Positions 1 to 64,000 of a DNA stretch of 64,000 nucleotides are shown in pieces (positions within the stretch are counted from its first letter, which is position 1; the number at the start of each line of letters is the position of its first letter). The notes beneath the pieces were generated by a model. It ran no database searches. It was not told where the DNA came from and saw nothing but the letters and a program-made list of their open reading frames with translations. Source of the stretch: Anaerohalosphaeraceae bacterium (GTDB lineage Bacteria; Planctomycetota; Phycisphaerae; Sedimentisphaerales; UBA12454); assembly GCA_021108375.1 (NCBI GenBank), contig JAIORA010000048.1:66977-130976 (forward strand). The letters run 5' to 3'. The position numbers were made by a program, and so were the translations under genes.

Positions 1-2299
1 TTTCGCCATTGGCATCATTAACATCAACAATATATTCCTCGCCTTTCCACCGCTTGAGCAGCCTCGGATAAACATTGCTCCATTTCAAATTGTCCGGAAA
101 AGGTGCATATCTCCTGTAGCCTGTGTACTCATCGTTTTCGCACTCCCACAGCAAATAAGGATATCTCTTCGCCCTGAAGGGTTCCATTACGAGCCGGTTG
201 TACGCATTTTGGCACTGCTGGCGCGTAGAAGCCACCTGGCCAAATATCGGATAAATCCGCGGTTTCAGTGTTTTGAGTTCACTCGGCTGTCGGCTGAAGT
301 AATCACTGCCAATTTGAGGATGGGCCTTATGTATCCACCGCCCGTACTTTTCCATTTGCGGCACAGCCAATTTGATATGCTCAACGGCAAGCTTGTGATA
401 TTTTTCGCTAAGCTGCCTCTCGGTTGTTTCGCTCATATTATTGTAGATAAGAGCAAAGTGGTAGTGGTGATAGAATCTGGTCAGGCCGGCAGTAGCTTTG
501 CCGAGCATCCAGAACCGCTCAAGAGTTTTATTTTTCGGACAAACGGCCATAGCTTTGGTTAGTTTCGCTTCGGCGTTGTCGGCTATTTTAATTGCTTCGG
601 TAAGTTTGAACTTCGACAATACCTGCTCAAGAGTTTTTTCGTTCACAGACAAAACATCGTTGGTCTGAGCAGTGGTATTGGTAGCGGTATAGCAATGTGT
701 CCTTTTGTCTTTTACAAAATTAAACATATGAAACCAATTGGTATTTTTCGACAAAATTATGAATGCATCGGTTAATTTGTATGTGTCTTTCAATGCATCA
801 GCCACATAAGGAGCAGCCTCATTACCAAACCTTTTTTGTGCCCATTTCAGCAAAAATTCGTAAGAGTCAAAATTGTATGGGTCCCAGGATATTTTATGTG
901 ATGCCAGCCTACTCGGCTCGTAAAGAACATCATCCTCAGCTTTCATTACCCTGATAGTAGGCTGACCTTTCATTCCCATCGCAGCGAGTTTCTCAAGCCG
1001 AGCTTTCAATTTCGGAGCTGTATAACAAAGTTGCGTTCTGCACGGCTGGTTAAGTTCCGGATGATGTGTATCCCAGCCAAAAGTCTCCATTCGAGGCATA
1101 TTTACAAACGGATTAAAATGGTCATTCCAGAGATAATCACTCCCCGGCGGAACGGTTACCTTTGACCAAAAACGAATGTCTTTGGGAAGTTTCTCTGCCA
1201 AGGCAAAAAACTTGTTAGTGTCCGCTTCCAGACCGTGCTTAAAAATGCCCCACGGACGAAGATAAATAACAGCGTCAGGAGTGCTTTCGTGCATCGCTTT
1301 ACGAATCAACATAAGATACTCGTAAAGCCTGTCCTCGTAAGACTGAGCTTCGCACTTTTCACAGCCGCAGGAAAAAATGCTTTGAGTGTGTTCGCCGATA
1401 TTGAGAAGTATTCCGCCAATATCATTAACATCAGCAAAAAGATTCTTGATTTTGTTGTACAACGCATCTTTGCTTGCCTGTTGAGACGGACATATAAAAG
1501 GATGCCACCACTCGGTTTTGCGATAAGGTTTCACTTCCGGACGGGCGGCGATAAACGAATCCCTGCCCCACCACGGCAGTGTTGGCTGATACATAAACAG
1601 ATAAACTTTGGCACCATAGGTTTTCGCTTCGGCAATTTTGTTTTTTAATCTTTCTCTGCGAACCATAACCTTGCGGATATGTTCGCTGCGGGTCTTCTCA
1701 TCGGGAAATATCTCAGGGGAGCTTTCATACAAAAACAAACTGCTGTCTCTACCATCTGGATTCTGCTGTTCGGGAGACCAGAAATTGACGAAATTGGCAC
1801 GCTTTTTAAGGTCGCCCTTACGAGTATCAAAGACAGGCCTGTCCCTGACATCAAATTTTTGTTTTTTTGATACCTCCCGCCCATCATCTTTAATTCGGTC
1901 GCGTAGTTCCATCAGGCCGTAAAGCAAGCCGACCTGAGTATTAGCTGTAATAAGAATTCGGCCATCTTCAAGGCTCTTGATATAAAAACCCTGCTCACCG
2001 AGCCATTGCGTTTCAAGTTTGGTTAATGATTTGAGAAGTGGAATAATATATTTATTATTCAGTCTTGCCGCAATAATAGAATTATTCACATCCTTGCTGC
2101 CAGGCATATCCGCAAGACTGCAAACACTGCCTATCTGCGATGCTGTTTCAGCTATACCGCCGATAGCATCAGTTTCTACAAAAACCTGTGTTTCAAGTGA
2201 TGCCGTAATTGCACCTAAAGCTGTCGCAATTCCGCCGAAAACAGTAATGCTCAAAAAAAAGACAGATAGACGAAACAGAACATTCCTACGCATTGTCAT
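1..2299 (-). CDS. Secreted glycoside-hydrolase-like protein, 3' end runs off window (absent from the ORF track)
   Basis: Hand translation from ATG 2299 (GGAG RBS upstream) is open to the window edge: MTMRRNVLFRLSVFFLSITVFGG... It has a signal-like N-terminus, a GH20/GH67-type N-terminal motif (EQGFYIKSLEDGRILITANTQVGLLYGLMEL), and FICPSQ...CGCEKC. Confidence 0.75.
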   Translation of the reverse strand, partial: MTMRRNVLFRLSVFFLSITVFGGIATALGAITASLETQVFVETDAIGGIAETASQIGSVCSLADMPGSKDVNNSIIAARLNNKYIIPLLKSLTKLETQWLGEQGFYIKSLEDGRILITANTQVGLLYGLMELRDRIKDDGREVSKKQKFDVRDRPVFDTRKGDLKKRANFVNFWSPEQQNPDGRDSSLFLYESSPEIFPDEKTRSEHIRKVMVRRERLKNKIAEAKTYGAKVYLFMYQPTLPWWGRDSFIAARPEVKPYRKTEWWHPFICPSQQASKDALYNKIKNLFADVNDIGGILLNIGEHTQSIFSCGCEKCEAQSYEDRLYEYLMLIRKAMHESTPDAVIYLRPWGIFKHGLEADTNKFFALAEKLPKDIRFWSKVTVPPGSDYLWNDHFNPFVNMPRMETFGWDTHHPELNQPCRTQLCYTAPKLKARLEKLAAMGMKGQPTIRVMKAEDDVLYEPSRLASHKISWDPYNFDSYEFLLKWAQKRFGNEAAPYVADALKDTYKLTDAFIILSKNTNWFHMFNFVKDKRTHCYTATNTTAQTNDVLSVNEKTLEQVLSKFKLTEAIKIADNAEAKLTKAMAVCPKNKTLERFWMLGKATAGLTRFYHHYHFALIYNNMSETTERQLSEKYHKLAVEHIKLAVPQMEKYGRWIHKAHPQIGSDYFSRQPSELKTLKPRIYPIFGQVASTRQQCQNAYNRLVMEPFRAKRYPYLLWECENDEYTGYRRYAPFPDNLKWSNVYPRLLKRWKGEEYIVDVNDANGE

Positions 2300-2370
2300 A
2301 AAAACTCCCAATGAAAATTATTATCGAACTTTGTGTGCGGCTCTCAATTTTGAAGGGTACAAAACCGATT

Positions 2371-3123
2371 TTACCAGAAATGGCGAGTTTTACCGCCATC
2401 ATAATGACGATCCGGGCTATCTGCCGTATCATTAAGCCGTTTCCAGAAAACATTGCCGCCGTTATGCAGCATAAGAGCTCCCTCGCGTTTTCTCATAGTA
2501 TGACTCCACGACCACCAAGGATAAATAGTTCTGGTCCAGTCGCTGGCCCAGTCTGACATCAGTGGAAAGTCTGACTTATCAACACTCCTTTTCGGCATTC
2601 GCTCTTTTTCTTTACGGTCGCGCCAATCTCCACCATCAGTGCCTGTAAAATTACCGAAGTAATTGTAGCCGATTGTGCCAACCTGACCCCAATCCGCCGT
2701 TGTGTTCTCCATTGTATGCACATTCGAGCAATACAGTGCTTTGTGATTTTTGATATATGATGAATAAAATGGGCTTACCCACTCTGAACCACCAGACAAT
2801 GCATTAATTTTGGACAGATGATAAGCGTGATGGGGATGTTTTTGTGCGGAACCTGTAATACTTTTCTCTGTTGTTCCCCCTATTTCGACTTCAACTATAT
2901 CGTGCGACGGATATTTCGTGTTATAATCACCTGCATATACCGTTAGAGCTAAGTGGCACTGATGCAGATTATTGCTGCAAATAACTCTTTTAGCCAACTC
3001 CCTTGCTCTTTGCAGTGAAGGCATCAAAATTGCCAAGAGCATAGCAATAATGGAAATAACAACCAAAAGCTCTACCAAAGTAAATGCCTTATACCCCCTT
3101 TTTTCGTGACTCAACATATCCAA
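2371..3123 (-). CDS. Prepilin-type N-terminal cleavage/methylation protein (planctomycete DUF1559-like)
   Basis: [42 protein letters not shown]. Confidence 0.9.
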
Positions 3124-3333
3124 AACTCCTTAATCGTCTTTAATTCCACTACGCCGTTAAGCATTAACCATTACGACTATATAAACCAAAAGGTCTGTCC
3201 TTTTTTTATATCAATAATAGCGAATTATAAATTTCCAAATACCGCTCCAGCCAAGGCGACCTGCTCATACAACTGATGAACCGGACGCCCTGACCAAAAA
3301 CAGCAATAACTTTACTCTTGCGCAAACTTCAAT

Positions 3334-4125
3334 TTAGCTGCGTCGGCGTTTCAAAACAAGCAAACTACCTAAACTAAGCAGTACCATTGTTGCAGGCTCA
3401 GGAACTATCTTAATATCATCGAAGTAGCCATAAATACTGTCGCTTCGGCCATAACCATAGACCCTGTCGAGTGAAGCACTGTCAGCATCATAGAAATCCT
3501 GATTCAGTGCAGTACTCCAGTCATCTGTTGAACCAGCTTCTCTGGCCTTGATGTCAAACTTTTTGGTTGAGTAGTCCAATGTCATCTCGAACTCATACCA
3601 GGTATCAGCCACAGCAGCCATTATCGTGGTGAAACCACTACCATCGTATATCTCGATGTTACCATTACCAGGATTTACCTGAATCCTGGCGGCCTTCTTG
3701 GCACTGTCGTCCATAATCATAAAGTAAGAATACCGGTTGCCGCTGTCGACTCGTATCGCGGTTTTCTGATACCAGGTTACTAAGTATTCACCTGTGTTGC
3801 CACCGTCAGCGAAGTCCAGCTTGGCATACTTTTCACTGGTGCCGGAACCGGTTAATCTGCCACACGCCGTGCCGCTGTAGGCCTCACCGCCGCCAACAAC
3901 TTGCTGGTAACTGGTATTATTCAGCCACTTGACCATTGAGGCCGGGTCGGGGTCGTTGTTACCGGCACCCGCATCAGCATCGCCCCATTCATGGCCTGTG
4001 TCCCAGGTACCTTCACCAGCACTGTTTGGCTCGAAGGTCGTATTGACCAACGCAGCACCTGCCGGTAATGCTACGCACATTACCACCATTAAAACAATTA
4101 ACTTTTTCATTTTCTTCGCCTCCAA
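3334..4125 (-). CDS. PEP-CTERM sorting domain protein
   Basis: Signal peptide (probable start MKKLIV); C-terminus VPEPATMVLLSLGSLLVLKRRRS. Confidence 0.92.
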   Translation of the reverse strand: MEAKKMKKLIVLMVVMCVALPAGAALVNTTFEPNSAGEGTWDTGHEWGDADAGAGNNDPDPASMVKWLNNTSYQQVVGGGEAYSGTACGRLTGSGTSEKYAKLDFADGGNTGEYLVTWYQKTAIRVDSGNRYSYFMIMDDSAKKAARIQVNPGNGNIEIYDGSGFTTIMAAVADTWYEFEMTLDYSTKKFDIKAREAGSTDDWSTALNQDFYDADSASLDRVYGYGRSDSIYGYFDDIKIVPEPATMVLLSLGSLLVLKRRRS

Positions 4126-4196
4126 AACTAAAAACTTTCAGACATTTTCTTCATCGCAACGCACGATGAATCTTAATGCTCAAGTAATTTAATAAA

Positions 4197-5102
4197 TTAA
4201 AAACATTCGTTATTGTAAGGGTCAGTGCAGGCCAGCCAGTTTTCAGCTAAAATAGCCATATCCTCGAAATCCACATAGCAGTCCTCGTTCAGGTCTCCTT
4301 TGGCATAGCCCCAATCGCCGCACTCGTATGTCGGCAAACCCTCTACCACTTTAATATCGTCAAAGTAGCCGTAAACCGTGTCCTTCGAAGCCTCACAATA
4401 TATACGGTCAAACGATACGCAGTTTGCATCGACAAAATCTAGGTCATCTAATGTACCCTGCCAAAATGAATTGCCTGCCTCTTTGACCCTGACATCAAAT
4501 TCCTTGGCCTGAAAATCAAGAACCATCTCGAATTCATACCAGACACGGTCAAGCATACCAGACATCAATGTTGCTGTTCCGCCGCCATAGGAAACCACAA
4601 TAGCATGCAGATCTTCACTCATAATCACTTTTACTGCCTCGTTGTAGGGGTCTGATTTATCTATAATCCACACGAAAGAGCTTCGGGAACCAGAAACCTC
4701 ACTTTGAGAGGCATTATACTGAAGCCAGGTCATTGTATAGACATCGTTGTAATCCCCCAATGTACCGAATTCCAGTTTGGAATACTTCGCGCCGCTACTC
4801 CTGCCTCTGAGCCAACCGCATTGGTCCCCTGAAATGGTAGTATCACTCGGACCAAACTGAGGATAGGTTGCATTTCTAATCCACTCTACTCCCGAACAGG
4901 GGTCAACTGCTCCACTGTATGGTTCGCTGGTTTGACGACCCCAACGAACACCATATTCATCATTGTCCCATGTCATTGGCCCGGCACTATCCACCTCAAA
5001 AGTCGTGTTGACCAGCACATCCCCATCGGCAGCATTTGCCACGCCGACAGCCAAAACAAGCATTCCTATTGTTACGCTAAATAATATAGCAAACTTTTTC
5101 AT
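4197..5102 (-). CDS. Secreted protein: one copy of the shared LVxTTFE domain plus dockerin/EF-hand-like tail
   Basis: Signal peptide; aligns by eye with 3334..4125; tail CGDWGYAKGDLNEDCYVDFEDMAILAENWLACTDP. Confidence 0.85.
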   Translation of the reverse strand: MKKFAILFSVTIGMLVLAVGVANAADGDVLVNTTFEVDSAGPMTWDNDEYGVRWGRQTSEPYSGAVDPCSGVEWIRNATYPQFGPSDTTISGDQCGWLRGRSSGAKYSKLEFGTLGDYNDVYTMTWLQYNASQSEVSGSRSSFVWIIDKSDPYNEAVKVIMSEDLHAIVVSYGGGTATLMSGMLDRVWYEFEMVLDFQAKEFDVRVKEAGNSFWQGTLDDLDFVDANCVSFDRIYCEASKDTVYGYFDDIKVVEGLPTYECGDWGYAKGDLNEDCYVDFEDMAILAENWLACTDPYNNECF

Positions 5103-5148
5103 TTTTACCTCCTTACGAAATTATAAAGAATATCTGTCTCATTTTTTT

Positions 5149-6726
5149 TTAGAACCTAACACAGTTTGCGTCATTGGGGTCGGAACATTCTACCCAATCC
5201 TGCGAGAAAGCCGCAAAATCTTTGAAGTCAACATAGCAGTCTTGGTTGAAGTCGCCTTCTTTGTAGCCATAACCACCGCAGCCATACAGCGAGACCTCAA
5301 AATCATCCCAATACCCATTGGCACCGGTCTGGTCAACTTTGCATTGTATCCAGTCGAAAGAATCAGAGATGTCAGCATTTCGCAAATACCCATCGACCAT
5401 ACCTTCCCATTTGGATTCGCCTAATTCCCTTACTTTGACATCAAATGTCTTATTTACGAAATTCAACTCTGCTTCAAAACCATACCAGGAGCCTGCGTTA
5501 TAATTGCTTAGCAGCGTTTTTGCTATCTTGCTTCCACCGATAGTGCCACAATTAACTGATATTTCCGTTGCCGCTCCGGTGTTATCGCTCCCCATAGTTA
5601 TCGCCAAGGCGATATTCGCCCAAGTCCCTGTATTCGGGCCAATGTCGCTACCAATAATCGTGCGTACATAGTTGTTCTTGGTTGAACCGGCATATTCGTA
5701 TTTCTGCCACCATTTCATAGTGTAAATACCGACATTGTTGCCATCGTCAAAGTTCAGCGCAACTACCGTTCCATAAGGAGAGGTGGCCGTACGCCAAATT
5801 TTACCTGCCGCTGAGGCATCGTGGGATGCGCCGGAAGCAGTTACAATACCATTTGCATCACCCTGAAAATCATACCATTGGTCGGTGCTGATTGGGTCGG
5901 GGTCGTTGCCATCGCCCCACAAGTCATCTGCAGGCCAGGTTCCAGCTCCGCCGCTGTTCACCTCAAAAGTCGTACCAACAAGGTCAATAACTCCGCCCGA
6001 CGGCAGTACCTGTACGGTAATATCATCAAAGAAACCGAAAATCTTATTTGATGCAGCCCGACAGTAGATACGGTCAAAAGAATCGCTGTCGGACGAAACA
6101 AAGTTTGCATCGTTTAACGTGCCTACCCAACTTACATCGTTTGCTTCCTTAGCTTTAATATCAAACTTCTTTGTCTGATAGTTCAATGTCAACTCAAACT
6201 CATACCAGGAATCATTTTTCATATTGCTCAATACTGTCGTAACTCCATCAGCAGTGTGAACCGAAATAGTATTGCCATCGGCATTCATAGTAACCTGTGT
6301 AGCCTCGTCGACATCATCATCGATAATCCACACATTGGAATGCCTATCTCCCGTATTCGAGTCTTGTATCTGATTGAGCTGATACCACTTTACTACATAA
6401 GTACCAGTTTTAGAGCCGTTACCGAATTCCAGCTTGGCATACTTGTTGCCGGTAACTCTTCCAGCCTGACCACCTTTCCAGACACGGCTTGTCGCAATGA
6501 TAGCCTTAGAGTTGTCATTTGCTACCCAGTTAATACCACTGGCAATATCCAGCTCGTCCCACACATCGCTTACAGATGTGTCCCATGTCTGGTAGCCGGC
6601 ACTTTCCTTTTCAAAGGTTGTTTTGACCAGATAGCCCCCCATAACAGGAACCACTGTCAAGCCCAGCAAGCACACAACAATAAATAAAATACCTGACTTT
6701 TTCATTTCAACCTCCTTCTGAATCAA
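5149..6726 (-). CDS. Secreted protein: two copies of the shared domain plus dockerin/EF-hand-like tail
   Basis: LVKTTFEKESAG and LVGTTFEVNSGG repeats; tail CGGYGYKEGDFNQDCYVDFKDFAAFSQDWVECSDP; probable start MKKSGIL. Confidence 0.85.
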   Translation of the reverse strand: MIQKEVEMKKSGILFIVVCLLGLTVVPVMGGYLVKTTFEKESAGYQTWDTSVSDVWDELDIASGINWVANDNSKAIIATSRVWKGGQAGRVTGNKYAKLEFGNGSKTGTYVVKWYQLNQIQDSNTGDRHSNVWIIDDDVDEATQVTMNADGNTISVHTADGVTTVLSNMKNDSWYEFELTLNYQTKKFDIKAKEANDVSWVGTLNDANFVSSDSDSFDRIYCRAASNKIFGFFDDITVQVLPSGGVIDLVGTTFEVNSGGAGTWPADDLWGDGNDPDPISTDQWYDFQGDANGIVTASGASHDASAAGKIWRTATSPYGTVVALNFDDGNNVGIYTMKWWQKYEYAGSTKNNYVRTIIGSDIGPNTGTWANIALAITMGSDNTGAATEISVNCGTIGGSKIAKTLLSNYNAGSWYGFEAELNFVNKTFDVKVRELGESKWEGMVDGYLRNADISDSFDWIQCKVDQTGANGYWDDFEVSLYGCGGYGYKEGDFNQDCYVDFKDFAAFSQDWVECSDPNDANCVRF

Positions 6727-6778
6727 AATAATTATTTAATAAAACACACAAATTCTTTTTGTACCGATTTTTTGCTAA

Positions 6779-7864
6779 TTACTTTTCTGTTATACTTATT
6801 TTCTTCTCTGACCGCACCTCGCCGGCTGATTGACGAATGATAAATTTGCTGGGGATTGCTATCTGCTTAGGCTCATCAATATCACGCTCTATTCCTTCCA
6901 TAAGCAGTTCAAAGGCAGAATTAACCATTTCCTCTACCGGCTGAGCAATTGTGCTAAGCGGCGGCTGGGAATATGCCATCGTACTTACATCATCAAAACC
7001 TACAATTGATATATCCTGCGGTACTCTTATGCCCATACGAGCCAGGGCCGAAGTCAAAAACAAGGCAAATTCACTTTGAATACATATAATCGCGGTACAT
7101 TCAGGATGGGACTTCAGGAATTTCTTTGTTTGCAAAAAAGCCAAATCAACATCAATGATGTGGCGAGTACCTTTATTGGCATAACTTTCATCGGTGCTAT
7201 ACAACCTATCCTGGCCTTTGCCGAAACCGTGCGATTCGATACTTTTATAGAATTCTATAAAACGCATATCTTTCTCCCAGCCTGGCCAACACATAGAAAA
7301 CATATAAATCTGACTGTGCCCAAGTCGATAAAGATGGTTTATCGCCTTTCTTATGCCAATGCTTACATCCTGGCATACCAACCTGTGGGAGGAATAGGCC
7401 GATTTGCCAAACAATGTCCCACTAAACAACACTGTCGGTACGGAAAATTTGAGCTTCGTTTGTATCTCTTTGACAGTCGCTTCCGGAAAAGCTCCCTTAA
7501 CAATGAGGCCATCCACGCCGCGTCCAATTAACTTATGTGCCCGCTTTACCGTTATATCAAGATTACCTTTGGTATGAGCAACATACACTTCATAGCCGGC
7601 ATTGTTGGCAAGCTCGTCCAGCTTCGCTTCCATAGTTGATGTTATCTCAAGAGATGGAGACCCCGCCAAAAAACCTATTGTCTGCGTCTTACCAAGAGAC
7701 AGACCTCTGGCTACTAAATTAGGCTTGTAATTCATTTCTTTTGCCAGTGATTTGATACGGTTACGTGTACTAATGGATATTTGGGAATCGTCCCGCAGTG
7801 CCCTGCTGACGGTACCACGTGAGATGCTTAGCTTTTCAGCGATAGAACTAAGAGTTGTTGCCAT
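6779..7864 (-). CDS. LacI-family transcriptional regulator
   Basis: TLSSIAEKLSISRGTVSRAL HTH, YKPNLVARGL, VPQDISIVGFDD, PPLSTIAQP. Confidence 0.95.
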   Translation of the reverse strand: MATTLSSIAEKLSISRGTVSRALRDDSQISISTRNRIKSLAKEMNYKPNLVARGLSLGKTQTIGFLAGSPSLEITSTMEAKLDELANNAGYEVYVAHTKGNLDITVKRAHKLIGRGVDGLIVKGAFPEATVKEIQTKLKFSVPTVLFSGTLFGKSAYSSHRLVCQDVSIGIRKAINHLYRLGHSQIYMFSMCWPGWEKDMRFIEFYKSIESHGFGKGQDRLYSTDESYANKGTRHIIDVDLAFLQTKKFLKSHPECTAIICIQSEFALFLTSALARMGIRVPQDISIVGFDDVSTMAYSQPPLSTIAQPVEEMVNSAFELLMEGIERDIDEPKQIAIPSKFIIRQSAGEVRSEKKISITEK

Positions 7865-7904
7865 TCTCCAATCCTTCCTTCACTTAAATAACCTGTTTGT
7901 CTAT

Positions 7905-7953
7905 TGCAACTGGTTGCGTATAGCATCGTAACCGGTTGCGCTAACAATGTCAA
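7905..7953 (-). promoter_or_regulatory. Sigma70 promoter with two LacI-type palindromic operators
   Basis: Minus strand TTGACA(7953-7948)-17 nt-TACGAT(7930-7925); palindromes TGCAACTGGTTGCG 7905-7918 and CGTAACCGGTTGCG 7927-7940. Confidence 0.75.
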
Positions 7954-8023
7954 GTGAAATAAACCGCAAATTTTAGAAAAATGTTTAAATCACCAAGAAA
8001 TGTCGCCCAACTCCTTTGTTTAC

Positions 8024-8063
8024 AAGATGTTAAGAGATACCAAGAGATGCTAAGAGATGTTAA
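8024..8063. repeat. 10-bp tandem repeat (AAGAGATGYT-like, about 4 copies)
   Basis: aagatgtt aagagatacc aagagatgct aagagatgtt aa. Confidence 0.7.
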
Positions 8064-8394
8064 ATGTCAAAGCAACCACTCTTCGGAAGGGTCAACAGTC
8101 CTTCAAAACAAGTGGGGAATTGTTTTTTTTCTGGAAAGGGGCGGCTTACAACCACCCCGTAGCCTTAGCCAGCAATGTAAGCCTTCACAGAAATTTTAAA
8201 AAGTTTAAAAAATCCAAAGAAAAAAGTAGCACGCCGATTTAGCTTCTGTTACAAACAAACGATTAATCGTGATTCACAATTCTCTTGTCAAATTCGGAGA
8301 TTTGCCGGAAGTCGATTTCGACAAAGCTTCTAAAAACGATATTACCAAGGCCTGGAATATAATCTTTTCCTCTGAGTAGCTCACCATCTAACTT

Positions 8395-8450
8395 AGATTT
8401 CTGCTTTCGCAAGAATGACAAATCTGCGTAATTTGTGAAATCTGTGTCTA
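8395..8450. repeat. Small repeat mosaic (ATGACA-ended hairpin plus CACAGATT-type repeat)
   Basis: agatttctgctttcgcaagaatgaca followed by aatctgcgtaatttgtgaaatctgtgtc; both module types recur elsewhere in the window. Confidence 0.7.
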
Positions 8451-8689
8451 AAAAAACAGACTTCAAAACTCCAGACATGTTGCAGAATACGCAAAAAAAT
8501 GGCCAAGATAGAGTAGTTTGCGCAAAATTTGCGCTATACATAGAGCTACCCTTAATTTCATCTTAAATTTTCTTGCAATACTGGCCGGTTTTATGTAGGG
8601 TGGGTGAAAATTTGCCGGAGCGAGTTTGCTGGCTTTTTTTGTTATTGCTCTTTGGCATAATTGGTGTAATTCATTGTAAATAAACAATT

Positions 8690-8779
8690 GGAGAGGTGCC
8701 CGAGTGGCTTAAGGGAACGGTTTGCTAAACCGTCGTATGGATACAATCCGTACCGGGGGTTCGAATCCCCCCCTCTCCG
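8690..8779 (+). tRNA. tRNA-Ser(GCT)
   Basis: GGAGAGG/CCTCTCC acceptor stem, ACGGT-TTGCTAA-ACCGT anticodon arm, long variable arm, GGTTCGAATCC. Confidence 0.97.
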
Positions 8780-9481
8780 TTTCTTTTTTATTCGCCAAAA
8801 TCACGTCTATAAGCTCTTGTAGTTCAGGCACTTGCGAATTGTTTACTATTTTAGACTGCCCTGTTGCCCTTAAGTTGCCCTTATTTGGAGCAGGTACAAT
8901 TTCAACTTCATGGCTTTTAGCCAGTTCCATCATAGCGTTCTGGCTGTCCTCATCATGCAAATAATAGTAAAGGTCAAGGATGTCTGAGGAACTATGTCCA
9001 AGCCAAGCCAGTGCTTTGCGGTAAGCAACACGGTGGTTGGCACACAGACTTGCAAAGTAAAGTGATGTCTGAATGAATGCAACTTGTATTGGGTTGGATT
9101 TTCGAATTTACATTCTGCACATAAAATTTTAATGTGTTTTAACAGTTTCCTTTCGTTAATAGCAGGGAGAAGAACTCCTTTATTCTCTCTATATGATTTC
9201 AACAATTCAGCGATTTGAGGATGTACAGGCACAAATCTATCCTCTTTATCCTTGGTTGTACCGTTTGAGCCGCCTCTTCGGATATGAATCATAGTGAATT
9301 GTTTTTCATCTTTCACAATATCTTCCCTCCGAAGCTGCTCAACTTCACCTACACGCAAGCCGGCATATCCCATCAAGGCAAATGCGATTTTTTCCTGCCC
9401 ATCTGCTAATTGAATTAAAGATTCAATCTGGCTGATGGTAAAGCAAGGTTGAGGCTTGGCCTTTGCCTTTGGGAATGACAC
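8709..9481 (-). pseudogene. Tyrosine recombinase/integrase, 5'-truncated and frameshifted
   Basis: AGLRVGE and HSFRH in one frame, WLGHSSSDILDLYYY in another. A tandem AAAGT-AAAGT at 9054-9063 sits at the shift. The N-terminus is replaced by an IS3 fragment. Confidence 0.88.
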
Positions 9482-9618
9482 TGCTCTGTGACGAGTTTTG
9501 CTGCCTGTAACTTGAACTCCTTGCTGTACTTTCGATACTTTGCCATTTTAGGACACTCCTTAATTAATTGGGACATTATAACCTCTGATCAAGTGTCCGT
9601 AAATCGTTCAGCACCTCA
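9481..9618 (-). mobile_element. IS3-family left end and OrfA fragment
   Basis: End TGAGGTGCTGAACGATTTACGGACAC; AAGGAG RBS; ATG 9546 gives MAKYRKYSKEFKLQAAKLVTEQ, then the frame runs into the integrase remnant. Confidence 0.75.
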
Positions 9619-9620
9619 GT

Positions 9621-9800
9621 TGGACAAAATTGTCTGATTGGCTTGATGACGCTCCTGATATCGACATAAAAGAGGACGTTGTAGGGTTAGGGAGTTATGA
9701 CAAAACTCTGACTGTACTTTTTACAACAGAAGCAATTGACTATGAGTCAACGCGGAAGGTAAAAATAATTGTCGCTGATCAAGAATCAAATTTAATATAG
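9621..9800 (+). pseudogene. 3' gene fragment cut by the IS3 end (possibly an ImmA/IrrE-like C-terminus)
   Basis: Open frame WTKLSDWLDDAPDIDIKEDVVGLGSYDKTLTVLF...* begins at the IS boundary; the family call is from recalled motif similarity only. Confidence 0.4.
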
Positions 9801-9883
9801 GTATAGACTTAATGAAATGATTGCTGGGAACAAATAGTTCAAAGTTATGCGAACACATATTTTGTTTCTAAATTATTTGCTTC

Positions 9884-10018
9884 TCAGTACGCTTTGATTA
9901 ATTCGTCAATGAGTTCCTGTTTACGTTTTTCCTGCGGTGTTTGTTTGGCCATAGTAAATACCTTTCAAAAATAGGTTAACAAATCTATGACCATTTACAC
10001 AGTTTATTTCACACCCTC
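9884..10018 (-). mobile_element. IS256-like left end and transposase stub
   Basis: End GAGGGTGTGAAATAAACTGTGTAA; GAAAGG RBS; ATG 9952 gives MAKQTPQEKRKQELIDELIKAY*. Confidence 0.6.
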
Positions 10019-10069
10019 ATGTGGGTTCCAGCCTTTTTCATACTTGCTACAAACCTTAATGATCTATCC

Positions 10070-10153
10070 ATCTTCTGGAATGGATATTATTTTGATGAGG
10101 AGACTAAGAACTATTATTTGCGGAGCAGATACTACTCCCCACTTGAGAGGAAA
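10070..10153 (+). pseudogene. RHS repeat-associated core fragment
   Basis: IFWNGYYFDEETKNYYLRSRYYSPLERK matches the RHS core signature GyyyDxETglyYxraRYYdP. Confidence 0.7.
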
Positions 10154-10182
10154 TGTTCAATTATAAGGGGTACCTACCGTTA

Positions 10183-10725
10183 TCAATTATCCCTTTTAGT
10201 AAAAATCAACTGTATCGGATTGGTCTCTATCATTTTGCTGTTAGGAGGAGCAGCACCCTTGAGCCAAGTGTAGTTAAGCCAATTAGCTTTCCATGCCTTT
10301 CCATTTTCGGAAATATTACCAATAAAACTATCTCTACTATTACCCTCTAAAACACCATTTGGTAGTTTCATATGAAACAAATCTAATATTACCTCCACAC
10401 AAAGTTTACGTTCAGCAGAATCATAGTAGTTTTCCACCGGCCCTAATGCAAAAACAGCAAATGTTCCTTCTTCAGAACCTTCAAGCTCTTTGCTGCCTTC
10501 TTCAATTGTCATAGGCCCTCCTAGTGGATGGATTAGTTTAGAAATTTCACCATCTTCTTCAATCTTAAAAGCCCAGTTATGTTCTTTTGATTGCCAAATA
10601 CCAACCGGATATTCTAGGTATGAGCTTGTTCCCACTGAGACATTATGATGGCTACCATAAGGAGTACGACAACCAATTAATTGTAGAAATATAATTATGA
10701 ATAAGACAACACATGATAATCTCAT
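10183..10725 (-). CDS. Hypothetical lipoprotein
   Basis: Hydrophobic N-terminus with LIGC lipobox; abuts the upstream gene. Confidence 0.75.
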   Translation of the reverse strand: MRLSCVVLFIIIFLQLIGCRTPYGSHHNVSVGTSSYLEYPVGIWQSKEHNWAFKIEEDGEISKLIHPLGGPMTIEEGSKELEGSEEGTFAVFALGPVENYYDSAERKLCVEVILDLFHMKLPNGVLEGNSRDSFIGNISENGKAWKANWLNYTWLKGAAPPNSKMIETNPIQLIFTKRDN

Positions 10726-12123
10726 TTAATTTGTCCAGAAGTTATAATCATCATCTCCATCCTCAGTAATATCTAGAGGACATTCATCAACAGTCCCTTG
10801 ATTAAAAAATGTATTGAAAATTTGAAGGTCAACATTACTAACGCGAAAAGGGCCTTCTTTATGATGATTGAGGTCGGCGCAAATACCATTATTTATTTGC
10901 ATAAGTTCTTCATCAGTTTTATTAAAAGCCTGTAGAAACACTTGAAGGTCAACATTACTAACTCTAAACGGGCCGTTTTGGATACCGTCGATATCGCCTC
11001 GGCAATTATATCTATAACACCAACAGGAAGGCTTATCCCATTCAAGCCAGTCCCAAAAACTTGGATTGCAACTACTCATACAGGTATCAGGATTTAGTAC
11101 CGTTATTGTTGCATTTGTGTATGCATGGTATGGTATATTGCAACATACATTTTCAAGAAAAACATCACCATTAATCACCCATATTGAGTAATTATAATCA
11201 GTTTCTTTATCTAATTCAACACTAAAGGTAGTATTATATATGTATGTTTCAGGTTCTATGGAATCGTTAATATCGGTATCTGATTGTGAAAGACCAATGA
11301 TAGCATCAGTTGTTTCACTTGGTGTATTTGAATTAATAATGCTATTATATATTTTTAAAATGGCATCGTTATTAGTAATTGCAATAGTTGCAGAGGCTCC
11401 GCCATTCTTATCTCCAAGTTCTGCAGAAATAACACATGAGGTAACATTTACATCTAAATTACCATCTAATTCCAAGGCAAATGTATCGCACATATAATCA
11501 TAACCAGAAGTTACAATGTCAGTATCTATTATTGTATGAATGGATCTTATTGGGTCATATATTCCATCCTTAATTCCTAAGCCATATTCATTACCATTAA
11601 TGAGACATTTCGATATATTGGTATTATTGGTTTCTTTGAAAAGAACGGTATGACCAAAACCTTCACCGGATTGTTCTCCAGAATTGCCGTTTTTGCCACG
11701 TAGAAAACAACAGTTTTCCAAGCTAATGTCATTGATTTCTGAAGCTAAAACTGAACAGCGATCATCTGGAACAGGCTTTTCGTAACGGTCATGTATGACT
11801 GTCAAGTTTTTTAATACACACCCATTTCCTAGTTTTATTGTGAAATCATTTGGGCTTTGTTCATTAGGGTCTTGGATGATAACTGACTCTTTGTCACCTA
11901 TACCTTCCAAAGTTATGTTATTTTTGACTGACAAGTCAACATATTCTTCATAAGTTCCCGGGTAGATTGCTATAGCATCACCGTTTTGTGCATTTTGAAG
12001 GGCCTCATTTATGTCAATATAACTATTTGGGACATTCTGGGTTCCGTCAACTATCAATGTATCCCCAAAAAGAAATTGACTACAGAACACTGCAACAGAT
12101 AAGATTGCAATAATTTTTTTCAT
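10726..12123 (-). CDS. Secreted beta-helix (pectin-lyase-fold-like) protein with Cys-rich duplicated dockerin-like C-terminus
   Basis: Signal peptide; YIDINEALQNAQNGDAIAIYPGTYEEYV; KPSCWCYRYNCRGDIDG and two copies of GPFRVSNVDLQ. Confidence 0.8.
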   Translation of the reverse strand: MKKIIAILSVAVFCSQFLFGDTLIVDGTQNVPNSYIDINEALQNAQNGDAIAIYPGTYEEYVDLSVKNNITLEGIGDKESVIIQDPNEQSPNDFTIKLGNGCVLKNLTVIHDRYEKPVPDDRCSVLASEINDISLENCCFLRGKNGNSGEQSGEGFGHTVLFKETNNTNISKCLINGNEYGLGIKDGIYDPIRSIHTIIDTDIVTSGYDYMCDTFALELDGNLDVNVTSCVISAELGDKNGGASATIAITNNDAILKIYNSIINSNTPSETTDAIIGLSQSDTDINDSIEPETYIYNTTFSVELDKETDYNYSIWVINGDVFLENVCCNIPYHAYTNATITVLNPDTCMSSCNPSFWDWLEWDKPSCWCYRYNCRGDIDGIQNGPFRVSNVDLQVFLQAFNKTDEELMQINNGICADLNHHKEGPFRVSNVDLQIFNTFFNQGTVDECPLDITEDGDDDYNFWTN

Positions 12124-12176
12124 AATATTCCTCTTGAAACAAAGTGCGGTTAATATTTTTCAAATACTGTCAAGGT

Positions 12177-12205
12177 TGTAAACGGTGGAGTAAAAGTGTC
12201 CCACC
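12177..12205 (+). mobile_element. Possible isolated IS21-like terminal sequence
   Basis: TGTAAACGGTGGAGTAAAAGTGTCCCACC resembles IS21-family ends as recalled; no transposase is present. Confidence 0.35.
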
Positions 12206-12248
12206 CGGCAGAACAGCCCAAAAAAACAAGACTAAACAATTCGGGTTC

Positions 12249-12664
12249 TTAGCCACGAAGACTCAAAAACACAAAAATTTAGACACGGATTTCACTGATT
12301 ATACAGATAAAAAATAGGTACAAAGGAGTAAAGGCACCCGAGTTTTTTATTTTTTAGACACGAATTTACACCAATTCCGATTATTAAGTGCGCCATTGTC
12401 ATTTCGACCGGAACGAGCGAAGCGAATGGAGCGGAGAAATCTGTCGTTTTTAGATTCCTCGACTACGCTCGGAATGACGTGTGTGCGCATTTATTATTCG
12501 TACTTGGTATACTATGCAGGTACCCGCAGGGCAAGACCTACGGGCTAATGGCGATGGGAAAGATACAAACCATACGCAAGCACGAACCGTCGGGCAGGCC
12601 ACGACGGCTAAACGGCGATGTGGGCGGATTGTTAAAATTCGTAAGCACGAACCCCCTCATAGTG
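12249..12664. repeat. Intergenic mosaic of REP-like hairpins
   Basis: CACGGATT-type repeats, a GTCATTTCGACC...GGAATGAC pair, GCTAA-ended hairpins at 12521-12548 and 12585-12611, and a half hairpin at 12650-12664. Confidence 0.85.
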
Positions 12665-13636
12665 AGAGGAAATTGCATCAAAAATCTTTCTGGGCATAAT
12701 CACGTTTCCAAATCGCATAAAATATCAGCTTACTACGAACCCAATTCTCTACCCTGAATAGGCCGCAAACCCAACTTGGTAAAGGCTTCAAGCCAAAACT
12801 TAAATTACATAAATGACCAAACATATGCTCTATGCCGACACGGCTGCGAATCAAGCCATCAACGAATTTACTATCTAAACGCTTAAGCATATCAAGGCGA
12901 TAGGGGCTATGTTTACGATGCCCTATTCCCCTGGCTTTTCTGCAATAACGACGAGCGATAAGACGAATCGATTTTGAACCGGCAAGATCGTAAAGAGCAT
13001 TTTTGTCATAAGCACTATCGCCAATCAGATAGCCCTGGGGTTCTATTTCATTTACCAATTCGCGAGCTACTTTGCTCTCGCTAAAGTTCATAGGCCTGAT
13101 TTTCCAGTTTACAAATCCCTGTCTGGAATCAGCGATTGCATACAGTTTATAGCCTTTGCCCATTCCACCGCCGGCATATCCATATCCGGCCTGCTTATCA
13201 CCGCTGGAATTGCTTATCAGCAATCCTTTAGCATCTATCCATCTGCAAATGTTTCTTTGGTTAGTATCTTTCAATTTCTCTTCAATGTTCCTGAGTAATT
13301 TCTGAACACCGACAGTTCTTAATCTTCTGCTCATCGTTGAAGCATCTGGCAGGTTTTGTCTTCTGTGGTATACGGGCCAGTTTTTTTTCTTACATGCCCA
13401 GCAGGTTGGCCGATCATGTAAGACTGCCCACAGATAAACTTTGACAATATCAGCGTCAGTAAATTTGGCTCTTTTCAATTTAGTTTTTCTGTAAAGATCC
13501 ATGATAATCTGATAGACTTTCCTGAAGAGTTCGCTTTCCATAATACTCCTTTCATAATAAACGAAATTACCAAGAGTATTATATTGGCGAACTCCTTTTG
13601 TCGCAATAGTTTATCTACTTTCGCGCAATTTCCTCT
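12665..13636 (-). mobile_element. Insertion sequence, ~972 bp, 12-bp terminal inverted repeats
   Basis: AGAGGAAATTGC at 12665-12676 and GCAATTTCCTCT at 13625-13636 bracket a single transposase ORF. Confidence 0.85.
12678..13541 (-). CDS. DDE transposase (IS982/IS5-like)
   Basis: WIDAK, GYKLY, IGDSAYD, RVGIEHMFG form an intact D-D-E triad. Confidence 0.88.
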   Translation of the reverse strand: MESELFRKVYQIIMDLYRKTKLKRAKFTDADIVKVYLWAVLHDRPTCWACKKKNWPVYHRRQNLPDASTMSRRLRTVGVQKLLRNIEEKLKDTNQRNICRWIDAKGLLISNSSGDKQAGYGYAGGGMGKGYKLYAIADSRQGFVNWKIRPMNFSESKVARELVNEIEPQGYLIGDSAYDKNALYDLAGSKSIRLIARRYCRKARGIGHRKHSPYRLDMLKRLDSKFVDGLIRSRVGIEHMFGHLCNLSFGLKPLPSWVCGLFRVENWVRSKLIFYAIWKRDYAQKDF

Positions 13637-13680
13637 TCATCAGGGGGTTAAATATTCCGGCGACTTACGTCGCTCGGCTT
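13637..13680. repeat. Right half of the interrupted hairpin plus a TCCGGCGAC..GTCGCTCGGCT REP
   Basis: tcatcagggggttaa, then tccggcgacttacgtcgctcggctt (also at 22239 and 27892). Confidence 0.8.
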
Positions 13681-13723
13681 TTATGCGGTGGGAAAATGAT
13701 AAACCATTCGACAGATAATCACA

Positions 13724-14722
13724 TCATAAGCGAGTGCGGAACTCGGCAACTATTTTGCCCCGGGCATCGGCGAACGGACCAGGCATATTAACGCCTGCGG
13801 CCATCTTGTGGCCGCCACCGCCAAACTTTTGTGCAATTTCGCGGACATCAACGCTGCCATCACTCCGCAGTGAACACCGCCAATTGTCGTCAGCCAACTC
13901 AACAAAAAGAGCGACCGCTCGAACCGAACGTATCCGCTGGCACTCATTGACAAATTCCTCCGTGTCCCTGCCAACAGCACCAGTCTGGTCAAAATCAGCA
14001 CGGGTCAAATGCTGGAGCGCTATCTGGCCATCACTGTCAAACTCAAGGCTCTTAATCATTCTGCCGAGCAACTGGAACCGGGCAGGAGTGTAATTCTGGT
14101 ACATTCGGCGGTAAATTTCCGCAGGCTTTGCACCACATTCTATAAGGGCAGAGGCGTTGCGGAAGACTCGCGCATCGGAATTTTCGAAGCGGAACCAGCC
14201 TGTATCAGTTGACAGGGCAACAAAGAGAGCCTCGGCGATGTCCTCAGTTACAGGCCATTTAGCATATTTGAGGAGGTCGTAAACTATCTCGCCAGTAGCG
14301 GCGGCGGTGGAATCGATAAGCTCGACTGTGCCGAAACCGTCGCCTGTTATGTGATGGTCGATTACGAGAATTGGAAGGTGAGTATCCTTGAGCCATTTGT
14401 CAAATTCGGGCAACTGCACATAACTGTTGGTGTCAACAATTATGACCAAATCAAACTGGCCGAAAGAACCCTCCGCTAATTGCTCCAATGTTATATCATT
14501 GCCGAATACCGGAACGGGCGAACTGAACAGAAATGAATACCAGTCGGCCAACGGGCTGAGCAGGAGCGGCTGTGCCTTTTTGCCGAGAGCCTCAATAGTC
14601 TGGCACATCGCTTTCATCGAGCCGACCGCGTCGCCGTCCGGCCTGGTGTGAGAAGTTACAAGGCAGCTTGTAGATTTTTTTATGAGCTTAGCAGTTTTTT
14701 TAAAGTCGCCGGTAATTACCAT
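13724..14722 (-). CDS. nrnA: DHH/DHHA1 phosphoesterase (NrnA)
   Basis: HTRPDGDAVGS, IDHH, TDTGWF, SLRS, GGGGHKMAAG. Confidence 0.9.
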   Translation of the reverse strand: MVITGDFKKTAKLIKKSTSCLVTSHTRPDGDAVGSMKAMCQTIEALGKKAQPLLLSPLADWYSFLFSSPVPVFGNDITLEQLAEGSFGQFDLVIIVDTNSYVQLPEFDKWLKDTHLPILVIDHHITGDGFGTVELIDSTAAATGEIVYDLLKYAKWPVTEDIAEALFVALSTDTGWFRFENSDARVFRNASALIECGAKPAEIYRRMYQNYTPARFQLLGRMIKSLEFDSDGQIALQHLTRADFDQTGAVGRDTEEFVNECQRIRSVRAVALFVELADDNWRCSLRSDGSVDVREIAQKFGGGGHKMAAGVNMPGPFADARGKIVAEFRTRL

Positions 14723-14765
14723 TTGTTTCCTTTTTTATTCTCTGATTAACGGGAACGCAAAAAAC

Positions 14766-14856
14766 GAGATTGCCACGTTACGCTCGCAATGACAAATGGA
14801 TTCCCACTTTCGTGGGAATGACAAAGCAAGATTTCTCCGCATTGGTCGCAATGACA
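14766..14856. repeat. Three different ATGACA-ended hairpin repeats in tandem
   Basis: gagattgccacgttacgctcgcaatgaca / tggattcccactttcgtgggaatgaca / agatttctccgcattggtcgcaatgaca. Confidence 0.85.
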
Positions 14857-14865
14857 GTCCTGTCT

Positions 14866-15837
14866 TTATAAATTAATTTCTTTGGCCAGTATTTTTTTTG
14901 CTTTATCACAATCTATTTTTATTTGTTTTTTCAGCAGCTCTTCGCTTTCGAATCTTTCCTGTCCCCTGATGTGTTCAACGAAATCCATCGACAGGTATTT
15001 GCCGTACAAGTCATCAACGCCATTATCAAAAATGTGAGCCTCTATGAGCATTGGATGGTCCGAGATAAAAGTCTTTGCCCTGCCGAGACTGAAAATGGCG
15101 GAGATGTTGGCAGTGTTTGCGCAGAGATTTTTTAAATTGTTGTTTATCGCGACATAGCCAGCATAGACACCCTCGGCGGGGATTGTCTGCTCGTAGGGGT
15201 CGATGTTGGCGGTAGGAAAGCCAAGCTCTGCACCTTTGCCTCTGCCGGAAATGACCTGTCCCATCAAACGATAATTTCTGCCGAGCGTGTTGGATGCTGA
15301 AGCGACGCTGCCCTTTTGCAGCAGGCGGCGCACTATTGTACTCGAAACTTTTGAATCGCTTTGGTCAGTTACCGGCGGAACAACAACAATCTCAAAGCCG
15401 AACGTTTCGCCAAAAGAAGCCAGCGTCTCGACCGTGCCGCTTCGACCATAACCAAAATGAAAATCATCACCCTCAACAATGGCCTGAGGGGAGAGATGTT
15501 CCATTAAAAACTCTTTTACGAAATCGGCGGGTGAAAGGGTCAGCATCTTGTAGCTGTCCTTTACGACAATTAGAAAATCTATGCCGGCCTCTTCAATCAG
15601 TTGAGCCTTTAGGAAAAGCGGGGTCAGTACCTGCGGTTTTTTTTCGGGGTGCAGAATTACGGCCGGGTGCGGCTCGAATGTCATTACCGCTGTTTTGGTG
15701 GAGAGCCTTTCGGCTGTTTTCCTGACGGTATCAATAATTTTGCGGTGGCCGAGATGGAAACCGTCAAAATTGCCGAGCGTAAGGCAACAATTTTTCATTG
15801 AATCATCGATGTCAAAAAGTGAATCTATTATCCGCAT
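14866..15837 (-). CDS. ribF: Bifunctional riboflavin kinase/FAD synthetase
   Basis: GNFDGFHLGH, TFEPHP, VSSTIVR, GFPTAN, EAHIFD. Confidence 0.96.
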   Translation of the reverse strand: MRIIDSLFDIDDSMKNCCLTLGNFDGFHLGHRKIIDTVRKTAERLSTKTAVMTFEPHPAVILHPEKKPQVLTPLFLKAQLIEEAGIDFLIVVKDSYKMLTLSPADFVKEFLMEHLSPQAIVEGDDFHFGYGRSGTVETLASFGETFGFEIVVVPPVTDQSDSKVSSTIVRRLLQKGSVASASNTLGRNYRLMGQVISGRGKGAELGFPTANIDPYEQTIPAEGVYAGYVAINNNLKNLCANTANISAIFSLGRAKTFISDHPMLIEAHIFDNGVDDLYGKYLSMDFVEHIRGQERFESEELLKKQIKIDCDKAKKILAKEINL

Positions 15838-15946
15838 CCGTCGTATCCTGTTAAAAAACGTATTTATAGGGGTATTTTAAGCCTCGATGACAATTTTAGC
15901 AAGGTTTTTTGGCTTGAAAAAAACACGTTAAACTGATAGAAAATGT

Positions 15947-16096
15947 AGTTATGAGTTATGAGTCCTTAGTTTTGAGTTGAGGAATCCCGATAAATCGGGA
16001 TGGATTTCTAATAAAAAGCACGGCCTCGCAATGACAAACAACCCCCTGATGAATCAGGGGGCTAACTTGGATTTCTCCACATTGGTAGAAATAACA
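15947..16096. repeat. Intergenic repeat mosaic
   Basis: GAGTTAT heptamers, CCCGATAAATCGGG, CCTCGCAATGACA, hairpin AACCCCCTGATGAATCAGGGGGCTAA; the first ~85 bp recur near 27770. Confidence 0.85.
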
Positions 16097-16124
16097 AGGT
16101 CTTGGACGAACAGGGGAACCAAAT

Positions 16125-16706
16125 ATGAATTTTTCGCAAAGACAAAAACCAATTTTTACCACTGATAACCCGCCAGTCAGGAGCAGTCTGCACGGACATA
16201 TAGCAGCGGTGGGACTCGAAACAAACACTGAAAAATTCGAGACAATCTACAAACGCATAACAGAACTGTTCGAAATGAAAAACAGTATCTGCTCAGAAGA
16301 AATCTCCGCCATCGCTGAAGAAGTTAATCAACAGCCCCGGCAAACCTGGAAACTACTAAACGTTAAAACATCGTTCGGTACAAATACACTGCCATCAGCA
16401 ACGGTACTGTTAGAATCCGAATCCGAAGGCAAAAAGGTGAGCCAGGCGTGCGGCTACAGCAGTACAGACGCGATATGCTCGGCGATTCAGCAGGCAACGG
16501 AAATCAGAGTCTTCCTGAAAAATTTCAGCTTCAAAACGATAGGCAACGGAACGAACGCGATGGGGCAGGCGGAAGTTACCGCTGAGTATCATAATCAGCA
16601 GGTGAGAACTAAGGCGTGCTCAGTCGATATTCTCGAAGCTGTAGGACAGGCCTATCTTACGGCAATAAATACAGTGCTGGACAGAATAATCCAGCAGCTC
16701 GATTGA
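16125..16706 (+). CDS. Stand-alone LeuA (2-isopropylmalate synthase) C-terminal regulatory domain
   Basis: WKLLNVKTSFGTNTLPSATVLL, GTNAMGQAEVTA, SVDILEAVGQAYLTAIN; no catalytic barrel. Confidence 0.75.
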   Translation: MNFSQRQKPIFTTDNPPVRSSLHGHIAAVGLETNTEKFETIYKRITELFEMKNSICSEEISAIAEEVNQQPRQTWKLLNVKTSFGTNTLPSATVLLESESEGKKVSQACGYSSTDAICSAIQQATEIRVFLKNFSFKTIGNGTNAMGQAEVTAEYHNQQVRTKACSVDILEAVGQAYLTAINTVLDRIIQQLD

Positions 16707-16724
16707 CAGGATTGAAAAAACGTT

Positions 16725-18275
16725 ATGACTTATCTTACAGTACCAATATCCGCAGAGAAAATTGAAGCAGCCAAAGAACAGATAATCTCGGCGACAAAAC
16801 GCAAAGCGGAAATGCTTGAGTTGCGGCTGGACTGCCTGGGGGGGCTGGACATTGAAATGGCCGTTGAGCTTATACGAACAGCTAAAAAGAGCGAACTGCC
16901 GATACTGACAACGTGCAGAGACGAGGCCGAGGGCGGAAAAAACGGCTACGACGAGAACCTGAGAAAAAACGTTTTGGCACAGGCGATTGACGCGGGAGTT
17001 GATTTTGTCGATTGCGAATTCGAGAACTTCTGCAGAAAAGATTTTGCAGAACCTGTCAAAAAAGCACTGGCAGAGAACCCGAAAACCAAGCTGATACTGT
17101 CAGCTCATAACTTTAAATCGAAATTCCAAAACGCCAGGAAACTCCACTCCGAAATCACCGCCCTTTTCCCAGATTGCATAGCGAAACTGGCATACAAAGC
17201 CGAAAATATAAATGACTGCTTTGAAGCGTTCGACATTCTCAGCGAAAATAAGAACTCCATCGTTATATGTATGGGACAGGCGGGGATTATCAGCAGGGTT
17301 ATCGCTAAAAAACTTGGGACGGTTTTGACCTTTGCCAGTCTCGATGAAAACTCGGCAACGGCTGACGGGCAAATCAGTATAGAAAAAATGAAAAAGCTCT
17401 GCCGATTCGATTCGATTGACGAAGCGACAGAACTTTACGGCATTATTGCTGACCCCGTTGGGCATTCCATCGGCCCGGCAGTACATAACCACTGTTTCGC
17501 GGCGGAAAAAATGAACCGGCTTTATCTGCCTTTACTGGTGGAAGGCGGGCAAAGAAAGTTTGGTGAGTTTTTAGATAACGTTCTGAAACGCCCGTGGCTG
17601 GGCTTTAAAGGCTTTAGCGTTACTCTCCCGCATAAAACGAATGCGCTGGAATATGTAACCAAAAGCGGCAATTATATCGAGCCTTTAGCAGAAAAAATCG
17701 GAGCGGTGAACACGCTTGTCATCGGGTGCAACGACAGAATCAGTGCTTACAATACCGATTATGCGGGCGCTTTAGATGCCCTGACTGGAGCGATGGGAAT
17801 CGGCAGGAAACATCTTAAAAAAGTCGGCTGTGCCGTTATCGGGGCAGGTGGTGCGGGACGGGCAATCGTGGCGGGGCTGGCGGATGCGGGGGCAAAAGTT
17901 ACGATTTATAACCGAACCGAGAAAAAGGCGCAGAACCTCGCGCTGGAATTCGGGTGCAGACACGCACCAATTGCAGATGTCAAAAATACGGACGCGAAAA
18001 TTATAATCAACTGCACCAGCATCGGAATGAGTCCGAATGTCAATGCAAGCCCGGTTCCGAAAGAAACGATAAAGCCTGATATGGTGGTTTTCGATACGGT
18101 TTATAATCCTGCCGAGACACTACTGCTGGCAGAGGCAAAAGAAATCGGCGCTAAAACCGTTGGCGGGAGCGAAATGTTTATCGGCCAGGCGGCGGAACAG
18201 TTTAAACACTTTACGCAGAAATCGTGCGACGAAAGTACGATGCGCTCGGCAGTAGCAAAAGCGATGCGGAGGTAA
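16725..18275 (+). CDS. aroDE: Fused type I 3-dehydroquinate dehydratase / shikimate dehydrogenase
   Basis: ELRLD, SAHNF, PVGHSIGP, SVTLPHK, GAVNT, NTDY, GAGGAGRA. Confidence 0.93.
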   Translation: MTYLTVPISAEKIEAAKEQIISATKRKAEMLELRLDCLGGLDIEMAVELIRTAKKSELPILTTCRDEAEGGKNGYDENLRKNVLAQAIDAGVDFVDCEFENFCRKDFAEPVKKALAENPKTKLILSAHNFKSKFQNARKLHSEITALFPDCIAKLAYKAENINDCFEAFDILSENKNSIVICMGQAGIISRVIAKKLGTVLTFASLDENSATADGQISIEKMKKLCRFDSIDEATELYGIIADPVGHSIGPAVHNHCFAAEKMNRLYLPLLVEGGQRKFGEFLDNVLKRPWLGFKGFSVTLPHKTNALEYVTKSGNYIEPLAEKIGAVNTLVIGCNDRISAYNTDYAGALDALTGAMGIGRKHLKKVGCAVIGAGGAGRAIVAGLADAGAKVTIYNRTEKKAQNLALEFGCRHAPIADVKNTDAKIIINCTSIGMSPNVNASPVPKETIKPDMVVFDTVYNPAETLLLAEAKEIGAKTVGGSEMFIGQAAEQFKHFTQKSCDESTMRSAVAKAMRR

Positions 18276-18605
18276 TTAGCCACGAAAAATTTAGCCACAG
18301 ATGGACACTGATTTCACAGGCTTGTCCTGAGCGCAGCCGAAGGATTGCACTGATAAAAAAACAAGATACAGAAAAATGGATACCCGCTTTCGCGGGTATG
18401 ACAACTCGGCCGTACCGGCCGAGGCTAAACAGCAATGGGAAAATAAATTCTAATATCTAAATCCTAAACAATTTCAAAACACAAAAATTTAAAATTCAAA
18501 ACAAAAGAGATTGCCGCGCTGCGCTCGCAATGACAAAGTCGTATGCGAACGGGATAATCAATATGTGGATACCCGCAGGGCAAGACCTGCGGGCTAATGG
18601 TGATG
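18276..18605. repeat. Intergenic repeat mosaic between convergent genes
   Basis: CACAGAT-type repeat, CTTGTCCTGAGCGCAGCCGAAGG, GGATACCCGCTTTCGCGGGTATGACA, GCTAA hairpins at 18403-18428 and 18570-18597, heptamers, GCAATGACA module. Confidence 0.88.
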
Positions 18606-18628
18606 TAAGCAATTATTAGAACTACCCT

Positions 18629-20659
18629 TTACTCCTGAGTCTCAGATTTTTTTGCATACTGAGCAATAACCTGTTGCTGAACGTTAGAAGGGACAACCTC
18701 GTAATGACTCAATGTCATAGAGTAACTGCCCTGCCCGCCAGTAACACTCTTTAGCTGGCTATCGTAATTTGAAATCTCCGACAGCGGAACCTGAGCTTTT
18801 ATTGTTATCATATTGCCCGGAAGCATATCCTGGCCCTGTACCCTGCCGCGACGGCCGGATAGGTCGCCCGTAATATCGCCCATATAATCCGCTGGTATCG
18901 TTATTTCGATGTTAACTATCGGCTCAAGCAGGCCCGGCTTTGCCTTTTTGACAGCGTCAGCGAAAGCACCCTTGCCGGCAGCTCTAAAAGCAACTTCCTT
19001 TGAATCAACGGCATGGTACTTGCCGTCATAAATCGAAACCTTTATGTCCTGCATCGGGAAGCCGGCAATGATGCCCGTTTGCATAACATCGTGTATGCCC
19101 TTTACAACCGGAGCTTCAAACTGGCCGGGTATCGAACCGCCGAAAATGTCCCAGGTGTACTGCATTGACGGGTCGGAGCCACGCTCTGCGGGTTCGACGC
19201 GAAGATATACCTCTCCAAACTGGCCTGAACCGCCTGATTGTTTCTTATGGCGATAGTGGCCGTCAGCCTTTGCGGTAATGGTTTCCCGGTATGGAATCTT
19301 GGGCTGTTTGGTGTTGACCGAAATTTTGAATCTTTTTTCCATCTTTGAAAGCATTACTCTCAAGTGCAAATCGCCCATTCCACTGATGACAAGTTCTTTC
19401 GTCTGAACATCGTGGCTGACTTTGAAACAAGGGTCCTCTTCCATCAGCTTATCGAGAGCGGTGCCGATTTTCTGCTCATCGCCACGGGCGGCAGGCTCCA
19501 GAGCCAGGCCGTACATCGGGACGGGAGTCTCCGGCATTTTGAACCTGCCGGCAACGTTGCCATCGTGGATTAAATCGCCAATCTTCAACTCCTCAATTTT
19601 CGCCAGCATAACGATGTCGCCTGCGATAGCCTCGGGAGTTTCGGCAGTCTCAACGCCCTGAGCTTTTAGCGCGTGTCCGGGACGAATAGGTTTTTTGTCG
19701 TGATTGTGCATCATATGGGTATCAGCTTTTAGTGTTCCGCTGAAAATTCTTATCGCTGAAAACTTCATATTCGACCGCGGGTCAAAACCAACCCTAAAAA
19801 TCAATCCTGAAAGCGGCGCGGCGGGGTCAGGCTTAATTCCCGTCTCGTTTTCGCCGTCAATCAATTTGGCAGAGCCGACCTGTGCAGGCGAAGGAAGGCA
19901 ATTAACAATAAAATCGAGCAGCTCTGTTATGCCGGCATCACTTTTAGCTTCTGTAAAAATAATTGGTATTATTGTGCCTGTGGTCATAGCTTTTACGAAA
20001 ACTTCCGCGAGCTTCTCTTTTGATATTTCTTCGCCGCCAAGGTAGCTTTCCATCAACTCGTCATCGGCTTCGATGGCACTTTCGAGCAGGTCGGTATGAG
20101 CGGTGGCGACATCCATTACGGGCGAATCGCCGGAATCATTGTTTACGCAATCGATGACACCGCCTTTGCCGTCAGGAAGGTTTGCACAGCGACACTGCGA
20201 ACCGAAGGTCTGCTGGATGGCTTCAATTAATTCCGGAATATCGATATTCTCAGCGTTCATTTTATTTATAACGATGAACCTGACTTTTCCCGCGTCGCCA
20301 GCAGCGTTGAATAATCTGCGGGTGTTGACTTCGATACCGGCAGAAGCACTAATCACAATCGCGCAGGACTCCACGGCGGGAATGGCACAAAGAGCGGCAC
20401 CGACAAAATCAGGGTAGCCGGGAGTGTCTATAATATTGATAAGTTTACCATTGTGGGTTGTGTGCATCAGCGAAGAATGTATGGAATTGCCGCGTTCCTT
20501 TTCTTCTTCGTCGTAGTCAGAGACGGTGTTCTTCTCCTCGACCGTTCCTAATCTGTTTGTTTGACCGGTTTTGTTCAAAATATACTCAACCAAAGTGGTT
20601 TTTCCGGCTCCGCCGTGCCCTAACAACGCAACGTTGCGAATGTCGTCAATTCCTGCCAC
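18629..20659 (-). CDS. Elongation factor G-like paralog (EF-G2 type)
   Basis: GHGGAGKTT, DTPGY, EEDP, GMGDLHL, IPYRETI, HKKQSGGSGQFG, LLEPI. Confidence 0.92.
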   Translation of the reverse strand: MAGIDDIRNVALLGHGGAGKTTLVEYILNKTGQTNRLGTVEEKNTVSDYDEEEKERGNSIHSSLMHTTHNGKLINIIDTPGYPDFVGAALCAIPAVESCAIVISASAGIEVNTRRLFNAAGDAGKVRFIVINKMNAENIDIPELIEAIQQTFGSQCRCANLPDGKGGVIDCVNNDSGDSPVMDVATAHTDLLESAIEADDELMESYLGGEEISKEKLAEVFVKAMTTGTIIPIIFTEAKSDAGITELLDFIVNCLPSPAQVGSAKLIDGENETGIKPDPAAPLSGLIFRVGFDPRSNMKFSAIRIFSGTLKADTHMMHNHDKKPIRPGHALKAQGVETAETPEAIAGDIVMLAKIEELKIGDLIHDGNVAGRFKMPETPVPMYGLALEPAARGDEQKIGTALDKLMEEDPCFKVSHDVQTKELVISGMGDLHLRVMLSKMEKRFKISVNTKQPKIPYRETITAKADGHYRHKKQSGGSGQFGEVYLRVEPAERGSDPSMQYTWDIFGGSIPGQFEAPVVKGIHDVMQTGIIAGFPMQDIKVSIYDGKYHAVDSKEVAFRAAGKGAFADAVKKAKPGLLEPIVNIEITIPADYMGDITGDLSGRRGRVQGQDMLPGNMITIKAQVPLSEISNYDSQLKSVTGGQGSYSMTLSHYEVVPSNVQQQVIAQYAKKSETQE

Positions 20660-20829
20660 AGTAAAACTCCTCTCAAAACTCAGGGATAATTGTTACTTAA
20701 ACAGCGATAGAACAGGGAATGGTACAGCAAAAAGTTAGTTCGGGCAACATCTTTTTGAAAAGAATTGCCGAAAAACCGCCCCCAAAAAAGGGAATTTGCC
20801 ATTTCCGGCTAATTGTGTAAAAAAAAGTA

Positions 20830-20858
20830 TTGAAAGTTTGTCAATCCGGTTTTATAGT
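20830..20858 (+). promoter_or_regulatory. Sigma70 promoter of the GntR regulator
   Basis: TTGAAA-17 nt-TATAGT; the imperfect palindrome TACAG..CTGTA at about 20874-20895 may be an operator. Confidence 0.55.
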
Positions 20859-20931
20859 ATGGGGTTTGTAAAATACAGTTGGTACAAGACCTGTAATTCA
20901 GTGAACAGTACTTTAAAGAGGAGAGACTTTA

Positions 20932-22038
20932 ATGCTTGAGGACAAAAGCCCCAGTAAGCCTGTATATGCCCATATAAAGGACAAGATACAGAAAATGATT
21001 CAGGCCGAGGGTCTGGCCAGCGGAGACTTTTTGCCCCCTGTGAGAGAGTTAGCCAGCAAGTTCGGCACGACAACAGTAACGGTCAGCAGAGCGACCAGAG
21101 AACTGGCATACGAGGGAAAACTGCTGAGACTGCCAAGAAAAGGGGTCATTGTTTCGCCGCACTTCGACAACCGCGTAAACGAAAAATCCTGGGCGCTTGT
21201 ATTCCCTGGTAATGGGTATTCGTATCCTCAATTTGCCAAGGCGATACGGAATGAAGCAGAGAAAAAAGGCATCTCGGCTGACATAATTTTCTCTTTCGGC
21301 GAGCCGGAAAAGGAACGAAAATCGGTAATAGAGGCTATAAAAAACGGTGTATCGGCTGTTTTGCTGATGCCAGTGTACCCAAGCAGCAAAAATATGATAA
21401 TCCAGAATCTCAACTACCTTGCGGACCTGCCGGTACCTGTGGTCGTAATGGATTACTGGGAGCCCGAAAAGCCGATTTCCGGAGTCGATTTTGTGATGAG
21501 CGATAACTTCTCCGGAGGATACCAGGCTACGCTGCACCTGATAAGGCACGGATACAAAAAAATATCGATAGTCAATACGCCTTCAGAAACGAAACAACTG
21601 TTTACCGAGAGACAAAAAGGCTACGAAACAGCGATGGCAGATTACGGGCTGGAAGTTTTGGATTTGCCCAAAATTACCAGCGAACATCTTGAACACAAAA
21701 TTTTTGACTCCATAGAAAGACATATAACAGCAGGGGTTGAAGCCTTTTTTGTAACAAATGACTACTCGGCGACTATGCTGCTTAGCTCGCTGCGGAAAAT
21801 GAATGTGCGCGTTCCTGATGACGTTGCTTTGATTGGGTACGACAATGCTCCTTTTTCTTCCATCTCACAGCCGAGACTTACAACAATCAGGCCTAACGTG
21901 CTACAGATAGTCCAAAAAGCCTTTGAGGTACTCTGCCACCGGATGGAACATAAAACCCGCGGGAATCACCGTATAATACTTATTCGCCCTGAGATAGTTT
22001 GCAGAGAGAGTTGCGGCAAAAACTGCCATATGCGGTAA
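20932..22038 (+). CDS. GntR-HTH / LacI-type sensor regulator (AraR-like)
   Basis: GDFLPPVRELASKFGTTTVTVSRA HTH; DNFSGGYQATLHLIRHG; VPDDVALIGYDN. Confidence 0.92.
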   Translation: MLEDKSPSKPVYAHIKDKIQKMIQAEGLASGDFLPPVRELASKFGTTTVTVSRATRELAYEGKLLRLPRKGVIVSPHFDNRVNEKSWALVFPGNGYSYPQFAKAIRNEAEKKGISADIIFSFGEPEKERKSVIEAIKNGVSAVLLMPVYPSSKNMIIQNLNYLADLPVPVVVMDYWEPEKPISGVDFVMSDNFSGGYQATLHLIRHGYKKISIVNTPSETKQLFTERQKGYETAMADYGLEVLDLPKITSEHLEHKIFDSIERHITAGVEAFFVTNDYSATMLLSSLRKMNVRVPDDVALIGYDNAPFSSISQPRLTTIRPNVLQIVQKAFEVLCHRMEHKTRGNHRIILIRPEIVCRESCGKNCHMR

Positions 22039-22060
22039 ATCAGGGCGAACAAACACAAAT

Positions 22061-22335
22061 TATTAACCGCGGATTTCACAGATTACGCGGATTTAATCAA
22101 GAAGGTAGAAGGCAGAATCGCCTCGCAATGACAACAACATTGTCCGGCCGCTTCCGCGGCTCGGCTACTAAGCGATGGGAAAAATTGAAATAATTCGCAA
22201 ATACGAACCCCTGCCATAGTAATGGCAGGGCTAACCATTCCGGCGACTTACGTCGCTCGGCTTCTAACAGAAAACACGAACCCCGGCAAACAAGTTGCCG
22301 AGGTTAAATAGATTTCTCTCCCGATAAATCGGGAC
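22061..22335. repeat. Intergenic repeat mosaic
   Basis: CACAGATTACGCGGATT, CCTCGCAATGACA, GTAG-type REP 22141-22169, hairpins 22206-22234 and 22279-22307, CCCGATAAATCGGG. Confidence 0.85.
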
Positions 22336-22343
22336 CAACTTAA

Positions 22344-22414
22344 CTGGGGAACCAGGATTCGAACCTGGAGTAAGTGATTCAGAGTCACTCGTGCTACCGT
22401 TACACTATTCCCCA
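22344..22414 (-). tRNA. tRNA-Gln(CTG)
   Basis: TGGGGAA...TTCCCCA stem; AGTGA-CTCTGAA-TCACT; GGTTCGAATCC. Confidence 0.96.
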
Positions 22415-22483
22415 AATCGGCTCGTACTTTACAACCAATCAGCAATAATTTCAAGGAAATTAAAGTAATAAAATATTTGGCGG

Positions 22484-22512
22484 TTGACATGGCATAAATT
22501 TTATAATAATCT
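22484..22512 (+). promoter_or_regulatory. Probable sigma70 promoter of the kinase operon
   Basis: TTGACA-17 nt-TAATCT. Confidence 0.45.
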
Positions 22513-22671
22513 TCACAGTCTATCGGTTCGGCACTGGCAACACCGACCGACAGGCCCGCAATCGCGGGCAAAGCCAAGAACACCGGCGAAGGAACATCCT
22601 ATATTTTGTACATCTGCAACTTTGTTATTCATCTTAAAATGCTCTAAAAAATACTGAGCCAAAAATAGTTT

Positions 22672-25038
22672 TTGTGTGCGCTGGCTATGGTTAGAAAGAG
22701 AAAAAAACTATTGGGGAGCGAAAAGGGAACGGGCAAAGTTTCGTTGCTGTTTGCCTATGTAATCGTCCTGGTTGCGATTCTGTACATTTTCACAATTATC
22801 AACCAATTAGCGAACCATCCTGAGAAGCCGAAATTATTCAGTGAATTAATTTTTACAATTGCCATAGTATCTACCGCTATGGCGATATTTTTGATATCAA
22901 AATGGTACGAGCTGAACAACACACAAAAAGAACTTAAAGCCCAGAACGAAAAACTTAAACTTCAGGCAATGCTGCTCAATGAAATAGGCGACGGAATTAC
23001 CGCGACCGATCTGGATGGCAATATCACATACGTCAATAAAGCTTCGGCAAGACATATCGGAAGAACGCCGGAAGAAATCATCGGTAAAACGGTCGATTTT
23101 TACGACGATAATCCTGCCTTGGGAGCAACACAGCAGGAAATAAAAAATACAACTCTTTTCAAGGGCGAGTGGAAAGGCGAAGTAGTCAACAGAACCAAAG
23201 ACGGCCACGAAGTGATACTGGAATGCCATACGTGGCTGATAACAGACGAGCAGGACAGGCCGAGCGGAATGTGCGGTATTTCCAGAAATATAATGGAACG
23301 AAAAATTCAGCAAATGGAACTGCTGAAACGCAAACGGTACCTTGAAGCACTGGATGAATTATCCACCCTTTTGCTGCCCTCGACAGAGGAGGCCCGTTTT
23401 GAAGATTTTCTGTCAATTGTCGGCCCTGTATCGGGCGCTTCCTGTGTGAGTATTATATTAAGGCCGCTCGGAAATAATGGGGATGATACATTAATTCATC
23501 TTTTGGCAAGATGGACAAAAAATGGGATGGTAAAAAACTTTTCGAGCAATCCAAAACGGCACAACTTTTTCATTAATACGATATGGCCCAAAGTATATAA
23601 AGAGTTTTTGCGGGAAAAATCCTGTTATATTGCCATCAATAAAACACTCCCCAAAGAAGAGTTGGAATTCTGGCGGGAAGGCAATATCAAAAGCGTAATA
23701 GCTATACCGATAATAATCGATGGTGAGATATTCGGCTTTGTCGCTTTTGACAACTGTGAAGAAATCAAAAAGTGGCCCAAACTCGAAATGGATTTTCTGA
23801 ACTCCGCCGTTTCCAATTTGTCCCACACTATAAAACGCAGGCAAATCAAAGAACAGCTCGTAACACAGAGAGATTTTGCCAAAAAAATCATTGAATCGGC
23901 ACAGGCGATAGTTTTGGTACTCGATAAAGATGCCAATATAGTGCAATTTAACCCCTATTTCGAGAAAATTTCCGGATACAAACTCGAAGAGGTCAAGGGC
24001 AAATGCTGGTTCGACACGCTCCTTCTGCCCGAAGACCGACAAAGGATACGAGATGCATTCAACCAGGCTGCTTCGTCGATTGATGTTAAAGGCAAAATTA
24101 ATCCAATTGTTACCAAAAACGGTCATATCAGGCATATCGAGTGGCGAAGCAGAACTCTTAAAGACTCAAACGGCAAGGTGATAAGCATTCTTTCGACTGG
24201 ACAGGATGTGACAGAGAGAATGCAAAATGAGCAGAAATTAAGAGATGGCCATCTGGAACTCGAAAGACAGGTCAATTCACGAACAGCAGAGCTTCGCAAT
24301 ACTAATCTTGAACTCCTGGAAGCTATCCAGGCAAGAAATCATATCGAAAAAATCCTAAAGGAAACAGAGAAGCTGGCCGCCGCCGGCAAACTGGCAGCTC
24401 AGATCGCACACGAAATCAACAACCCTCTCGCGGGAATAAAAAATTCCTTTCTGCTTATAAAAGACGCTATACCTGCTGAGCACAAATATTTTGAATATGT
24501 AGGTATGATAGACAGGGAAATAACGAGAGTTTCTCAAATTGTAAGACATATGTTCGACCTGTATCGACCCGACACTCAGTCTGCTGAAAGGTTTCGGGTT
24601 GGAGATACTATCAGGGAAGTTGTAACGCTGCTGAAAGCAGCTATGAATGAGAAAAATATCAAACTGGACGTTATCTGTGATGAGAATATGAAGGTCGTGC
24701 TTTCAGAAGCCCTTTTCAGACAGGTGATTTATAACCTGCTTCAAAATGCCGTGGAGGCTTCGCCTGAGAACGCGACGGTGAGCATTGAGGCAGGGACAAA
24801 CAATGGGCATTTAAAACTTGCCATAGCCGACAATGGACGCGGTATTGATGACAGTATAAAAGAAAAGATATTCGACTCATTTTTTACCACCGGCCAGGGC
24901 GGCCCCAGAAGCGGACTGGGGCTTGGGCTTGCGATTACAAAAGATATTGTAAGTGCTATGCGGGGTAAGATTGATTTTGTAAGCAAAGTAAACAAGGGGA
25001 CAACCTTTAATATAGAAATACCGGCAAAATATGATTGA
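22672..25038 (+). CDS. Membrane PAS-GAF-PAS sensor histidine kinase
   Basis: Two TM helices; PAS motifs; IAHEINNPL H-box; NLLQNA, DNGRGI, FFTT, GLGLGL. Confidence 0.95.
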   Translation: MCALAMVRKRKKLLGSEKGTGKVSLLFAYVIVLVAILYIFTIINQLANHPEKPKLFSELIFTIAIVSTAMAIFLISKWYELNNTQKELKAQNEKLKLQAMLLNEIGDGITATDLDGNITYVNKASARHIGRTPEEIIGKTVDFYDDNPALGATQQEIKNTTLFKGEWKGEVVNRTKDGHEVILECHTWLITDEQDRPSGMCGISRNIMERKIQQMELLKRKRYLEALDELSTLLLPSTEEARFEDFLSIVGPVSGASCVSIILRPLGNNGDDTLIHLLARWTKNGMVKNFSSNPKRHNFFINTIWPKVYKEFLREKSCYIAINKTLPKEELEFWREGNIKSVIAIPIIIDGEIFGFVAFDNCEEIKKWPKLEMDFLNSAVSNLSHTIKRRQIKEQLVTQRDFAKKIIESAQAIVLVLDKDANIVQFNPYFEKISGYKLEEVKGKCWFDTLLLPEDRQRIRDAFNQAASSIDVKGKINPIVTKNGHIRHIEWRSRTLKDSNGKVISILSTGQDVTERMQNEQKLRDGHLELERQVNSRTAELRNTNLELLEAIQARNHIEKILKETEKLAAAGKLAAQIAHEINNPLAGIKNSFLLIKDAIPAEHKYFEYVGMIDREITRVSQIVRHMFDLYRPDTQSAERFRVGDTIREVVTLLKAAMNEKNIKLDVICDENMKVVLSEALFRQVIYNLLQNAVEASPENATVSIEAGTNNGHLKLAIADNGRGIDDSIKEKIFDSFFTTGQGGPRSGLGLGLAITKDIVSAMRGKIDFVSKVNKGTTFNIEIPAKYD

Positions 25039-25795
25039 TGATAAATTAAAAAAAGGCAATTTCGGCAGGATACTACTCGCGGATGATGAGGATACTTTTC
25101 TCAAAGCAACCGCGGAGCTTATCCGTAAAGAAAACTACTCGTGCGATTGTGCAAATACCGGCAAAGAAGCTATCGAGAAGATGGCTGCTGAAGATTATGA
25201 TGTTCTTGTCGCTGATATAAAAATGCCCGGCAATACGAATCTGGAAATGATACGGGAAATTGCCAGAATCAGGCCTGGTATAGAAATGATACTGATAACC
25301 GGCTACCCCACGCAGCAAAGTGCTATCGATGCCATTCATATGCCCGTCTCTGTGTATATGATTAAGCCGATAGATTTTGACGAACTTTTGAATAACATAT
25401 CAAAGGCGATGAAAAACCGCATCCTTCACAGGACTGTTGTGCAGACAAAACAGAACCTTACTCAGTGGCTGGCAGAAATACAACGCATTGAAGGCAGCCT
25501 GGCAGGAGCCAACCCTGAGATATTCAAAACAGCCTTGAAAAGTTATCTTGAAATAACGACCGCTCGAATAAATACAACCTTTTCAGAAATTCGCAGGATT
25601 ACCGGGATATTCGACACGTTTAACAACACCCCCGTTTGCAATATGATGCAATGTCCCAATCTGAATGAACTGAGCGATGCAATCAGGCAGGCAATTGAAA
25701 GTATCAAAACAACAAAAGATGCCCACCGGTCAAAACAGTTGGGACAATTGCGAACAAAATTGGAGAAACTGGAAAAAAACATAACAAAAATTTAA
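25031..25795 (+). CDS. Response regulator with uncharacterised helical output domain
   Basis: ILLADDE, ADIKMPG, ITGY, IKPID. Confidence 0.9.
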   Translation: MIDDKLKKGNFGRILLADDEDTFLKATAELIRKENYSCDCANTGKEAIEKMAAEDYDVLVADIKMPGNTNLEMIREIARIRPGIEMILITGYPTQQSAIDAIHMPVSVYMIKPIDFDELLNNISKAMKNRILHRTVVQTKQNLTQWLAEIQRIEGSLAGANPEIFKTALKSYLEITTARINTTFSEIRRITGIFDTFNNTPVCNMMQCPNLNELSDAIRQAIESIKTTKDAHRSKQLGQLRTKLEKLEKNITKI

Positions 25796-26086
25796 GACTT
25801 CTTGGCCTTTTATGCCGATAATATCCGTATAACAAGGAGCAATTTCACCGCTGCCCTTTAGGGCAATAAAATGCGTACTGTGTTATGACAACGAAAAACT
25901 TTTTGTAAAACAATGCAGGTGCGTGTATTATTTTCGACAGGGAGAAACGAGCATTGTAATCTGAAATATCTCTGTGTGCAAAACCCGAAATAAATTTTAC
26001 GGCATAACGAATTTCCATAGGATGTTGTTTATCCGGGACAAGAACACAACGATATTAATAGTAAGCATCTACTGAAAGGAACTGCT

Positions 26087-26833
26087 ATGCCAACTTTGGG
26101 AAAGATATTGCTCGCGGACGATGAACAAATTTTCCGCGACTCCACAGCCGAACTCCTCAGGCGAGAAGGTTATCACTGCGATTGTGTGCCGGATGCGCAC
26201 GCAGCAGCGGAGAAATTAACGAAAGAATCCTACGACTTGCTGATAGCCGATATTAAAATGCCGGGCAATCCTGACCTCGAACTCATTAAAAAACTCTCCG
26301 AGTTGGCCAAGGGTACCCCTGCTATACTGGTAACAGCTTTTCCAACACAATCGTCAGCGATAGAATCAGTAAGATTGCCAGTCTCGGCATATATGGTAAA
26401 ACCCATAGATTTCGAAGAACTCAAAAATAATGTTGAAGCGGCAATAAGAAAAAAACAACTGTTCAATACCGTCCTGAATACCAGAACAAGACTTGAGCAA
26501 TGGCATAGCGACATCGAGCAAATGGAAAAATTTTCGCGGGAAAACGAGGATAAAGAGTTTACGGCATCAGTAAAGAACTTTCTTGACCTGACGCTGTGTA
26601 ATATCAGTGCTGCTTTTTCGGATGTCAAAAACCTCACTGCAATACTAACCGATGAAACTTCGACTCCGCCAATATGCAATCTGATGAGCTGTCCTAAACT
26701 GTCAAAAATGAGCGACGGGATTCTTGAAACAGTAAGAACGCTTGAAAAAACAAAAAGCTCGTTTAAGTCCAAAGAATTGGGACTGTTACGAGAAAAACTG
26801 GAAGAAATCCTCAGAAAAAACAAAAAAGTTTAA
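26087..26833 (+). CDS. Response regulator, paralog of 25031..25795
   Basis: ILLADDE, ADIKMPG, VTAF, VKPID; similar to the paralog over its full length. Confidence 0.9.
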   Translation: MPTLGKILLADDEQIFRDSTAELLRREGYHCDCVPDAHAAAEKLTKESYDLLIADIKMPGNPDLELIKKLSELAKGTPAILVTAFPTQSSAIESVRLPVSAYMVKPIDFEELKNNVEAAIRKKQLFNTVLNTRTRLEQWHSDIEQMEKFSRENEDKEFTASVKNFLDLTLCNISAAFSDVKNLTAILTDETSTPPICNLMSCPKLSKMSDGILETVRTLEKTKSSFKSKELGLLREKLEEILRKNKKV

Positions 26834-26944
26834 ACTATATCGGCGGTTTACCCGATATCTATTCGTATAGAGATATATAAACAACGAGCTGGCCATATAA
26901 AAGGCTGTCTCGCCTTTGCGTGCAGGTAATAGACTGGTAAGCAG

Positions 26945-27008
26945 AAGGCACAATCAATATGAGGGTTGGAAATTTTCCGACTCCCCTGTTGGCTGTGCCT
27001 TTTTTTTT
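26945..27008 (+). terminator. Long-stem intrinsic terminator
   Basis: AGGCACA...TGTGCCT closing stem, inner GTTGGAA/TTCCGAC pairing, followed by a T-run. Confidence 0.7.
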
Positions 27009-27135
27009 GCACTATTAAGTATCCATAAAGGGTAATAAAATGCGGGTTGCGGGCGCATAGTTTAAAAATGAACCAAAGGTTATTAAAAAGATAGCGAATT
27101 TATTGATTCAGAATTGGTATAAGAGGAAATTTTAA

Positions 27136-27543
27136 GTGTTTGAAGAAAACAACGAAAATAAAATTTTTATCCAGCCTGAATATCTAAGGACAAATGAGCC
27201 TGCCTCAGCAGAGATAGACCTTTATACGTCATTGTCCATTTTCGTCAGTAAGATGCCGAAAATAATTTCCTCTATGCACGATGCCCTCGATAGCGAAAAT
27301 ACCGAACTGCTGAGCGAATTAACAGAACAATTTGAAACGCAGTGCGAAAATGTGTTTCTGAGCAAACTGGCGGAAAAGGCACAAGGACTTCAAAACACGA
27401 TAGAAAATTGCAATTTGCGTAAAATAAGAAAGATGCTCGAAGAACTTAGCCATATGTGCGAATGTATGGCTCTTTCCAAGCCTGAAACTGTTTCGATGCT
27501 TGTGAGAATAAATAAAAAACATAAAGGCGCAAAAGTCGGCTGA
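27136..27543 (+). CDS. Hpt-like helical protein lacking the phosphoacceptor His
   Basis: FVSKMPKIISSMHDALDSENTELLSELTEQFETQCENVFLSKLAEKAQGLQ follows Hpt spacing; AGAGG RBS, GTG start. Confidence 0.55.
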   Translation: MFEENNENKIFIQPEYLRTNEPASAEIDLYTSLSIFVSKMPKIISSMHDALDSENTELLSELTEQFETQCENVFLSKLAEKAQGLQNTIENCNLRKIRKMLEELSHMCECMALSKPETVSMLVRINKKHKGAKVG

Positions 27544-27593
27544 TAAGTTACAGCTATTTTTGCCAGAAAATATTTTTTGGCTCCCTTTTCAAC

Positions 27594-27918
27594 TCGGTTG
27601 GCGGGCGGATGTCGCAAGGCAGGCCGCCCGTCGAATCATTAGGCGTCTACCATACCAAATACGAATAATAAATGCGCATATACGTCATTATGAGCGAAGT
27701 AACAACGGCCCCTCATAGTGATGAGGGGGCTAAACGAAAAAAATAGATTGCCACGGCAAAGGGTAGTTTTGAGTTTTGAGTCCTTAGCTTTGAGTTGAGG
27801 AATCCCGATAAATCGGGATGGATTTTTAATAAAAAGCACGGCCTCGCAATGACAACAACCTTATCCGGCAGCTTCCGCTGCTCGGCTGCTATTCCGGCGA
27901 CCTACGTCGCTCGGCTTT
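27594..27918. repeat. Intergenic repeat mosaic
   Basis: Hairpin 27709-27733, a near-copy of the 15953-16037 block, two TCCGGC..GCTCGGCT REPs, and an inverted copy of 12484-12510. Confidence 0.85.
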
Positions 27919-27990
27919 TAAGCGATAGAATCGGTATTGATATTAGAGCCTTCTTGATTTCCAGGCAGATTTCGGCTATATAATCATATT

Positions 27991-28143
27991 ATGGAAACTG
28001 ATATGATAATTGGAATCGTTGCTTTGCTCGTCTCTGTAACACTGCTGGTGGGGTTGGGTGTGTGGGCACGGAGAATAATAAACAGAATGGCACGCGAAAA
28101 GTTCAGCTCAGCCAGGCACGCTATAAAGGAACTTAATGGCTGA
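27991..28143 (+). CDS. Small single-pass membrane protein (50 aa), below the ORF-track cut-off
   Basis: METDMIIGIVALLVSVTLLVGLGVWARRIINRMAREKFSSARHAIKELNG*; overlaps the permease start. Confidence 0.5.
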   Translation: METDMIIGIVALLVSVTLLVGLGVWARRIINRMAREKFSSARHAIKELNG

Positions 28144-30442
28144 AAAACCCAAAATTACTTCCGAGCTTTCCCGCGAACTTAATCTTTTCCACGTTACGAT
28201 GATGGGTATGGGAATGATGATTGGGGCGGGTGTTTTTCTCGGTATGGGAATATCCATCGGCAATGCCGGTCCCGGCGGAGTGGTATTGACATTTAGCCTC
28301 AATGGACTTTTAGCAGTACTGACAGCGATGTCGTTTGCAGAACTCAGCTCGGCAATTCCGCGGGCAGGCGGCGTTTATAATTTCGCCAGGGTAGGTTTCG
28401 GCAGAGGGACAAGTTTTCTGGCGGGCTGGATGGAATGGTTCGCCTCAAGTGTTGCCGGGGCGATGTACGCTCTTACGTTTGCAATCTACACCGTTCGATA
28501 CGTCAAAGCACTTGGTGGATTCGGCTGGCTGTTTAGTCTTCTCAACATCGAATCAGGCTCAGCAGCAGAGAGCAGTTTTATATATATGGCAGTGAAAATC
28601 ACCGCGGTTATAACTGCCGGACTTTTCATATATATAAATTTTCGCGGAGCTAGCGAGACTGGTAAAATCGGCGCGATAATTACGATGGGGCAAACCATAT
28701 TCGTCGTTGTCATTGGTATCACCGGAATACTCGTCGCTATAAAGGAACCTTCCCGGCTGGCGAATTTTACACCTTTTATGCCGGCAGGCTGGTCGAAGCT
28801 GCTCATAACGATGGGCTTCACCTATGTCGCGTTTGAAGGTTATGAAGTTATCGCCCAGGCTGGCGATGAGACCATCAATCCCCGGCAGAACCTTCCCAAG
28901 GCGATGATATATTCGGTGCTGATAGTAACGCTGATATATGTACTCGTGGCTTTTGCTACGGTGGTTTCTGTTAAGGCTGTGCAGGTACCGGACGGGACGG
29001 CCCCGTGGCAGTGGATTGGCTCGTTCGGCGAAAAAGGATTCGGAGAGGCCGTCGCGAAGCTGATGCCGATGGGGAATTTCATTCTCACAATCGCGGTAAT
29101 CTTCTCGTCAACAAGCGCTCTAAACGCAACAGTATTTTCGGCGACACGCGCATCGTACGCTCTCGGCAGGGATAAGATGCTGCCAGGGGTTTTTTCCGCT
29201 ATTCACAAAAAACGAAAGACCCCATACGGGGCGCTGATAATTACCGGAATAATAGTTCTGATTGTGGCCACTGTTCTGCCTACAAAAGACGTTGCCTCCA
29301 GCGCGAGCATAATGTTTTTGTTCTTGTTTTTTCTCGTCAACCTGTGCGTTATAAAAATCCGACTGAATATGGCCGACGAACTGACTTATGGTTTTCTGAT
29401 GCCGCTGTTTCCGCTGTTTCCGGTTCTGGCACTCATCGCTCAGGCCGTTCTTGCGGTATGGCTGATTCATATGTCGCTGATAGCCTGGATTATTGCACCG
29501 TTATGGATTCTATCCGGATTGGCGGTTTACTTCGTCTATTCAAAATCTCGTGCCGAAGTTACTGATGATGAGATTCTCGTACTCGACGAAAAACTTCCCG
29601 CCACAGATGACAGTCGTTACAGCGTGATGGTTTCGGTGGCTAACCCCGCAAATGCGGTGTCCCTTGTACAGAGTACCTATAAAATTTGCGGCGCGAAAAA
29701 TGCCAAGGTCGAACTGCTGCATATGGCACCGGTGCCAAGCCAGGTTTCGCTGCACGATGCTGAAAAATATATAACACAAGGCAAAGAAAGTCTTGCCGAG
29801 GCGATGCTTTATCTTGCGATGCACTTTCCCATCAGTTTTACGATACGCTACTGCAGAAATATCGCTCGTGGAATCGTTTCGGCATTGCGTCAGAAAAAAA
29901 TTAACCTGCTCGTTATGGGCTGGCACGGAAAACCGAAAAGCAGATTGTTCAGTCTCGGCTCGACCATCGACCCTGTTATAGAACGCTCGCCCTGCGATAT
30001 AGTTATCCTGAAGGATTGCGGCAGGAATCAGGAGTTTAAGAATTCGCTGGTACTGGCCGGCGGCGGAGCAAATTCCGCGTTGGCACTGGAAATCGCATCG
30101 ATACTCACCTCGCCGGAAGATGGTCAAATAACCGTACTCACAGTTGATACCGGCAGAAGAGATTTCGATGTCGAGCAATGGTTCGAAGAAAACCGCCCGC
30201 GCCTGCAGCCGGAAAGTGCGAAGGTGATTACTAAAACCATTAAATCGCGTTCGGTCAGACGGGCAGTATTGGGCGTTTCAAAACACTACGACCTCGTTCT
30301 GCTGGGTACGACTAATCGTCCGCTGCTGGCAAATTTCGGTAAGGCTTCTTTGCCGGATACGATTGCCTGTAGATGTAACAGGCCGGTAGTAATAACTAAA
30401 TCAGGGGGGACAATTTCCTCCTGGATAAAACGATGGATATAA
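28136..30442 (+). CDS. APC-family amino acid permease with C-terminal USP-like domains
   Basis: GMMIGAGVF, FAELSSAIPRAGG, AFEGYE, many TM helices; LLVMGWHG..LGSTIDPVIERSPCD. Confidence 0.92.
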   Translation: MAEKPKITSELSRELNLFHVTMMGMGMMIGAGVFLGMGISIGNAGPGGVVLTFSLNGLLAVLTAMSFAELSSAIPRAGGVYNFARVGFGRGTSFLAGWMEWFASSVAGAMYALTFAIYTVRYVKALGGFGWLFSLLNIESGSAAESSFIYMAVKITAVITAGLFIYINFRGASETGKIGAIITMGQTIFVVVIGITGILVAIKEPSRLANFTPFMPAGWSKLLITMGFTYVAFEGYEVIAQAGDETINPRQNLPKAMIYSVLIVTLIYVLVAFATVVSVKAVQVPDGTAPWQWIGSFGEKGFGEAVAKLMPMGNFILTIAVIFSSTSALNATVFSATRASYALGRDKMLPGVFSAIHKKRKTPYGALIITGIIVLIVATVLPTKDVASSASIMFLFLFFLVNLCVIKIRLNMADELTYGFLMPLFPLFPVLALIAQAVLAVWLIHMSLIAWIIAPLWILSGLAVYFVYSKSRAEVTDDEILVLDEKLPATDDSRYSVMVSVANPANAVSLVQSTYKICGAKNAKVELLHMAPVPSQVSLHDAEKYITQGKESLAEAMLYLAMHFPISFTIRYCRNIARGIVSALRQKKINLLVMGWHGKPKSRLFSLGSTIDPVIERSPCDIVILKDCGRNQEFKNSLVLAGGGANSALALEIASILTSPEDGQITVLTVDTGRRDFDVEQWFEENRPRLQPESAKVITKTIKSRSVRRAVLGVSKHYDLVLLGTTNRPLLANFGKASLPDTIACRCNRPVVITKSGGTISSWIKRWI

Positions 30443-30500
30443 CCACAAATTCAAAAAAAGAGTGATTTTAAGACTCGGAATTAAGGGGGGGTACGGAAAA

Positions 30501-30571
30501 AGCGGGTGATGAGAATCGAACTCACATGGCTAGCTTGGAAGGCTAGAGCTTTACCATTAAGCTACACCCGC
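30501..30571 (-). tRNA. tRNA-Gly(TCC)
   Basis: GCGGGTG...CACCCGC stem; CTAGC-CTTCCAA-GCTAG; GTTCGATTC. Confidence 0.96.
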
Positions 30572-30640
30572 AAAAAACTGCTGAAATCATCGGGGGATTC
30601 TAACGAAAGTAGGGATATTTTACAAGGATAAATTTGGATT

Positions 30641-31747
30641 TTAGTCTCGCCGGCAAAACCCTTTGATTCGTATATCCGGACCGATAGTCTCCGATGAGCC
30701 GTTTTTTTTGATTGCTTCTAAAAAATCTCGCATTTTTTCAGAAATTTTTACACTGCCGTTACTGTCCAGTTTTTCAGGCGAAATGTAAACGATTCCTTCA
30801 TCAGCAAAGTCAGAGCCTATAAACGAATCTAAAACCGCCCTGCCGCCTTCTATGAGAACCTGCTGGATACCAACTTTGCCCAGATGGTTAAGCACCTGTC
30901 GAATATCACACCTGCCATCATCGCTTTGGACCACAAAAATTTCAGCGCCGCATTTTTTTATCGCCTTTGCTTTTTCGGTCATCTCCACAAGAGTTTCTTT
31001 GGCCGTAACTATCAATACCGGAGACTGAGAAATCGTTTGCAGAAGTTTGCTTTGAATGCTTATTCGCAATTTGCTGTCCAGGACAACTCTCAAAAGCGGT
31101 TTCTGCTCTGGCGACCGAAGAGTTAAAAGCGGGTCGTCATCTATAACCGTATTTATGCCAACAAGTATCGCCTGAACCCGTACTCTTATTCGCTGGACAT
31201 CCTGCCTGCTCTGCGAAGAAGTTATCCATCTATCGCCATCCGTTCTGGAGAGAAAACCATCATCGCTTTGAGCCCATTTGACAATGACCCAGGGCATTTT
31301 TGTACGAGCGTATTTGAAAAAAGCAGCGTTCAACTGCCTCGCCTGTTCCTGACAGAGACCCACGTCAACCACTATTGCGGCACGGGTCAGAATTTCAAAG
31401 CCTTTGCCTGCCACCTTTTCAGTGGCATCTGTGGTAGAAGCGACAACACGGGATATTTTCGCAGCGATAATCGCTTCGGTACAAGGCGGTGTTTTACCCG
31501 TATAACAGCAAGGCTCAAGAGTAACATACATCGTAGCACCTTTTGGCGAAAAACCGTTTTCGCGACAATCGGCCAGCGCGTTTATCTCAGCGTGGGGGCC
31601 GCCAAAAATTTCGTGGAAACCCCTGCCTAAAATCTCCCCATCCCTTACAATCACACAGCCAACGGCTGGATTAGGCTCTACACAGCCTATACCCTTTTCG
31701 GCCAGGGCAAGAGCTATCTGCATATGTTTTTCATCGGCAGAACCCAT
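30641..31747 (-). CDS. ribD: Riboflavin biosynthesis deaminase/reductase
   Basis: PNPAVGCVIV, HAE, TLEPC..GKTPPC, DDPLLT, IEGG. Confidence 0.95.
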   Translation of the reverse strand: MGSADEKHMQIALALAEKGIGCVEPNPAVGCVIVRDGEILGRGFHEIFGGPHAEINALADCRENGFSPKGATMYVTLEPCCYTGKTPPCTEAIIAAKISRVVASTTDATEKVAGKGFEILTRAAIVVDVGLCQEQARQLNAAFFKYARTKMPWVIVKWAQSDDGFLSRTDGDRWITSSQSRQDVQRIRVRVQAILVGINTVIDDDPLLTLRSPEQKPLLRVVLDSKLRISIQSKLLQTISQSPVLIVTAKETLVEMTEKAKAIKKCGAEIFVVQSDDGRCDIRQVLNHLGKVGIQQVLIEGGRAVLDSFIGSDFADEGIVYISPEKLDSNGSVKISEKMRDFLEAIKKNGSSETIGPDIRIKGFCRRD

Positions 31748-33751
<2,004 letters not shown>

Positions 33752-33811
33752 TTAGTTTAAGGCCAATAGCGAAAATTTGCAACAGCATTTGAAAGCTGCT
33801 CTTCGGATTTG

Positions 33812-34258
33812 TTAAAGCCATTTTCGAGCACAAAGCTCATAATCCAGGATTTCTTCCGGCTTAAAATAAAGAGCTATCTCCCTTTGAGCAGCCTCTGGAG
33901 AATCCGAAGCGTGGACGAGGTTGAATCTTTTGGAAGCACTGTAATCGCCCCTTATCGTACCAGGAGCAGCTTCGTAACTGAAAGTAGCACCTGTCAGTTT
34001 GCGACAAACCTCGATAGCATTGCTTCCTTCGAGAACAATAAGGAGGACAGGAGCGCTGGAAATATATTCTACCGCTCTGTCGAAGAAGTATTTGTCGGCG
34101 TGGGCCTCGTAATGCTCTTGCGCCAGTTCAACGCTTATCCGCATAAGCCTGGCGGCAGCAATTCTAAGCCCTTTACTCTCAAACCTGCTTATTATACTGC
34201 CAGCCAAAGCACGTTGAATGCCATCAGGCTTAATAATTATGAGACTGCGTTCAGACAT
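33812..34258 (-). CDS. ndk: Nucleoside diphosphate kinase
   Basis: ERSLIIIKPDG, PGTIRGD, NLVHASDS. Confidence 0.97.
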   Translation of the reverse strand: MSERSLIIIKPDGIQRALAGSIISRFESKGLRIAAARLMRISVELAQEHYEAHADKYFFDRAVEYISSAPVLLIVLEGSNAIEVCRKLTGATFSYEAAPGTIRGDYSASKRFNLVHASDSPEAAQREIALYFKPEEILDYELCARKWL

Positions 34259-34295
34259 CTTTGATGAATTGTTCCAAATCTAAAGGTTTATAACT

Positions 34296-35093
34296 TTAAG
34301 CTCCTGCCGGAACCAGATAAATCTCCACTCGTCTGTTTTTGGAGTTACCCCTACGGCCGGGGGCGTTGTCCTCGACAGGCCTGTACTGGCCAAAACCTTT
34401 GACGCTGATACGTTTAGGAGCTATGCCGTTCTTCTCCATCACAGCCCCAACCGAGATGGCTCTGTGTGCGGAAAGATGCCAATTAGTCGGATGCAAAGCT
34501 CTGGTATCAGGCTTGCGAATTGGTACATCATCAGTGTGGCCTGCGACGACAACATCAAAACCTGAAGCTGCTTTTGAATTTACTATTGTGCAAAATTTAC
34601 CCAATGCAGACACGGCATCTGAGGCAACAACATCACTGCCCTTCTTAAACAACAAATCGCTTTTGAATTTTACCATTCCGCTCGATTCGTCAAACGTTAT
34701 CATATCGCTTTGAGCGGCAAACTTTTCAAGCTCGCTGGCCAGTTCCGGAGGCAGTGCTGAACCGCCGCGAATAAGCTCTGCCTGCATCTTACCTATGAGC
34801 AATGTCTTTGCCTGAATGTCAGCTTCCATTGCCTCTGCTTTTTTCTTCATCGCCTCAGTATCAACGTCATAAACCTCTTCGGCTTCTGCGAGCTGTTTCT
34901 TTGTCTGGGCAAGCTGGAGTTTAGCTACGTTATACTGACTTTCCAGGTCATCTATACGCTGAAGCTGGCTTCGATTTCTCAGCTTGGCATCCTTGTATTT
35001 ATTCTCAGAGCTACAACCACTGAACAAAATCGCAGAAAACGCTAAAATAAATGTGATTTTTATGGCACGCATTGTAATGTCCTTTCCTGACAA
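34296..35093 (-). CDS. OmpA/MotB-family lipoprotein with coiled coil
   Basis: FSGC lipobox; GHTDDVP, NWHLSAHRA, NRRVEI. Confidence 0.9.
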   Translation of the reverse strand: MSGKDITMRAIKITFILAFSAILFSGCSSENKYKDAKLRNRSQLQRIDDLESQYNVAKLQLAQTKKQLAEAEEVYDVDTEAMKKKAEAMEADIQAKTLLIGKMQAELIRGGSALPPELASELEKFAAQSDMITFDESSGMVKFKSDLLFKKGSDVVASDAVSALGKFCTIVNSKAASGFDVVVAGHTDDVPIRKPDTRALHPTNWHLSAHRAISVGAVMEKNGIAPKRISVKGFGQYRPVEDNAPGRRGNSKNRRVEIYLVPAGA

Positions 35094-35199
35094 ACCTAAA
35101 ATCCCTTTATGAAGGCACCGAGAGCCTGTGAGAAGAATTTAACTCTAAAAAGTTACAAAAGCCAGAGAAAAATATGCAAAAATCGCACCGCCGATGAGA

Positions 35200-36555
35200 C
35201 TATTGATAATCGTCAGCGGCTTTTTTACCCTTTTTAACTTTTTTGGACTTTTTTGCGTTTGTTTTTTTCTCTTTTTTAGCTTTGGGGGCTCTGGCTTTCT
35301 TTGGCTTTGCTTTGGCATTACCGCCGGACGCTGTAACAGAGGCAATGATAGCCATCAAAAAGACTGCTCCGGCGGTACCGGCAATGATGTACCATATTAT
35401 GTCCTGAACCGAGGAAAGTATTTTGAGCTCAGCTATCGGCATTAAAGTGGACAGCACAACTATTGAAGCGTAAACCGATGCTATCAAAGGCAAAAAGAGC
35501 ATTACGCCGAACACATTGCTTGATGTATCCGGAACATCCTGTGCGTAAATTGCTTTGGCCATCGGCATCGACGAAACGGACTCCGTTTCATCAATAGTTT
35601 CAACCGACCCTGGCTCGACAGCCTGGGCCATCATTTCGTCGGCCTCGACCTCAAAACCCATTCCTGCCGCGGGGCTTTGGCCCTGGTCATTGGCTCCGGG
35701 CTGGCCACTTTCGGGATAAATGTCATCAAGCACAGCACCCAGAGATGTGTCATCGGCCTGCAAAGAAAGGTCCAGCAGGCCTGAACCACTGCCGCCAAAG
35801 CTGTCGAGATTAACATCATCGTCGAGCCTTGCAACCGACAACTCTTCTTCGTTGCCAAAACCACCATCGTCAAGTGAGCCGCCTTCTGATGATATAATCT
35901 TCGTCTCTCCGATAGTGTCATCACTCAAACGAAACTCAGGGTCGGTATCACCAAGTATGTTTATCGATGAGCCGGTAGTGGCCGAAAGCTTTGTATCCTC
36001 GCTGATAAGAGCGTCATCGTCTTCCTGCGGCACCTCTAATATATCCTGCCCACCCGAGGCAAGGCTGACTTCATCAGGCTCATCATCAGAACTGCTCACA
36101 CTTGCTTCTGTTTTGGTATCGCCTTGAGGAGCATCCAATTTCGACTGGGTGTCTTCAAGAGAAAAATTCCCAAGCTCCTCATCCGCAACAAGCGCGCCGG
36201 TTTCATCAAGCTTCAGCAAACCCGAATCCAAACCGCTGCTGTCATCAGCTGGTTCAGCAGAGAGAGCCTGAAGCTCCTCCGGAGCAAGCGTAATCTCGCC
36301 CGTCTCATCTATCGACACCTCAAGTGAATCATCCAGAATGGAAACATCGCCTGCGCTCTGGGCACCGATGGCATCGACATCCTCAACTTTGTAAAGCTGT
36401 TTTGCGCCATCGCGAAATTCTCTGAGCTTGCCCTGCCGTACAAAATCTCTGACCTGGTCTTCGCTTTTGCCAAGCTTTTCCATTACCTCTTCAAGTGTGT
36501 AGAACATTCCGGGCATATTAACCGCTTTCAAAAAAATGTTTGTCGTTTGGTTCAA
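35200..36555 (-). CDS. Excisionase-like HTH plus long acidic region plus two TM helices
   Basis: FYTLEEVMEKLGKSEDQVRDFVRQGKLREFRDG; D/E/S-rich middle; two hydrophobic helices; Lys-rich tail. Confidence 0.8.
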   Translation of the reverse strand: MNQTTNIFLKAVNMPGMFYTLEEVMEKLGKSEDQVRDFVRQGKLREFRDGAKQLYKVEDVDAIGAQSAGDVSILDDSLEVSIDETGEITLAPEELQALSAEPADDSSGLDSGLLKLDETGALVADEELGNFSLEDTQSKLDAPQGDTKTEASVSSSDDEPDEVSLASGGQDILEVPQEDDDALISEDTKLSATTGSSINILGDTDPEFRLSDDTIGETKIISSEGGSLDDGGFGNEEELSVARLDDDVNLDSFGGSGSGLLDLSLQADDTSLGAVLDDIYPESGQPGANDQGQSPAAGMGFEVEADEMMAQAVEPGSVETIDETESVSSMPMAKAIYAQDVPDTSSNVFGVMLFLPLIASVYASIVVLSTLMPIAELKILSSVQDIIWYIIAGTAGAVFLMAIIASVTASGGNAKAKPKKARAPKAKKEKKTNAKKSKKVKKGKKAADDYQ

Positions 36556-36671
36556 ATCCGGATATCTAAACTCACCCAGACTAATCTGATTATACTGTTT
36601 AACATCAGCGTTTCAAGTCAATTCTGCTGGAGACAAAAACTTTCAACCCCTTTGAGAGCAAAAGCTTATCG

Positions 36672-37286
36672 CTACGAGTTGTTTATCTCAACTGAAACTG
36701 CCGTAATCATCTTCTCAAAAAGCTCCATTGACAGCCCCATAACGTTGGTTCTACTGCCCTTAATCCGCTTGATGAATGCATCTTTGTCGGCCTGAATCGA
36801 ATAAGCACCGGCCTTGCCTTTCCACGTTCCGGAGTCTATATGTTCTGAAATTTGTGCCGCGGTCATCGCAACCGGAAAGACTGTCGTGCTGGCAAAATCG
36901 GTTAACTCAAGACCTATGTCGAGCTTAACCATTGAGATTGCGGTTATAATTTTGTGGGGCGTGCTGAATAACTTTTCTATAATTTCGCGAGCGTGAGTCG
37001 GGGTTTCGGCTTTGCCTATAATCTCGCCATCAAAATCAGCTACCGTATCTGCGCCAACGACAAGTTTGTCTGGAAAATTTTTCGCGACCGCCCCGGCTTT
37101 TGCCATCGCAAGCATAGACGAATAATCGCAGGCATTTAAATTCGATTGATGGTCCTCGAATTTGCTTTCGTCAACATCCGAAACTACCACATCAAAATCA
37201 TAACCTGCCCGGCTGAGAAGCTGCTTTCGCTGAGAAGAGGCTGAGGCGAGAATAAATTTTATCTTCTGATTTTGTATCGCTGTCAT
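36672..37286 (-). CDS. maf: Maf-family nucleotide pyrophosphatase
   Basis: ILASASSQR, GADTV, IIGK, GKAGAYSIQ, NVMGL. Confidence 0.92.
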   Translation of the reverse strand: MTAIQNQKIKFILASASSQRKQLLSRAGYDFDVVVSDVDESKFEDHQSNLNACDYSSMLAMAKAGAVAKNFPDKLVVGADTVADFDGEIIGKAETPTHAREIIEKLFSTPHKIITAISMVKLDIGLELTDFASTTVFPVAMTAAQISEHIDSGTWKGKAGAYSIQADKDAFIKRIKGSRTNVMGLSMELFEKMITAVSVEINNS

Positions 37287-38383
37287 TTTACTCTGATGTT
37301 ATAAACAATTTTTTTGCAGAACCTCAAATATGCCGGCTCGATTTTTTCGATATCCTGACCAATATAAACAGCAAATAATTTCTGAGCTATATAACTGTTC
37401 CACCTCGCTGTCAACTTAATGCTGCGGTCAGAAGCTATCACAGCCTCGGATGCATCCAAAGGCCAACTGCCGTTAAAAGCACCTAAAAGCATCTGCTGGT
37501 ACTGGGCGAACCTTCTGCCGTAATCGTCTTCCCGCAGGAACCTCACCAGCGCATAAGACTGAGCGTAAAACGCCATAGTTGCCCTGCTGGATTTTTCCCA
37601 CATCACAACCTCGCCGGGATTGAGCGATATGAGCCGGCTAAGCGGTATCATCCTGTTATTCTGCAAGGTGAGACGCAGCGAACCAAGCTTGTTGTAGTTT
37701 TTGGTCTGCGTGAAAACAAAATCACGGCCATCATATTCGCTTGTCTCAAAAAGCTGGGCAATGCCTTCGTCAAGCCAACTCGGCAGTCGGTATTTGAAAG
37801 TCGAATCACAAAACTGGTGCCACCCTTCGTGACCAATCACGCTGAATGTTCTGCTGCGACCAATATTGTAGGCAACACAGGCGCCATCAAGATAATAAGC
37901 TCCCCTTTTGATTTTCTGATATATCGGCCACTGCTGGCCGGTGTAACCCTTTGTAAAACTTTCCCACTGCCTGCGGCCATCAAAAAGATATATGACCAGT
38001 TTGCCGGGAGTCTGCGCGGGAGACGGCAACTGGCTTTGGTAGGCACTATATGCGGCCTCGACAAAGGCCGGGACCTGCCTGAGCATTAACGGCTCCATAA
38101 GCGTTGTATAGATCTTGTAGTGAACCGTTTCAATCATAAGCCCTTTTTCACTGTATGGATTTTTCCAGGGCTTTATGTCCCATACCGCAGGCATTGGGGC
38201 GATGTAATTTATTAAACCTTCAATGCTCGAAAGAGGTGCCGTTGAACAGTTGCAGCCTTTATCTACCTGCTTTTCGGTCGGCTCAATACTACTGGCGTTA
38301 CGCTCAAATCTGGTTTCCTGACAGCCTGCCACAAAGATGAGCGAGAGAATTATTAGTAATACATTTTTTTTTAATCTACACAT
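37283..38383 (-). CDS. DUF1570-like lipoprotein with HExxH motif
   Basis: VAGC lipobox; HEGWHQ, PSWLDEGIAQLFE, FYAQSYALVRFL. Confidence 0.75.
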   Translation of the reverse strand: MCRLKKNVLLIILSLIFVAGCQETRFERNASSIEPTEKQVDKGCNCSTAPLSSIEGLINYIAPMPAVWDIKPWKNPYSEKGLMIETVHYKIYTTLMEPLMLRQVPAFVEAAYSAYQSQLPSPAQTPGKLVIYLFDGRRQWESFTKGYTGQQWPIYQKIKRGAYYLDGACVAYNIGRSRTFSVIGHEGWHQFCDSTFKYRLPSWLDEGIAQLFETSEYDGRDFVFTQTKNYNKLGSLRLTLQNNRMIPLSRLISLNPGEVVMWEKSSRATMAFYAQSYALVRFLREDDYGRRFAQYQQMLLGAFNGSWPLDASEAVIASDRSIKLTARWNSYIAQKLFAVYIGQDIEKIEPAYLRFCKKIVYNIRVK

Positions 38384-38417
38384 ATTCTAAGGGCTTTCTA
38401 AATTTCGCACTCTCTGA

Positions 38418-38978
38418 TTACTCTTCTATAATCTCAGCGGTAAAGAGATAAACGTCCGTATCCTTATCTTTCCAGGCCGTCGCATTTAGCCCTGCCTTGC
38501 CTGAGCAGCAGTGAGACAAAAACTCTTCTTTGCTCCAGCCGGTTTCAGTGGCGACCTGAGGCAAAAAACAGCCCGAAGCCGCCCCCTGCGTTATATATAT
38601 GCCATCAATACCGAGCCGCAGGCTAAGCGGAGCATCTGTTTTCTTCAAAGGCGAAAGGACCGAAATTTCGATGTCGAGTTGCGAAACCTCCTCTGCTGTT
38701 ATAGGGTCGGAAAAAAACCGCGAATCGTTTGTCGCCGCCGCTACCGCCATTTGCGATACCGTTTCAATCAGTGGCCTGTTGGACGTAAACATACCAATAC
38801 AGCCACGAAGCTGGCCTTTATTTTTCAATGTAACAAAACAGCCGCAGTGCAAATTCAACTGCGTATCATCGCTACGGGATTTTTGGACTTTGCCTCCGGC
38901 AACAGCAGAGGCTACAGCCTCTCTGGCAACTTTCAGCAAAACTGTTTTTTGCTCATCGGTCATCATATCACGATTCAC
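38418..38978 (-). CDS. amrA: AMMECR1-domain protein (AmmeMemoRadiSam protein A)
   Basis: GCFVTLKNKGQLRGCIG, DSRF, IEISVLSP, FLPQVA. Confidence 0.92.
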   Translation of the reverse strand: MNRDMMTDEQKTVLLKVAREAVASAVAGGKVQKSRSDDTQLNLHCGCFVTLKNKGQLRGCIGMFTSNRPLIETVSQMAVAAATNDSRFFSDPITAEEVSQLDIEISVLSPLKKTDAPLSLRLGIDGIYITQGAASGCFLPQVATETGWSKEEFLSHCCSGKAGLNATAWKDKDTDVYLFTAEIIEE

Positions 38979-38998
38979 TCATATAAAAAAATTGAAAT

Positions 38999-39652
38999 TT
39001 AATGCAACATTTTCAAAACCGCAAACCCGCCCACCAACAGCAACACAAACAGCAGGCTGAGCCAGTTAAAATATTTTTCCACAAAAGGCCTGATTGTTTC
39101 ACCCTTCCACCTGAACAGCCCTGCCACAATAAAAAATCTTGCAGACCTGCTGACTGTTGAGGCAACGATAAAACCCAAAAATGAAATTTTCGCAACTCCG
39201 GCTGTTATTGTGCAGACCTTGTAAGGCAAAGGCGTGAACCCGCAAGTAAAAACAATCCCAAAGTCATACTTGTTATATTTAGCCTGAAACCACGCAAAAT
39301 TATCCTCGGTGAAACCAATACGACCAAGATGCTCAAAAACCCACACGCCAATCTGGTCCCACAAAAACACGCCAATCATATACCCCAAAATTCCGCCCAG
39401 CACCGAAGCCAGGGAGCAAGCCAAAGCAAATCGCAACCACTTTTTAGGTGCGCCAAGTGTAAGCGGAGCGAGAAGCACATCAGGCGGAATCGGGAAAAAA
39501 CTCGACTCCGCAAAACTTAAACAAAAAAGCGCCGTCGCACCGTGTCTGGTATCGGCAAAATGAATTACCCAATCGTACATCCGCCTGTGCAAGTGCCACC
39601 ACGCGACCTTTTGCGGCGAATCAGATAATTTCGCATTATCAACTTCTGCCAT
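38999..39652 (-). CDS. YqaA/DedA-family membrane protein
   Basis: SFAESSFFPIPPD, FTPLPYK. Confidence 0.9.
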   Translation of the reverse strand: MAEVDNAKLSDSPQKVAWWHLHRRMYDWVIHFADTRHGATALFCLSFAESSFFPIPPDVLLAPLTLGAPKKWLRFALACSLASVLGGILGYMIGVFLWDQIGVWVFEHLGRIGFTEDNFAWFQAKYNKYDFGIVFTCGFTPLPYKVCTITAGVAKISFLGFIVASTVSRSARFFIVAGLFRWKGETIRPFVEKYFNWLSLLFVLLLVGGFAVLKMLH

Positions 39653-39875
39653 AGCGTAAGCCCTGAACTAACATAAAATTATTGCAGACGGAGTATTATA
39701 TATAAAACCCATCGGAGCTACAAGCAACTTAATCTTGCGGCAAAGATGACGCAAGCAGCAATTTTTCTGATAAATTTGGATATTAGGTAAATATATATTA
39801 TGTTTTACTCGTTAGAGTTGTAATTCTATATTAAAGACAAGTACTGCTGCCACAAAATGGGAATTATCAGGGGGC

Positions 39876-40688
39876 GTGCCTGTGGGAAAAGAACATAGCG
39901 CCAAAGCTTTTACTCTAATAGAACTGCTTGTTGTAATTTCCATAATTTCAGTGCTGCTGGCCTTGCTGATGCCGGTGCTTTCGTCTGCCAGAAGCCGAGC
40001 CAGGCTTGTTGTCTGCGCATCTAATCTGCATCAGAATTATATCTCTCTCGATACCTACGCAAAAGAGAATAACGACTGCTGGCCGAGAACCGATTACGGC
40101 TCACACACAAATCAGTTTTACCGAATCAATTCACCCGATGTACACGGGCCTTTATATTATCTGTGGCTGGCCGGATTTGTCGAAGAGCCAAAGACCTGGT
40201 ATTGTCCTGGGAGCAGCGAAAAACCTGAACAAACCTGGCAGCAAAACGGCAACGGTAATTACAAACCTGTAAGCTCAATGCACGGGGCCGGCTATCAGTT
40301 CCGAATGAGGCTCGCCTTTTACAACTCTTCCGGCCGAAAAACGGTTTATAAATCCGCGAGAAAAAAGAATTGCTACGGACAATTGCGGCCGGACAATTTC
40401 AGAAAACTTGTCCTCTGGAGCGATGCCTTCGGACATTCCGAAAACAGAATCATAAACCACAAAACCGGCCAATGGAATGTGCTGTTTAACGACTCCTCCG
40501 TAAAAACCAGAGACGATAAAAGAAACATCATACCACAACTTAATCTTTCGTGGTCACAGGCCGGCGATTGGCGGCTGCTCCTGCCAAACGGCAAGAAAGA
40601 TTCATACCGCCATATGGCGTTTTTGTGGCATTTTTTCGATAAAAACAGTTGGGAAATAGAAAATAAAAGCCCGCGTTACAAGCCTTAA
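39876..40688 (+). CDS. Stand-alone prepilin-type protein
   Basis: [39 protein letters not shown]; HKTGQWNVLFNDSSV resembles the H-X9-DG motif. Confidence 0.9.
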   Translation: MPVGKEHSAKAFTLIELLVVISIISVLLALLMPVLSSARSRARLVVCASNLHQNYISLDTYAKENNDCWPRTDYGSHTNQFYRINSPDVHGPLYYLWLAGFVEEPKTWYCPGSSEKPEQTWQQNGNGNYKPVSSMHGAGYQFRMRLAFYNSSGRKTVYKSARKKNCYGQLRPDNFRKLVLWSDAFGHSENRIINHKTGQWNVLFNDSSVKTRDDKRNIIPQLNLSWSQAGDWRLLLPNGKKDSYRHMAFLWHFFDKNSWEIENKSPRYKP

Positions 40689-40691
40689 CGA

Positions 40692-41867
40692 CTAAGTTTG
40701 GAGTTCAAACTTCCGCTCGATATTTTCGGTGAGTCTCCCCTGCCAGCTATCCCCTTGTGCAGCAGCCCACACTCCCGGCGAATTAGAACGGTAAAGGTAG
40801 AAACCAGCCAGATTGAACATATCGACAGTTGCCCGAGATGCGGTTTTTCGCTTGCGCTGTTTCGCTTTTTGAATGAGCTTGAAAATCTTCGGCAAATCCT
40901 CAATCAAAAAATCCCCGAAATCCTTAACGCCATTTGCGTCTATCAAAAACGCGGCGTAAGTCTGGGCCATTTTTCTTTTGCCGGGCAGCTTGATTTTTCC
41001 GGATTTGTCAATATGAACAATTGCAAGCGAATCGATTTGGCGTATCCATTGATAATCTCTGTTCCCAAAAATCGCAAGGTTTTCCATTCTGCCTTTAATT
41101 ACCTGAGCCTTTTCAAATTCCCGGGCCGCGGCACAACGTACCATCTGCTCTTTGAACTCTTGCTGAGCCTGACTAACGTTTTTCATTGCTTCAAGGCAGG
41201 CCATAATTTTGGCAAGATACCCGGAATCGGAAATTTTGCCCGAACATACCCCGCAACAGGTATCCATCTGCAAATATGGACAGGACGCAAACCTTCTGCC
41301 ATTGCCCAGAAGCTCCGGTTTTTTGCACATACCAAATGCATCTTCGGCGGCATTCTGGAATCTGGCAGCACTTTTTCTGGTAACAAACGGGCCGAAAACC
41401 CGCAGCTTGTTTCCGTAATCTGGTTTTTGCGAGATGGAAAAACACGGCCATTTCGCTGAAAGGTCTATTCTTAAATACCACATTTTGCCAAGCGAAACGT
41501 AGTCTTTATAATCAGCGGGGTAAATTTTCGCAGCGGCTTTGTAACAAGCTAAAAGCGAACGGAAATCGCAGTAGCAACGGCTGTAATATACCTTTGCTGT
41601 TATGCCTTTAATATCCGCCCTGCGAGCAGGCGGCTGAGAATCACCACTAAGAAGATGCGACTTAGTTGTTCTGCGAATACTGGCAGCGGTGAGCAATTGT
41701 ATGGGATTGTCTGTCGAATCGGCGAAAAGTACAACTCCTCGGGATGTTGGAATCTGAGCGAAAAATTCATCTGTCGGACTGCCGGTTAAAATTTCCAGAC
41801 AAGCCTCAAAATATCCACTCAGATTTATGGGCATTGGCTGCTCTGATAACCTCCAACAAAAAAACAA
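40692..41867 (-). CDS. UvrC/Cho-like protein with degenerate GIY-YIG, Cys cluster and UVR domain
   Basis: IPTSRGVVLF, FGPF, FGMC..CPYLQMDTCCGVC, MVRCAAAREFEKAQVIK. Confidence 0.75.
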   Translation of the reverse strand: MFFCWRLSEQPMPINLSGYFEACLEILTGSPTDEFFAQIPTSRGVVLFADSTDNPIQLLTAASIRRTTKSHLLSGDSQPPARRADIKGITAKVYYSRCYCDFRSLLACYKAAAKIYPADYKDYVSLGKMWYLRIDLSAKWPCFSISQKPDYGNKLRVFGPFVTRKSAARFQNAAEDAFGMCKKPELLGNGRRFASCPYLQMDTCCGVCSGKISDSGYLAKIMACLEAMKNVSQAQQEFKEQMVRCAAAREFEKAQVIKGRMENLAIFGNRDYQWIRQIDSLAIVHIDKSGKIKLPGKRKMAQTYAAFLIDANGVKDFGDFLIEDLPKIFKLIQKAKQRKRKTASRATVDMFNLAGFYLYRSNSPGVWAAAQGDSWQGRLTENIERKFELQT

Positions 41868-41933
41868 CTGTGTTATTTAAAGAGTTTTAAATCACTAAAC
41901 TTGCTCAGTTTGTCAGAACTATTAAGGGAACCT

Positions 41934-42425
41934 CTAAACATTCAAGCCTGAAACCACTGTGTCGAATACCATCGTGCCATCGACGATACCCTGCACTACA
42001 CAGGTATATTTCCTTCGTTTGAATTTTGTAATATGGCCGAGCAGCCAGAGTCTGTTGCCGGGCGAGACAGGTTTGCGGAACTTAGCTGAATCAATGCCTG
42101 CAAATCCGATGAAGCCCCCAAGCTCGTAAACCCTTTTAACGAACACGCTCGAAAGCTGCGCTGCCGCTTCTACCATAATAACGCCTGGCATCAGCGGCCG
42201 GTCGGGAATATGGCCGCGAACCCAGAATTCATCTTCGGTTAAATCTTTGTAGCCGAGAATGAGAAACTTTTCTTTGTCATACCAGACCACCGCATCCAGC
42301 TGGTCCATTTCATAACGCTGCGGATTGACCTCAGCGATTTGCTCTTTATTAAAAATAACCTTATCAAGGTCAATCTCGGACATATCAAATAACAATGTTG
42401 GCGGCACTGGCAACCTTTCAATCAA
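41934..42425 (-). CDS. fabZ: 3-hydroxyacyl-ACP dehydratase (FabZ family)
   Basis: NPQRYEM, GHIPDRPLMPGVIMVEAAAQ, KFRKPVSPG. Confidence 0.85.
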   Translation of the reverse strand: MIERLPVPPTLLFDMSEIDLDKVIFNKEQIAEVNPQRYEMDQLDAVVWYDKEKFLILGYKDLTEDEFWVRGHIPDRPLMPGVIMVEAAAQLSSVFVKRVYELGGFIGFAGIDSAKFRKPVSPGNRLWLLGHITKFKRRKYTCVVQGIVDGTMVFDTVVSGLNV

Positions 42426-42554
42426 AAAACTAAAGACAGGGACTACCCTAATCTATATCAATTATATGATAAAATGAGACGACAAAACGACCCAACCAAA
42501 GGGCTATGCCGTAGGAATCTTAACAATCCAGTTGTGGGCCGAAAATCAGCGACT

Positions 42555-42714
42555 TAGAGCATTTTAATATTTTCTGTTCGCATTTAGGCCGTCGTCAGGA
42601 CAAGGTTGACAAGGAAGAAAACGCAACCCTACTTGTTGTAAGGTGAGTATTTCTGATGCCGACAGCCGAAGCCGCAACAGGCATAAAGCGGACACGAAAA
42701 ATTAAACTGCTCTA
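42555..42714. mobile_element. MITE-like element (160 bp) bounded by TA
   Basis: Imperfect ~35-bp inverted ends TAGAGCATTTTAATATTTTCTGTTCGCATTTAGGCC and GGCATAAAGCGGACACGAAAAATTAAACTGCTCTA. Confidence 0.7.
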
Positions 42715-42885
42715 GTCGGAACTGCGAATTTCGAGGACTTTGCTGCGAACGTCCTGAGCGGCCTGCTTAATCTGCTGCATCTGCTTGCGAACTCGCGTCC
42801 CGGCAGCCTTGTTTCCGCCTTCGGCTTTCCTGATGTCTTCGTCAGCTTCCTCTACCAATCTTTTGAGGTCTTCATATTCCTGCAT
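42712..42885 (-). CDS. Histone H1-like protein Hc1 (57 aa), absent from the ORF track
   Basis: MQEYEDLKRLVEEADEDIRKAEGGNKAAGTRVRKQMQQIKQAAQDVRSKVLEIRSSD*; GNKAAGTRVRK signature; GGAG RBS. Confidence 0.88.
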   Translation of the reverse strand: MQEYEDLKRLVEEADEDIRKAEGGNKAAGTRVRKQMQQIKQAAQDVRSKVLEIRSSD

Positions 42886-43112
42886 ATTTAGTCTCCATAA
42901 ATAATGGTATCTACTAAGGGGATTTTAGCGATGGAAAGGCCTGTTGTCAAAAAAAAAAGCCTTTTTTGAGCAAAAAAACACGTTCAAAATTACACTATTC
43001 AAGCGATTTTGCCGTAAGTGCTGTAACAGGCTGGACTTTACGCTCACACTGTTCGGCAACCCCATCGTCTGGTTTGCCTGTGAAAACTCAGTATATACCT
43101 ATATACGCCCTG

Positions 43113-46100
43113 CTATTTGATGTCCGGTATCACCTGATAGGCGATGACTCTGACCTTATCAGATTTGTTTTTTACGCCGCTTCTGTCGAGGATGGCCAGT
43201 ACCCTTTTCTGCGGGCCTTCGGCACCGAGCCTTACCAATATATACGCTGTGAAAATATCACTGCGAACGGTAACAAGGTCGCTGATGCGAGCAAAAATCA
43301 GATTCTGTTCCTCCAAATCGTCAACATAGCCATCGTAACGCTCCCTGTTTGTGCTGAGGTCGGGGTAGCCGAACTGGTCAACACCATCTATGCCGTAATA
43401 ATCAATGCGGTAATCGATGTCGCCAGAGCTATCTGTTATAACAGCGGCCAATTCGCCAATCGAGCTAAAGCCTGGTGCCTCTGATATGTCAGTAATATCA
43501 GTTGCGCTGAATCGGTTGGAATAATTAATTGGGGCATCTTTCTTATCACGGAAAGCGACAATTGCCTCTGCTAATTCATTGTCGCGATTAAACCTGCTAT
43601 CGGTTACCCAAGGCAGTTGCTTTATAACACTAATCGGTGCGGTATTGATATTGACCCTGCCCTTGATTGCGGTTTTAGTCGCATCATCTATTGCCGGGTC
43701 AAAAAGGGTTATGTACTGAAACATTTTCTGCATAACGCGGTCGTGCATATCAATTCGTGGAAAGTCATCACTGGCTCTGTTAGCAACTTCTCTGTCTCCA
43801 GCTGAAATTTGATAATCCACATTCCCCTCAAGATAATTTGTCTTGCGGAACAGTTGGGCTATCTCGCCAACATTATCAAACCCACCGTGATAAGGCCTAA
43901 CGGCATACAGATGATTGCCTCTGTAAGTTAGACCAACAGTGTGGTTATATTCAAAATCATTCTCGTGGCCAAGAGTAGGGCTGATTGGGACTGGAAGGCC
44001 TAAGAGAGTAGCATTCGTTTCGCCCCAGAGACGTTTGAGAATCAATTCCCATCTGATGTCCCGCTGGTAACTGGCAAAGCTGTCGAAACCGGCAACAGCA
44101 GTAGCTGTGTCACAAAAATTAAATGCCAAACCATCCATCTCATCGACGAGAATAGGGACTCCGTCAACATCACGATACAGCCTGAATGTTGTACCAGCAT
44201 TAAATACCATCGGAGCAATTAGAACTTCTACCGTTTCAGGCGAAGAATTCCAAGTTTCAAAACTCCAGACGCTTCCCTTACTGTAATGAGCAGGGTTTGC
44301 CGGATTAAGTCGTCCGTCAACTCTCCAGAAATATTCTGTATCTATAGGTAACCCACCTGGATCATAGGATTGAGCAGCTTGGCCAGTAACAGGAGGACTG
44401 ACCAGTACGCCGAGTGGAACCGTCGTTGTAGCGTTCTCGACATCACTTGGATTTTGGCCAAAATAAACATCATAGCTATCCGAGACAACCGGGGTGCCGA
44501 CCGCATTATAACCGAGGAATATCTCGCCCCATCTGAGAACAATATCCGGGTCAACGCCAGTAGCGCCATCTTCCGGCGAATCGGAAAAATCAACTTGATT
44601 GGCCAGCGGCGCAAGCGGGTCTTCAAAAATATGCACATAATATTCGCCGCCGCCATCGTTAAAATGAGCCGCATTTATAGGAATAATCTTATCAGCTACA
44701 GGCCCACCCAAATTATCTTTAATATCCGAAATTTCCAATGTCCAATCACCATCTGGGAAATCATCATTAGCCCGGAAATTTTTGCGTAGCTCAATCGCAT
44801 ACGATTTATGAATAACGAGTGGTGGGTTTACGGGGTCTTCTGTAAAATTACGGGTAATTTCAGAGAGATAAATGAACGGCCTTTCAAACCCGTAATACTT
44901 GTCCGAGCCGTCGGCTATCGTAGTAACCTCTGCGTCACCATCTGTGCCATCAATAAGGTTAGCAACAATCTGAGCGAGCCAGGCTTTTCTATCGGCCTTT
45001 TCAGCGGGAGTTAAATAGGTTAAACCATCTATATCTATGCCGAGCAGCATCTTGTCGTAAAGGTCCTGTGCGGCAGTGGCCCCGCGGGTTGCTTCTATAC
45101 TAAACATCTTATCGCCATCCGGGTCGATAACACGGTCGAGATTTATCGTTGTAAAAAGATGCCGTCTGTCCCAATTCGTATCGGTATTATCAGTGATTCT
45201 GCGTCCCCAATCGCCAAGTCCCCAGTTGGTACTCCCTTTGTAATACCCGCCGGGGTTGCCGTAATGGTCAAAGGTCTCATCGAAAATCGGTTCGGATTCA
45301 ATTCTCGCTACCGCCAGATTGTCGAGACAGTACCTGTACCGCAGTTCAAGCTCATCGGTAATATCATACGGGTCGTAAAGGCCGTTAGGCAAGCCACTAT
45401 TCCAAACCATTTCCTGGTTATATGTCGGCCAATCAACATCATCATCAAAAACACCCCCATAACGTGCGACTTGGAAACTTTCAAGTTCATTGTCAACATT
45501 GCCATCAGCATCTTCATCTTTAAATAGCCCCGCCAGATTAATCTGCATCTGCGTTGAGCCGTCAATCTTATTTTCCTCAAGACTGCTTGCATCAAACTGA
45601 TATGCGGTATTGATATTCAGCAGGCCGGAATTGTCGATAATCCGGATAGCGGCGTATAAAGGCTTGCCCTTTTCCGAACGGATATTATCCAGCAGAATCC
45701 ACTTGGCATCAGCTATGCCATCACCATCAGCATCAGCGTATATGTTAATAGGCGCACCACTCGCATCCAAGTCAGAAGGATAAAATTCCGGATACTGACG
45801 AATAACTTGAGATACTCCCGGCGGGTCAACATCAACGTTTTGCCAGGCATAACTATTGTCCTTCAAAAAGCCCGTAACATCGGAAATCTGCCGCCAGTAA
45901 TAACTCCCGCTATCCTCGTAAGGCTCAATCGAAGCGAGAAACGCGTTGTTAACATCGGGATAATCATAATAATCGAGATTAGTAACATCATCTGCTACGC
46001 CGGGACTGTCGAGAACCAACTGCTCGCTGATAAGCTCAATAACGGAATCAATGGCGCAATCGAGCGTTTTGGTATCGGCAACAGCAGAAGTCGAGAGATT

Positions 46101-46241
46101 GTCCATTCGCGAGGTCATAATGAACATAACGCCCACAATCGAAAGAAGAACCGTCAGCACGACCGTCAATATCAGAGCCGAGCCTTTTACATTGCCTTTG
46201 GCTTTTATCTTGTAAGGTTCCATTTTTCTATCCCCTTTCAA
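43113..46241 (-). CDS. Large GspK/PilX-like minor pilin with HhH module and inserted Fn3-like domain
   Basis: KGSALILTVVLTVLL (no E5); NINTA twice; ELAEAIVAFRD..FSSIGEL; TVRSDIFTAYILV; YDVYFG..YFWRVD..VWSF. Confidence 0.8.
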   Translation of the reverse strand: MKGDRKMEPYKIKAKGNVKGSALILTVVLTVLLSIVGVMFIMTSRMDNLSTSAVADTKTLDCAIDSVIELISEQLVLDSPGVADDVTNLDYYDYPDVNNAFLASIEPYEDSGSYYWRQISDVTGFLKDNSYAWQNVDVDPPGVSQVIRQYPEFYPSDLDASGAPINIYADADGDGIADAKWILLDNIRSEKGKPLYAAIRIIDNSGLLNINTAYQFDASSLEENKIDGSTQMQINLAGLFKDEDADGNVDNELESFQVARYGGVFDDDVDWPTYNQEMVWNSGLPNGLYDPYDITDELELRYRYCLDNLAVARIESEPIFDETFDHYGNPGGYYKGSTNWGLGDWGRRITDNTDTNWDRRHLFTTINLDRVIDPDGDKMFSIEATRGATAAQDLYDKMLLGIDIDGLTYLTPAEKADRKAWLAQIVANLIDGTDGDAEVTTIADGSDKYYGFERPFIYLSEITRNFTEDPVNPPLVIHKSYAIELRKNFRANDDFPDGDWTLEISDIKDNLGGPVADKIIPINAAHFNDGGGEYYVHIFEDPLAPLANQVDFSDSPEDGATGVDPDIVLRWGEIFLGYNAVGTPVVSDSYDVYFGQNPSDVENATTTVPLGVLVSPPVTGQAAQSYDPGGLPIDTEYFWRVDGRLNPANPAHYSKGSVWSFETWNSSPETVEVLIAPMVFNAGTTFRLYRDVDGVPILVDEMDGLAFNFCDTATAVAGFDSFASYQRDIRWELILKRLWGETNATLLGLPVPISPTLGHENDFEYNHTVGLTYRGNHLYAVRPYHGGFDNVGEIAQLFRKTNYLEGNVDYQISAGDREVANRASDDFPRIDMHDRVMQKMFQYITLFDPAIDDATKTAIKGRVNINTAPISVIKQLPWVTDSRFNRDNELAEAIVAFRDKKDAPINYSNRFSATDITDISEAPGFSSIGELAAVITDSSGDIDYRIDYYGIDGVDQFGYPDLSTNRERYDGYVDDLEEQNLIFARISDLVTVRSDIFTAYILVRLGAEGPQKRVLAILDRSGVKNKSDKVRVIAYQVIPDIK

Positions 46242-46272
46242 ATCTCAACCTACTGTCTTCTGTCTTCTGTAT

Positions 46273-47175
46273 TTATTTTTTTATATAAACAATATGCTCA
46301 AAACGCCTGCCATTTTTGAAGATTCCCTGCGAATCGTAAATCGTGAATGAAAACTTTATCGCATCAATGTTAGCGGTGTCAGTCGGAAAAGTTACTATCG
46401 GAAAGACAGCAAACGGCGGCAATATCTCACCCCACCAATACGTTATATTGCTGCTTACTTCCGCATCGTCCGGCCACCAGATGATTTCACCGGTAATACC
46501 ATCTATGCCATCTTCTATCTCAATCGTAAAATCATCGACACCAGCCGCAAAATACATCGGGTATTCGTTATTAATACTGGGGTCAACAGCAGGCCGGGTA
46601 AGCCATTTTCCCGTCGTGACAGTCTTGCCGCCTCTAAACTCTTTCTGCTGGTCAAGCAATGAACCTGAATCGTATTCTGCCTCTGTCACAAGCTGAATCG
46701 GCAATAATGGGTCAGCACCGAGTATAGTCTGCCGCCTTGCCAAAATCTTTATTTCCCTGTCATCCTGGACTGTGGAATCAAAAGTCGGAACCTGAGCCTG
46801 CCCGTAATATATTCTCGCAAAATTTCCATTAACGATATTGCCGCTGTAACTATTGGTCGTCTCAAATTGCCCGGCAGAGAAAAACGCTATACTGTCAGCC
46901 CGAACTTCGTCGCTGCCATTTGTGGCTTTGTAAAATTCTACAACAATAGGGCTGTCCTCGTACCAGCCGGCGAAATCAGAATTGAGCTGGTCAACTATCG
47001 CCCGCAGAGTCCGCATAACCTCAGCGGTGGCCATCGCCTGTCGCTGGGCCTGGAGCGAATAGCTGAATATCGTGCCAGAGGCAAGTAATACTGCCGCTAA
47101 CAGCCCCATCGCCACCAACAACTCAGTTATAGTAAACGCCTTTCTCATCTCTATACTTTCCTTAGCCCGGCACAA
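46273..47175 (-). CDS. Minor pilin/pseudopilin (GspJ/PilW-like)
   Basis: RKAFTITELLVAMGLL; position in the cluster. Confidence 0.85.
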   Translation of the reverse strand: MCRAKESIEMRKAFTITELLVAMGLLAAVLLASGTIFSYSLQAQRQAMATAEVMRTLRAIVDQLNSDFAGWYEDSPIVVEFYKATNGSDEVRADSIAFFSAGQFETTNSYSGNIVNGNFARIYYGQAQVPTFDSTVQDDREIKILARRQTILGADPLLPIQLVTEAEYDSGSLLDQQKEFRGGKTVTTGKWLTRPAVDPSINNEYPMYFAAGVDDFTIEIEDGIDGITGEIIWWPDDAEVSSNITYWWGEILPPFAVFPIVTFPTDTANIDAIKFSFTIYDSQGIFKNGRRFEHIVYIKK

Positions 47176-47198
47176 AAGCCGGCGACTGTGTCCTTATT

Positions 47199-47945
47199 TT
47201 AAAACTTTATTATCCTCTGAAAAACCCCAACATCCGGATTAGCTCCGGTCGCGGTCGTAACACCCCCAACCCCATCAGGCGGACGCAAAAACCTTATATC
47301 CGTAGAAGTCGGCATATCTGTTTCCCAATCTCTGTCAAGAGTGAGAACCGTACCATCTCGTTTAACAACACGATAGAGCCTGCCGGTAGTGGCCTCTATA
47401 ATCGTGGTTGGTGGATTTATAAACGGCCCCAAACTGCCGGTCGTAATCTCATTAAAACCAGCCACAGCGGTAGTAACATTTGTCGTGTAAAAAATGGGAT
47501 AATTACCACTGCCGTAAGTATTTGCGACCGCTTTTTTCCTGCCAACAAAAATTGTAACCTGAACACTTGTTTCATCAATATCATTTACAAGTTTTCTGCA
47601 GATTCCGCTCCAGTAATACTGCGAATTTCCACTGGCCAGGTCAACAGAGGGATAAGCAAACTCGCTATCATCAAATGGCAGGTTCAGATATAACCTCAGA
47701 TATTGACATCCCATACCAGGAGCACTGTCGCTCTGCAATCTCACGATATCAAGGCCGCGAAGCTGAACTTTCGCAAACGCCTCATCGGCGACAATAGCCG
47801 CCATCGTCCGCTCGACAGAAATGGTCGTAAAATGAATACCAAGCGGAAACATCGTCGCTACCAGCAGCAACCCGACCGTCAAAATCCCGACAGCCATCAG
47901 CACCTCGGTAAGCGAAAAACCGTTATGTCTCAATTTTCGTTTCAT
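47199..47945 (-). CDS. Minor pilin/pseudopilin (GspI/PilV-like)
   Basis: GFSLTEVLMAVGIL. Confidence 0.85.
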   Translation of the reverse strand: MKRKLRHNGFSLTEVLMAVGILTVGLLLVATMFPLGIHFTTISVERTMAAIVADEAFAKVQLRGLDIVRLQSDSAPGMGCQYLRLYLNLPFDDSEFAYPSVDLASGNSQYYWSGICRKLVNDIDETSVQVTIFVGRKKAVANTYGSGNYPIFYTTNVTTAVAGFNEITTGSLGPFINPPTTIIEATTGRLYRVVKRDGTVLTLDRDWETDMPTSTDIRFLRPPDGVGGVTTATGANPDVGVFQRIIKF

Positions 47946-47949
47946 ATTT

Positions 47950-48810
47950 TTACTTTTTATCTATTATTGTGCCAGTGTAAGGATTTACACGGCGAGTTTT
48001 CAGATTTATTAGATACGAAGAATACGCTGTGCCGCTATTGTAAAATTTCGCAAATTCTTTCCGTGAATAAATCATAAGTTCGCGTCTACTCAGCTCTTCG
48101 GAATCATCCTGAACAAACATCCCTACCGGTGGATTTGAGCTAATATTATCTCTGGTGTTAAAAATAGTATCGTTACTCCCATTGGTCGTCTTGCCATCTT
48201 TATTACGCATCTGAGCGGTTGTCATTACAAGCTTTCCCGATGGCGAAAAAACTATTGAAAAACTCGTCTCAGCGGTCATATCATTATTAGCACTTATATC
48301 GGCATCAGACGATATATTATTGACATCCATAATACCAATATTGGCTGGCAGCTTTATTGGCTTTTTACCTTCGATAGCTCGAAAGCAATCCTTATCATTA
48401 CCCATAGTTTTTTCATCCTCATGAATTATATAAATCATATATTGGTCACGATTCAGCGGGTCATTTTCTACGCCATTAGCGTCAGCAGCTTTTTGAAACC
48501 GTATGCCTGCATACCTGCGGCTGCTGATTGCCATCGCACGCGCGCTGGACAATGCCGATTCGACCATACTTAGCGTGCCGGTAGAGTCGTAAGACCTCTG
48601 CACCGCGTTAATAGCAGGGATAGCAATGCCGATAAGCGATGCGACAATAACGGTAACAACCAGCATCTCGACCAGCGTAAAACCGCCCTTTTGTTTAACG
48701 CAAAAATGGTCAGTCCCCACCCCCTGAGCAGGGACTAACCTATCACTGCTTCGGCTATCAGGCCGGAAGGTTTTTTCTGATTCAACAAATTGTTTCTGTT
48801 CAGTTTCCAT
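47950..48810 (-). CDS. Minor pilin/pseudopilin (GspH/FimT-like)
   Basis: GFTLVEMLVV, ARAMAIS, IVFSPSG. Confidence 0.85.
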   Translation of the reverse strand: METEQKQFVESEKTFRPDSRSSDRLVPAQGVGTDHFCVKQKGGFTLVEMLVVTVIVASLIGIAIPAINAVQRSYDSTGTLSMVESALSSARAMAISSRRYAGIRFQKAADANGVENDPLNRDQYMIYIIHEDEKTMGNDKDCFRAIEGKKPIKLPANIGIMDVNNISSDADISANNDMTAETSFSIVFSPSGKLVMTTAQMRNKDGKTTNGSNDTIFNTRDNISSNPPVGMFVQDDSEELSRRELMIYSRKEFAKFYNSGTAYSSYLINLKTRRVNPYTGTIIDKK

Positions 48811-48825
48811 TCTATCTTCTGTCTT

Positions 48826-49332
48826 CTACCTGTTCGTTATATCGTCTTGCTTTTGTTCAGCAGTACTGGAATTCGCATCCGGCCCGCTCGACCAGACCAG
48901 CGGAAAGTTATCTTCATTTGCCTTGGAATAGCTGTAATACAGTTCTTGGCCCCACGGGTCAATAATTTCAAGGATACCATCACCATCTACATTGATAACC
49001 AATGTCGAATCTAATTCATCAATGGCTTTTTTCGCCTGCGGTACGAGCGAGAGTCGGTAATATATTTCTTCAATATCCGAATCGCAATTGGGAGAATAGC
49101 CACCAGCCAAATCATAAAACTTTCCGTGAAAATCATAGTACTGCTCAAGGGCGGTATCTATAATTACTAATTGGGCTTTTGCCATATCAAGTTTTGCACG
49201 CTTATCTACGGACTGACTGAGAGAAAAAATCCCTGCCGCAAGGATAGCGATTACCACTACCGTTACCAGAATTTCCACTATCGTAAAACCGAATTGGCTG
49301 TGTAAGTTTCTCATTTTACTTTCCATCAACAC
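48826..49332 (-). CDS. GspG-like pseudopilin
   Basis: GFTIVEILV; DPWGQELYY; WSSGPD; DDITN. Confidence 0.85.
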   Translation of the reverse strand: MLMESKMRNLHSQFGFTIVEILVTVVVIAILAAGIFSLSQSVDKRAKLDMAKAQLVIIDTALEQYYDFHGKFYDLAGGYSPNCDSDIEEIYYRLSLVPQAKKAIDELDSTLVINVDGDGILEIIDPWGQELYYSYSKANEDNFPLVWSSGPDANSSTAEQKQDDITNR

Positions 49333-50175
49333 TTATAGATTAGGAGTAAAATTGCATATATCGTCAGTCGTGCCGTAATAGCCATCGGCCCCGGCTGAAA
49401 TCAGCAGAAAACTATCCGGCCGAACAGGCCTTACGGGTGTTGTAACTATCGGGTCTGTTATAAAGGGATAAAAATTAACCGCCATTTTGGACGCGTAAGT
49501 TACCGTATCATCCTTAAGAGTACGGTCATTGAGGATATTCCGATTATCATTATAGTTATAAATACTACCTGTCGGGCCGCTTGCAATATCAGTTTTACTG
49601 GTATCGGCCTTGTAATACAGTATCGGCGTACCAACCTTTGTATTGACTATGCCGTTAGCCGTAGTAATGTCCCTTTTAGCAACCTTGAAAACATCGCAAA
49701 TGAGATACCTCGCAGTAATTACCGAACTACCATCGATGAATATCTCAGTGCCTTGAAAAACGTCGATATTTGTACGCTCAAGATAAGGCCCACGTCTGGC
49801 CAAAATGTTATTATTGTCACTGGAGTCATACACACCAAGAGGGTCCCCATCTTTGAATTCCGTATCGGGATGTACGCCGAGCAGGTCATAACCAAACATC
49901 GCCTCGGCAAGCGTTTGTGCGCCGGTATAGATATAATCACTGTTAAAACCGTGCGAAGGCGGGTAATCGCCGAAATCGTTTTTGAAAAGGTCAAGGCCAA
50001 CTCCGATACTCTGAATCTGAGCTTTTTGCTTCGTGTTGTTTGCCATTTTTTTCACCTGTATAAGCGCAGGAAGCAGTACGCCAACCAATATCGCTATCAC
50101 CGAAATGACTGTTATCAGCTCAACAACCGTGAATGCCTTTTTGTTTCTGTTCTTATTTTTGGCTTCAGTTTTCAT
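49333..50175 (-). CDS. Pilin/pseudopilin
   Basis: KAFTVVELIT; LISAGADGYYGTTDDICNF. Confidence 0.88.
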   Translation of the reverse strand: MKTEAKNKNRNKKAFTVVELITVISVIAILVGVLLPALIQVKKMANNTKQKAQIQSIGVGLDLFKNDFGDYPPSHGFNSDYIYTGAQTLAEAMFGYDLLGVHPDTEFKDGDPLGVYDSSDNNNILARRGPYLERTNIDVFQGTEIFIDGSSVITARYLICDVFKVAKRDITTANGIVNTKVGTPILYYKADTSKTDIASGPTGSIYNYNDNRNILNDRTLKDDTVTYASKMAVNFYPFITDPIVTTPVRPVRPDSFLLISAGADGYYGTTDDICNFTPNL

Positions 50176-50245
50176 ATTTTTACGCCTTTTATTTCTAACA
50201 CCTTAAAAAACTTTTAAGACTTGAGCCAGGCATCACAAATGACTC

Positions 50246-50272
50246 TGTCATTCCCACGAAAGCGGGAATCCA
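50246..50272. repeat. Isolated dRS3-like hairpin repeat
   Basis: TGTCATTCCCACGAAAGCGGGAATCCA. Confidence 0.75.
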
Positions 50273-50285
50273 TTTTTAAATCTGC

Positions 50286-51179
50286 CTATTCACTGAAATT
50301 ATAAATATCATCACTATTGCCATATACACCATCGTGCCCGGCAGATATAAGCAAATAAGATGTCTGATTGCAAGGTCGGTCTACACCTGTAATCTTCAAA
50401 TTTCTAATTGCATCATAAAACTCTGCTCTATCATAAGCCCCGCCAGTATCTTGATAGTGCAAAACAGCCGGATCTTTAACTGTTCCACAAGCCAGCAAAT
50501 CCTCATTATCAAGGACGTTATAGATAAAGTCCGCCGGGCCATAGGAACCAGCCGTTGCATTACCTGCTGCGGGATAAATTGTCGAACTGGTATTAGCCTT
50601 AAAGTACAATATCGGCGAGCCAGCCTTTAGCACCTTACTGCCAATACTGACCCTTTTAACGCGATAAGCATCAGTAAGAACCGGAGCAGGCCTATTTCCG
50701 TCATAGACGGTTTTTGTATCTGCGTAAAGCTGATACATCTGATAAGCCTCGGTATTTTCTGCGTTCAGGTAAGGCCCTTTCCTGCGGTCAATACTATCGG
50801 CGATCTCTTCGTCAGAGGACTGGTCATCAGCATATATTATATTGTCATTTTCTTCACCTTTAGCATCTCCTACGCTCAGCGGGTCGTATCCCTGATAATC
50901 CCTGCCGATTAAAGCCGCCGCCAAATGCTGAGCACCTACAGTCACGCCATTGTTACCACTGCCTATCGCCGTCGAATCCGGATACTCTTCCATTTCGCTG
51001 TTGAACATATCCAGCGATATGGAAATACTGTGGAACTGAGCCTTTTGCTTTGTGTCGGTGGCTATAATGCGAACCTTTTGCAGAGCTGGCGCGAGCAGGC
51101 CGATAAGAATCGCAATTACACCCATAACCGTTAGAAGTTCTACAATTGTAAATCCAAATTTTCTGTTTTTCATTTTCAT
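50286..51179 (-). CDS. Pilin/pseudopilin, paralog of 49333..50175
   Basis: GFTIVELLTV; TKQKAQ; GPYL; LISAGHDGVYGNSDDIYNF. Confidence 0.88.
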   Translation of the reverse strand: MKMKNRKFGFTIVELLTVMGVIAILIGLLAPALQKVRIIATDTKQKAQFHSISISLDMFNSEMEEYPDSTAIGSGNNGVTVGAQHLAAALIGRDYQGYDPLSVGDAKGEENDNIIYADDQSSDEEIADSIDRRKGPYLNAENTEAYQMYQLYADTKTVYDGNRPAPVLTDAYRVKRVSIGSKVLKAGSPILYFKANTSSTIYPAAGNATAGSYGPADFIYNVLDNEDLLACGTVKDPAVLHYQDTGGAYDRAEFYDAIRNLKITGVDRPCNQTSYLLISAGHDGVYGNSDDIYNFSE

Positions 51180-51228
51180 TTTTTATTGCCTTTCAAAATT
51201 CCAGGTTCTATTTTCTATCTTCTGTCCG

Positions 51229-52476
51229 TTACATTAAGGACGTAATAATCTTTACAATCGGCAGGAATATAGCCAGAACGATTGTTCCGACAATAGCACC
51301 GAGTACGAGAATCATAATCGGCTCAAGCAGACTCATCAGCGAAGCGACCAAAACATCGACATCTTCATCGAAATTGTTAGCGATTTTTATAAGCATTTTG
51401 TCGATATCGCCAGTCTCTTCGCCAACATCAATCATATTCACGATAAGGCCATCAACGGTTTTGCTCTGCTTAAGAGGATTGGCAAAGGTATCGCCCTGCC
51501 GAATCGAGCTGTGTACTTTGCGGAGCATATTCGAATAAACCTCGTTGCCTGCCGTCTCTGCGGTAATGTTAATTGCTTCGAGAATCGGAACACCCGCACT
51601 GATAAGTGTACCCAGCGTTCTTGTCCAGCGGGCAACGGAAGTTTTGTAAACAAGGGTCCCGACTGCGGGCATCTTGAGATTTATCGTATCCAGTACGAGC
51701 CTGCCCGTTGTAAACTGCCTTATCCCTCTTATCATAAATACATACCCAAATGGAACTGCCAGCATCACAGCCCAGCCCCACTGAAAAGCTATCCAGTTAC
51801 TGGCAGCAACCAGCCCTCTTGTAAGGCCGGGCAAATCTCCGCCGGTCATCTCAGCCAGAATGGTACTGAATTTCGGAATAACCACAATCATCAGGCCCAT
51901 AACGATTGCAAAAGCCGCAAAAAGAACAACGACAGGATAAACCATTGCGCCTTTGATTTTAGCTCTAAGACGCTGTGCCTTCTCCATAAAGTCCGCCAGG
52001 CGAGCGAGAATTACATCCAGCACGCCGCCAACTTCGCCGGCAGCAACCATATTAACGAACAGCCTGTTAAATGTTCTGGGATATTTGCCCAGTGCCTCCG
52101 AAAGCGTTGAGCCGCTTTCAATATCATCAGAGACGTAGCCGATAACGCGTTTGAATGTGCCGGGCTTTTGCTGCTCTTCGAGAATACGCAGCGACCGAAG
52201 GATCGGCAAACCTGCATCCTGCAACGTCGAAAGCTGGCGGGCAAACTGTGTCAACAGCTTGATTCTCACCTTGCCTCCAGAGCCTCGACGAGAACGAACA
52301 CGCGTAGCGGTTGCGCCTTTCTTCTGTCGGATGCCGCCTTTAGCCTTGGGGGGCTTGGTCGGATAATAGCCCATATTACGAATCTTGCTCAGGGCCTCTT
52401 CACCGCTTAAGGCCTCTACATTACCTTTTACTTCCTGGCCGTTTGAATCCAGAGCTTCGTATTGAAAAACCGGCAT
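51229..52476 (-). CDS. pilC: PilC/GspF platform protein
   Basis: FARQLSTLQDAGLPI, AGEVGG, AMVYP, VGEETG, LLEP. Confidence 0.95.
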   Translation of the reverse strand: MPVFQYEALDSNGQEVKGNVEALSGEEALSKIRNMGYYPTKPPKAKGGIRQKKGATATRVRSRRGSGGKVRIKLLTQFARQLSTLQDAGLPILRSLRILEEQQKPGTFKRVIGYVSDDIESGSTLSEALGKYPRTFNRLFVNMVAAGEVGGVLDVILARLADFMEKAQRLRAKIKGAMVYPVVVLFAAFAIVMGLMIVVIPKFSTILAEMTGGDLPGLTRGLVAASNWIAFQWGWAVMLAVPFGYVFMIRGIRQFTTGRLVLDTINLKMPAVGTLVYKTSVARWTRTLGTLISAGVPILEAINITAETAGNEVYSNMLRKVHSSIRQGDTFANPLKQSKTVDGLIVNMIDVGEETGDIDKMLIKIANNFDEDVDVLVASLMSLLEPIMILVLGAIVGTIVLAIFLPIVKIITSLM

Positions 52477-52558
52477 CTTATTACCCTTTCAACTACTTCC
52501 TGTATCAATTAGTCTCAGCCCAAAGGCCGAATCCTAAACTCATAACTCATAACTATTT

Positions 52559-54316
52559 CTACTGTTCCTCAGCGATTGTTTCTTTAACCACTTCCTCTAT
52601 CGTTGTGATTCCGTCATATATCGCGTGCAGCCCCTTTTCGCGGAGAAGTCTCATTCCGGTCTTTTTCGCTGCCGACCGAAGCACATTAGTCGAGGCGTGG
52701 TTCATAACCAATTCTCGCATCTCATCGTTAAAACTCATTATCTCATAAATGCCAAGCCTGCCGCGATAACCGGTATTATTGCACTGGTCGCAGCCCTTGC
52801 CGTAATAAAACGACTTGCCCTTAACATCATCGAGGGTAAGGCCTAACTCCATCAACTGCTCTTCGCCAGGCTCGTAAGGCTCTTTGCAATTTGCACATAT
52901 CTTTCTCACTAAACGCTGAGCAACAACACCTTCCACCGTTGCGGTTATAAGGAACGGCTCAAGTCCCAAATCCAAAAGCCTCGCGACAACACTGGGAGCA
53001 TCGTTTGTATGCAGCGTTGTGAAAACCAGATGGCCCGTAAGCGATGCCTGCGCAGCAATCTCAGCGGTTTCAAGGTCTCGAATTTCACCAACTAAGATAA
53101 CATCCGGGTCCTGACGCAAAATCGACCTGAGACACTTGGCAAAGGTCAGCCCAATCTCCGGCTGCATCTGCACCTGGATAAGGCCGTCAATATCATATTC
53201 GACCGGGTCTTCGGTCGTAATCAGCTTCCTGTCAATAGTGTTTAGCTCTTTCAGTGCCGAGTACAGCGTTGTGGTTTTGCCGCTGCCGGTAGGCCCGGTT
53301 ACAATAACGACACCGTTTGGCCTGCGAATAAGCTGGCTAACGATACCGATATCTTCCGCGTCAAGCCCAAGGTTTTCGAGCTTTAAATCGACCTGGCTTC
53401 TGTCAAGAACACGAAGCACAACGCTTTCGCCGAACATTGTCGGCAATATACTCACACGCAAATCAACCTGATGCCCCTGCACCGTCAATGGGATACGACC
53501 ATCCTGCGGCAGACGACGCTCAGCAATATCGAGGTTGGCCATAACTTTGATTCGAGAGCTAAGCGCCACCGAAATATGCCTTGGCGGAGGAACCATCTCG
53601 TACAAAACACCATCTATCCGATAACGCATTTTGAATTCTTCCTCGAAAGGCTCAAAATGAATATCGGATGCCTTATCACGAATCGCCTGAAGCAAAACAA
53701 GATTGAGAAGTTTCCTTACAGGATTGGAATCGGCAAGCTCCTGAAGCTCATCAAGGTCGATACTCTGGTCTCTGCCCTGAAATTCTGAAAGAAAATCATC
53801 CCCTTCAAGCGCGCCGATAAGGTCGTTAATACTCTCGTCGTCTTCCGAATAATATCTTTCAAGCAATTCACTGATATCGCTCGGCATCGCAACCTTGGCA
53901 TTAACAGTAAAGCCCATCAAGGTAGTCAAATCATCGGTTGCCTTAAAATTATCAGGGCTGTCAATAGCAATCGTCATAGTCTTTTTATCTTTGTCATACT
54001 CAATCGGAACTGCGCGATAAGTGGTTGCCATCTGCGATGAAACCTGCTCGATTATCTCTTTTGAAATTTCCGCACCAGCCAAATCCACAAATTCCATCCC
54101 CCTCTGAGCGGCAAGAGCTACCCTGAGCTGCTTTTCGTCTATGAAGCCAAGCTCAACCATTATCTCGCCTATCAGTTTTTTCTCTGCGCTTTTGCCCTGA
54201 ACAGAAAGACACTGATGAACTTTTTCTCTGGTAAGAATCCCCATCTTAATAAGGATTCTTCCGAGATGCCTGCCCCGCAACTGCTCAATCGGAACATTTC
54301 TTTTAGCCATTTTCAA
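52559..54316 (-). CDS. pilB: PilB/GspE assembly ATPase
   Basis: ASDIHFEP, ERRLPQDGR, GPTGSGKTT, LRQDPD, TLHTN, tetra-Cys. Confidence 0.95.
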   Translation of the reverse strand: MKMAKRNVPIEQLRGRHLGRILIKMGILTREKVHQCLSVQGKSAEKKLIGEIMVELGFIDEKQLRVALAAQRGMEFVDLAGAEISKEIIEQVSSQMATTYRAVPIEYDKDKKTMTIAIDSPDNFKATDDLTTLMGFTVNAKVAMPSDISELLERYYSEDDESINDLIGALEGDDFLSEFQGRDQSIDLDELQELADSNPVRKLLNLVLLQAIRDKASDIHFEPFEEEFKMRYRIDGVLYEMVPPPRHISVALSSRIKVMANLDIAERRLPQDGRIPLTVQGHQVDLRVSILPTMFGESVVLRVLDRSQVDLKLENLGLDAEDIGIVSQLIRRPNGVVIVTGPTGSGKTTTLYSALKELNTIDRKLITTEDPVEYDIDGLIQVQMQPEIGLTFAKCLRSILRQDPDVILVGEIRDLETAEIAAQASLTGHLVFTTLHTNDAPSVVARLLDLGLEPFLITATVEGVVAQRLVRKICANCKEPYEPGEEQLMELGLTLDDVKGKSFYYGKGCDQCNNTGYRGRLGIYEIMSFNDEMRELVMNHASTNVLRSAAKKTGMRLLREKGLHAIYDGITTIEEVVKETIAEEQ

Positions 54317-54649
54317 ACTCCATCTCTAAATTAGAAATCATACACCTTGTAACTTAGATTTCTCTCTCTAATATACTATACGCACATAAACTCATATAAA
54401 AAAGGAAATTATGCGTAAGACATCTGGTTTTTGCACTTTCTCAGACAAATTAAGTCCTTAATTGTTCTGTTGATATATACTAAATCGGCAAAATAAGTAT
54501 GCTGCTGAAGGTATTTAAGGACTTAAGGAACAACAACTAAAGGTCTTTGTTGCGAATGACCGGGAAACAATCAAATAACAGGACAAAAAGAAGCGGAATA
54601 TCAACGATTCTCATTTGACTTTCAGAGCATTTTTATAAGACATTGCCAT

Positions 54650-54717
54650 TTAGCCCTGCCTTTCCAAAGGCCGGGTCATTTCGATGTTGAATGTTAAACG
54701 TTCGATTGTTCGATGTT
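54650..54717. repeat. TTAG hairpin plus TTCGATG heptamers
   Basis: ttagccctgcctttccaaaggccgggt; ttcgatgttgaatgttaaacgttcgattgttcgatgtt. Confidence 0.6.
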
Positions 54718-54737
54718 TTCGTTTTTCGTCATTCCCC

Positions 54738-55877
54738 TTACTGGTCCGAATCCCCCAGTACCGGCCCTAAGTTGTCAAGCTGCCTGCGCATATCCTCGTT
54801 TCTTCCTCCCAATTTCTCCTCGGCTTTTTCAAGACACGCAGCCGGCTGTCTTGCCTTGTCGAGCATTTCTTCCAGCGATATCTTGTCAGCGTCATACAAT
54901 TTCCAGAGATGGTCATCAAGTAGCTGCATACCAAGGCTTTTACCCGTCTGAATACTTGATTCTATACGATACGTCTTGTTTTCCCGTATAAGGTTAGCAA
55001 TTGCCGGCGTAACAACCATAAATTCATAGGCCGCCACACGGCCTTTACCGGTTTTAAGCGGACAAAGCGCCTGGCTGAGAACCGCTATCAGATTAGTACT
55101 GAGCTGTACACGAATCTGCTCCTGCTGGTCAACGGGAAAGGCATCTATTATTCGGCTTATCGTCCCCTGGCAACCTGTGGTATGCAGAGTTCCGAAGACA
55201 AGGTGTCCGGTTTCAGCAGCACTTACCGCATTTTCCATTGTCTCAAGGTCGCGAAGCTCACCGACCAAAATTACATCAGGGTCCTGACGCAGCGCCCTTC
55301 TCAAAGCCTCAGCAAATGTCGGCACATCAAGCCCGACTTCCCTCTGATTTATAATGGATTTTTTGTGCTGATGATAATACTCAATAGGCTCTTCAACGGT
55401 AATGATATGCCTATCAAGATTTTCATTGATATAATTAATCATACTGGCCAGCGTAGTGGTCTTGCCGCTGCCGGTAGGGCCGGTAACAAGAAAAAGTCCT
55501 CTCGGTCGCCTGCACAATGCGGCGCAAACTTTCGGCAAACCAATCTTCTGAAACGAAAGCAGTTCAGTGGGTATCAGCCTTAATACCATCGTGATATTAC
55601 TTTTTTGCCGGAAAATTGCTGTACGAAACCTGCCCGCATCACCGAACGCGAAACCAAAGTCCGTTCCGCCGTGCTCCTGCAATTCCTGCTGATTCTTTTC
55701 GGGCGTAATACTCTTCATCAGGCTCGTTGTATCTTCCGGGCCGAGAATTTTAGTCTCAAGCGCCCTCAATCTGCCGTGTATCCTGAGTATCGGCGGCCTG
55801 CCAACGGTCAAATGAAGGTCCGAACCGCCCATCTTGATACAAGCCTCTAACAGTCTGTCAATATGTACCGTAGCCAT
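54738..55877 (-). CDS. pilT: PilT retraction ATPase
   Basis: GSDLHL, GPTGSGKTTTLA, INQREVG, ALRQDPD, AAETGHLVFGTLHT, IANLIRE. Confidence 0.96.
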   Translation of the reverse strand: MATVHIDRLLEACIKMGGSDLHLTVGRPPILRIHGRLRALETKILGPEDTTSLMKSITPEKNQQELQEHGGTDFGFAFGDAGRFRTAIFRQKSNITMVLRLIPTELLSFQKIGLPKVCAALCRRPRGLFLVTGPTGSGKTTTLASMINYINENLDRHIITVEEPIEYYHQHKKSIINQREVGLDVPTFAEALRRALRQDPDVILVGELRDLETMENAVSAAETGHLVFGTLHTTGCQGTISRIIDAFPVDQQEQIRVQLSTNLIAVLSQALCPLKTGKGRVAAYEFMVVTPAIANLIRENKTYRIESSIQTGKSLGMQLLDDHLWKLYDADKISLEEMLDKARQPAACLEKAEEKLGGRNEDMRRQLDNLGPVLGDSDQ

Positions 55878-55912
55878 CTGCGTTTTCCATTAACTATAAT
55901 AACAATTTTAAA

Positions 55913-56372
55913 TTAACCGCCTTCGACGGGTTTTCTGCCTCCACATTTCCTATCTCACCCGCACCGCCATTAGCCCGTAGGTCTTGCCCTGCGGGTTGTT
56001 GCATATTTCCTATCTCGCTCGCATCGCCGTTTAGCCCCGGTATCACTATGCCGGGGTTGCTTTTCATTTAGCCCTGCCATTACTACGGCAGGGTTTCTTC
56101 GCAAGGGTTACCGCATTCCCACCGACCTTGTCATTGCGAGGCCGATAGGCCGGGCAATCTCAACCCGCACACACATAACCCCTTCGGGGTTAAATATAAT
56201 AGCCCCGTGTGAGCGAAGCGAAACTCGGGGTAAAAGAAACATTCCTAAACCCACCAACCCCATAGGGGTTGAATAACCATATTTTTGTCATACCCGCGAA
56301 AGCGGGTATCTATTTTTTATACTTTTTTAAATCAGTGCAATCTGCGTAATCAGTGTTTAAATAATCCGTATC
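55913..56372. repeat. Largest intergenic repeat mosaic
   Basis: TTAG hairpins at 55970, 56031 and 56068; GTCATTGCGAG..GCAATC; AACCCC..GGGGTT pair; GTCATACCCGCGAAAGCGGGTATC; AATCAGTG-type repeat. Confidence 0.9.
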
Positions 56373-56384
56373 TGAAATTTTCTG

Positions 56385-58097
56385 CTATTCAAGCATAAGT
56401 CCTTCTGCCTGCGAATGCCTTGAAACCTCCTCAGGCGTTGTAATGCCCTTGAAAACTTTATCTCTGCCATCCATCAAAAGCGTTTTCATTCCGCCGGCGA
56501 CAGCAACTTTACGCAACTCCGATGCCGGTGCTCTGGCAAAAGCAAGCTCGCGAATTTCATTATTCATCTCAAGTATTTCAAAAATACCCAATCGGCCTTT
56601 ATAGCCGCTGCCTCCGCACTTAGTACAGCCGGCACCTTTATAAAGCGGATACTTTCTTATATCATCCGGATTTATATTAAGCAGCCTCAGATAATGCGGG
56701 TCGGGGTGTTCGTCAAGCACTTTGCACGCCGGGCATATTTTCCTTATAAGTCGCTGCGCAAGAATCGCCTGAATGGAACTTGCCACAAGAAACGGCTTTA
56801 CGCCCATATCAATTAAACGTGTAATAGCACTTGGTGCGTCGTTGGTGTGAAGAGTGCTAAAAACCAAATGGCCTGTAAGAGCCGCCTGAATAGCAATATC
56901 GGCAACCTGCGAATCTCGAATTTCACCAACGAGTATAATATTCGGAGCCTGACGCAGCATAGAACGCAGGATTTTTTCGAAGGACAACCCGATGTCGTGC
57001 CTGACCTGGCACTGGTTTATGCCGGTAACATTATACTCAACAGGGTCTTCTGCTGTAATAATTTTCTTGTCCGGCTGGTTCAACTCCTTAAGAGCCGAGT
57101 AAAGCGTCGTACTTTTACCACTACCCGTCGGGCCGGTAACGAGAAAAATGCCGTTAGGCCTTTTAATTATCTTCAAAAACTTCTGGTGGTCTTCGTCGCC
57201 CAATCCGAGTGCCTGAATGCCGATATTAATTGATTCGGGTTCAAGAATACGAAGCACGATACTTTCGCCGTGATAGCCCGGCAGTGCCGAAACTCGAAAA
57301 TCTATTTTGCTTTTATCGATTTCACGCTGAATTCTGCCATCCTGCGGCAGTCTGCGCTCGGATATATCCATACCCGACATAATTTTGAGCCTGGCCATTA
57401 CAGATGCCTGCATATTCTTAGGAATGCTGTCCCTTTGAGAACAAACGCCGTCAACACGATAACGAATCCGGATTCGGTCGGACATCGGCTCGATATGAAT
57501 ATCACTGGCCCCAATGTGGACAGCTTCGTCTATCATAAGGTTCACCAGCCTGATAATCGGGCCTTCGTCATCCTCGCTGGCAGATTCGGCCTTGCGAATT
57601 TCAGCTTCTAAGGAATGACCTTCTTCTTCAAGCTCAGCCGCGGTGGCATCGATACTGCTTCGCACATCATCGAGATTGCGGTCGATGAAGGCACGGATTT
57701 TCGTCTTACTCCCAACGCTGCAATCAATTTCGCTGTTAAGCCGAAACCGCAGAACATCAAGCATATCCAAATCCAGAGGTTCGTTGGTCAAAAGCTGTAT
57801 TCTGCCATTTTTCTCACCGAGCGGAACAACACAGTACTTTTGAATAACATCTTCCGGCACAAGAGCCATCGTACTCTTGGAAATCGGGTGTTTATCGAGG
57901 TTAACATAGGGCATACCCAACTGGTGAGCAAGAGCCTTACAGATATTATCTTCAGAAACCAGACCAAGCTCCACGAGAGTCTCGCCGAGCCTTCTGTGGC
58001 TTTCTTGGGCAGTTTTCAGCGTCTCGATGAGCGATTGCTTATCGATAAGTCCGCTTTTATACAGTATTTCGCCTAATTTTCGTCGTTTTTTTGACAT
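56385..58097 (-). CDS. Second PilB/GspE ATPase with MshEN-like N-terminus
   Basis: RKLGEILYKSGLI..RRLGETLVELGLV; GPTGSGKST; LRQAPN; TLHTNDA. Confidence 0.93.
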   Translation of the reverse strand: MSKKRRKLGEILYKSGLIDKQSLIETLKTAQESHRRLGETLVELGLVSEDNICKALAHQLGMPYVNLDKHPISKSTMALVPEDVIQKYCVVPLGEKNGRIQLLTNEPLDLDMLDVLRFRLNSEIDCSVGSKTKIRAFIDRNLDDVRSSIDATAAELEEEGHSLEAEIRKAESASEDDEGPIIRLVNLMIDEAVHIGASDIHIEPMSDRIRIRYRVDGVCSQRDSIPKNMQASVMARLKIMSGMDISERRLPQDGRIQREIDKSKIDFRVSALPGYHGESIVLRILEPESINIGIQALGLGDEDHQKFLKIIKRPNGIFLVTGPTGSGKSTTLYSALKELNQPDKKIITAEDPVEYNVTGINQCQVRHDIGLSFEKILRSMLRQAPNIILVGEIRDSQVADIAIQAALTGHLVFSTLHTNDAPSAITRLIDMGVKPFLVASSIQAILAQRLIRKICPACKVLDEHPDPHYLRLLNINPDDIRKYPLYKGAGCTKCGGSGYKGRLGIFEILEMNNEIRELAFARAPASELRKVAVAGGMKTLLMDGRDKVFKGITTPEEVSRHSQAEGLMLE

Positions 58098-58226
58098 AAC
58101 TCCCTAAACTATCTAAATTAACACTGAGCATTATAGCAATATCGGCTAAAATATCAAACTGCCCAAGCGCAATTTTAACAAAATAATTGCAATTTAGCCA
58201 GTTATAGTACGAGTGAAATCGCACTC

Positions 58227-59480
58227 TCAGCCTGATGAAGCACTCAAACGCAATCTTAGTAAGTTAAGCGAAGTTTGTGCGGTTCTGGTCCGAATAAAAT
58301 CGCGATTATTTCTACGAAAATTGAATTCCTTTGTTTCGGTACCATTTTTCGAAGCGATGGATATATACACGAGTCCCACCGGTTTTTGCTCGTTCCCACC
58401 GCCTGGCCCGGCAATTCCGGTAACAGCTATCGCCCAATCGGCACCTGATACAGCCCTTGCCCCATCTGCCATAGTCGAGGCAACTTCGGCGCTGACCGCT
58501 CCATATTTTTCTATTATCTCTTTATTCACCTTGAGTTGAGTAATCTTGGCTTCGTCAGCATATGTTACCCAGCCGTAATTAAAAAACCTGCTCGCTCCCG
58601 AAACATCCGTAATCATTTTCGCGATAAGTCCGCCGCTGCACGACTCCGCAATCGCCAGCGTCTGATTGGTACTGATAAGTTTTTCCGCCACAACGTCAGC
58701 AAGATTTTGCTCGCCGGTGCCAAAGGCAAGCTCGCCGAGAATTTCGATAAGTTTTTCTTCGTCCCGCCCCGCCATTTCCACTGCCTTTTCTCTGGATTTG
58801 CCCTTCGAGACGATATGCAGCGTTATTACTCCCGCATCAACGGTGCAATTTATCAGCGGGTTCCTGTTTCGCTCCATCAGGTCGCCGAGCATCTCAGCAA
58901 CAGTCGATTCACCAATACCAGTACATCGGATTTTTTTTATCACAATATATTCATCAGAGGATATTTTTTTTATCTCACCTGAGACCGTTTCCGAAAACAT
59001 CCTCTTCATTTCGGAAGGAACGCCCGGCATAGCAGCAAGAATCTTTTTACCATCTTCGTAAAGAATCCCCGGCGCAGTACCCAGCCCGTTATCTATTGGC
59101 AAGGCCTTTTTCGGCAGAAGTGCCTGGACAACATTCTTTCGCGGCATCGCGTAGCCCAATAGCTCAAAATACCGCTCCATCTTCGCAACTATTTCTTCGC
59201 GCAAAACGAGTTCACAATTTAGAAATGCGGCGATTGCGTTGCGGGTTATATCGTCGTCGGTCGGGCCAAGTCCGCCAGTGAGCAGAATAATGTCCGCCTC
59301 TGCCGATGCTTTGACGAGCCTGTCGGCTATCAGTTCGACATCATCACCAACTATATAGACACTCTCGGCAGCTATGCCCATTGAGACAAGCTCGCCGCAC
59401 AACCATGCCGAATTGCTATCAACCGTCTGGCCGTTAAGAAGTTCATTGCCGATACTGATTATTGACGCTTTCTTTGCCAT
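58227..59480 (-). CDS. cinA: CinA (competence/damage-inducible; NMN deamidase domain)
   Basis: IGNELLNG, TGGLGPTDDD, PGVPSEM, AESCSGG, GAVS, TGIAGPGG. Confidence 0.95.
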   Translation of the reverse strand: MAKKASIISIGNELLNGQTVDSNSAWLCGELVSMGIAAESVYIVGDDVELIADRLVKASAEADIILLTGGLGPTDDDITRNAIAAFLNCELVLREEIVAKMERYFELLGYAMPRKNVVQALLPKKALPIDNGLGTAPGILYEDGKKILAAMPGVPSEMKRMFSETVSGEIKKISSDEYIVIKKIRCTGIGESTVAEMLGDLMERNRNPLINCTVDAGVITLHIVSKGKSREKAVEMAGRDEEKLIEILGELAFGTGEQNLADVVAEKLISTNQTLAIAESCSGGLIAKMITDVSGASRFFNYGWVTYADEAKITQLKVNKEIIEKYGAVSAEVASTMADGARAVSGADWAIAVTGIAGPGGGNEQKPVGLVYISIASKNGTETKEFNFRRNNRDFIRTRTAQTSLNLLRLRLSASSG

Positions 59481-59502
59481 CTATTCTATCCACATCGCCA
59501 CA

Positions 59503-59748
59503 GTAGCCGAGCGACGGAAGTCGCCGGACAATCTTTTCTTTAGCCCCTGGATCTTGCCCCAGGGGTATCCACATACTGATTACCACGTCCGCACAAGACT
59601 TTTGTCATACCCGCGAAAGCGGGTATCCACTTTTCATAAAACGGGTCTTGGCCACAAGACCGATTCGATATTCTATCTACGGCCTACTGTATTCTATCTT
59701 CTTAAAATAAATCAGCGTAATCAGTGTTTAAATAATCCGTAGCTAATT
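59503..59748. repeat. Intergenic repeat mosaic
   Basis: GTAGCCGAGCGACGGAAGTCGCCGGA; TTAG hairpin 59540-59567; GTCATACCCGCGAAAGCGGGTATCC; heptamers; AATCAGCGTAATCAGTG. Confidence 0.88.
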
Positions 59749-59750
59749 TT

Positions 59751-60812
59751 TTAGACATTAAACCTGAAGTTAATAATGTCGCCATCGGCAACAACGTAGC
59801 TCTTGCCTTCCAGCCGAACCTTGCCTGCCGCCTTAACCGCTTTTTCATCGCCGAGCTGTTTCAAATCATCATAACTCATAGTCTCAGCCCGAATGAAACC
59901 CCTCTTAATATCGCTGTGAATTTTGCCTGCCGCGTCAACCGCCGTCGTCCCTGCCGTTATCGGCCAGGCACGCACCTCGTCAGGCCCGACCGTCAAAAAA
60001 CATATCAGCCCAAGCGCCGAATTACAGCCCTGCACAAATTTGTTCACCGCTGGAACGGCTATACCGAGGTCGCTCATAAATTCTGCCCGACTTTCGGCAT
60101 CGAGTTGGCTAAGCTCGCATTCAAGTTTAGCGGAAAGCGAAACTATCGGCGTATCATCATCGACTGCCCCGGCAAGATCGATTTGCTTGTTCGGCTCATC
60201 TTCAGGCGTATTCAAAACAACAACCATCGGCTGCAGCGTCAAAAAGCCCAGCGACTTGACCATCGCCATTTCATCATCTGAAACAATTGCGCTGCTCAAA
60301 GGCTTTTCCGATTCGATAGCCTCTCGCAACTTAAGCTGAATCGCAAGCTCTGCCTTTTGCTTTGCCTGTTCTTTCGATGGCTTGTTCACCTGTTTTTCAA
60401 GCCGTTCAATCCGCGTTTCAACTAACTCGTAATCCGCCAGCAGAATTTCCGTTCTCAAATCAACAAGGTCTTTTGATGGAGTTGCCGGCGAGCCGTCCAA
60501 ATCGAAAGCTCTGATTACTAACACAAGCAATTCCGCAGTCCGAATCTGCCCCAACAGCCGCCTTGCCGCTGCGCGAGTATGGTCATCGGCAAAAGACATA
60601 CCCGGCAAGTCCAGACAATCTATCGTTGCGTGAACTGTTTTTTTCGGCTTATAAAAATCCGTCAGCCAGTCAATCCTTTCGTCCGGCACAGTCGCCATCG
60701 CCTCTTCAATCTGTACAGACCCAGCCTGTGGCAACGCCTTAGAACTGATAGCTGATATTAACGTACTCTTGCCCGACTGCATCAGGCCCATAACCGCTAC
60801 TTTCATCGACAA
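59751..60812 (-). CDS. ychF: YchF/Obg-family ATPase
   Basis: GLMQSGKST, VPDERI, FLTVGPDEVRAW, AAGKIHSD, GFIRAE, RLEGKSY, FRFNV. Confidence 0.93.
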   Translation of the reverse strand: MSMKVAVMGLMQSGKSTLISAISSKALPQAGSVQIEEAMATVPDERIDWLTDFYKPKKTVHATIDCLDLPGMSFADDHTRAAARRLLGQIRTAELLVLVIRAFDLDGSPATPSKDLVDLRTEILLADYELVETRIERLEKQVNKPSKEQAKQKAELAIQLKLREAIESEKPLSSAIVSDDEMAMVKSLGFLTLQPMVVVLNTPEDEPNKQIDLAGAVDDDTPIVSLSAKLECELSQLDAESRAEFMSDLGIAVPAVNKFVQGCNSALGLICFLTVGPDEVRAWPITAGTTAVDAAGKIHSDIKRGFIRAETMSYDDLKQLGDEKAVKAAGKVRLEGKSYVVADGDIINFRFNV

Positions 60813-60817
60813 TCCTC

Positions 60818-61339
60818 TTATTTATAAACTGTATTTCCGTATGAATCGTAAGCAACAATAACCGGAAAGTTTTCAACGGTCAGTTTCCGTATAGCCTCAG
60901 TGCCTAATTCTTCATAGGCCACAACTTCGACCGAGGTAATGTACCTGCTCAAAAGTGCTCCCGCCCCGCCGATAGCCGTAAAGTGTACCGCGACATTTTT
61001 CTGCAAGCTATCCCGAACGACTTGCCCCCGATACCCTTTACCAATCATACCTTTAAGCCCGACCTCAAGGAGGTTCGGACTAAACGCATCCATCCTGCTT
61101 GAGGTTGTCGGCCCAGCCGAACCTATAACTCGTCCCGGCGGCGCAGGGGTCGGCCCAACGAAATAAATCACCGCCCCTTGCAAATCGATCGGCAGAGATT
61201 CGCCACGAGCGATTAAATTGCACAATCGCTGATGTGCAATATCGCGAGCGGTGTAGAGCGTTCCACTTATAGCAACTGAATCGCCGACTTTTAGCGAACG
61301 AACTATATTACCATCTAATGGCGTATTTATATTTATCAT
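60818..61339 (-). CDS. Fe-S fumarate/tartrate hydro-lyase beta subunit
   Basis: TARDIAH, GPTP, SAGPTTSSRMD, MIGKG, GGAGA, LGTEA. Confidence 0.92.
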   Translation of the reverse strand: MININTPLDGNIVRSLKVGDSVAISGTLYTARDIAHQRLCNLIARGESLPIDLQGAVIYFVGPTPAPPGRVIGSAGPTTSSRMDAFSPNLLEVGLKGMIGKGYRGQVVRDSLQKNVAVHFTAIGGAGALLSRYITSVEVVAYEELGTEAIRKLTVENFPVIVAYDSYGNTVYK

Positions 61340-61430
61340 ATCAAACTCATAAATTCTTCTGATTTACCCGCATTCTACAAAAACGCATAACTCTTTGCAC
61401 GGGCAAATTCAAAACACTTTATAACTATCC

Positions 61431-61468
61431 AAAAAAAGCCCGGTTGGCCAATCAGGTTCACCGGGCTT
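61431..61468 (-). terminator. Intrinsic terminator after rplU
   Basis: AAGCCCGGT...ACCGGGCTT stem followed by a T-run on the minus strand. Confidence 0.7.
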
Positions 61469-61494
61469 GGAAAAACAAATATCACTATAAGGCA

Positions 61495-61824
61495 CTATGC
61501 TTTAATTTCCTCTACGGTAACCTGCATATATTTTTGTCTATGGCCAGTTCTTTTCTTGCTGTTTTTTCGTCTGCGGCGGTAAGCGATAAAAACTTTTTCA
61601 CCTTTAACAACAGATTTCTCGGCGGTCGTTGCGAATTTGCCGATGACCTTAGCACCCTCAATGTAGGGTGCGCCGATTTTAACCTCTGTGCCGTCGCTAA
61701 TCATCAGCACCTTGTCCATCTCTATAACATCAGCATCGTCGGCTACTTGTGCCAATTCAATATCAATGACATCGCCTGTCTGAACCTTGTATTGTTTGCT
61801 GCCCTGCTCTATAACCGCGTACAT
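61495..61824 (-). CDS. rplU: 50S ribosomal protein L21
   Basis: MYAVIEQGSKQYKV, IGAPYIEGAKV, GHRQ. Confidence 0.97.
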   Translation of the reverse strand: MYAVIEQGSKQYKVQTGDVIDIELAQVADDADVIEMDKVLMISDGTEVKIGAPYIEGAKVIGKFATTAEKSVVKGEKVFIAYRRRRKNSKKRTGHRQKYMQVTVEEIKA

Positions 61825-62092
61825 TTTTAACTCCGCAAATTCGATATATTTAATCTTAGAAAATCAAAGCACCGCATTTTATTGTTCAAATCGGCAATTG
61901 TAAAGCAAATTATCGCCATTCAGGCCAAAATATGAAAGAAAAGCCGCAATAACACCAAAAAACGCTAAAAACAGCCAAAAAGCGGTAACTGCCGAACAGA
62001 AAACACTTTTTTTGCGTAAAACAGCCCATTATGACCGATAATTTATGAAAAGAAGTTGTTTTTTAGCGATTTCGCAAACTTTTTTAAAAAAA

Positions 62093-62120
62093 TGCAATAA
62101 ATCCGGCCACAATTGCGTCT
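62093..62120 (+). promoter_or_regulatory. Probable ECF autoregulatory promoter
   Basis: TGCAAT-17 nt-CGTCT just upstream of the ECF sigma gene. Confidence 0.5.
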
Positions 62121-62142
62121 TTTATAGTGGCAAGAGAAAATT

Positions 62143-62700
62143 ATGACGGACAAAAAGTTAATAGAACAAATAATAATCGGCTGTAAAAGAGGTGATGACG
62201 ACTGTTTCGCCCAGTTCGTGGATTTATACTCAAGTCGTTTGTACAACTATTTTTACAGGCTATCCGGCAACAGCGATACCGCCGGGGATTTACTTGGGAC
62301 GCTCTTTCTAAAATTAGTTGAGAAAATAGGCACATATTCGGGCCAAAACTTCAATGGATGGATTTTTAAAATAGCCTCAAACCTGTTTTATGACCATCTA
62401 AGGGCACTAAAAAAGCAAAAAAAGCTGCTCGAAAACGTTTCTGCCGAGCTTAGCGAAAACTACCAATCGCTAAATAACGGCCCAAAACCGGATGACAGCC
62501 AGAAAGATTTATCGGCGGCATTGCAGAAAAATCTGCAAAAACTCGAACCGGCCGAAGCTGAATTGATTTTGATGCGATATTATTCGGATATGAGCTTTGC
62601 TGAACTTGCCCAGTTAAGAAAAGAGCCTATCGGAACGACATTATCAAAAGTACATCGCAGTATCAAAAAACTGCGGGACTTAATGGAATCTGAAAAATGA
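62143..62700 (+). CDS. ECF sigma factor
   Basis: Region 2 (FNGWIFKIASNLFYD) and region 4 (MSFAELAQLRKEPIGTTLSKVHR). Confidence 0.93.
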   Translation: MTDKKLIEQIIIGCKRGDDDCFAQFVDLYSSRLYNYFYRLSGNSDTAGDLLGTLFLKLVEKIGTYSGQNFNGWIFKIASNLFYDHLRALKKQKKLLENVSAELSENYQSLNNGPKPDDSQKDLSAALQKNLQKLEPAEAELILMRYYSDMSFAELAQLRKEPIGTTLSKVHRSIKKLRDLMESEK

Positions 62701-63224
62701 GAAATGAAAATAAACAATCTGAAAACCTCCGGCAGCTCACAGAGCAATTTTTCGACTCTGCCCAAGCCCGCCAGGTGAGAAAAGATTTGGAAAAAGGCAA
62801 CCAACTACTGCGGCAGGCCGACGACTTAAAAGTTCCTGATGAACTCGCAAAAAGCATCAAAACCGATATAAGAGTTCAGCTAAAAAATAGAAAACGCAAC
62901 TATAAACCTGTAATGATAATGAAAATTGCCGCTGTCGCTGCCGCCGTGGCAATAGTATTTATCCTGTCAAGCCATAACGGGACAAAAGTCGAAGTCAAAC
63001 CGTTATCACAAAATCTGCCTGAGACAAAAAGTGTATGGGAGCATTTTGAATCGCAGGAAGATATTGAGCTGGCACTGCTGAGCGAAGAAATCGAGGAATT
63101 GGCATCAGCCATAAGAGCGGTGAATTTGAGCGATAGCGAAAATGGATACGCAACAGTCTCCGGAGAGACTGACAATCTGGAAGCAGAACTAATCGAAGTG
63201 GAAACTATATTTTGGAAAGGATGA
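62697..63224 (+). CDS. Putative single-pass anti-sigma factor
   Basis: ATGA overlap with the sigma gene; TM IAAVAAAVAIVFIL. Confidence 0.7.
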   Translation: MRNENKQSENLRQLTEQFFDSAQARQVRKDLEKGNQLLRQADDLKVPDELAKSIKTDIRVQLKNRKRNYKPVMIMKIAAVAAAVAIVFILSSHNGTKVEVKPLSQNLPETKSVWEHFESQEDIELALLSEEIEELASAIRAVNLSDSENGYATVSGETDNLEAELIEVETIFWKG

Positions 63225-63227
63225 AAA

Positions 63228-64000
63228 ATGAAAATGTTACTGAAAATCTCGATGTTAACCGTAATTATTATCGCAGGCACTGCCATAACAGCCTCGGCCG
63301 AGGCACCCATCACAGAAGAACGCGGCAGAATGTTTATGAATGATGACAAAATGGTTGCCAGAATACTCGAACGTATAGCTCAGAATGACCCTACTGAAGC
63401 TGAAAGACTCGAACAGCTCAGAGAGGACAACCCCGGGCAATTCAAAGAGGAATTGAGAGAAGCAGTATCTGCCCATAGACATCAGGACAATTTGCAGGAA
63501 TCGGCAAGGCCACAGGGCAGAAGACGCAGAAGCAGCCATCAGAATATGAGACCTATGTCCAAAGGCCAGGCAGGCAGAGCAAAAGAGCGAGCGCGAGGAC
63601 GCCTTGAATACAAAGAACAAGAACTCATTGGATGGCTTGAGAAAAATGAACCCGAAAAAGCCAAAGAGCTTTCGGAACTCAAAGCAAAAGATCGCGGCAA
63701 ATACAGAAGAATGATATCTATTGAGATGAAGAAATATCGCGGCATTATCGAGGCCGAAAAGACTAACCCGGAATTGGCGAAACTGCTGAAAAAGGACCTC
63801 GAACTCAAAGTCCAGCGTAACAAACTTATTAAGAAAATCGCCGCCTCGACCAATAATGATGAGAAAGAGGCTCTCGACGAAGAACTGGAAGATGTCATAA
63901 GCGATAGGTTTGACGTGATACTCAAAAAGAAACAAATGCGCTATGACGATTTAGCTAAAAGGCTTGAAGAACTCAAAAAGAAAGTTAAGCAAAGCAAGTC
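63228..64000 (+). CDS. Secreted charged helical protein, partial (absent from the ORF track)
   Basis: MKMLLKISMLTVIIIAGTAITASAEA signal peptide; open to the window end; Lys/Glu/Arg-rich. Confidence 0.75.
   Translation, partial: MKMLLKISMLTVIIIAGTAITASAEAPITEERGRMFMNDDKMVARILERIAQNDPTEAERLEQLREDNPGQFKEELREAVSAHRHQDNLQESARPQGRRRRSSHQNMRPMSKGQAGRAKERARGRLEYKEQELIGWLEKNEPEKAKELSELKAKDRGKYRRMISIEMKKYRGIIEAEKTNPELAKLLKKDLELKVQRNKLIKKIAASTNNDEKEALDEELEDVISDRFDVILKKKQMRYDDLAKRLEELKKKVKQSK

Follow-up and report, generated by a model that had tools for sequence, protein, structure and literature searches.

One lectin-fold domain on two interchangeable tails beside a pilin-like gene: a putative SusC/D-free glycan-capture locus in a marine-sediment planctomycete

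How a bacterium might take hold of a complex sugar at its surface without a SusC/D pair is the question raised by a set of genes at one end of the window (the whole 64,000-nucleotide stretch of DNA analysed here), which derives from an uncultured Phycisphaerae bacterium, a marine-sediment planctomycete. Every gene of the locus (2-7864) is found on the minus strand, beginning with a LacI-family repressor (6779..7864) that heads the set and continuing through three secreted proteins, a prepilin and a GH-like gene, as an earlier note on this DNA had described. The best explanation for the arrangement as a whole is that the genome contains three or more paralogous cassettes for polysaccharide utilisation, of which this is one; each would have a LacI-family regulator of its own, and in each a capture triad is made up of a ligand-binding PEP-CTERM protein, one or more paralogues bearing a dockerin-like tail, and a DUF1559 pilin-like protein. 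We consider it moderately probable that this recurrent triad design serves here to capture an acidic, pectin-like glycan at the cell surface without SusC/D.

The three adjacent secreted proteins carry between them four homologous copies of a domain of about 215 aa. A 525-aa ORF (5149..6726), the likely true start of which is the ATG at 6705, preceded by AGGAGG and giving a product of 518 aa, contains two lectin-fold domains (6001-6633 and 5281-5985) followed by a four-Cys tail (5152-5286); a 301-aa ORF (4197..5102) contains one such domain (4335-5018) and a single-repeat dockerin-like four-Cys tail (4200-4334); and a 263-aa ORF (3334..4125) contains one domain (3394-4053) and a PEP-CTERM sorting tail (about 3337-3405). 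The homology of the four repeats, previously claimed from their motifs, was confirmed, since the three N-terminal copies are 39-40% identical to one another and BLASTP aligns the fourth (domain 2 of the 525-aa protein) with these three at E 1e-19, 3e-22 and 5e-18. Nine residues are invariant in the domain (T, F, E, W, D, W, L, W and Y).

When the domain of the 301-aa protein was modelled (mean pLDDT 87.2, pTM 0.89), a ConA-like beta-sandwich was obtained, and on this model the cargo domain is of the ConA-like lectin/CBM fold. Among known structures it most resembles the accessory domain of BT_1020 (173 residues aligned to 5mqs_A, 414-614, at Z 18.5 and rmsd 2.5; Foldseek against 5mqr, E 8.9e-9); next in rank come the lectin domains of sialidases, legume and ERGIC lectins, and lyases of the ConA fold. 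At the level of sequence the sialidase-like CBM profile PF22585 gave only 19.8 and 15.0 bits, below its curated cut-off of 27 (best match weak, E 7.8e-4). The source genome encodes 27 copies of the domain, and none was found in 24 genomes of the same family. Some copies precede a pectate-lyase core in the chain (PDB 9buj, E 4.6e-34), others flank a GH-like core on both sides in proteins of 1346-1569 aa, and the domain also occurs in two or three tandem copies; the lectin/CBM-type fold of the model, together with the presence of the same module on pectate lyases and GH-like cores, agrees with the sugar-capture role first proposed for the cargo.

The fold is also shared with GH16, PL7 and GH131 enzymes, and the three proteins could instead be small ConA-fold lyases or hydrolases, acting in the manner of PL7, PL14, GH16 or GH131, rather than binders. 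The structural neighbours at Z 13-15, which include alginate and glucuronan lyases as well as GH16 and GH131, would be in keeping with such activity, as would the enzymatic nature of the rest of the locus. Nevertheless, we judge it quite improbable, because the top match is a non-catalytic accessory domain standing 3 Z units above the next, because tandem copies and the flanking of real catalytic cores are the behaviour of CBMs, and because the nine invariant residues are presumably unlike the GH16 or PL7 signatures. The closest structural relative of the domain is linked to pectin: BT_1020 is a rhamnogalacturonan-II-degrading enzyme (BT1020 acts on pectin; PMC13501991), matching the pectate lyases near the window domain. 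Unlike the PF22585/BT_1020 accessory domain, the domain described here stands alone, secreted and with an anchor tail, with a sequence score under the profile cut-off.

The 263-aa protein qualifies as an ordinary member of the PEP-CTERM class (PF07589 22.5 bits, cut-off 20.7; TIGR02595 22.6 bits, cut-off 16), and as in known PEP-CTERM/exosortase sorting the genome encodes an exosortase, in one copy (PF09721, 192.7 bits, C1:290639-291424). The alternative tail of the 301-aa and 525-aa proteins is 45 aa long and starts directly after the last strand of the domain, at the same junction as the PEP-CTERM tail, so that the one PEP-CTERM end and two dockerin-like ends at an equivalent position, as originally reported, are upheld. 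A tree built from 49 copies of the domain requires, on branches that are well supported, at least six to seven switches of tail type; the two tails really are interchangeable in evolution. Alternative C-terminal anchors on one cargo domain are familiar from the NCBI 'choice-of-anchor' domain families; the present case differs in that the other anchor is a folded half-dockerin and not a second membrane-spanning sorting signal, and in that both anchor forms are paralogues located side by side in one locus.

In the alternative tail four Cys and a D-x-N-x-D...D loop are invariant, the residues D14, N16, D18 and D25 being identical in all 12 tails compared, and the tail aligns to dockerin and EF-hand loops as a calcium-coordinating loop followed by a helix, its best PDB sequence match being a dockerin (2y3n_B, E 6.6e-4). 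It shares the calcium-loop-plus-helix motif and the C-terminal place on secreted enzymes with the type I dockerins of cellulosomes, but has one repeat where these have two in tandem, and in addition the four invariant cysteines. The dockerin profile PF00404 gives 12.7 bits for the window tail (cut-off 22.9) and matches six of the 12 tails, all below threshold (best E 0.0051), whereas NF041540 (GC-type dockerin, 67 positions) gave no match on either protein at E <= 1, its five matches in the genome all lying elsewhere. Nor was there a match to cohesin PF00963 at E <= 1 in the genome, which is 93% complete, although divergent cohesins would escape this profile; the tail is therefore without a known partner.

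These properties make it necessary to consider whether the tail is a sorting signal and not a docking domain, recognised and perhaps removed by an export or attachment machine, in which case it could be likened to T9SS C-terminal domains or to PEP-CTERM itself and the two tails would be two routes for the same cargo. A signal of this kind would be in line with the C-terminal location of the tail in 27 of 33 ORFs, its use of the exact PEP-CTERM junction with repeated swaps on the tree, the missing cohesin, and its presence in 41 of 41 related genomes in tens of copies per genome (6-128 each), on varied and unrelated cargo. In the remaining six ORFs, however, the tail is internal (in front of a GDPD catalytic domain, for instance), which makes it a self-contained domain rather than a strictly terminal signal; by sequence it is closest to true dockerins and EF-hands, canonical two-repeat dockerins above the Pfam cut-off exist in the same genome, and a folded four-Cys calcium-loop module differs from known cleaved signals. 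We consider a sorting signal unlikely and retain the docking-type domain. The idea that the tail is a second signal of this particular sugar system has to be divided accordingly: its interchangeability with PEP-CTERM stands, but its order-wide occurrence on varied cargo and its internal copies speak against a system-specific role.

Next to the secreted proteins is a DUF1559-type, pseudopilin-like prepilin (2371..3123), which has a class III leader with Ala at -1 and Glu at +5 and a highly conserved hydrophobic helix. The class III signal is recognised by PF07963 (29.4 bits, cut-off 21.2) and TIGR02532 (21.8 bits, cut-off 16.3), and PF07596 (DUF1559) matches with 28.2 bits (cut-off 23.3) over profile positions 1-47 of 268 only. 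Its globular part belongs to a small subfamily of five full-length relatives at 47-60% identity, two of which are paralogues in the source genome; the model is poor (mean pLDDT 60), with a 51-residue N-terminal helix (16-66) followed by strands, and its top seven structural matches are all pilins, but at Z 4.2-6.0, which makes the layout tentatively pilin-like. The leader, Glu +5 and hydrophobic helix are shared with the DUF1559/GspG-like prepilins of Planctomycetota-Verrucomicrobiota, from which the window prepilin is set apart by Ala at -1 and by its own globular subfamily. The genome encodes one prepilin peptidase (PF01478, 35 bits) and 16 DUF1559-like prepilins, 11 of them with Ala and not Gly at -1, as against none of the 10 pilins of machine operons.

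Whether this prepilin is dedicated to the locus, as proposed earlier, can be answered in part: its place is conserved in three paralogous loci and in the syntenic locus of another Phycisphaerae MAG (L006), but it is one of the 16 DUF1559-like prepilins of the genome. Prepilin globular parts are locus-specific and fast-diverging, those of the window and L006 being alike at the N-terminus only, and the combination of a generic tail with locus-specific globular parts argues against a simple tail-to-prepilin lock. Type II secretion/type IV pilus genes are indeed located at 43-58 kb of the window (three T2SSE ATPases, one T2SSF and five N_methyl proteins), as the earlier note had stated, but nothing ties the prepilin to them: the genome contains six secretins and 12 T2SSE ATPases over at least six sites, no secretin was found on the contig of the window, and with at least six such machines available the assignment to this one is unsupported.

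The triad is not confined to this locus. One contig (C1) repeats the order LacI, tail, tail, PEP, prepilin, GH-like, another (C6) has the same order with LacI divergent, and a third (C8) has a variant cassette with an SSF symporter. Genome-wide, of 26 ORFs with the prepilin motif, eight lie within 3 kb of a PEP-CTERM ORF as well as of a tail ORF, giving eight triad loci, one of them under the control of a B12 riboswitch; when placement was randomised 1000 times, the mean was 0.31 and the highest count 4. These motif counts derive from regular expressions and are approximate. In four further cassettes the cargo is outside the domain profile, and the PEP and tail proteins are again paralogous (40-54% identity, E 4e-44 to 2e-83). 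Among relatives, 20 regions were sampled, one per genome and each centred on that genome's best tail match: a PEP-CTERM ORF was present in 8/20, a prepilin in 8/20 and all three elements in 5/20, with PEP/tail paralogy in 7/20, that is, in seven of the eight having a PEP ORF. Since 12 of the 20 regions are without a PEP-CTERM ORF and 12 without a prepilin, the triad is frequent but not obligatory. We found no description of the PEP/tail/prepilin triad in the literature searched.

Recurrence also bears on the role of the prepilin, which may be neither a filament subunit nor involved in uptake, being instead a cargo-specific type II pseudopilin or a periplasmic binding protein anchored in the inner membrane. 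Its NCBIfam matches are GspG-type pseudopilins, for the N-terminal part only, a relative carries the name 'DUF1559 family PulG-like putative transporter' in one source, a preprint on a verrucomicrobium suggests type II export of alginases from a locus with a pulG-like gene, and the Ala at -1 could mean slow or absent cleavage. On the other side, a cobalamin riboswitch (84.9 bits) on the same contig, 11 kb away, lies ahead of genes for a DUF4465 protein with a PEP-CTERM end, a tail protein and a prepilin, and as DUF4465 is a B12-binding domain (PMC13398666), this cassette suggests that the triad design is used where uptake, and not secretion, is the purpose. Moreover, L006, which consists of LacI, a PEP form of the domain, the prepilin and a GH-like gene, keeps its prepilin although only one secreted partner is present. 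A role in export or periplasmic binding is accordingly a possibility of some weight, though short of an even chance, and a pilin-like protein connected with capture is preferred.

The remainder of the locus is catalytic in appearance. The GH-like gene, of an uncharacterised family, leaves the window edge after its N-terminal 770 aa (2..2311), has a whole length of 926 aa (locus L001) and shares 61% identity with its positional counterpart in L006; it has a weak GH67N Pfam match, and its family profile matches GH84 NagJ (E 1.6e-7), GH115 (E 0.002) and, more weakly, GH20 and GH67. Immediately downstream of the cassette are this gene and a pectate lyase (9buj, E 2e-37). No Pfam match to a transporter was found in the window part of the locus or in its continuation, in agreement with the earlier observation; likewise, the view of the system as one without SusC/D is supported, there being no SusD match in the genome and three TonB-dependent receptors, all on other contigs and none in the locus. 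As in the PULs of Bacteroidota, a substrate-specific regulator, surface-tethered non-catalytic binders (putative here) and enzymes occupy one co-oriented locus, and several paralogous loci with their own regulators exist per genome; in contrast to them, the adjacent SusC/SusD pair is absent, a PEP-CTERM or dockerin-like tail replaces the lipid anchor, and a pilin-like gene holds a conserved position.

PEP-CTERM systems are classically tied to exopolysaccharide production, and lectins are able to cross-link a matrix, for which reasons the cassette might be assigned not to nutrient capture but to adhesion or to the building of a matrix in biofilms or flocs, a function that has been proposed for many PEP-CTERM proteins. 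This appears very improbable, as LacI-type catabolic regulators, lyases and GH-like genes adjoin the cassettes and a sugar symporter is present in one paralogous locus.

The LacI-family regulator has both an N-terminal HTH (PF00356, E 2.6e-10) and a periplasmic-binding-protein-like sensor domain (PF13377, E 2e-27), the Pfam domains being LacI HTH, Peripla_BP_3 and Peripla_BP_1, and its identity is 46% with its counterpart in L006 and 51% with the one of the paralogous C1 locus. Ahead of it, in the region 7906..7953 (minus strand), two 12-bp palindromes GCAACCnGTTrC (7906-7917 and 7928-7939) overlap a promoter-like site (7925-7953) and form a candidate LacI operator pair; the motif was absent from the rest of the window and from the 16 loci compared. 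Promoter and terminator scans of the locus gave results no better than shuffles, so that a single operon is not demonstrated.

Taken together, the three secreted proteins would, to judge from their N-termini, be exported by Sec, after which the PEP-CTERM copy, as known for its family, would be handled by the single exosortase and stay on the envelope, and the one- and two-domain copies may be held at the surface by their calcium-loop, disulfide-braced half-dockerin in a generic putative receptor. Their ConA-like domains, of modelled fold, would bind an acidic, pectin-like glycan, as the pectate-lyase fusions and neighbouring genes suggest, and present it to enzymes carrying the same domain, while the pilin-like protein, judging from conserved adjacency only, might couple the captured ligand, or protein export, to a type II secretion/type IV pilus machine; LacI would repress the set until the inducing sugar arrives. 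The glycan-capture apparatus envisaged in the earlier note is supported by the fold, the lack of SusD and the tail swaps, and its system-specific tail and link to the 43-58 kb machine are not supported. This layout, which recurs in the genome and in its relatives, may reveal how these bacteria seize complex sugars.

Six co-oriented genes occupy the minus strand of the window from 2 to 7864 and are arranged as follows: a LacI-family regulator (6779-7864), three genes encoding lectin-domain proteins of 525 aa (5149-6726), 301 aa (4197-5102) and 263 aa (3334-4125), a gene for a 250-aa prepilin (2371-3123) and a GH-like gene running out of the window (2-2311). The intergenic gaps across the set measure 52, 46, 71, 210 and 59 bases. 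Within the genome (2.36 Mb in 55 contigs, 93% complete) the window corresponds to G000:C5:66977-130976, and in the full contig the GH-like gene encodes 926 aa (L001:14508-17288, in the region that continues the locus past the window start) and is followed by genes for a 456-aa pectate lyase (E 2e-37 against PDB 9buj) and then a 1569-aa protein. Since AGGAGG sits five bases ahead of an ATG at 6705 within the 525-aa ORF, the first lectin gene product suggests itself as a protein of 518 aa starting there. The N-termini of all three lectin proteins, read by eye, consist of a basic and then a hydrophobic leader, which reads as a putative Sec signal, and the mature proteins would probably be located at the cell surface. 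Among sequencing runs, one contains the whole stretch, a marine-sediment DNA run that may be its source, and no RNA run is listed.

The four copies of the repeated domain reported in the earlier note are genuine homologues: the three N-terminal ones are 39-40% identical, and the fourth, placed second in the 525-aa protein, aligns with each of them (E 1e-19, 3e-22 and 5e-18). On the domain, every Pfam and NCBIfam model stays below its cut-off, the best being PF22585 with 19.8 bits vs 27. A profile built from the window copies found 19 ORFs in the source genome (27 domain matches by genome search) and matched none of 24 genomes of the same family, while 16 genomes of the same order gave a single marginal match (E 1.8e-4). 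Among 1.84 billion representative proteins there were 206 matches with E <= 0.001, of which 43 reached <= 1e-10 and 23 reached <= 1e-30; the family is thus rare beyond the source genome. The structure predicted from a 21-copy alignment (mean pLDDT 87.2, pTM 0.89) is a ConA-like beta-sandwich, with the accessory domain of BT_1020 (5mqs_A 414-614; Z 18.5, rmsd 2.5, 173 aligned residues) as its top structural match, followed by a sialidase domain (Z 15.2) and then by GH131, alginate lyases, GH16 and lectins at Z 13-15. BT1020 is described as degrading rhamnogalacturonan-II (PMC13501991). Elsewhere in the genome the domain lies N-terminal to a pectate-lyase core, and in proteins of 1346-1569 aa copies of it flank a GH-like core on both sides; from this architecture it appears to behave like a carbohydrate-binding module, and it may well bind glycans.

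The GH-like gene has paralogues on contigs C1 and C6 and belongs to an unnamed family for which a collection of 5.8 billion clusters yields only 17 members (E <= 1e-10), although the source genome has 14 paralogues, some with the lectin domain and dockerins on their flanks. Searching PDB sequences with the single 926-aa protein, or with the 1569-aa protein, returned nothing at E <= 0.01; the family profile matched GH84 (E 1.6e-7), GH115, GH20 and GH67, to which the family is distantly similar. Taken with the pectate lyase of the locus, the fusions of the lectin domain to pectate lyase and the likeness to BT_1020, these profile matches make an acidic, uronate-rich glycan the best guess at the substrate, though no more than a guess.

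Two different C-terminal tails are carried by the lectin proteins. The 263-aa protein scores as PEP-CTERM with both models, in agreement with the ending given in the earlier note, and one exosortase is encoded in the genome; the 525-aa and 301-aa proteins enter, at the junction equivalent to that of the PEP-CTERM protein, a 45-aa module in which four Cys and a D-x-N-x-D...D loop are invariant and which also has a Trp and a Pro. Among PDB sequences the module is most similar to 2y3n_B, a dockerin from a cellulosome (E 6.6e-4), and to EF-hands, and PF00404 touches 6 of 12 tails, none of them reaching the cut-off. Identity with the 'GC-type dockerin' NF041540 was rejected, that model having no match to these tails. 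The earlier description of a single Cys-bracketed EF-hand/dockerin-like tail is accordingly accurate.

The tail is not particular to the lectin locus. Its profile matched all 41 of the family and order genomes, with 6 to 128 matches in each and 43 in the source genome, where 17 further tail ORFs carry cargo as varied as GLUG, LamG plus Ig, S9 peptidase, alpha/beta hydrolase, PD40 propeller, beta-helix, chondroitinase-B-like, CBM96/CBM9 and GDPD domains, several of the ORFs being without any Pfam domain. In 27 of 33 ORFs found by regular expression the tail is at the C-terminal end (internal in 6); among these 27, 19 have one repeat situated 25-36 residues before the C-terminus and 8 have the tail about 58-66 residues before it. 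The four-Cys tail may serve in docking. Cohesin-dockerin assembly, under the name 'Planctosome', has been proposed in other Phycisphaerae (PMC6461901); cohesin PF00963 gave no match in the present genome, which is 93% complete. Two-repeat dockerins of the canonical kind, scoring above the Pfam cut-off, are encoded in the same genome (L002:5996-10108 and G000:C1:248621-251818; 31.9 and 28.0 bits), so that these and the single-repeat four-Cys tails share a genome with no detected cohesin.

The proposal that the two tails are interchangeable was borne out by a quick IQ-TREE maximum-likelihood tree of 49 lectin-domain copies, on which 12 label changes are needed for the tail and 11 for PEP-CTERM, with well-supported branches forcing at least 7 and at least 6, respectively; exchange between the two has thus occurred repeatedly. 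The PEP-CTERM copy of the window groups as sister with the final domain of the 1573-aa ORF of the locus (SH-aLRT 97), an ORF that corresponds to the 1569-aa protein.

The same gene order recurs. On contig C1 it reads LacI, tail, tail, PEP-CTERM, prepilin, GH-like, with identities to the window proteins of 51% for LacI, 49% for the prepilin and 54% for the GH-like protein; on C6 the order is the same, LacI being divergent, the prepilin 52% and the GH-like protein 59% identical; and C8 holds a more distant version of the cassette, accompanied by genes for a DUF6259/LamG protein and for a sodium:solute symporter. In a motif scan of the whole genome, 8 of 26 prepilin-motif ORFs were within 3 kb of a PEP-CTERM ORF as well as of a tail ORF, compared with a mean of 0.31 and a maximum of 4 in 1000 trials of random placement. 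Paralogy between the PEP-CTERM protein and the tail-bearing one next to it also holds in four cassettes outside the lectin-domain profile (40%, 54%, 47% and 52% identity, E 4e-44 to 2e-83) and is absent from two cassettes. In relatives, the region within 7 kb on either side of the best tail hit was taken from each of 20 genomes, chosen by the tail alone: 8 of these regions contained a PEP-CTERM ORF, 8 a prepilin and 5 all three elements, and 7 of the 8 regions with a PEP-CTERM ORF (7 of all 20) showed paralogy of the PEP-CTERM protein with a tail protein. These counts are lower bounds, because 7 regions end at contig ends and regular expressions miss variants. A related-locus search with a 7-row alignment returned one locus, on a syntenic Phycisphaerae MAG contig (L006), where LacI (46% identical), a PEP-CTERM form of the lectin domain, a prepilin resembling that of the window at its N-terminus only and a GH-like protein (61% identical) follow in the same order. 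Since this locus has no tail-bearing copy, the core of the cassette looks like a PEP-CTERM binder and a prepilin, to which tail-bearing paralogues would have been added.

Upstream of lacI, two 12-bp palindromes (GCAACCnGTTrC) lie 22 bases apart and overlap the best promoter-like site (7906-7953), the window holding no other match to this candidate operator. In a shuffle control four matches were attained in 17 of 100 shuffles, and the palindrome is silent on co-regulation of the genes downstream. Scans of 1-8800 gave no excess of either promoters (13 sites vs a shuffle mean of 16.6) or terminators (8 sites vs 8.4). Beyond the regulator, a tRNA-Ser (8689-8780, plus strand), a truncated phage-type integrase (8930-9481, minus strand) and then a low-GC stretch (0.36-0.40), encoding a 465-aa protein with a repeated C-terminal motif and no Pfam family, make 8000-12200 a likely remnant of an integrated element bounding the lectin locus.

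DUF1559 pilin-like genes number tens per genome. For the window prepilin, N_methyl, TIGR02532 and DUF1559 all score above their cut-offs, DUF1559 over only 47 of 268 positions, and the genome encodes one prepilin peptidase. The full-length relatives of the window prepilin are five, at 47-60% identity, two of these being its paralogues next to the cassettes on C6 and C1; more distant relatives, exceeding 1500 proteins, have the N-terminal helix alone in common. The low-confidence model (mean pLDDT 60) has an N-terminal helix of 51 residues, itself confident, and then strands; in a structural comparison type IV pilins take all seven top places (Z 4.2-6.0), which is consistent with a pilin fold, the matches being only suggestive. 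At the -1 residue of the cleavage site, Ala replaces the canonical Gly in 11 of 16 DUF1559-like prepilins genome-wide, a set including the window prepilins at 2371-3123 and 39876-40688, and in none of 10 pilin-like genes of secretion/pilus operons whose N-termini were read; this may reflect different or absent prepilin processing. The second of these window prepilins (39876-40688, plus strand; N_methyl E 1.6e-6) has no adjacent PEP-CTERM or tail ORF flagged.

A type II secretion/type IV pilus set is found at 43113-58097, comprising three T2SSE ATPases (two PilB/GspE-like, one PilT-like), one T2SSF/GspF-like protein and five N_methyl proteins, and after it come 300-aa and 1042-aa proteins without a Pfam family. 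The earlier suggestion that the prepilin is loaded on this machine could not be upheld: what joins the two is a shared 64 kb, in a genome with 12 T2SSE-type ATPases and 6 secretins, every one of the latter on other contigs and no Pfam secretin being detected on that of the window. Any role for the prepilin is a putative one. As the tail is near-constant on unrelated cargo and the globular parts of the prepilins are cassette-specific, it seems more likely that the tail binds a common receptor than the neighbouring prepilin, and that the prepilin recognises cargo or ligand.

About 11 kb before the window start, at L001:3249-6742 (G000:C5:55248-58741), a further triad lies directly downstream of a cobalamin riboswitch (RF00174, 84.9 bits, L001:3249-3490), in the order PEP-CTERM DUF4465 protein, dockerin-tail protein and DUF1559-like prepilin. 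DUF4465 domains are described as binding vitamin B12 (PMC13398666). The triad design thus serves a ligand that cells import rather than degrade, and it is mainly because of this B12 cassette that we read the design as one for capture or uptake and not for secretion alone. In a verrucomicrobium alginate locus with a pulG-like pseudopilin, which has 67 paralogues, type II export of the alginases has been suggested in a preprint (10.64898/2026.01.22.701064). Planctomycetes are reported to take up whole polysaccharides, dextran being bound to pili-like fibres from crateriform structures (PMC5394234).

A much broader proposition, which we consider improbable, is that the triad marks, at the level of genes, a general route of uptake in the Planctomycetota-Verrucomicrobiota group, free of SusC/D and TonB and bypassing the outer membrane. 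Ligand binders held at the surface by PEP-CTERM or the half-dockerin would pass their ligand (B12 in the riboswitch cassette, a glycan in that of the window) to a DUF1559 pilin specific to the cassette, which would cap or join a retractable fibre, and this fibre would draw the ligand into the periplasm. A search of one literature library found no paper pairing 'dockerin' with 'PEP-CTERM', or 'DUF1559' with 'PEP-CTERM'.

The locus constitutes a compact, testable set made up of a lectin-fold binder in two anchor forms, a pilin-like neighbour and enzymes. The paralogy of PEP-CTERM and dockerin-tail neighbours is a rule that can be checked over hundreds of genomes and that defines three items outside the curated libraries searched, namely the lectin domain family, the four-Cys half-dockerin and the GH-like family. 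If the general uptake route were true, the triad proteins would be the molecular basis of the polysaccharide-binding fibres observed on planctomycetes.

Follow-up and report, generated by a model that had tools for sequence, protein, structure and literature searches.

Two places in one bacterial genome carry nearly the same short linker between unlike hairpins, which raises the question of whether hairpins are exchanged there inside a fixed frame or whether both places are patchworks of separate repeats. The window, meaning the whole stretch of DNA analysed, comprises 64,000 nt of an Anaerohalosphaeraceae bacterium (GCA_021108375.1, contig JAIORA010000048.1, positions 66,977-130,976; genome 2.36 Mb). 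The linker lies at 18530-18572 on the reverse strand (locus A) and at 59565-59608 on the forward strand (locus B), all positions being those of the whole window. The initial annotation took the pair for a stable scaffold whose hairpin bodies undergo conversion or in-place replacement between TTAG and GTCAT. We regard it as probable that A and B instead belong to a hairpin-repeat mosaic, as two copies of a composite repeat, about 70 nt long and private to this lineage, each beside an independent GTCAT palindrome.

Composition of the two loci

As claimed, the linkers of 43 and 44 nt match with 6 mismatches and one indel, and both sequences are found at these positions. In the alignment the indel is a single T in the T run preceding GTCAT. 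With at most 3 mismatches allowed, one 18-nt part of the linker has two occurrences in the window, against 0.04 expected, and two or more occurrences were seen in 0 of 100 shuffles. A repeat search of the window also recovered the pair (63 nt, 79% complementary). The flanking hairpins differ between the loci as described, and the predicted folds agree with them and leave the linker unpaired. Misassembly, named earlier as a possible source of the pattern, is excluded at locus A: a public run yields an 87-nt contig (depth 49) identical to 18511-18597, next to flank contigs of depth 55-57, which shows that the junction did not arise in assembling this record.

At least three palindromic-repeat superfamilies crowd the genome, namely G (tagged TGTC/GTCAT), E (tagged GTAG, with a RAYT-like gene) and S (tagged TTAGCC). 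The gap holding locus A lies between convergent genes and measures 353 nt, whereas the orthologous gap is about 0-70 nt long in four relatives. On its reverse strand lies an S-type hairpin, copy A of the TCTTGY family (18572-18597; TTAGCC+CGCAGG/loop TCTTGC/CCTGCG+GG), followed by the two linker halves: L1 (18552-18571), a hairpin tail specific to that family, and L2 (18530-18551), 22 nt long, with GTCAT at its end and 60 copies in the genome. The GTCAT tag leads into a G-type hairpin of the ATTGC class (18509-18534), which has the tag and the AT start together with an interrupted stem and an ATC/CTC tail. It is accompanied by a T-rich tail (18444-18508), pieces of which are found at 79-88% identity in other genera and families of the order. 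Further along the same strand, another TTAGCC-tagged hairpin (18404-18427, stem CTCGGCCG) directly abuts a second G-type hairpin, of the ATACC class (18376-18403).

On the forward strand at locus B lies a GTAG-tagged E-type hairpin (59503-59528, GTAGCCGAGC...GCCGGA), one of 179 copies in the genome. The S-type TCTTGY hairpin of this locus, copy B (59540-59565, arms CCTGGA / CCCAGG), is followed by L1 (59566-59585) and by a 23-nt copy of L2 (59586-59608) with an extra T ahead of GTCAT. The adjoining G-type hairpin (59603-59630) is of the ATACC class, with a TGTC tag, an 8-bp stem, a GAAA loop and a CCA tail, and a longer tail travels with it (59631-59752). This hairpin and tail recur at 56276-56386 beside a different upstream neighbour, and at six further places in the genome at 80-89% identity. 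Two more TCTTGY units lie in the window. The one at 55962-56024 on the forward strand has a tail running into another TTAGCC hairpin, with no L2, and the one at 12513-12556 on the reverse strand leads through a different spacer to a G hairpin of the ATTCC class.

The similarity between A and B spans only the roughly 70 nt from TTAGCC to GTCAT. The composite repeat would thus consist of a TTAG-tagged TCTTGY hairpin, its own 20-nt tail L1 and the 22-nt L2 ending in GTCAT, and its neighbouring palindrome would be of the ATTGC class at locus A and the ATACC class at locus B. A conserved linker between unlike hairpins speaks for replacement in place, whereas the similarity stops at GTCAT and is not regained past the downstream hairpin, which is not what a stable scaffold predicts. 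TTAG and GTCAT are real boundaries, as unpaired tags heading two hairpin superfamilies.

Hairpin families and the assortment of the linker

The upstream hairpins had been counted among the exchanged ones. They are not unrelated, being of equal length, sharing the loop TCTTGC and differing at 7 of 22 stem-arm positions; all pairs are complementary in copy A, and copy B has one A.C mismatch pair. The TCTTGY family has 81 copies in the genome, and 95.9% of the cells in its stems are paired, compared with a mean of 82.9% over 1000 arm shuffles (maximum 86.6%). The arms covary through G.T intermediates, with 35 G.T against 15 A.C pairs, so that one strand folds better. On the alignment of these copies, the stems are shown to evolve by compensatory change, and the two upstream hairpins are, by the same comparison, stem variants of one family and not exchanged hairpins. 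Such gradual intermediates had been set against the swap by the initial annotation itself, and for the upstream side it is dropped. TCTTGY units are followed by S (35), G (21) or E (11) hairpins or by none (14), and the pattern of S hairpin plus L1 matches 71 times in this genome and not once in 60 others of the order.

The linker is not one unit either but two pieces, the tail L1 of the upstream hairpin and the separate L2, each with other partners. What precedes L2 is the end of a G hairpin in 24 of the 60 copies, the tail of an S hairpin in 23 and something else in 13. A G hairpin follows L2 in 47 of the 60 copies, and the L2 core precedes just 32 of 453 G hairpins. Identical 22-nt L2 strings adjoin two to four hairpin classes. 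The incongruence between linker and hairpin proposed earlier as a check was run on the L2 copies: their similarity does not track the downstream hairpin class (observed value reached in 1642 of 2000 permutations), and it is associated with the upstream class (reached in 1 of 2000). At the GTCAT junction, assortment of L2 independently of the following hairpin is thus supported. Together with the tracking of its other neighbour by L2, this would place the joint of recombination or insertion at the hairpin tag.

L2 is private to this lineage. Its search pattern has 58 matches in this genome and two, at chance level, across 150 further genomes from the order, in which a control pattern gave three. 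Among 185,579 species genomes there were three matches, all unrelated, and in metagenomes one chance match. Neither L1 nor L2 was found beyond chance level in the other genomes of the order searched.

The downstream hairpins of A and B are, judged by their form, separate modules of a known kind, as described under the names CGTC-REP, dRS3 and Ssn-related motif (SRM) (PMC3733652, PMC1797815, PMC11893778). About 457 G hairpins were detected in the genome in four stem classes: ATTCC (132), ATTGC (125), ATTTC (118) and ATACC (82). Control anchors gave 199-313 matches, as totals not split by arm 5-mer, and a 24-nt G-hairpin pattern had 142 matches versus 0 for its control pattern. The hairpin is present in 24 of 25 genomes of the family and in 14 of 200 other genomes of the phylum, and this genome has 5 to 100 times more such GTCAT hairpins than its family relatives. 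The SRM search motif HGTCWYN(0-2)YYVSBRHN(0-5)WNVSBRGN(0-2)RNCYNB matches 153 times here versus 11 times in the reversed genome, and it fits at 59603-59630 (locus B), 18376-18403 and 56286-56313. The locus A hairpin at 18509-18534 does not fit it. The dRS3 form ATTCCC-N8-GGGAAT is absent at both loci, where B reads ATACCC-N8-GGGTAT, one compensatory pair off, and A has a different stem. Another 87 copies in the genome belong to the ATTCCC class, and the ATTCCC variant is identical letter for letter to part of a gonococcal pilE-region sequence (PMC7593972).

Replacement in place draws some support from the independence of L2 and downstream class, and from four pairs of loci with both flanks at least 80% identical around hairpins of different class. 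Such pairs number 121 in total, whereas the class is kept in 117 of them, compared with 22% by chance, and three of the four exceptions are a swap of one compensatory pair, ATTCCC to ATACCC. Together with the upstream hairpins forming one family and the two linker halves being separable, this makes conversion within a fixed frame exceedingly improbable.

A further possibility is that the hairpins are selected RNA elements, such as terminators or stabilisers of mRNA ends, with the linker conserved as functional RNA. The consensus after G hairpins is a T run (CCATTTTTT), the locus A array lies downstream of an EF-G-like gene in hairpin-then-T orientation, REPs in other bacteria are found mostly after 3' ends (PMC3733652), and the excess of G.T pairs in the S family favours folding of one strand. 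However, in gaps between same-direction genes, according to crude ORF gene calls, the GTCAT strand runs antisense to them 132 times, as it does at locus B, and sense 67 times, so that most transcripts would carry the hairpin without a U run after it. Moreover, the four relatives have no array in the gap orthologous to locus A, neither A nor B has an Rfam match that reaches its threshold, three tRNAs being all that the window yields, and the linker has no predicted fold. We therefore find a role as RNA elements very doubtful.

Candidate routes of mosaic growth

The modules differ in copy number, neighbours and taxonomic range, and their junctions fall at hairpin tags. In the mosaic that we favour, they would be strung together in intergenic gaps, much as in the NIME arrays of Neisseria and the BIMEs of E. 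coli. The patchwork may be built by single-strand, hairpin-directed insertion, with Y1/HUH-type enzymes acting on GTAG- and TTAG-tagged units, and also by recombination at hairpin edges, not by replacement inside a fixed frame. No insertion event was caught, and the private modules occur in no closely related genome or metagenome contig searched, for which reason there is no comparison of empty and filled sites.

E hairpins number 179, against 8 in the reversed-genome control, and are most often preceded by TAGA (58), TAGT (47) or TAAA (29). At both A and B the S hairpin is tagged TTAG, not GTAG; the neighbouring E hairpin at 59503-59528 does have GTAG. Inverted E hairpins bracket the C4 ORF (161 aa, with HVH and YIINQ motifs), which scores 20.5 bits for Y1_Tnp against a Pfam cut-off of 23 and 19.2 for REP_Tyr_transpos against 80. 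A second Y1 gene has inverted TAGCC-tagged hairpins on its flanks, and the Y1 gene on C12 has its own two hairpins as its sole flanking ones. Both strong Y1 matches are to IS200/IS605 transposases, with 29.9 and 33.2 bits for the REP-associated profile against a cut-off of 80 (NCBIfam NF047646, NF033573; Pfam PF01797). No Y1 gene was found beside TCTTGY-family hairpins in this genome, or tied to the S or G families.

The independent assortment of L2 and hairpin is also expected from site-specific insertion or exchange at GTCAT. L2-ended units would then land at the 5' edge of a hairpin, or hairpins would insert after the GTCAT of L2, and the fixed boundary would reflect enzyme specificity and not chance juxtaposition. 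Consistent with this, a G hairpin follows most L2 copies while L2 lies upstream of only about 10% of G hairpins, identical L2 strings meet different classes, the A/B indel sits right before GTCAT, and in three L2 copies GTCAT is directly followed by TTAGCC, resembling unoccupied sites. SsnA, moreover, binds its motif and cuts single-stranded DNA a few nucleotides upstream, the three bases preceding the palindrome mattering most (PMC11893778). On the other hand, the search pattern used for L2 includes the terminal GTCAT, which by itself accounts for part of the G-hairpin enrichment. Neither a target duplication nor an empty/filled pair came to light, and in the available text of PMC11893778 Ssn figures as a nuclease that modulates transformation and not as a transposase. 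Profile search and tblastn turned up no short GIY-YIG (Ssn-like) gene in the assembly, although at 93% completeness in 55 contigs the gene could lie in the unassembled part. The PF01541 search returned a 469-aa frame and a weak match in a 2249-aa frame and nothing else, and tblastn with the GIY-YIG domains of ten relatives gave a best E-value of 0.096. Short GIY-YIG frames are present in nearly all of the 25 family relatives. On balance, site-specific joining seems rather unlikely.

More specifically, GTCAT hairpins could act as joints or landing pads, with private L2-ended units joined at the 5' edge of several stem classes and so building mosaics, which we consider distinctly unlikely. The joint would then lie near the site of single-strand nicking by Ssn. 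The many hairpins in a genome with no detectable Ssn gene hint that Ssn may normally restrain such repeats.

Relation to described repeat systems

The claim of an undescribed hairpin-conversion mechanism is removed: a REP/SRM mosaic is expected to look like this, and mosaics of that class are already described in Neisseria and other bacteria under names such as NIME, BIME and SRM. Three observations go beyond the known picture, as leads and not proof on how mosaics grow: L2 assorts independently of the abutting hairpin yet tracks its other neighbour; a hairpin family has stems covarying through G.T intermediates, which argues that one strand is used single-stranded; and, within the family, Ssn-type hairpins are most numerous in the single genome that yielded no Ssn-like gene.

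The BIMEs of E. coli combine palindromic units of alternating orientation with conserved extra-palindromic motifs. The loci studied here likewise join palindromic units by few conserved linker motifs in varied combinations, whereas their sequences are unrelated and their units co-oriented. With REP/RAYT and IS200/IS605 systems they share tetranucleotide-headed hairpins and an ORF (C4) between inverted E hairpins; in contrast, the strong Y1 matches are of IS200/IS605 type, the C4 ORF stays under the Pfam cut-off, and the S and G families have no Y1 gene.

CGTC-REPs have an unpaired CGTC (often TGTC) tag, 8-9 bp stems starting with a complementary AT, loops of 4-5 nt and a CCA tail (Di Nocera et al. 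2013, PMC3733652). The locus B hairpin has exactly this form (TGTC+ATACCCGC/GAAA/GCGGGTAT+CCA). GTAG- and CGTC-tagged superfamilies are both reported in Planctomycetes, with several families per genome (PMC3733652), and the genome studied here likewise has several families side by side, with GTAG on its E hairpins. Unlike the REPs of that study, which are mainly inverted dimers, the units here mostly form head-to-tail arrays with conserved linkers, and the S family is tagged TTAG instead of GTAG.

SRM, the Neisseria NTS and dRS3 are single-stranded DNA targets of the GIY-YIG nuclease SsnA, encoded by a single-domain gene (cd10448, about 90-100 aa) that frequently has the motif on its flanks (Chenal et al. 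2025, PMC11893778). The degenerate motif is matched by locus B's downstream hairpin (TGTCATACCCGCGAAAGCGGGTATCCAC), and high copy number and clustering between genes are shared. The locus A hairpin of the ATTGC class is off-motif, the assembly yielded no short GIY-YIG gene, and the linker and S hairpin have no counterpart in the available text of PMC11893778.

NIME arrays are made up of short inverted repeats rich in GC, in alternation with families of repeat segments that are richer in AT; the arrays are dynamic in length, and recombination is the presumed source of new segment subfamilies (Bentley et al. 2007, PMC1797815). Such arrays were stated to be unseen outside Neisseria (PMC1797815), whereas the present host is not Neisseria, three hairpin superfamilies are mixed in place of one, and a TTAGCC hairpin bounds one side at A and B. 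The likeness lies in the arrays of hairpins and segments: 24 of the 60 L2 copies sit between two G hairpins, as RS segments do between dRS3 copies.

Genomic setting and shared linker of the two arrays

As contig 5, the window belongs to a 55-contig, 2.36-Mb assembly with a G+C content of 45% and a completeness of 93%. The first repeat array (locus A, 18276-18628) occupies the gap in which a dehydroquinase/shikimate dehydrogenase fusion gene and an EF-G-like gene converge, and the second (locus B, 59481-59750) the gap separating the minus-strand genes cinA and ychF. Four relatives keep the gene pair of locus A with a gap of 0 to about 70 nt and at most one plain hairpin, whereas the gap here measures 353 nt and is filled with repeats, indicating that the array is an addition in this lineage. 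Of the neighbours of locus B, ychF is conserved in every one of the 25 family genomes searched, and the cinA side is matched in only two of them, 2-8 kb from ychF.

Open frames of 74-122 amino acids cross the repeat arrays (59374-59742 on the plus strand and 18211-18460 on both strands). These are most likely repeat artefacts, which would be miscalled as hypothetical proteins. Many arrays are flanked by short direct repeats (AATCAGTG, AATCTGCG and CACAGAT), roughly heptameric and T-rich on one strand, at 18276-18345, 22060-22095, 56339-56381 and 59710-59752 in the window; they form yet another module family. The window also holds tandem paralogues with three or four repeats of a unit of about 950 nt (3400-6650) and three tandem genes for T2SSE-type secretion ATPases (53000-57400).

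Both loci, A on the minus and B on the plus strand, have the same order of a TTAGCC-tagged hairpin, a linker of 43-44 nt (18530-18572 and 59565-59608, respectively) and a GTCAT-tagged hairpin. The coordinates and sequence letters given for them in the initial annotation are correct, and the two linkers differ, as claimed there, by 6 mismatches and one T. Such a match greatly exceeds chance expectation: allowing up to 3 mismatches, an 18-nt stretch of the linker is present twice where 0.04 occurrences are expected, and none of 100 shuffled sequences contained two or more. When the flanks are included in the alignment, the similarity starts at TTAGCC and stops in GACTTT, just before GTCAT, covering about 70 nt at roughly 80% identity, with only scattered matches on either side. 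In single-strand folding both hairpins fold and the linker remains open.

An 87-nt contig from a public sequencing run matches 18511-18597 exactly at a depth of 49, close to the depth of 55-57 of the flanking contigs, so the junction at locus A is no quirk of this record. The contigs for this check came from three runs of one study, break inside repeats and are blind to rare variants. Many joints among them derive from other copies of the repeats.

The hairpins on either side of the linker

The hairpins upstream of the linker had been described as different at the two loci, but both belong to one family with the form AGCC, 6-nt arm, loop TCTTGY, 6-nt arm, GG. This TCTTGY family has 81 copies in the genome, four of them in the window (at 12.5, 18.6, 55.97 and 59.54 kb). 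In its stem, the two arms change together. At pair 6-21, 48 copies have C-G and 23 have G-C; at pair 7-20, 31 have C-G, 23 T-A and 24 T-G; and at pair 8-19, 43 have G-C and 33 A-T. Overall, 95.9% of the stem cells are paired; over 1000 shuffles of the 3' arms the mean was 82.9% and the highest value 86.6%. G.T pairs are more frequent than A.C pairs (35 versus 15), which means that intermediates exist and that one strand folds better than the other. On this side, the stems of a single family thus covary through G.T intermediates, and the proposed exchange of hairpins does not hold.

The arms of the TCTTGY hairpin can also be found swapped, with CCTGGG/CCCAGG in 15 copies and CCCAGG/CCTGGG in five. 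Several TAGCC-tagged hairpin families of the genome carry their loop in both orientations, such as TTTACAAA (40 copies) and TTTGTAAA (9) or GATTCATC (23) and GATGAATC (7). Together, swapped arms and loops in both orientations point to flips within the palindrome.

Downstream of the linker, the hairpins are of a known kind. About 457 hairpins in the genome start with GTCAT and have a stem beginning at that AT; other five-letter anchors, used as a control, gave 199-313 matches in total. Four stem classes, ATTCC (132), ATTGC (125), ATTTC (118) and ATACC (82), share the frame ttTGTCAT-stem-loop-stem-ATC(C/T)aTTTTTt. Di Nocera et al. (PMC3733652) describe CGTC-tagged (often TGTC) REPs with 8-9-bp stems beginning with AT, 4-5-nt loops and a CCA tail, and equate family 1 of these CGTC-REPs with the neisserial dRS3. 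Chenal et al. (PMC11893778) show that SsnA, a small GIY-YIG nuclease, binds the extended dRS3 (NTS) and its relatives (SRM) in single-stranded form and cuts a few bases upstream of the motif. The published SRM motif has 153 matches in the genome and 11 in the reversed control; the locus B hairpin fits it and the ATTGC-class hairpin of locus A does not. The ATTCCC variant of this genome is letter-identical to a stretch of gonococcal pilE-region sequence (PMC7593972), and the hairpin strings sought in papers were present only in a gonococcal construct sequence.

The GTCAT hairpin of locus B carries along its own tail of about 120 nt, and hairpin and tail recur at 56276-56386, preceded there by another neighbour, and at six further places. 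The one of locus A is paired with a T-rich tail that other genera also have. The tails were rejected as class markers, since both tail motifs tested follow all four classes.

Joints between modules

The linker itself is composed of two parts. The 5' part, L1, is a tail specific to the TCTTGY hairpin family. It leads into another TTAGCC hairpin in 35 cases, while 21 copies lead into a GTCAT hairpin, 11 into a GTAG-tagged hairpin and 14 into none of the three. The 3' part, L2, has a length of 22 nt, ends in GTCAT and occurs in 60 copies, preceded by the end of a GTCAT hairpin (24), the tail of a TTAGCC hairpin (23) or other sequence (13). After 47 of the 60 copies there is a recognisable hairpin, all classes included, and in three copies GTCAT runs directly into TTAGCC. 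The L2 core is found upstream of only 32 of 453 GTCAT hairpins. L2 variants track the upstream class (observed value reached in 1 of 2000 permutations) and do not track the class of the downstream hairpin (1642 of 2000), and one identical L2 string is joined to four hairpin classes. The predicted incongruence between linker and hairpin is therefore real at the GTCAT joint.

A fixed scaffold in which hairpin bodies are replaced, as the initial annotation proposed, is a different matter. We compared pairs of GTCAT-hairpin loci that are at least 80% identical both over the 30 nt preceding and over the 40 nt following the hairpin, and the class was the same in 117 of 121 pairs, where chance would give 22%. 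Of the four exceptions, three are ATTCCC versus ATACCC, a single compensatory pair. One-sided sharing is much looser: the class differs in 342 of 952 pairs with a shared upstream flank and in 263 of 688 with a shared downstream flank. As the class is stable between shared flanks and the GTCAT hairpins of loci A and B go with their own tails, hairpins are not swapped inside a fixed frame. Rather, modules are placed side by side, with joints at the tags. These modules are independent, hairpin stems change by compensation, and the modules have expanded, privately to this lineage, into a gap absent in relatives.

Integron-like gene cassettes were dismissed by reasoning, as the segments are 20-70 nt long and contain no genes. 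A three-module block made up of an ATTTC hairpin, a TCTTGY hairpin plus tail and a GTAG-tagged hairpin recurs nearly unchanged in four to five places on contigs C2, C14 and C28 (for example G000:C28:187 and 483), so copying also extends to whole blocks of several modules.

Taxonomic range, candidate enzymes and function

With up to 2 mismatches, L2 has 58 matches in this genome; 150 other genomes of the order gave two matches, each with 2 mismatches, versus three for a control pattern. In 185,579 species genomes the exact pattern has three matches, one each in a gammaproteobacterial MAG, an Acidobacteriota MAG and a Vibrio, which we judge to be chance, and there is one match in a metagenome set, where it has no adjoining hairpin. 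The TTAGCC hairpin together with L1 has 71 matches here and none in 60 other genomes of the order. The SRM-type hairpin, with controls of 0 throughout, has 142 matches here. Of the 25 family genomes, 24 contain it, with counts of 0-27 across the set, and of 200 other genomes of the phylum 14 contain it, with 1-19 matches each. Since among the genomes searched the linker pieces are confined to this one and the hairpin is widespread, the former are private and recently multiplied and the latter is either old or widely travelling. Among the matches listed, every SRM-type hairpin of the relatives has the ATTCCC form, hence ATACCC may be a form peculiar to this genome.

The units most likely spread and are re-joined as single-stranded hairpins, with Y1-type enzymes probably acting on TAG-tagged units and recombination or nicking at the GTCAT edge on the others. 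The genome has two clear Y1 transposase genes (IS200/IS605 by NCBIfam), one of which is flanked by inverted TAGCC-tagged hairpins found nowhere else. Outside the window, a 161-aa ORF (G000:C4:92958-93518) with HVH and YIINQ motifs is a distant Y1/HUH relative below the Pfam cut-off. On both sides of it are inverted hairpins of the GTAG-tagged family, which has 179 copies; this is the arrangement of a RAYT gene, although the assignment is weak. This ORF and its paralogue on contig C7 (near 7769-7963) are candidate RAYT-like genes for the GTAG-tagged family. No short GIY-YIG gene was detected in this 93% complete assembly; the 25 family relatives mostly have several such genes each, and their Ssn-type hairpins number 0-27, compared to 142 here. 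IS110-type recombinases are the type that integrates a neisserial phage into dRS3. The only such gene here was set aside as uninformative, being on a 1.5-kb contig that has a visibly higher G+C and no hairpins at its ends.

At locus A the hairpins could function as RNA ends, but genome-wide such a role, or one as terminators, is a poor fit: in gaps between genes of the same direction the orientation of the GTCAT strand to the genes is antisense 132 times and sense 67 times. By GC skew, the GTCAT strand coincides with the C-rich strand 255 times versus 115, a bias inseparable from that relative to genes.

Taken as a whole, the pattern reported in the initial annotation is real, and the new mechanism invoked for it is not needed. 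The closest known systems are SRM/dRS3 hairpins arranged in NIME-like mosaics, with an admixture of GTAG-type REPs.
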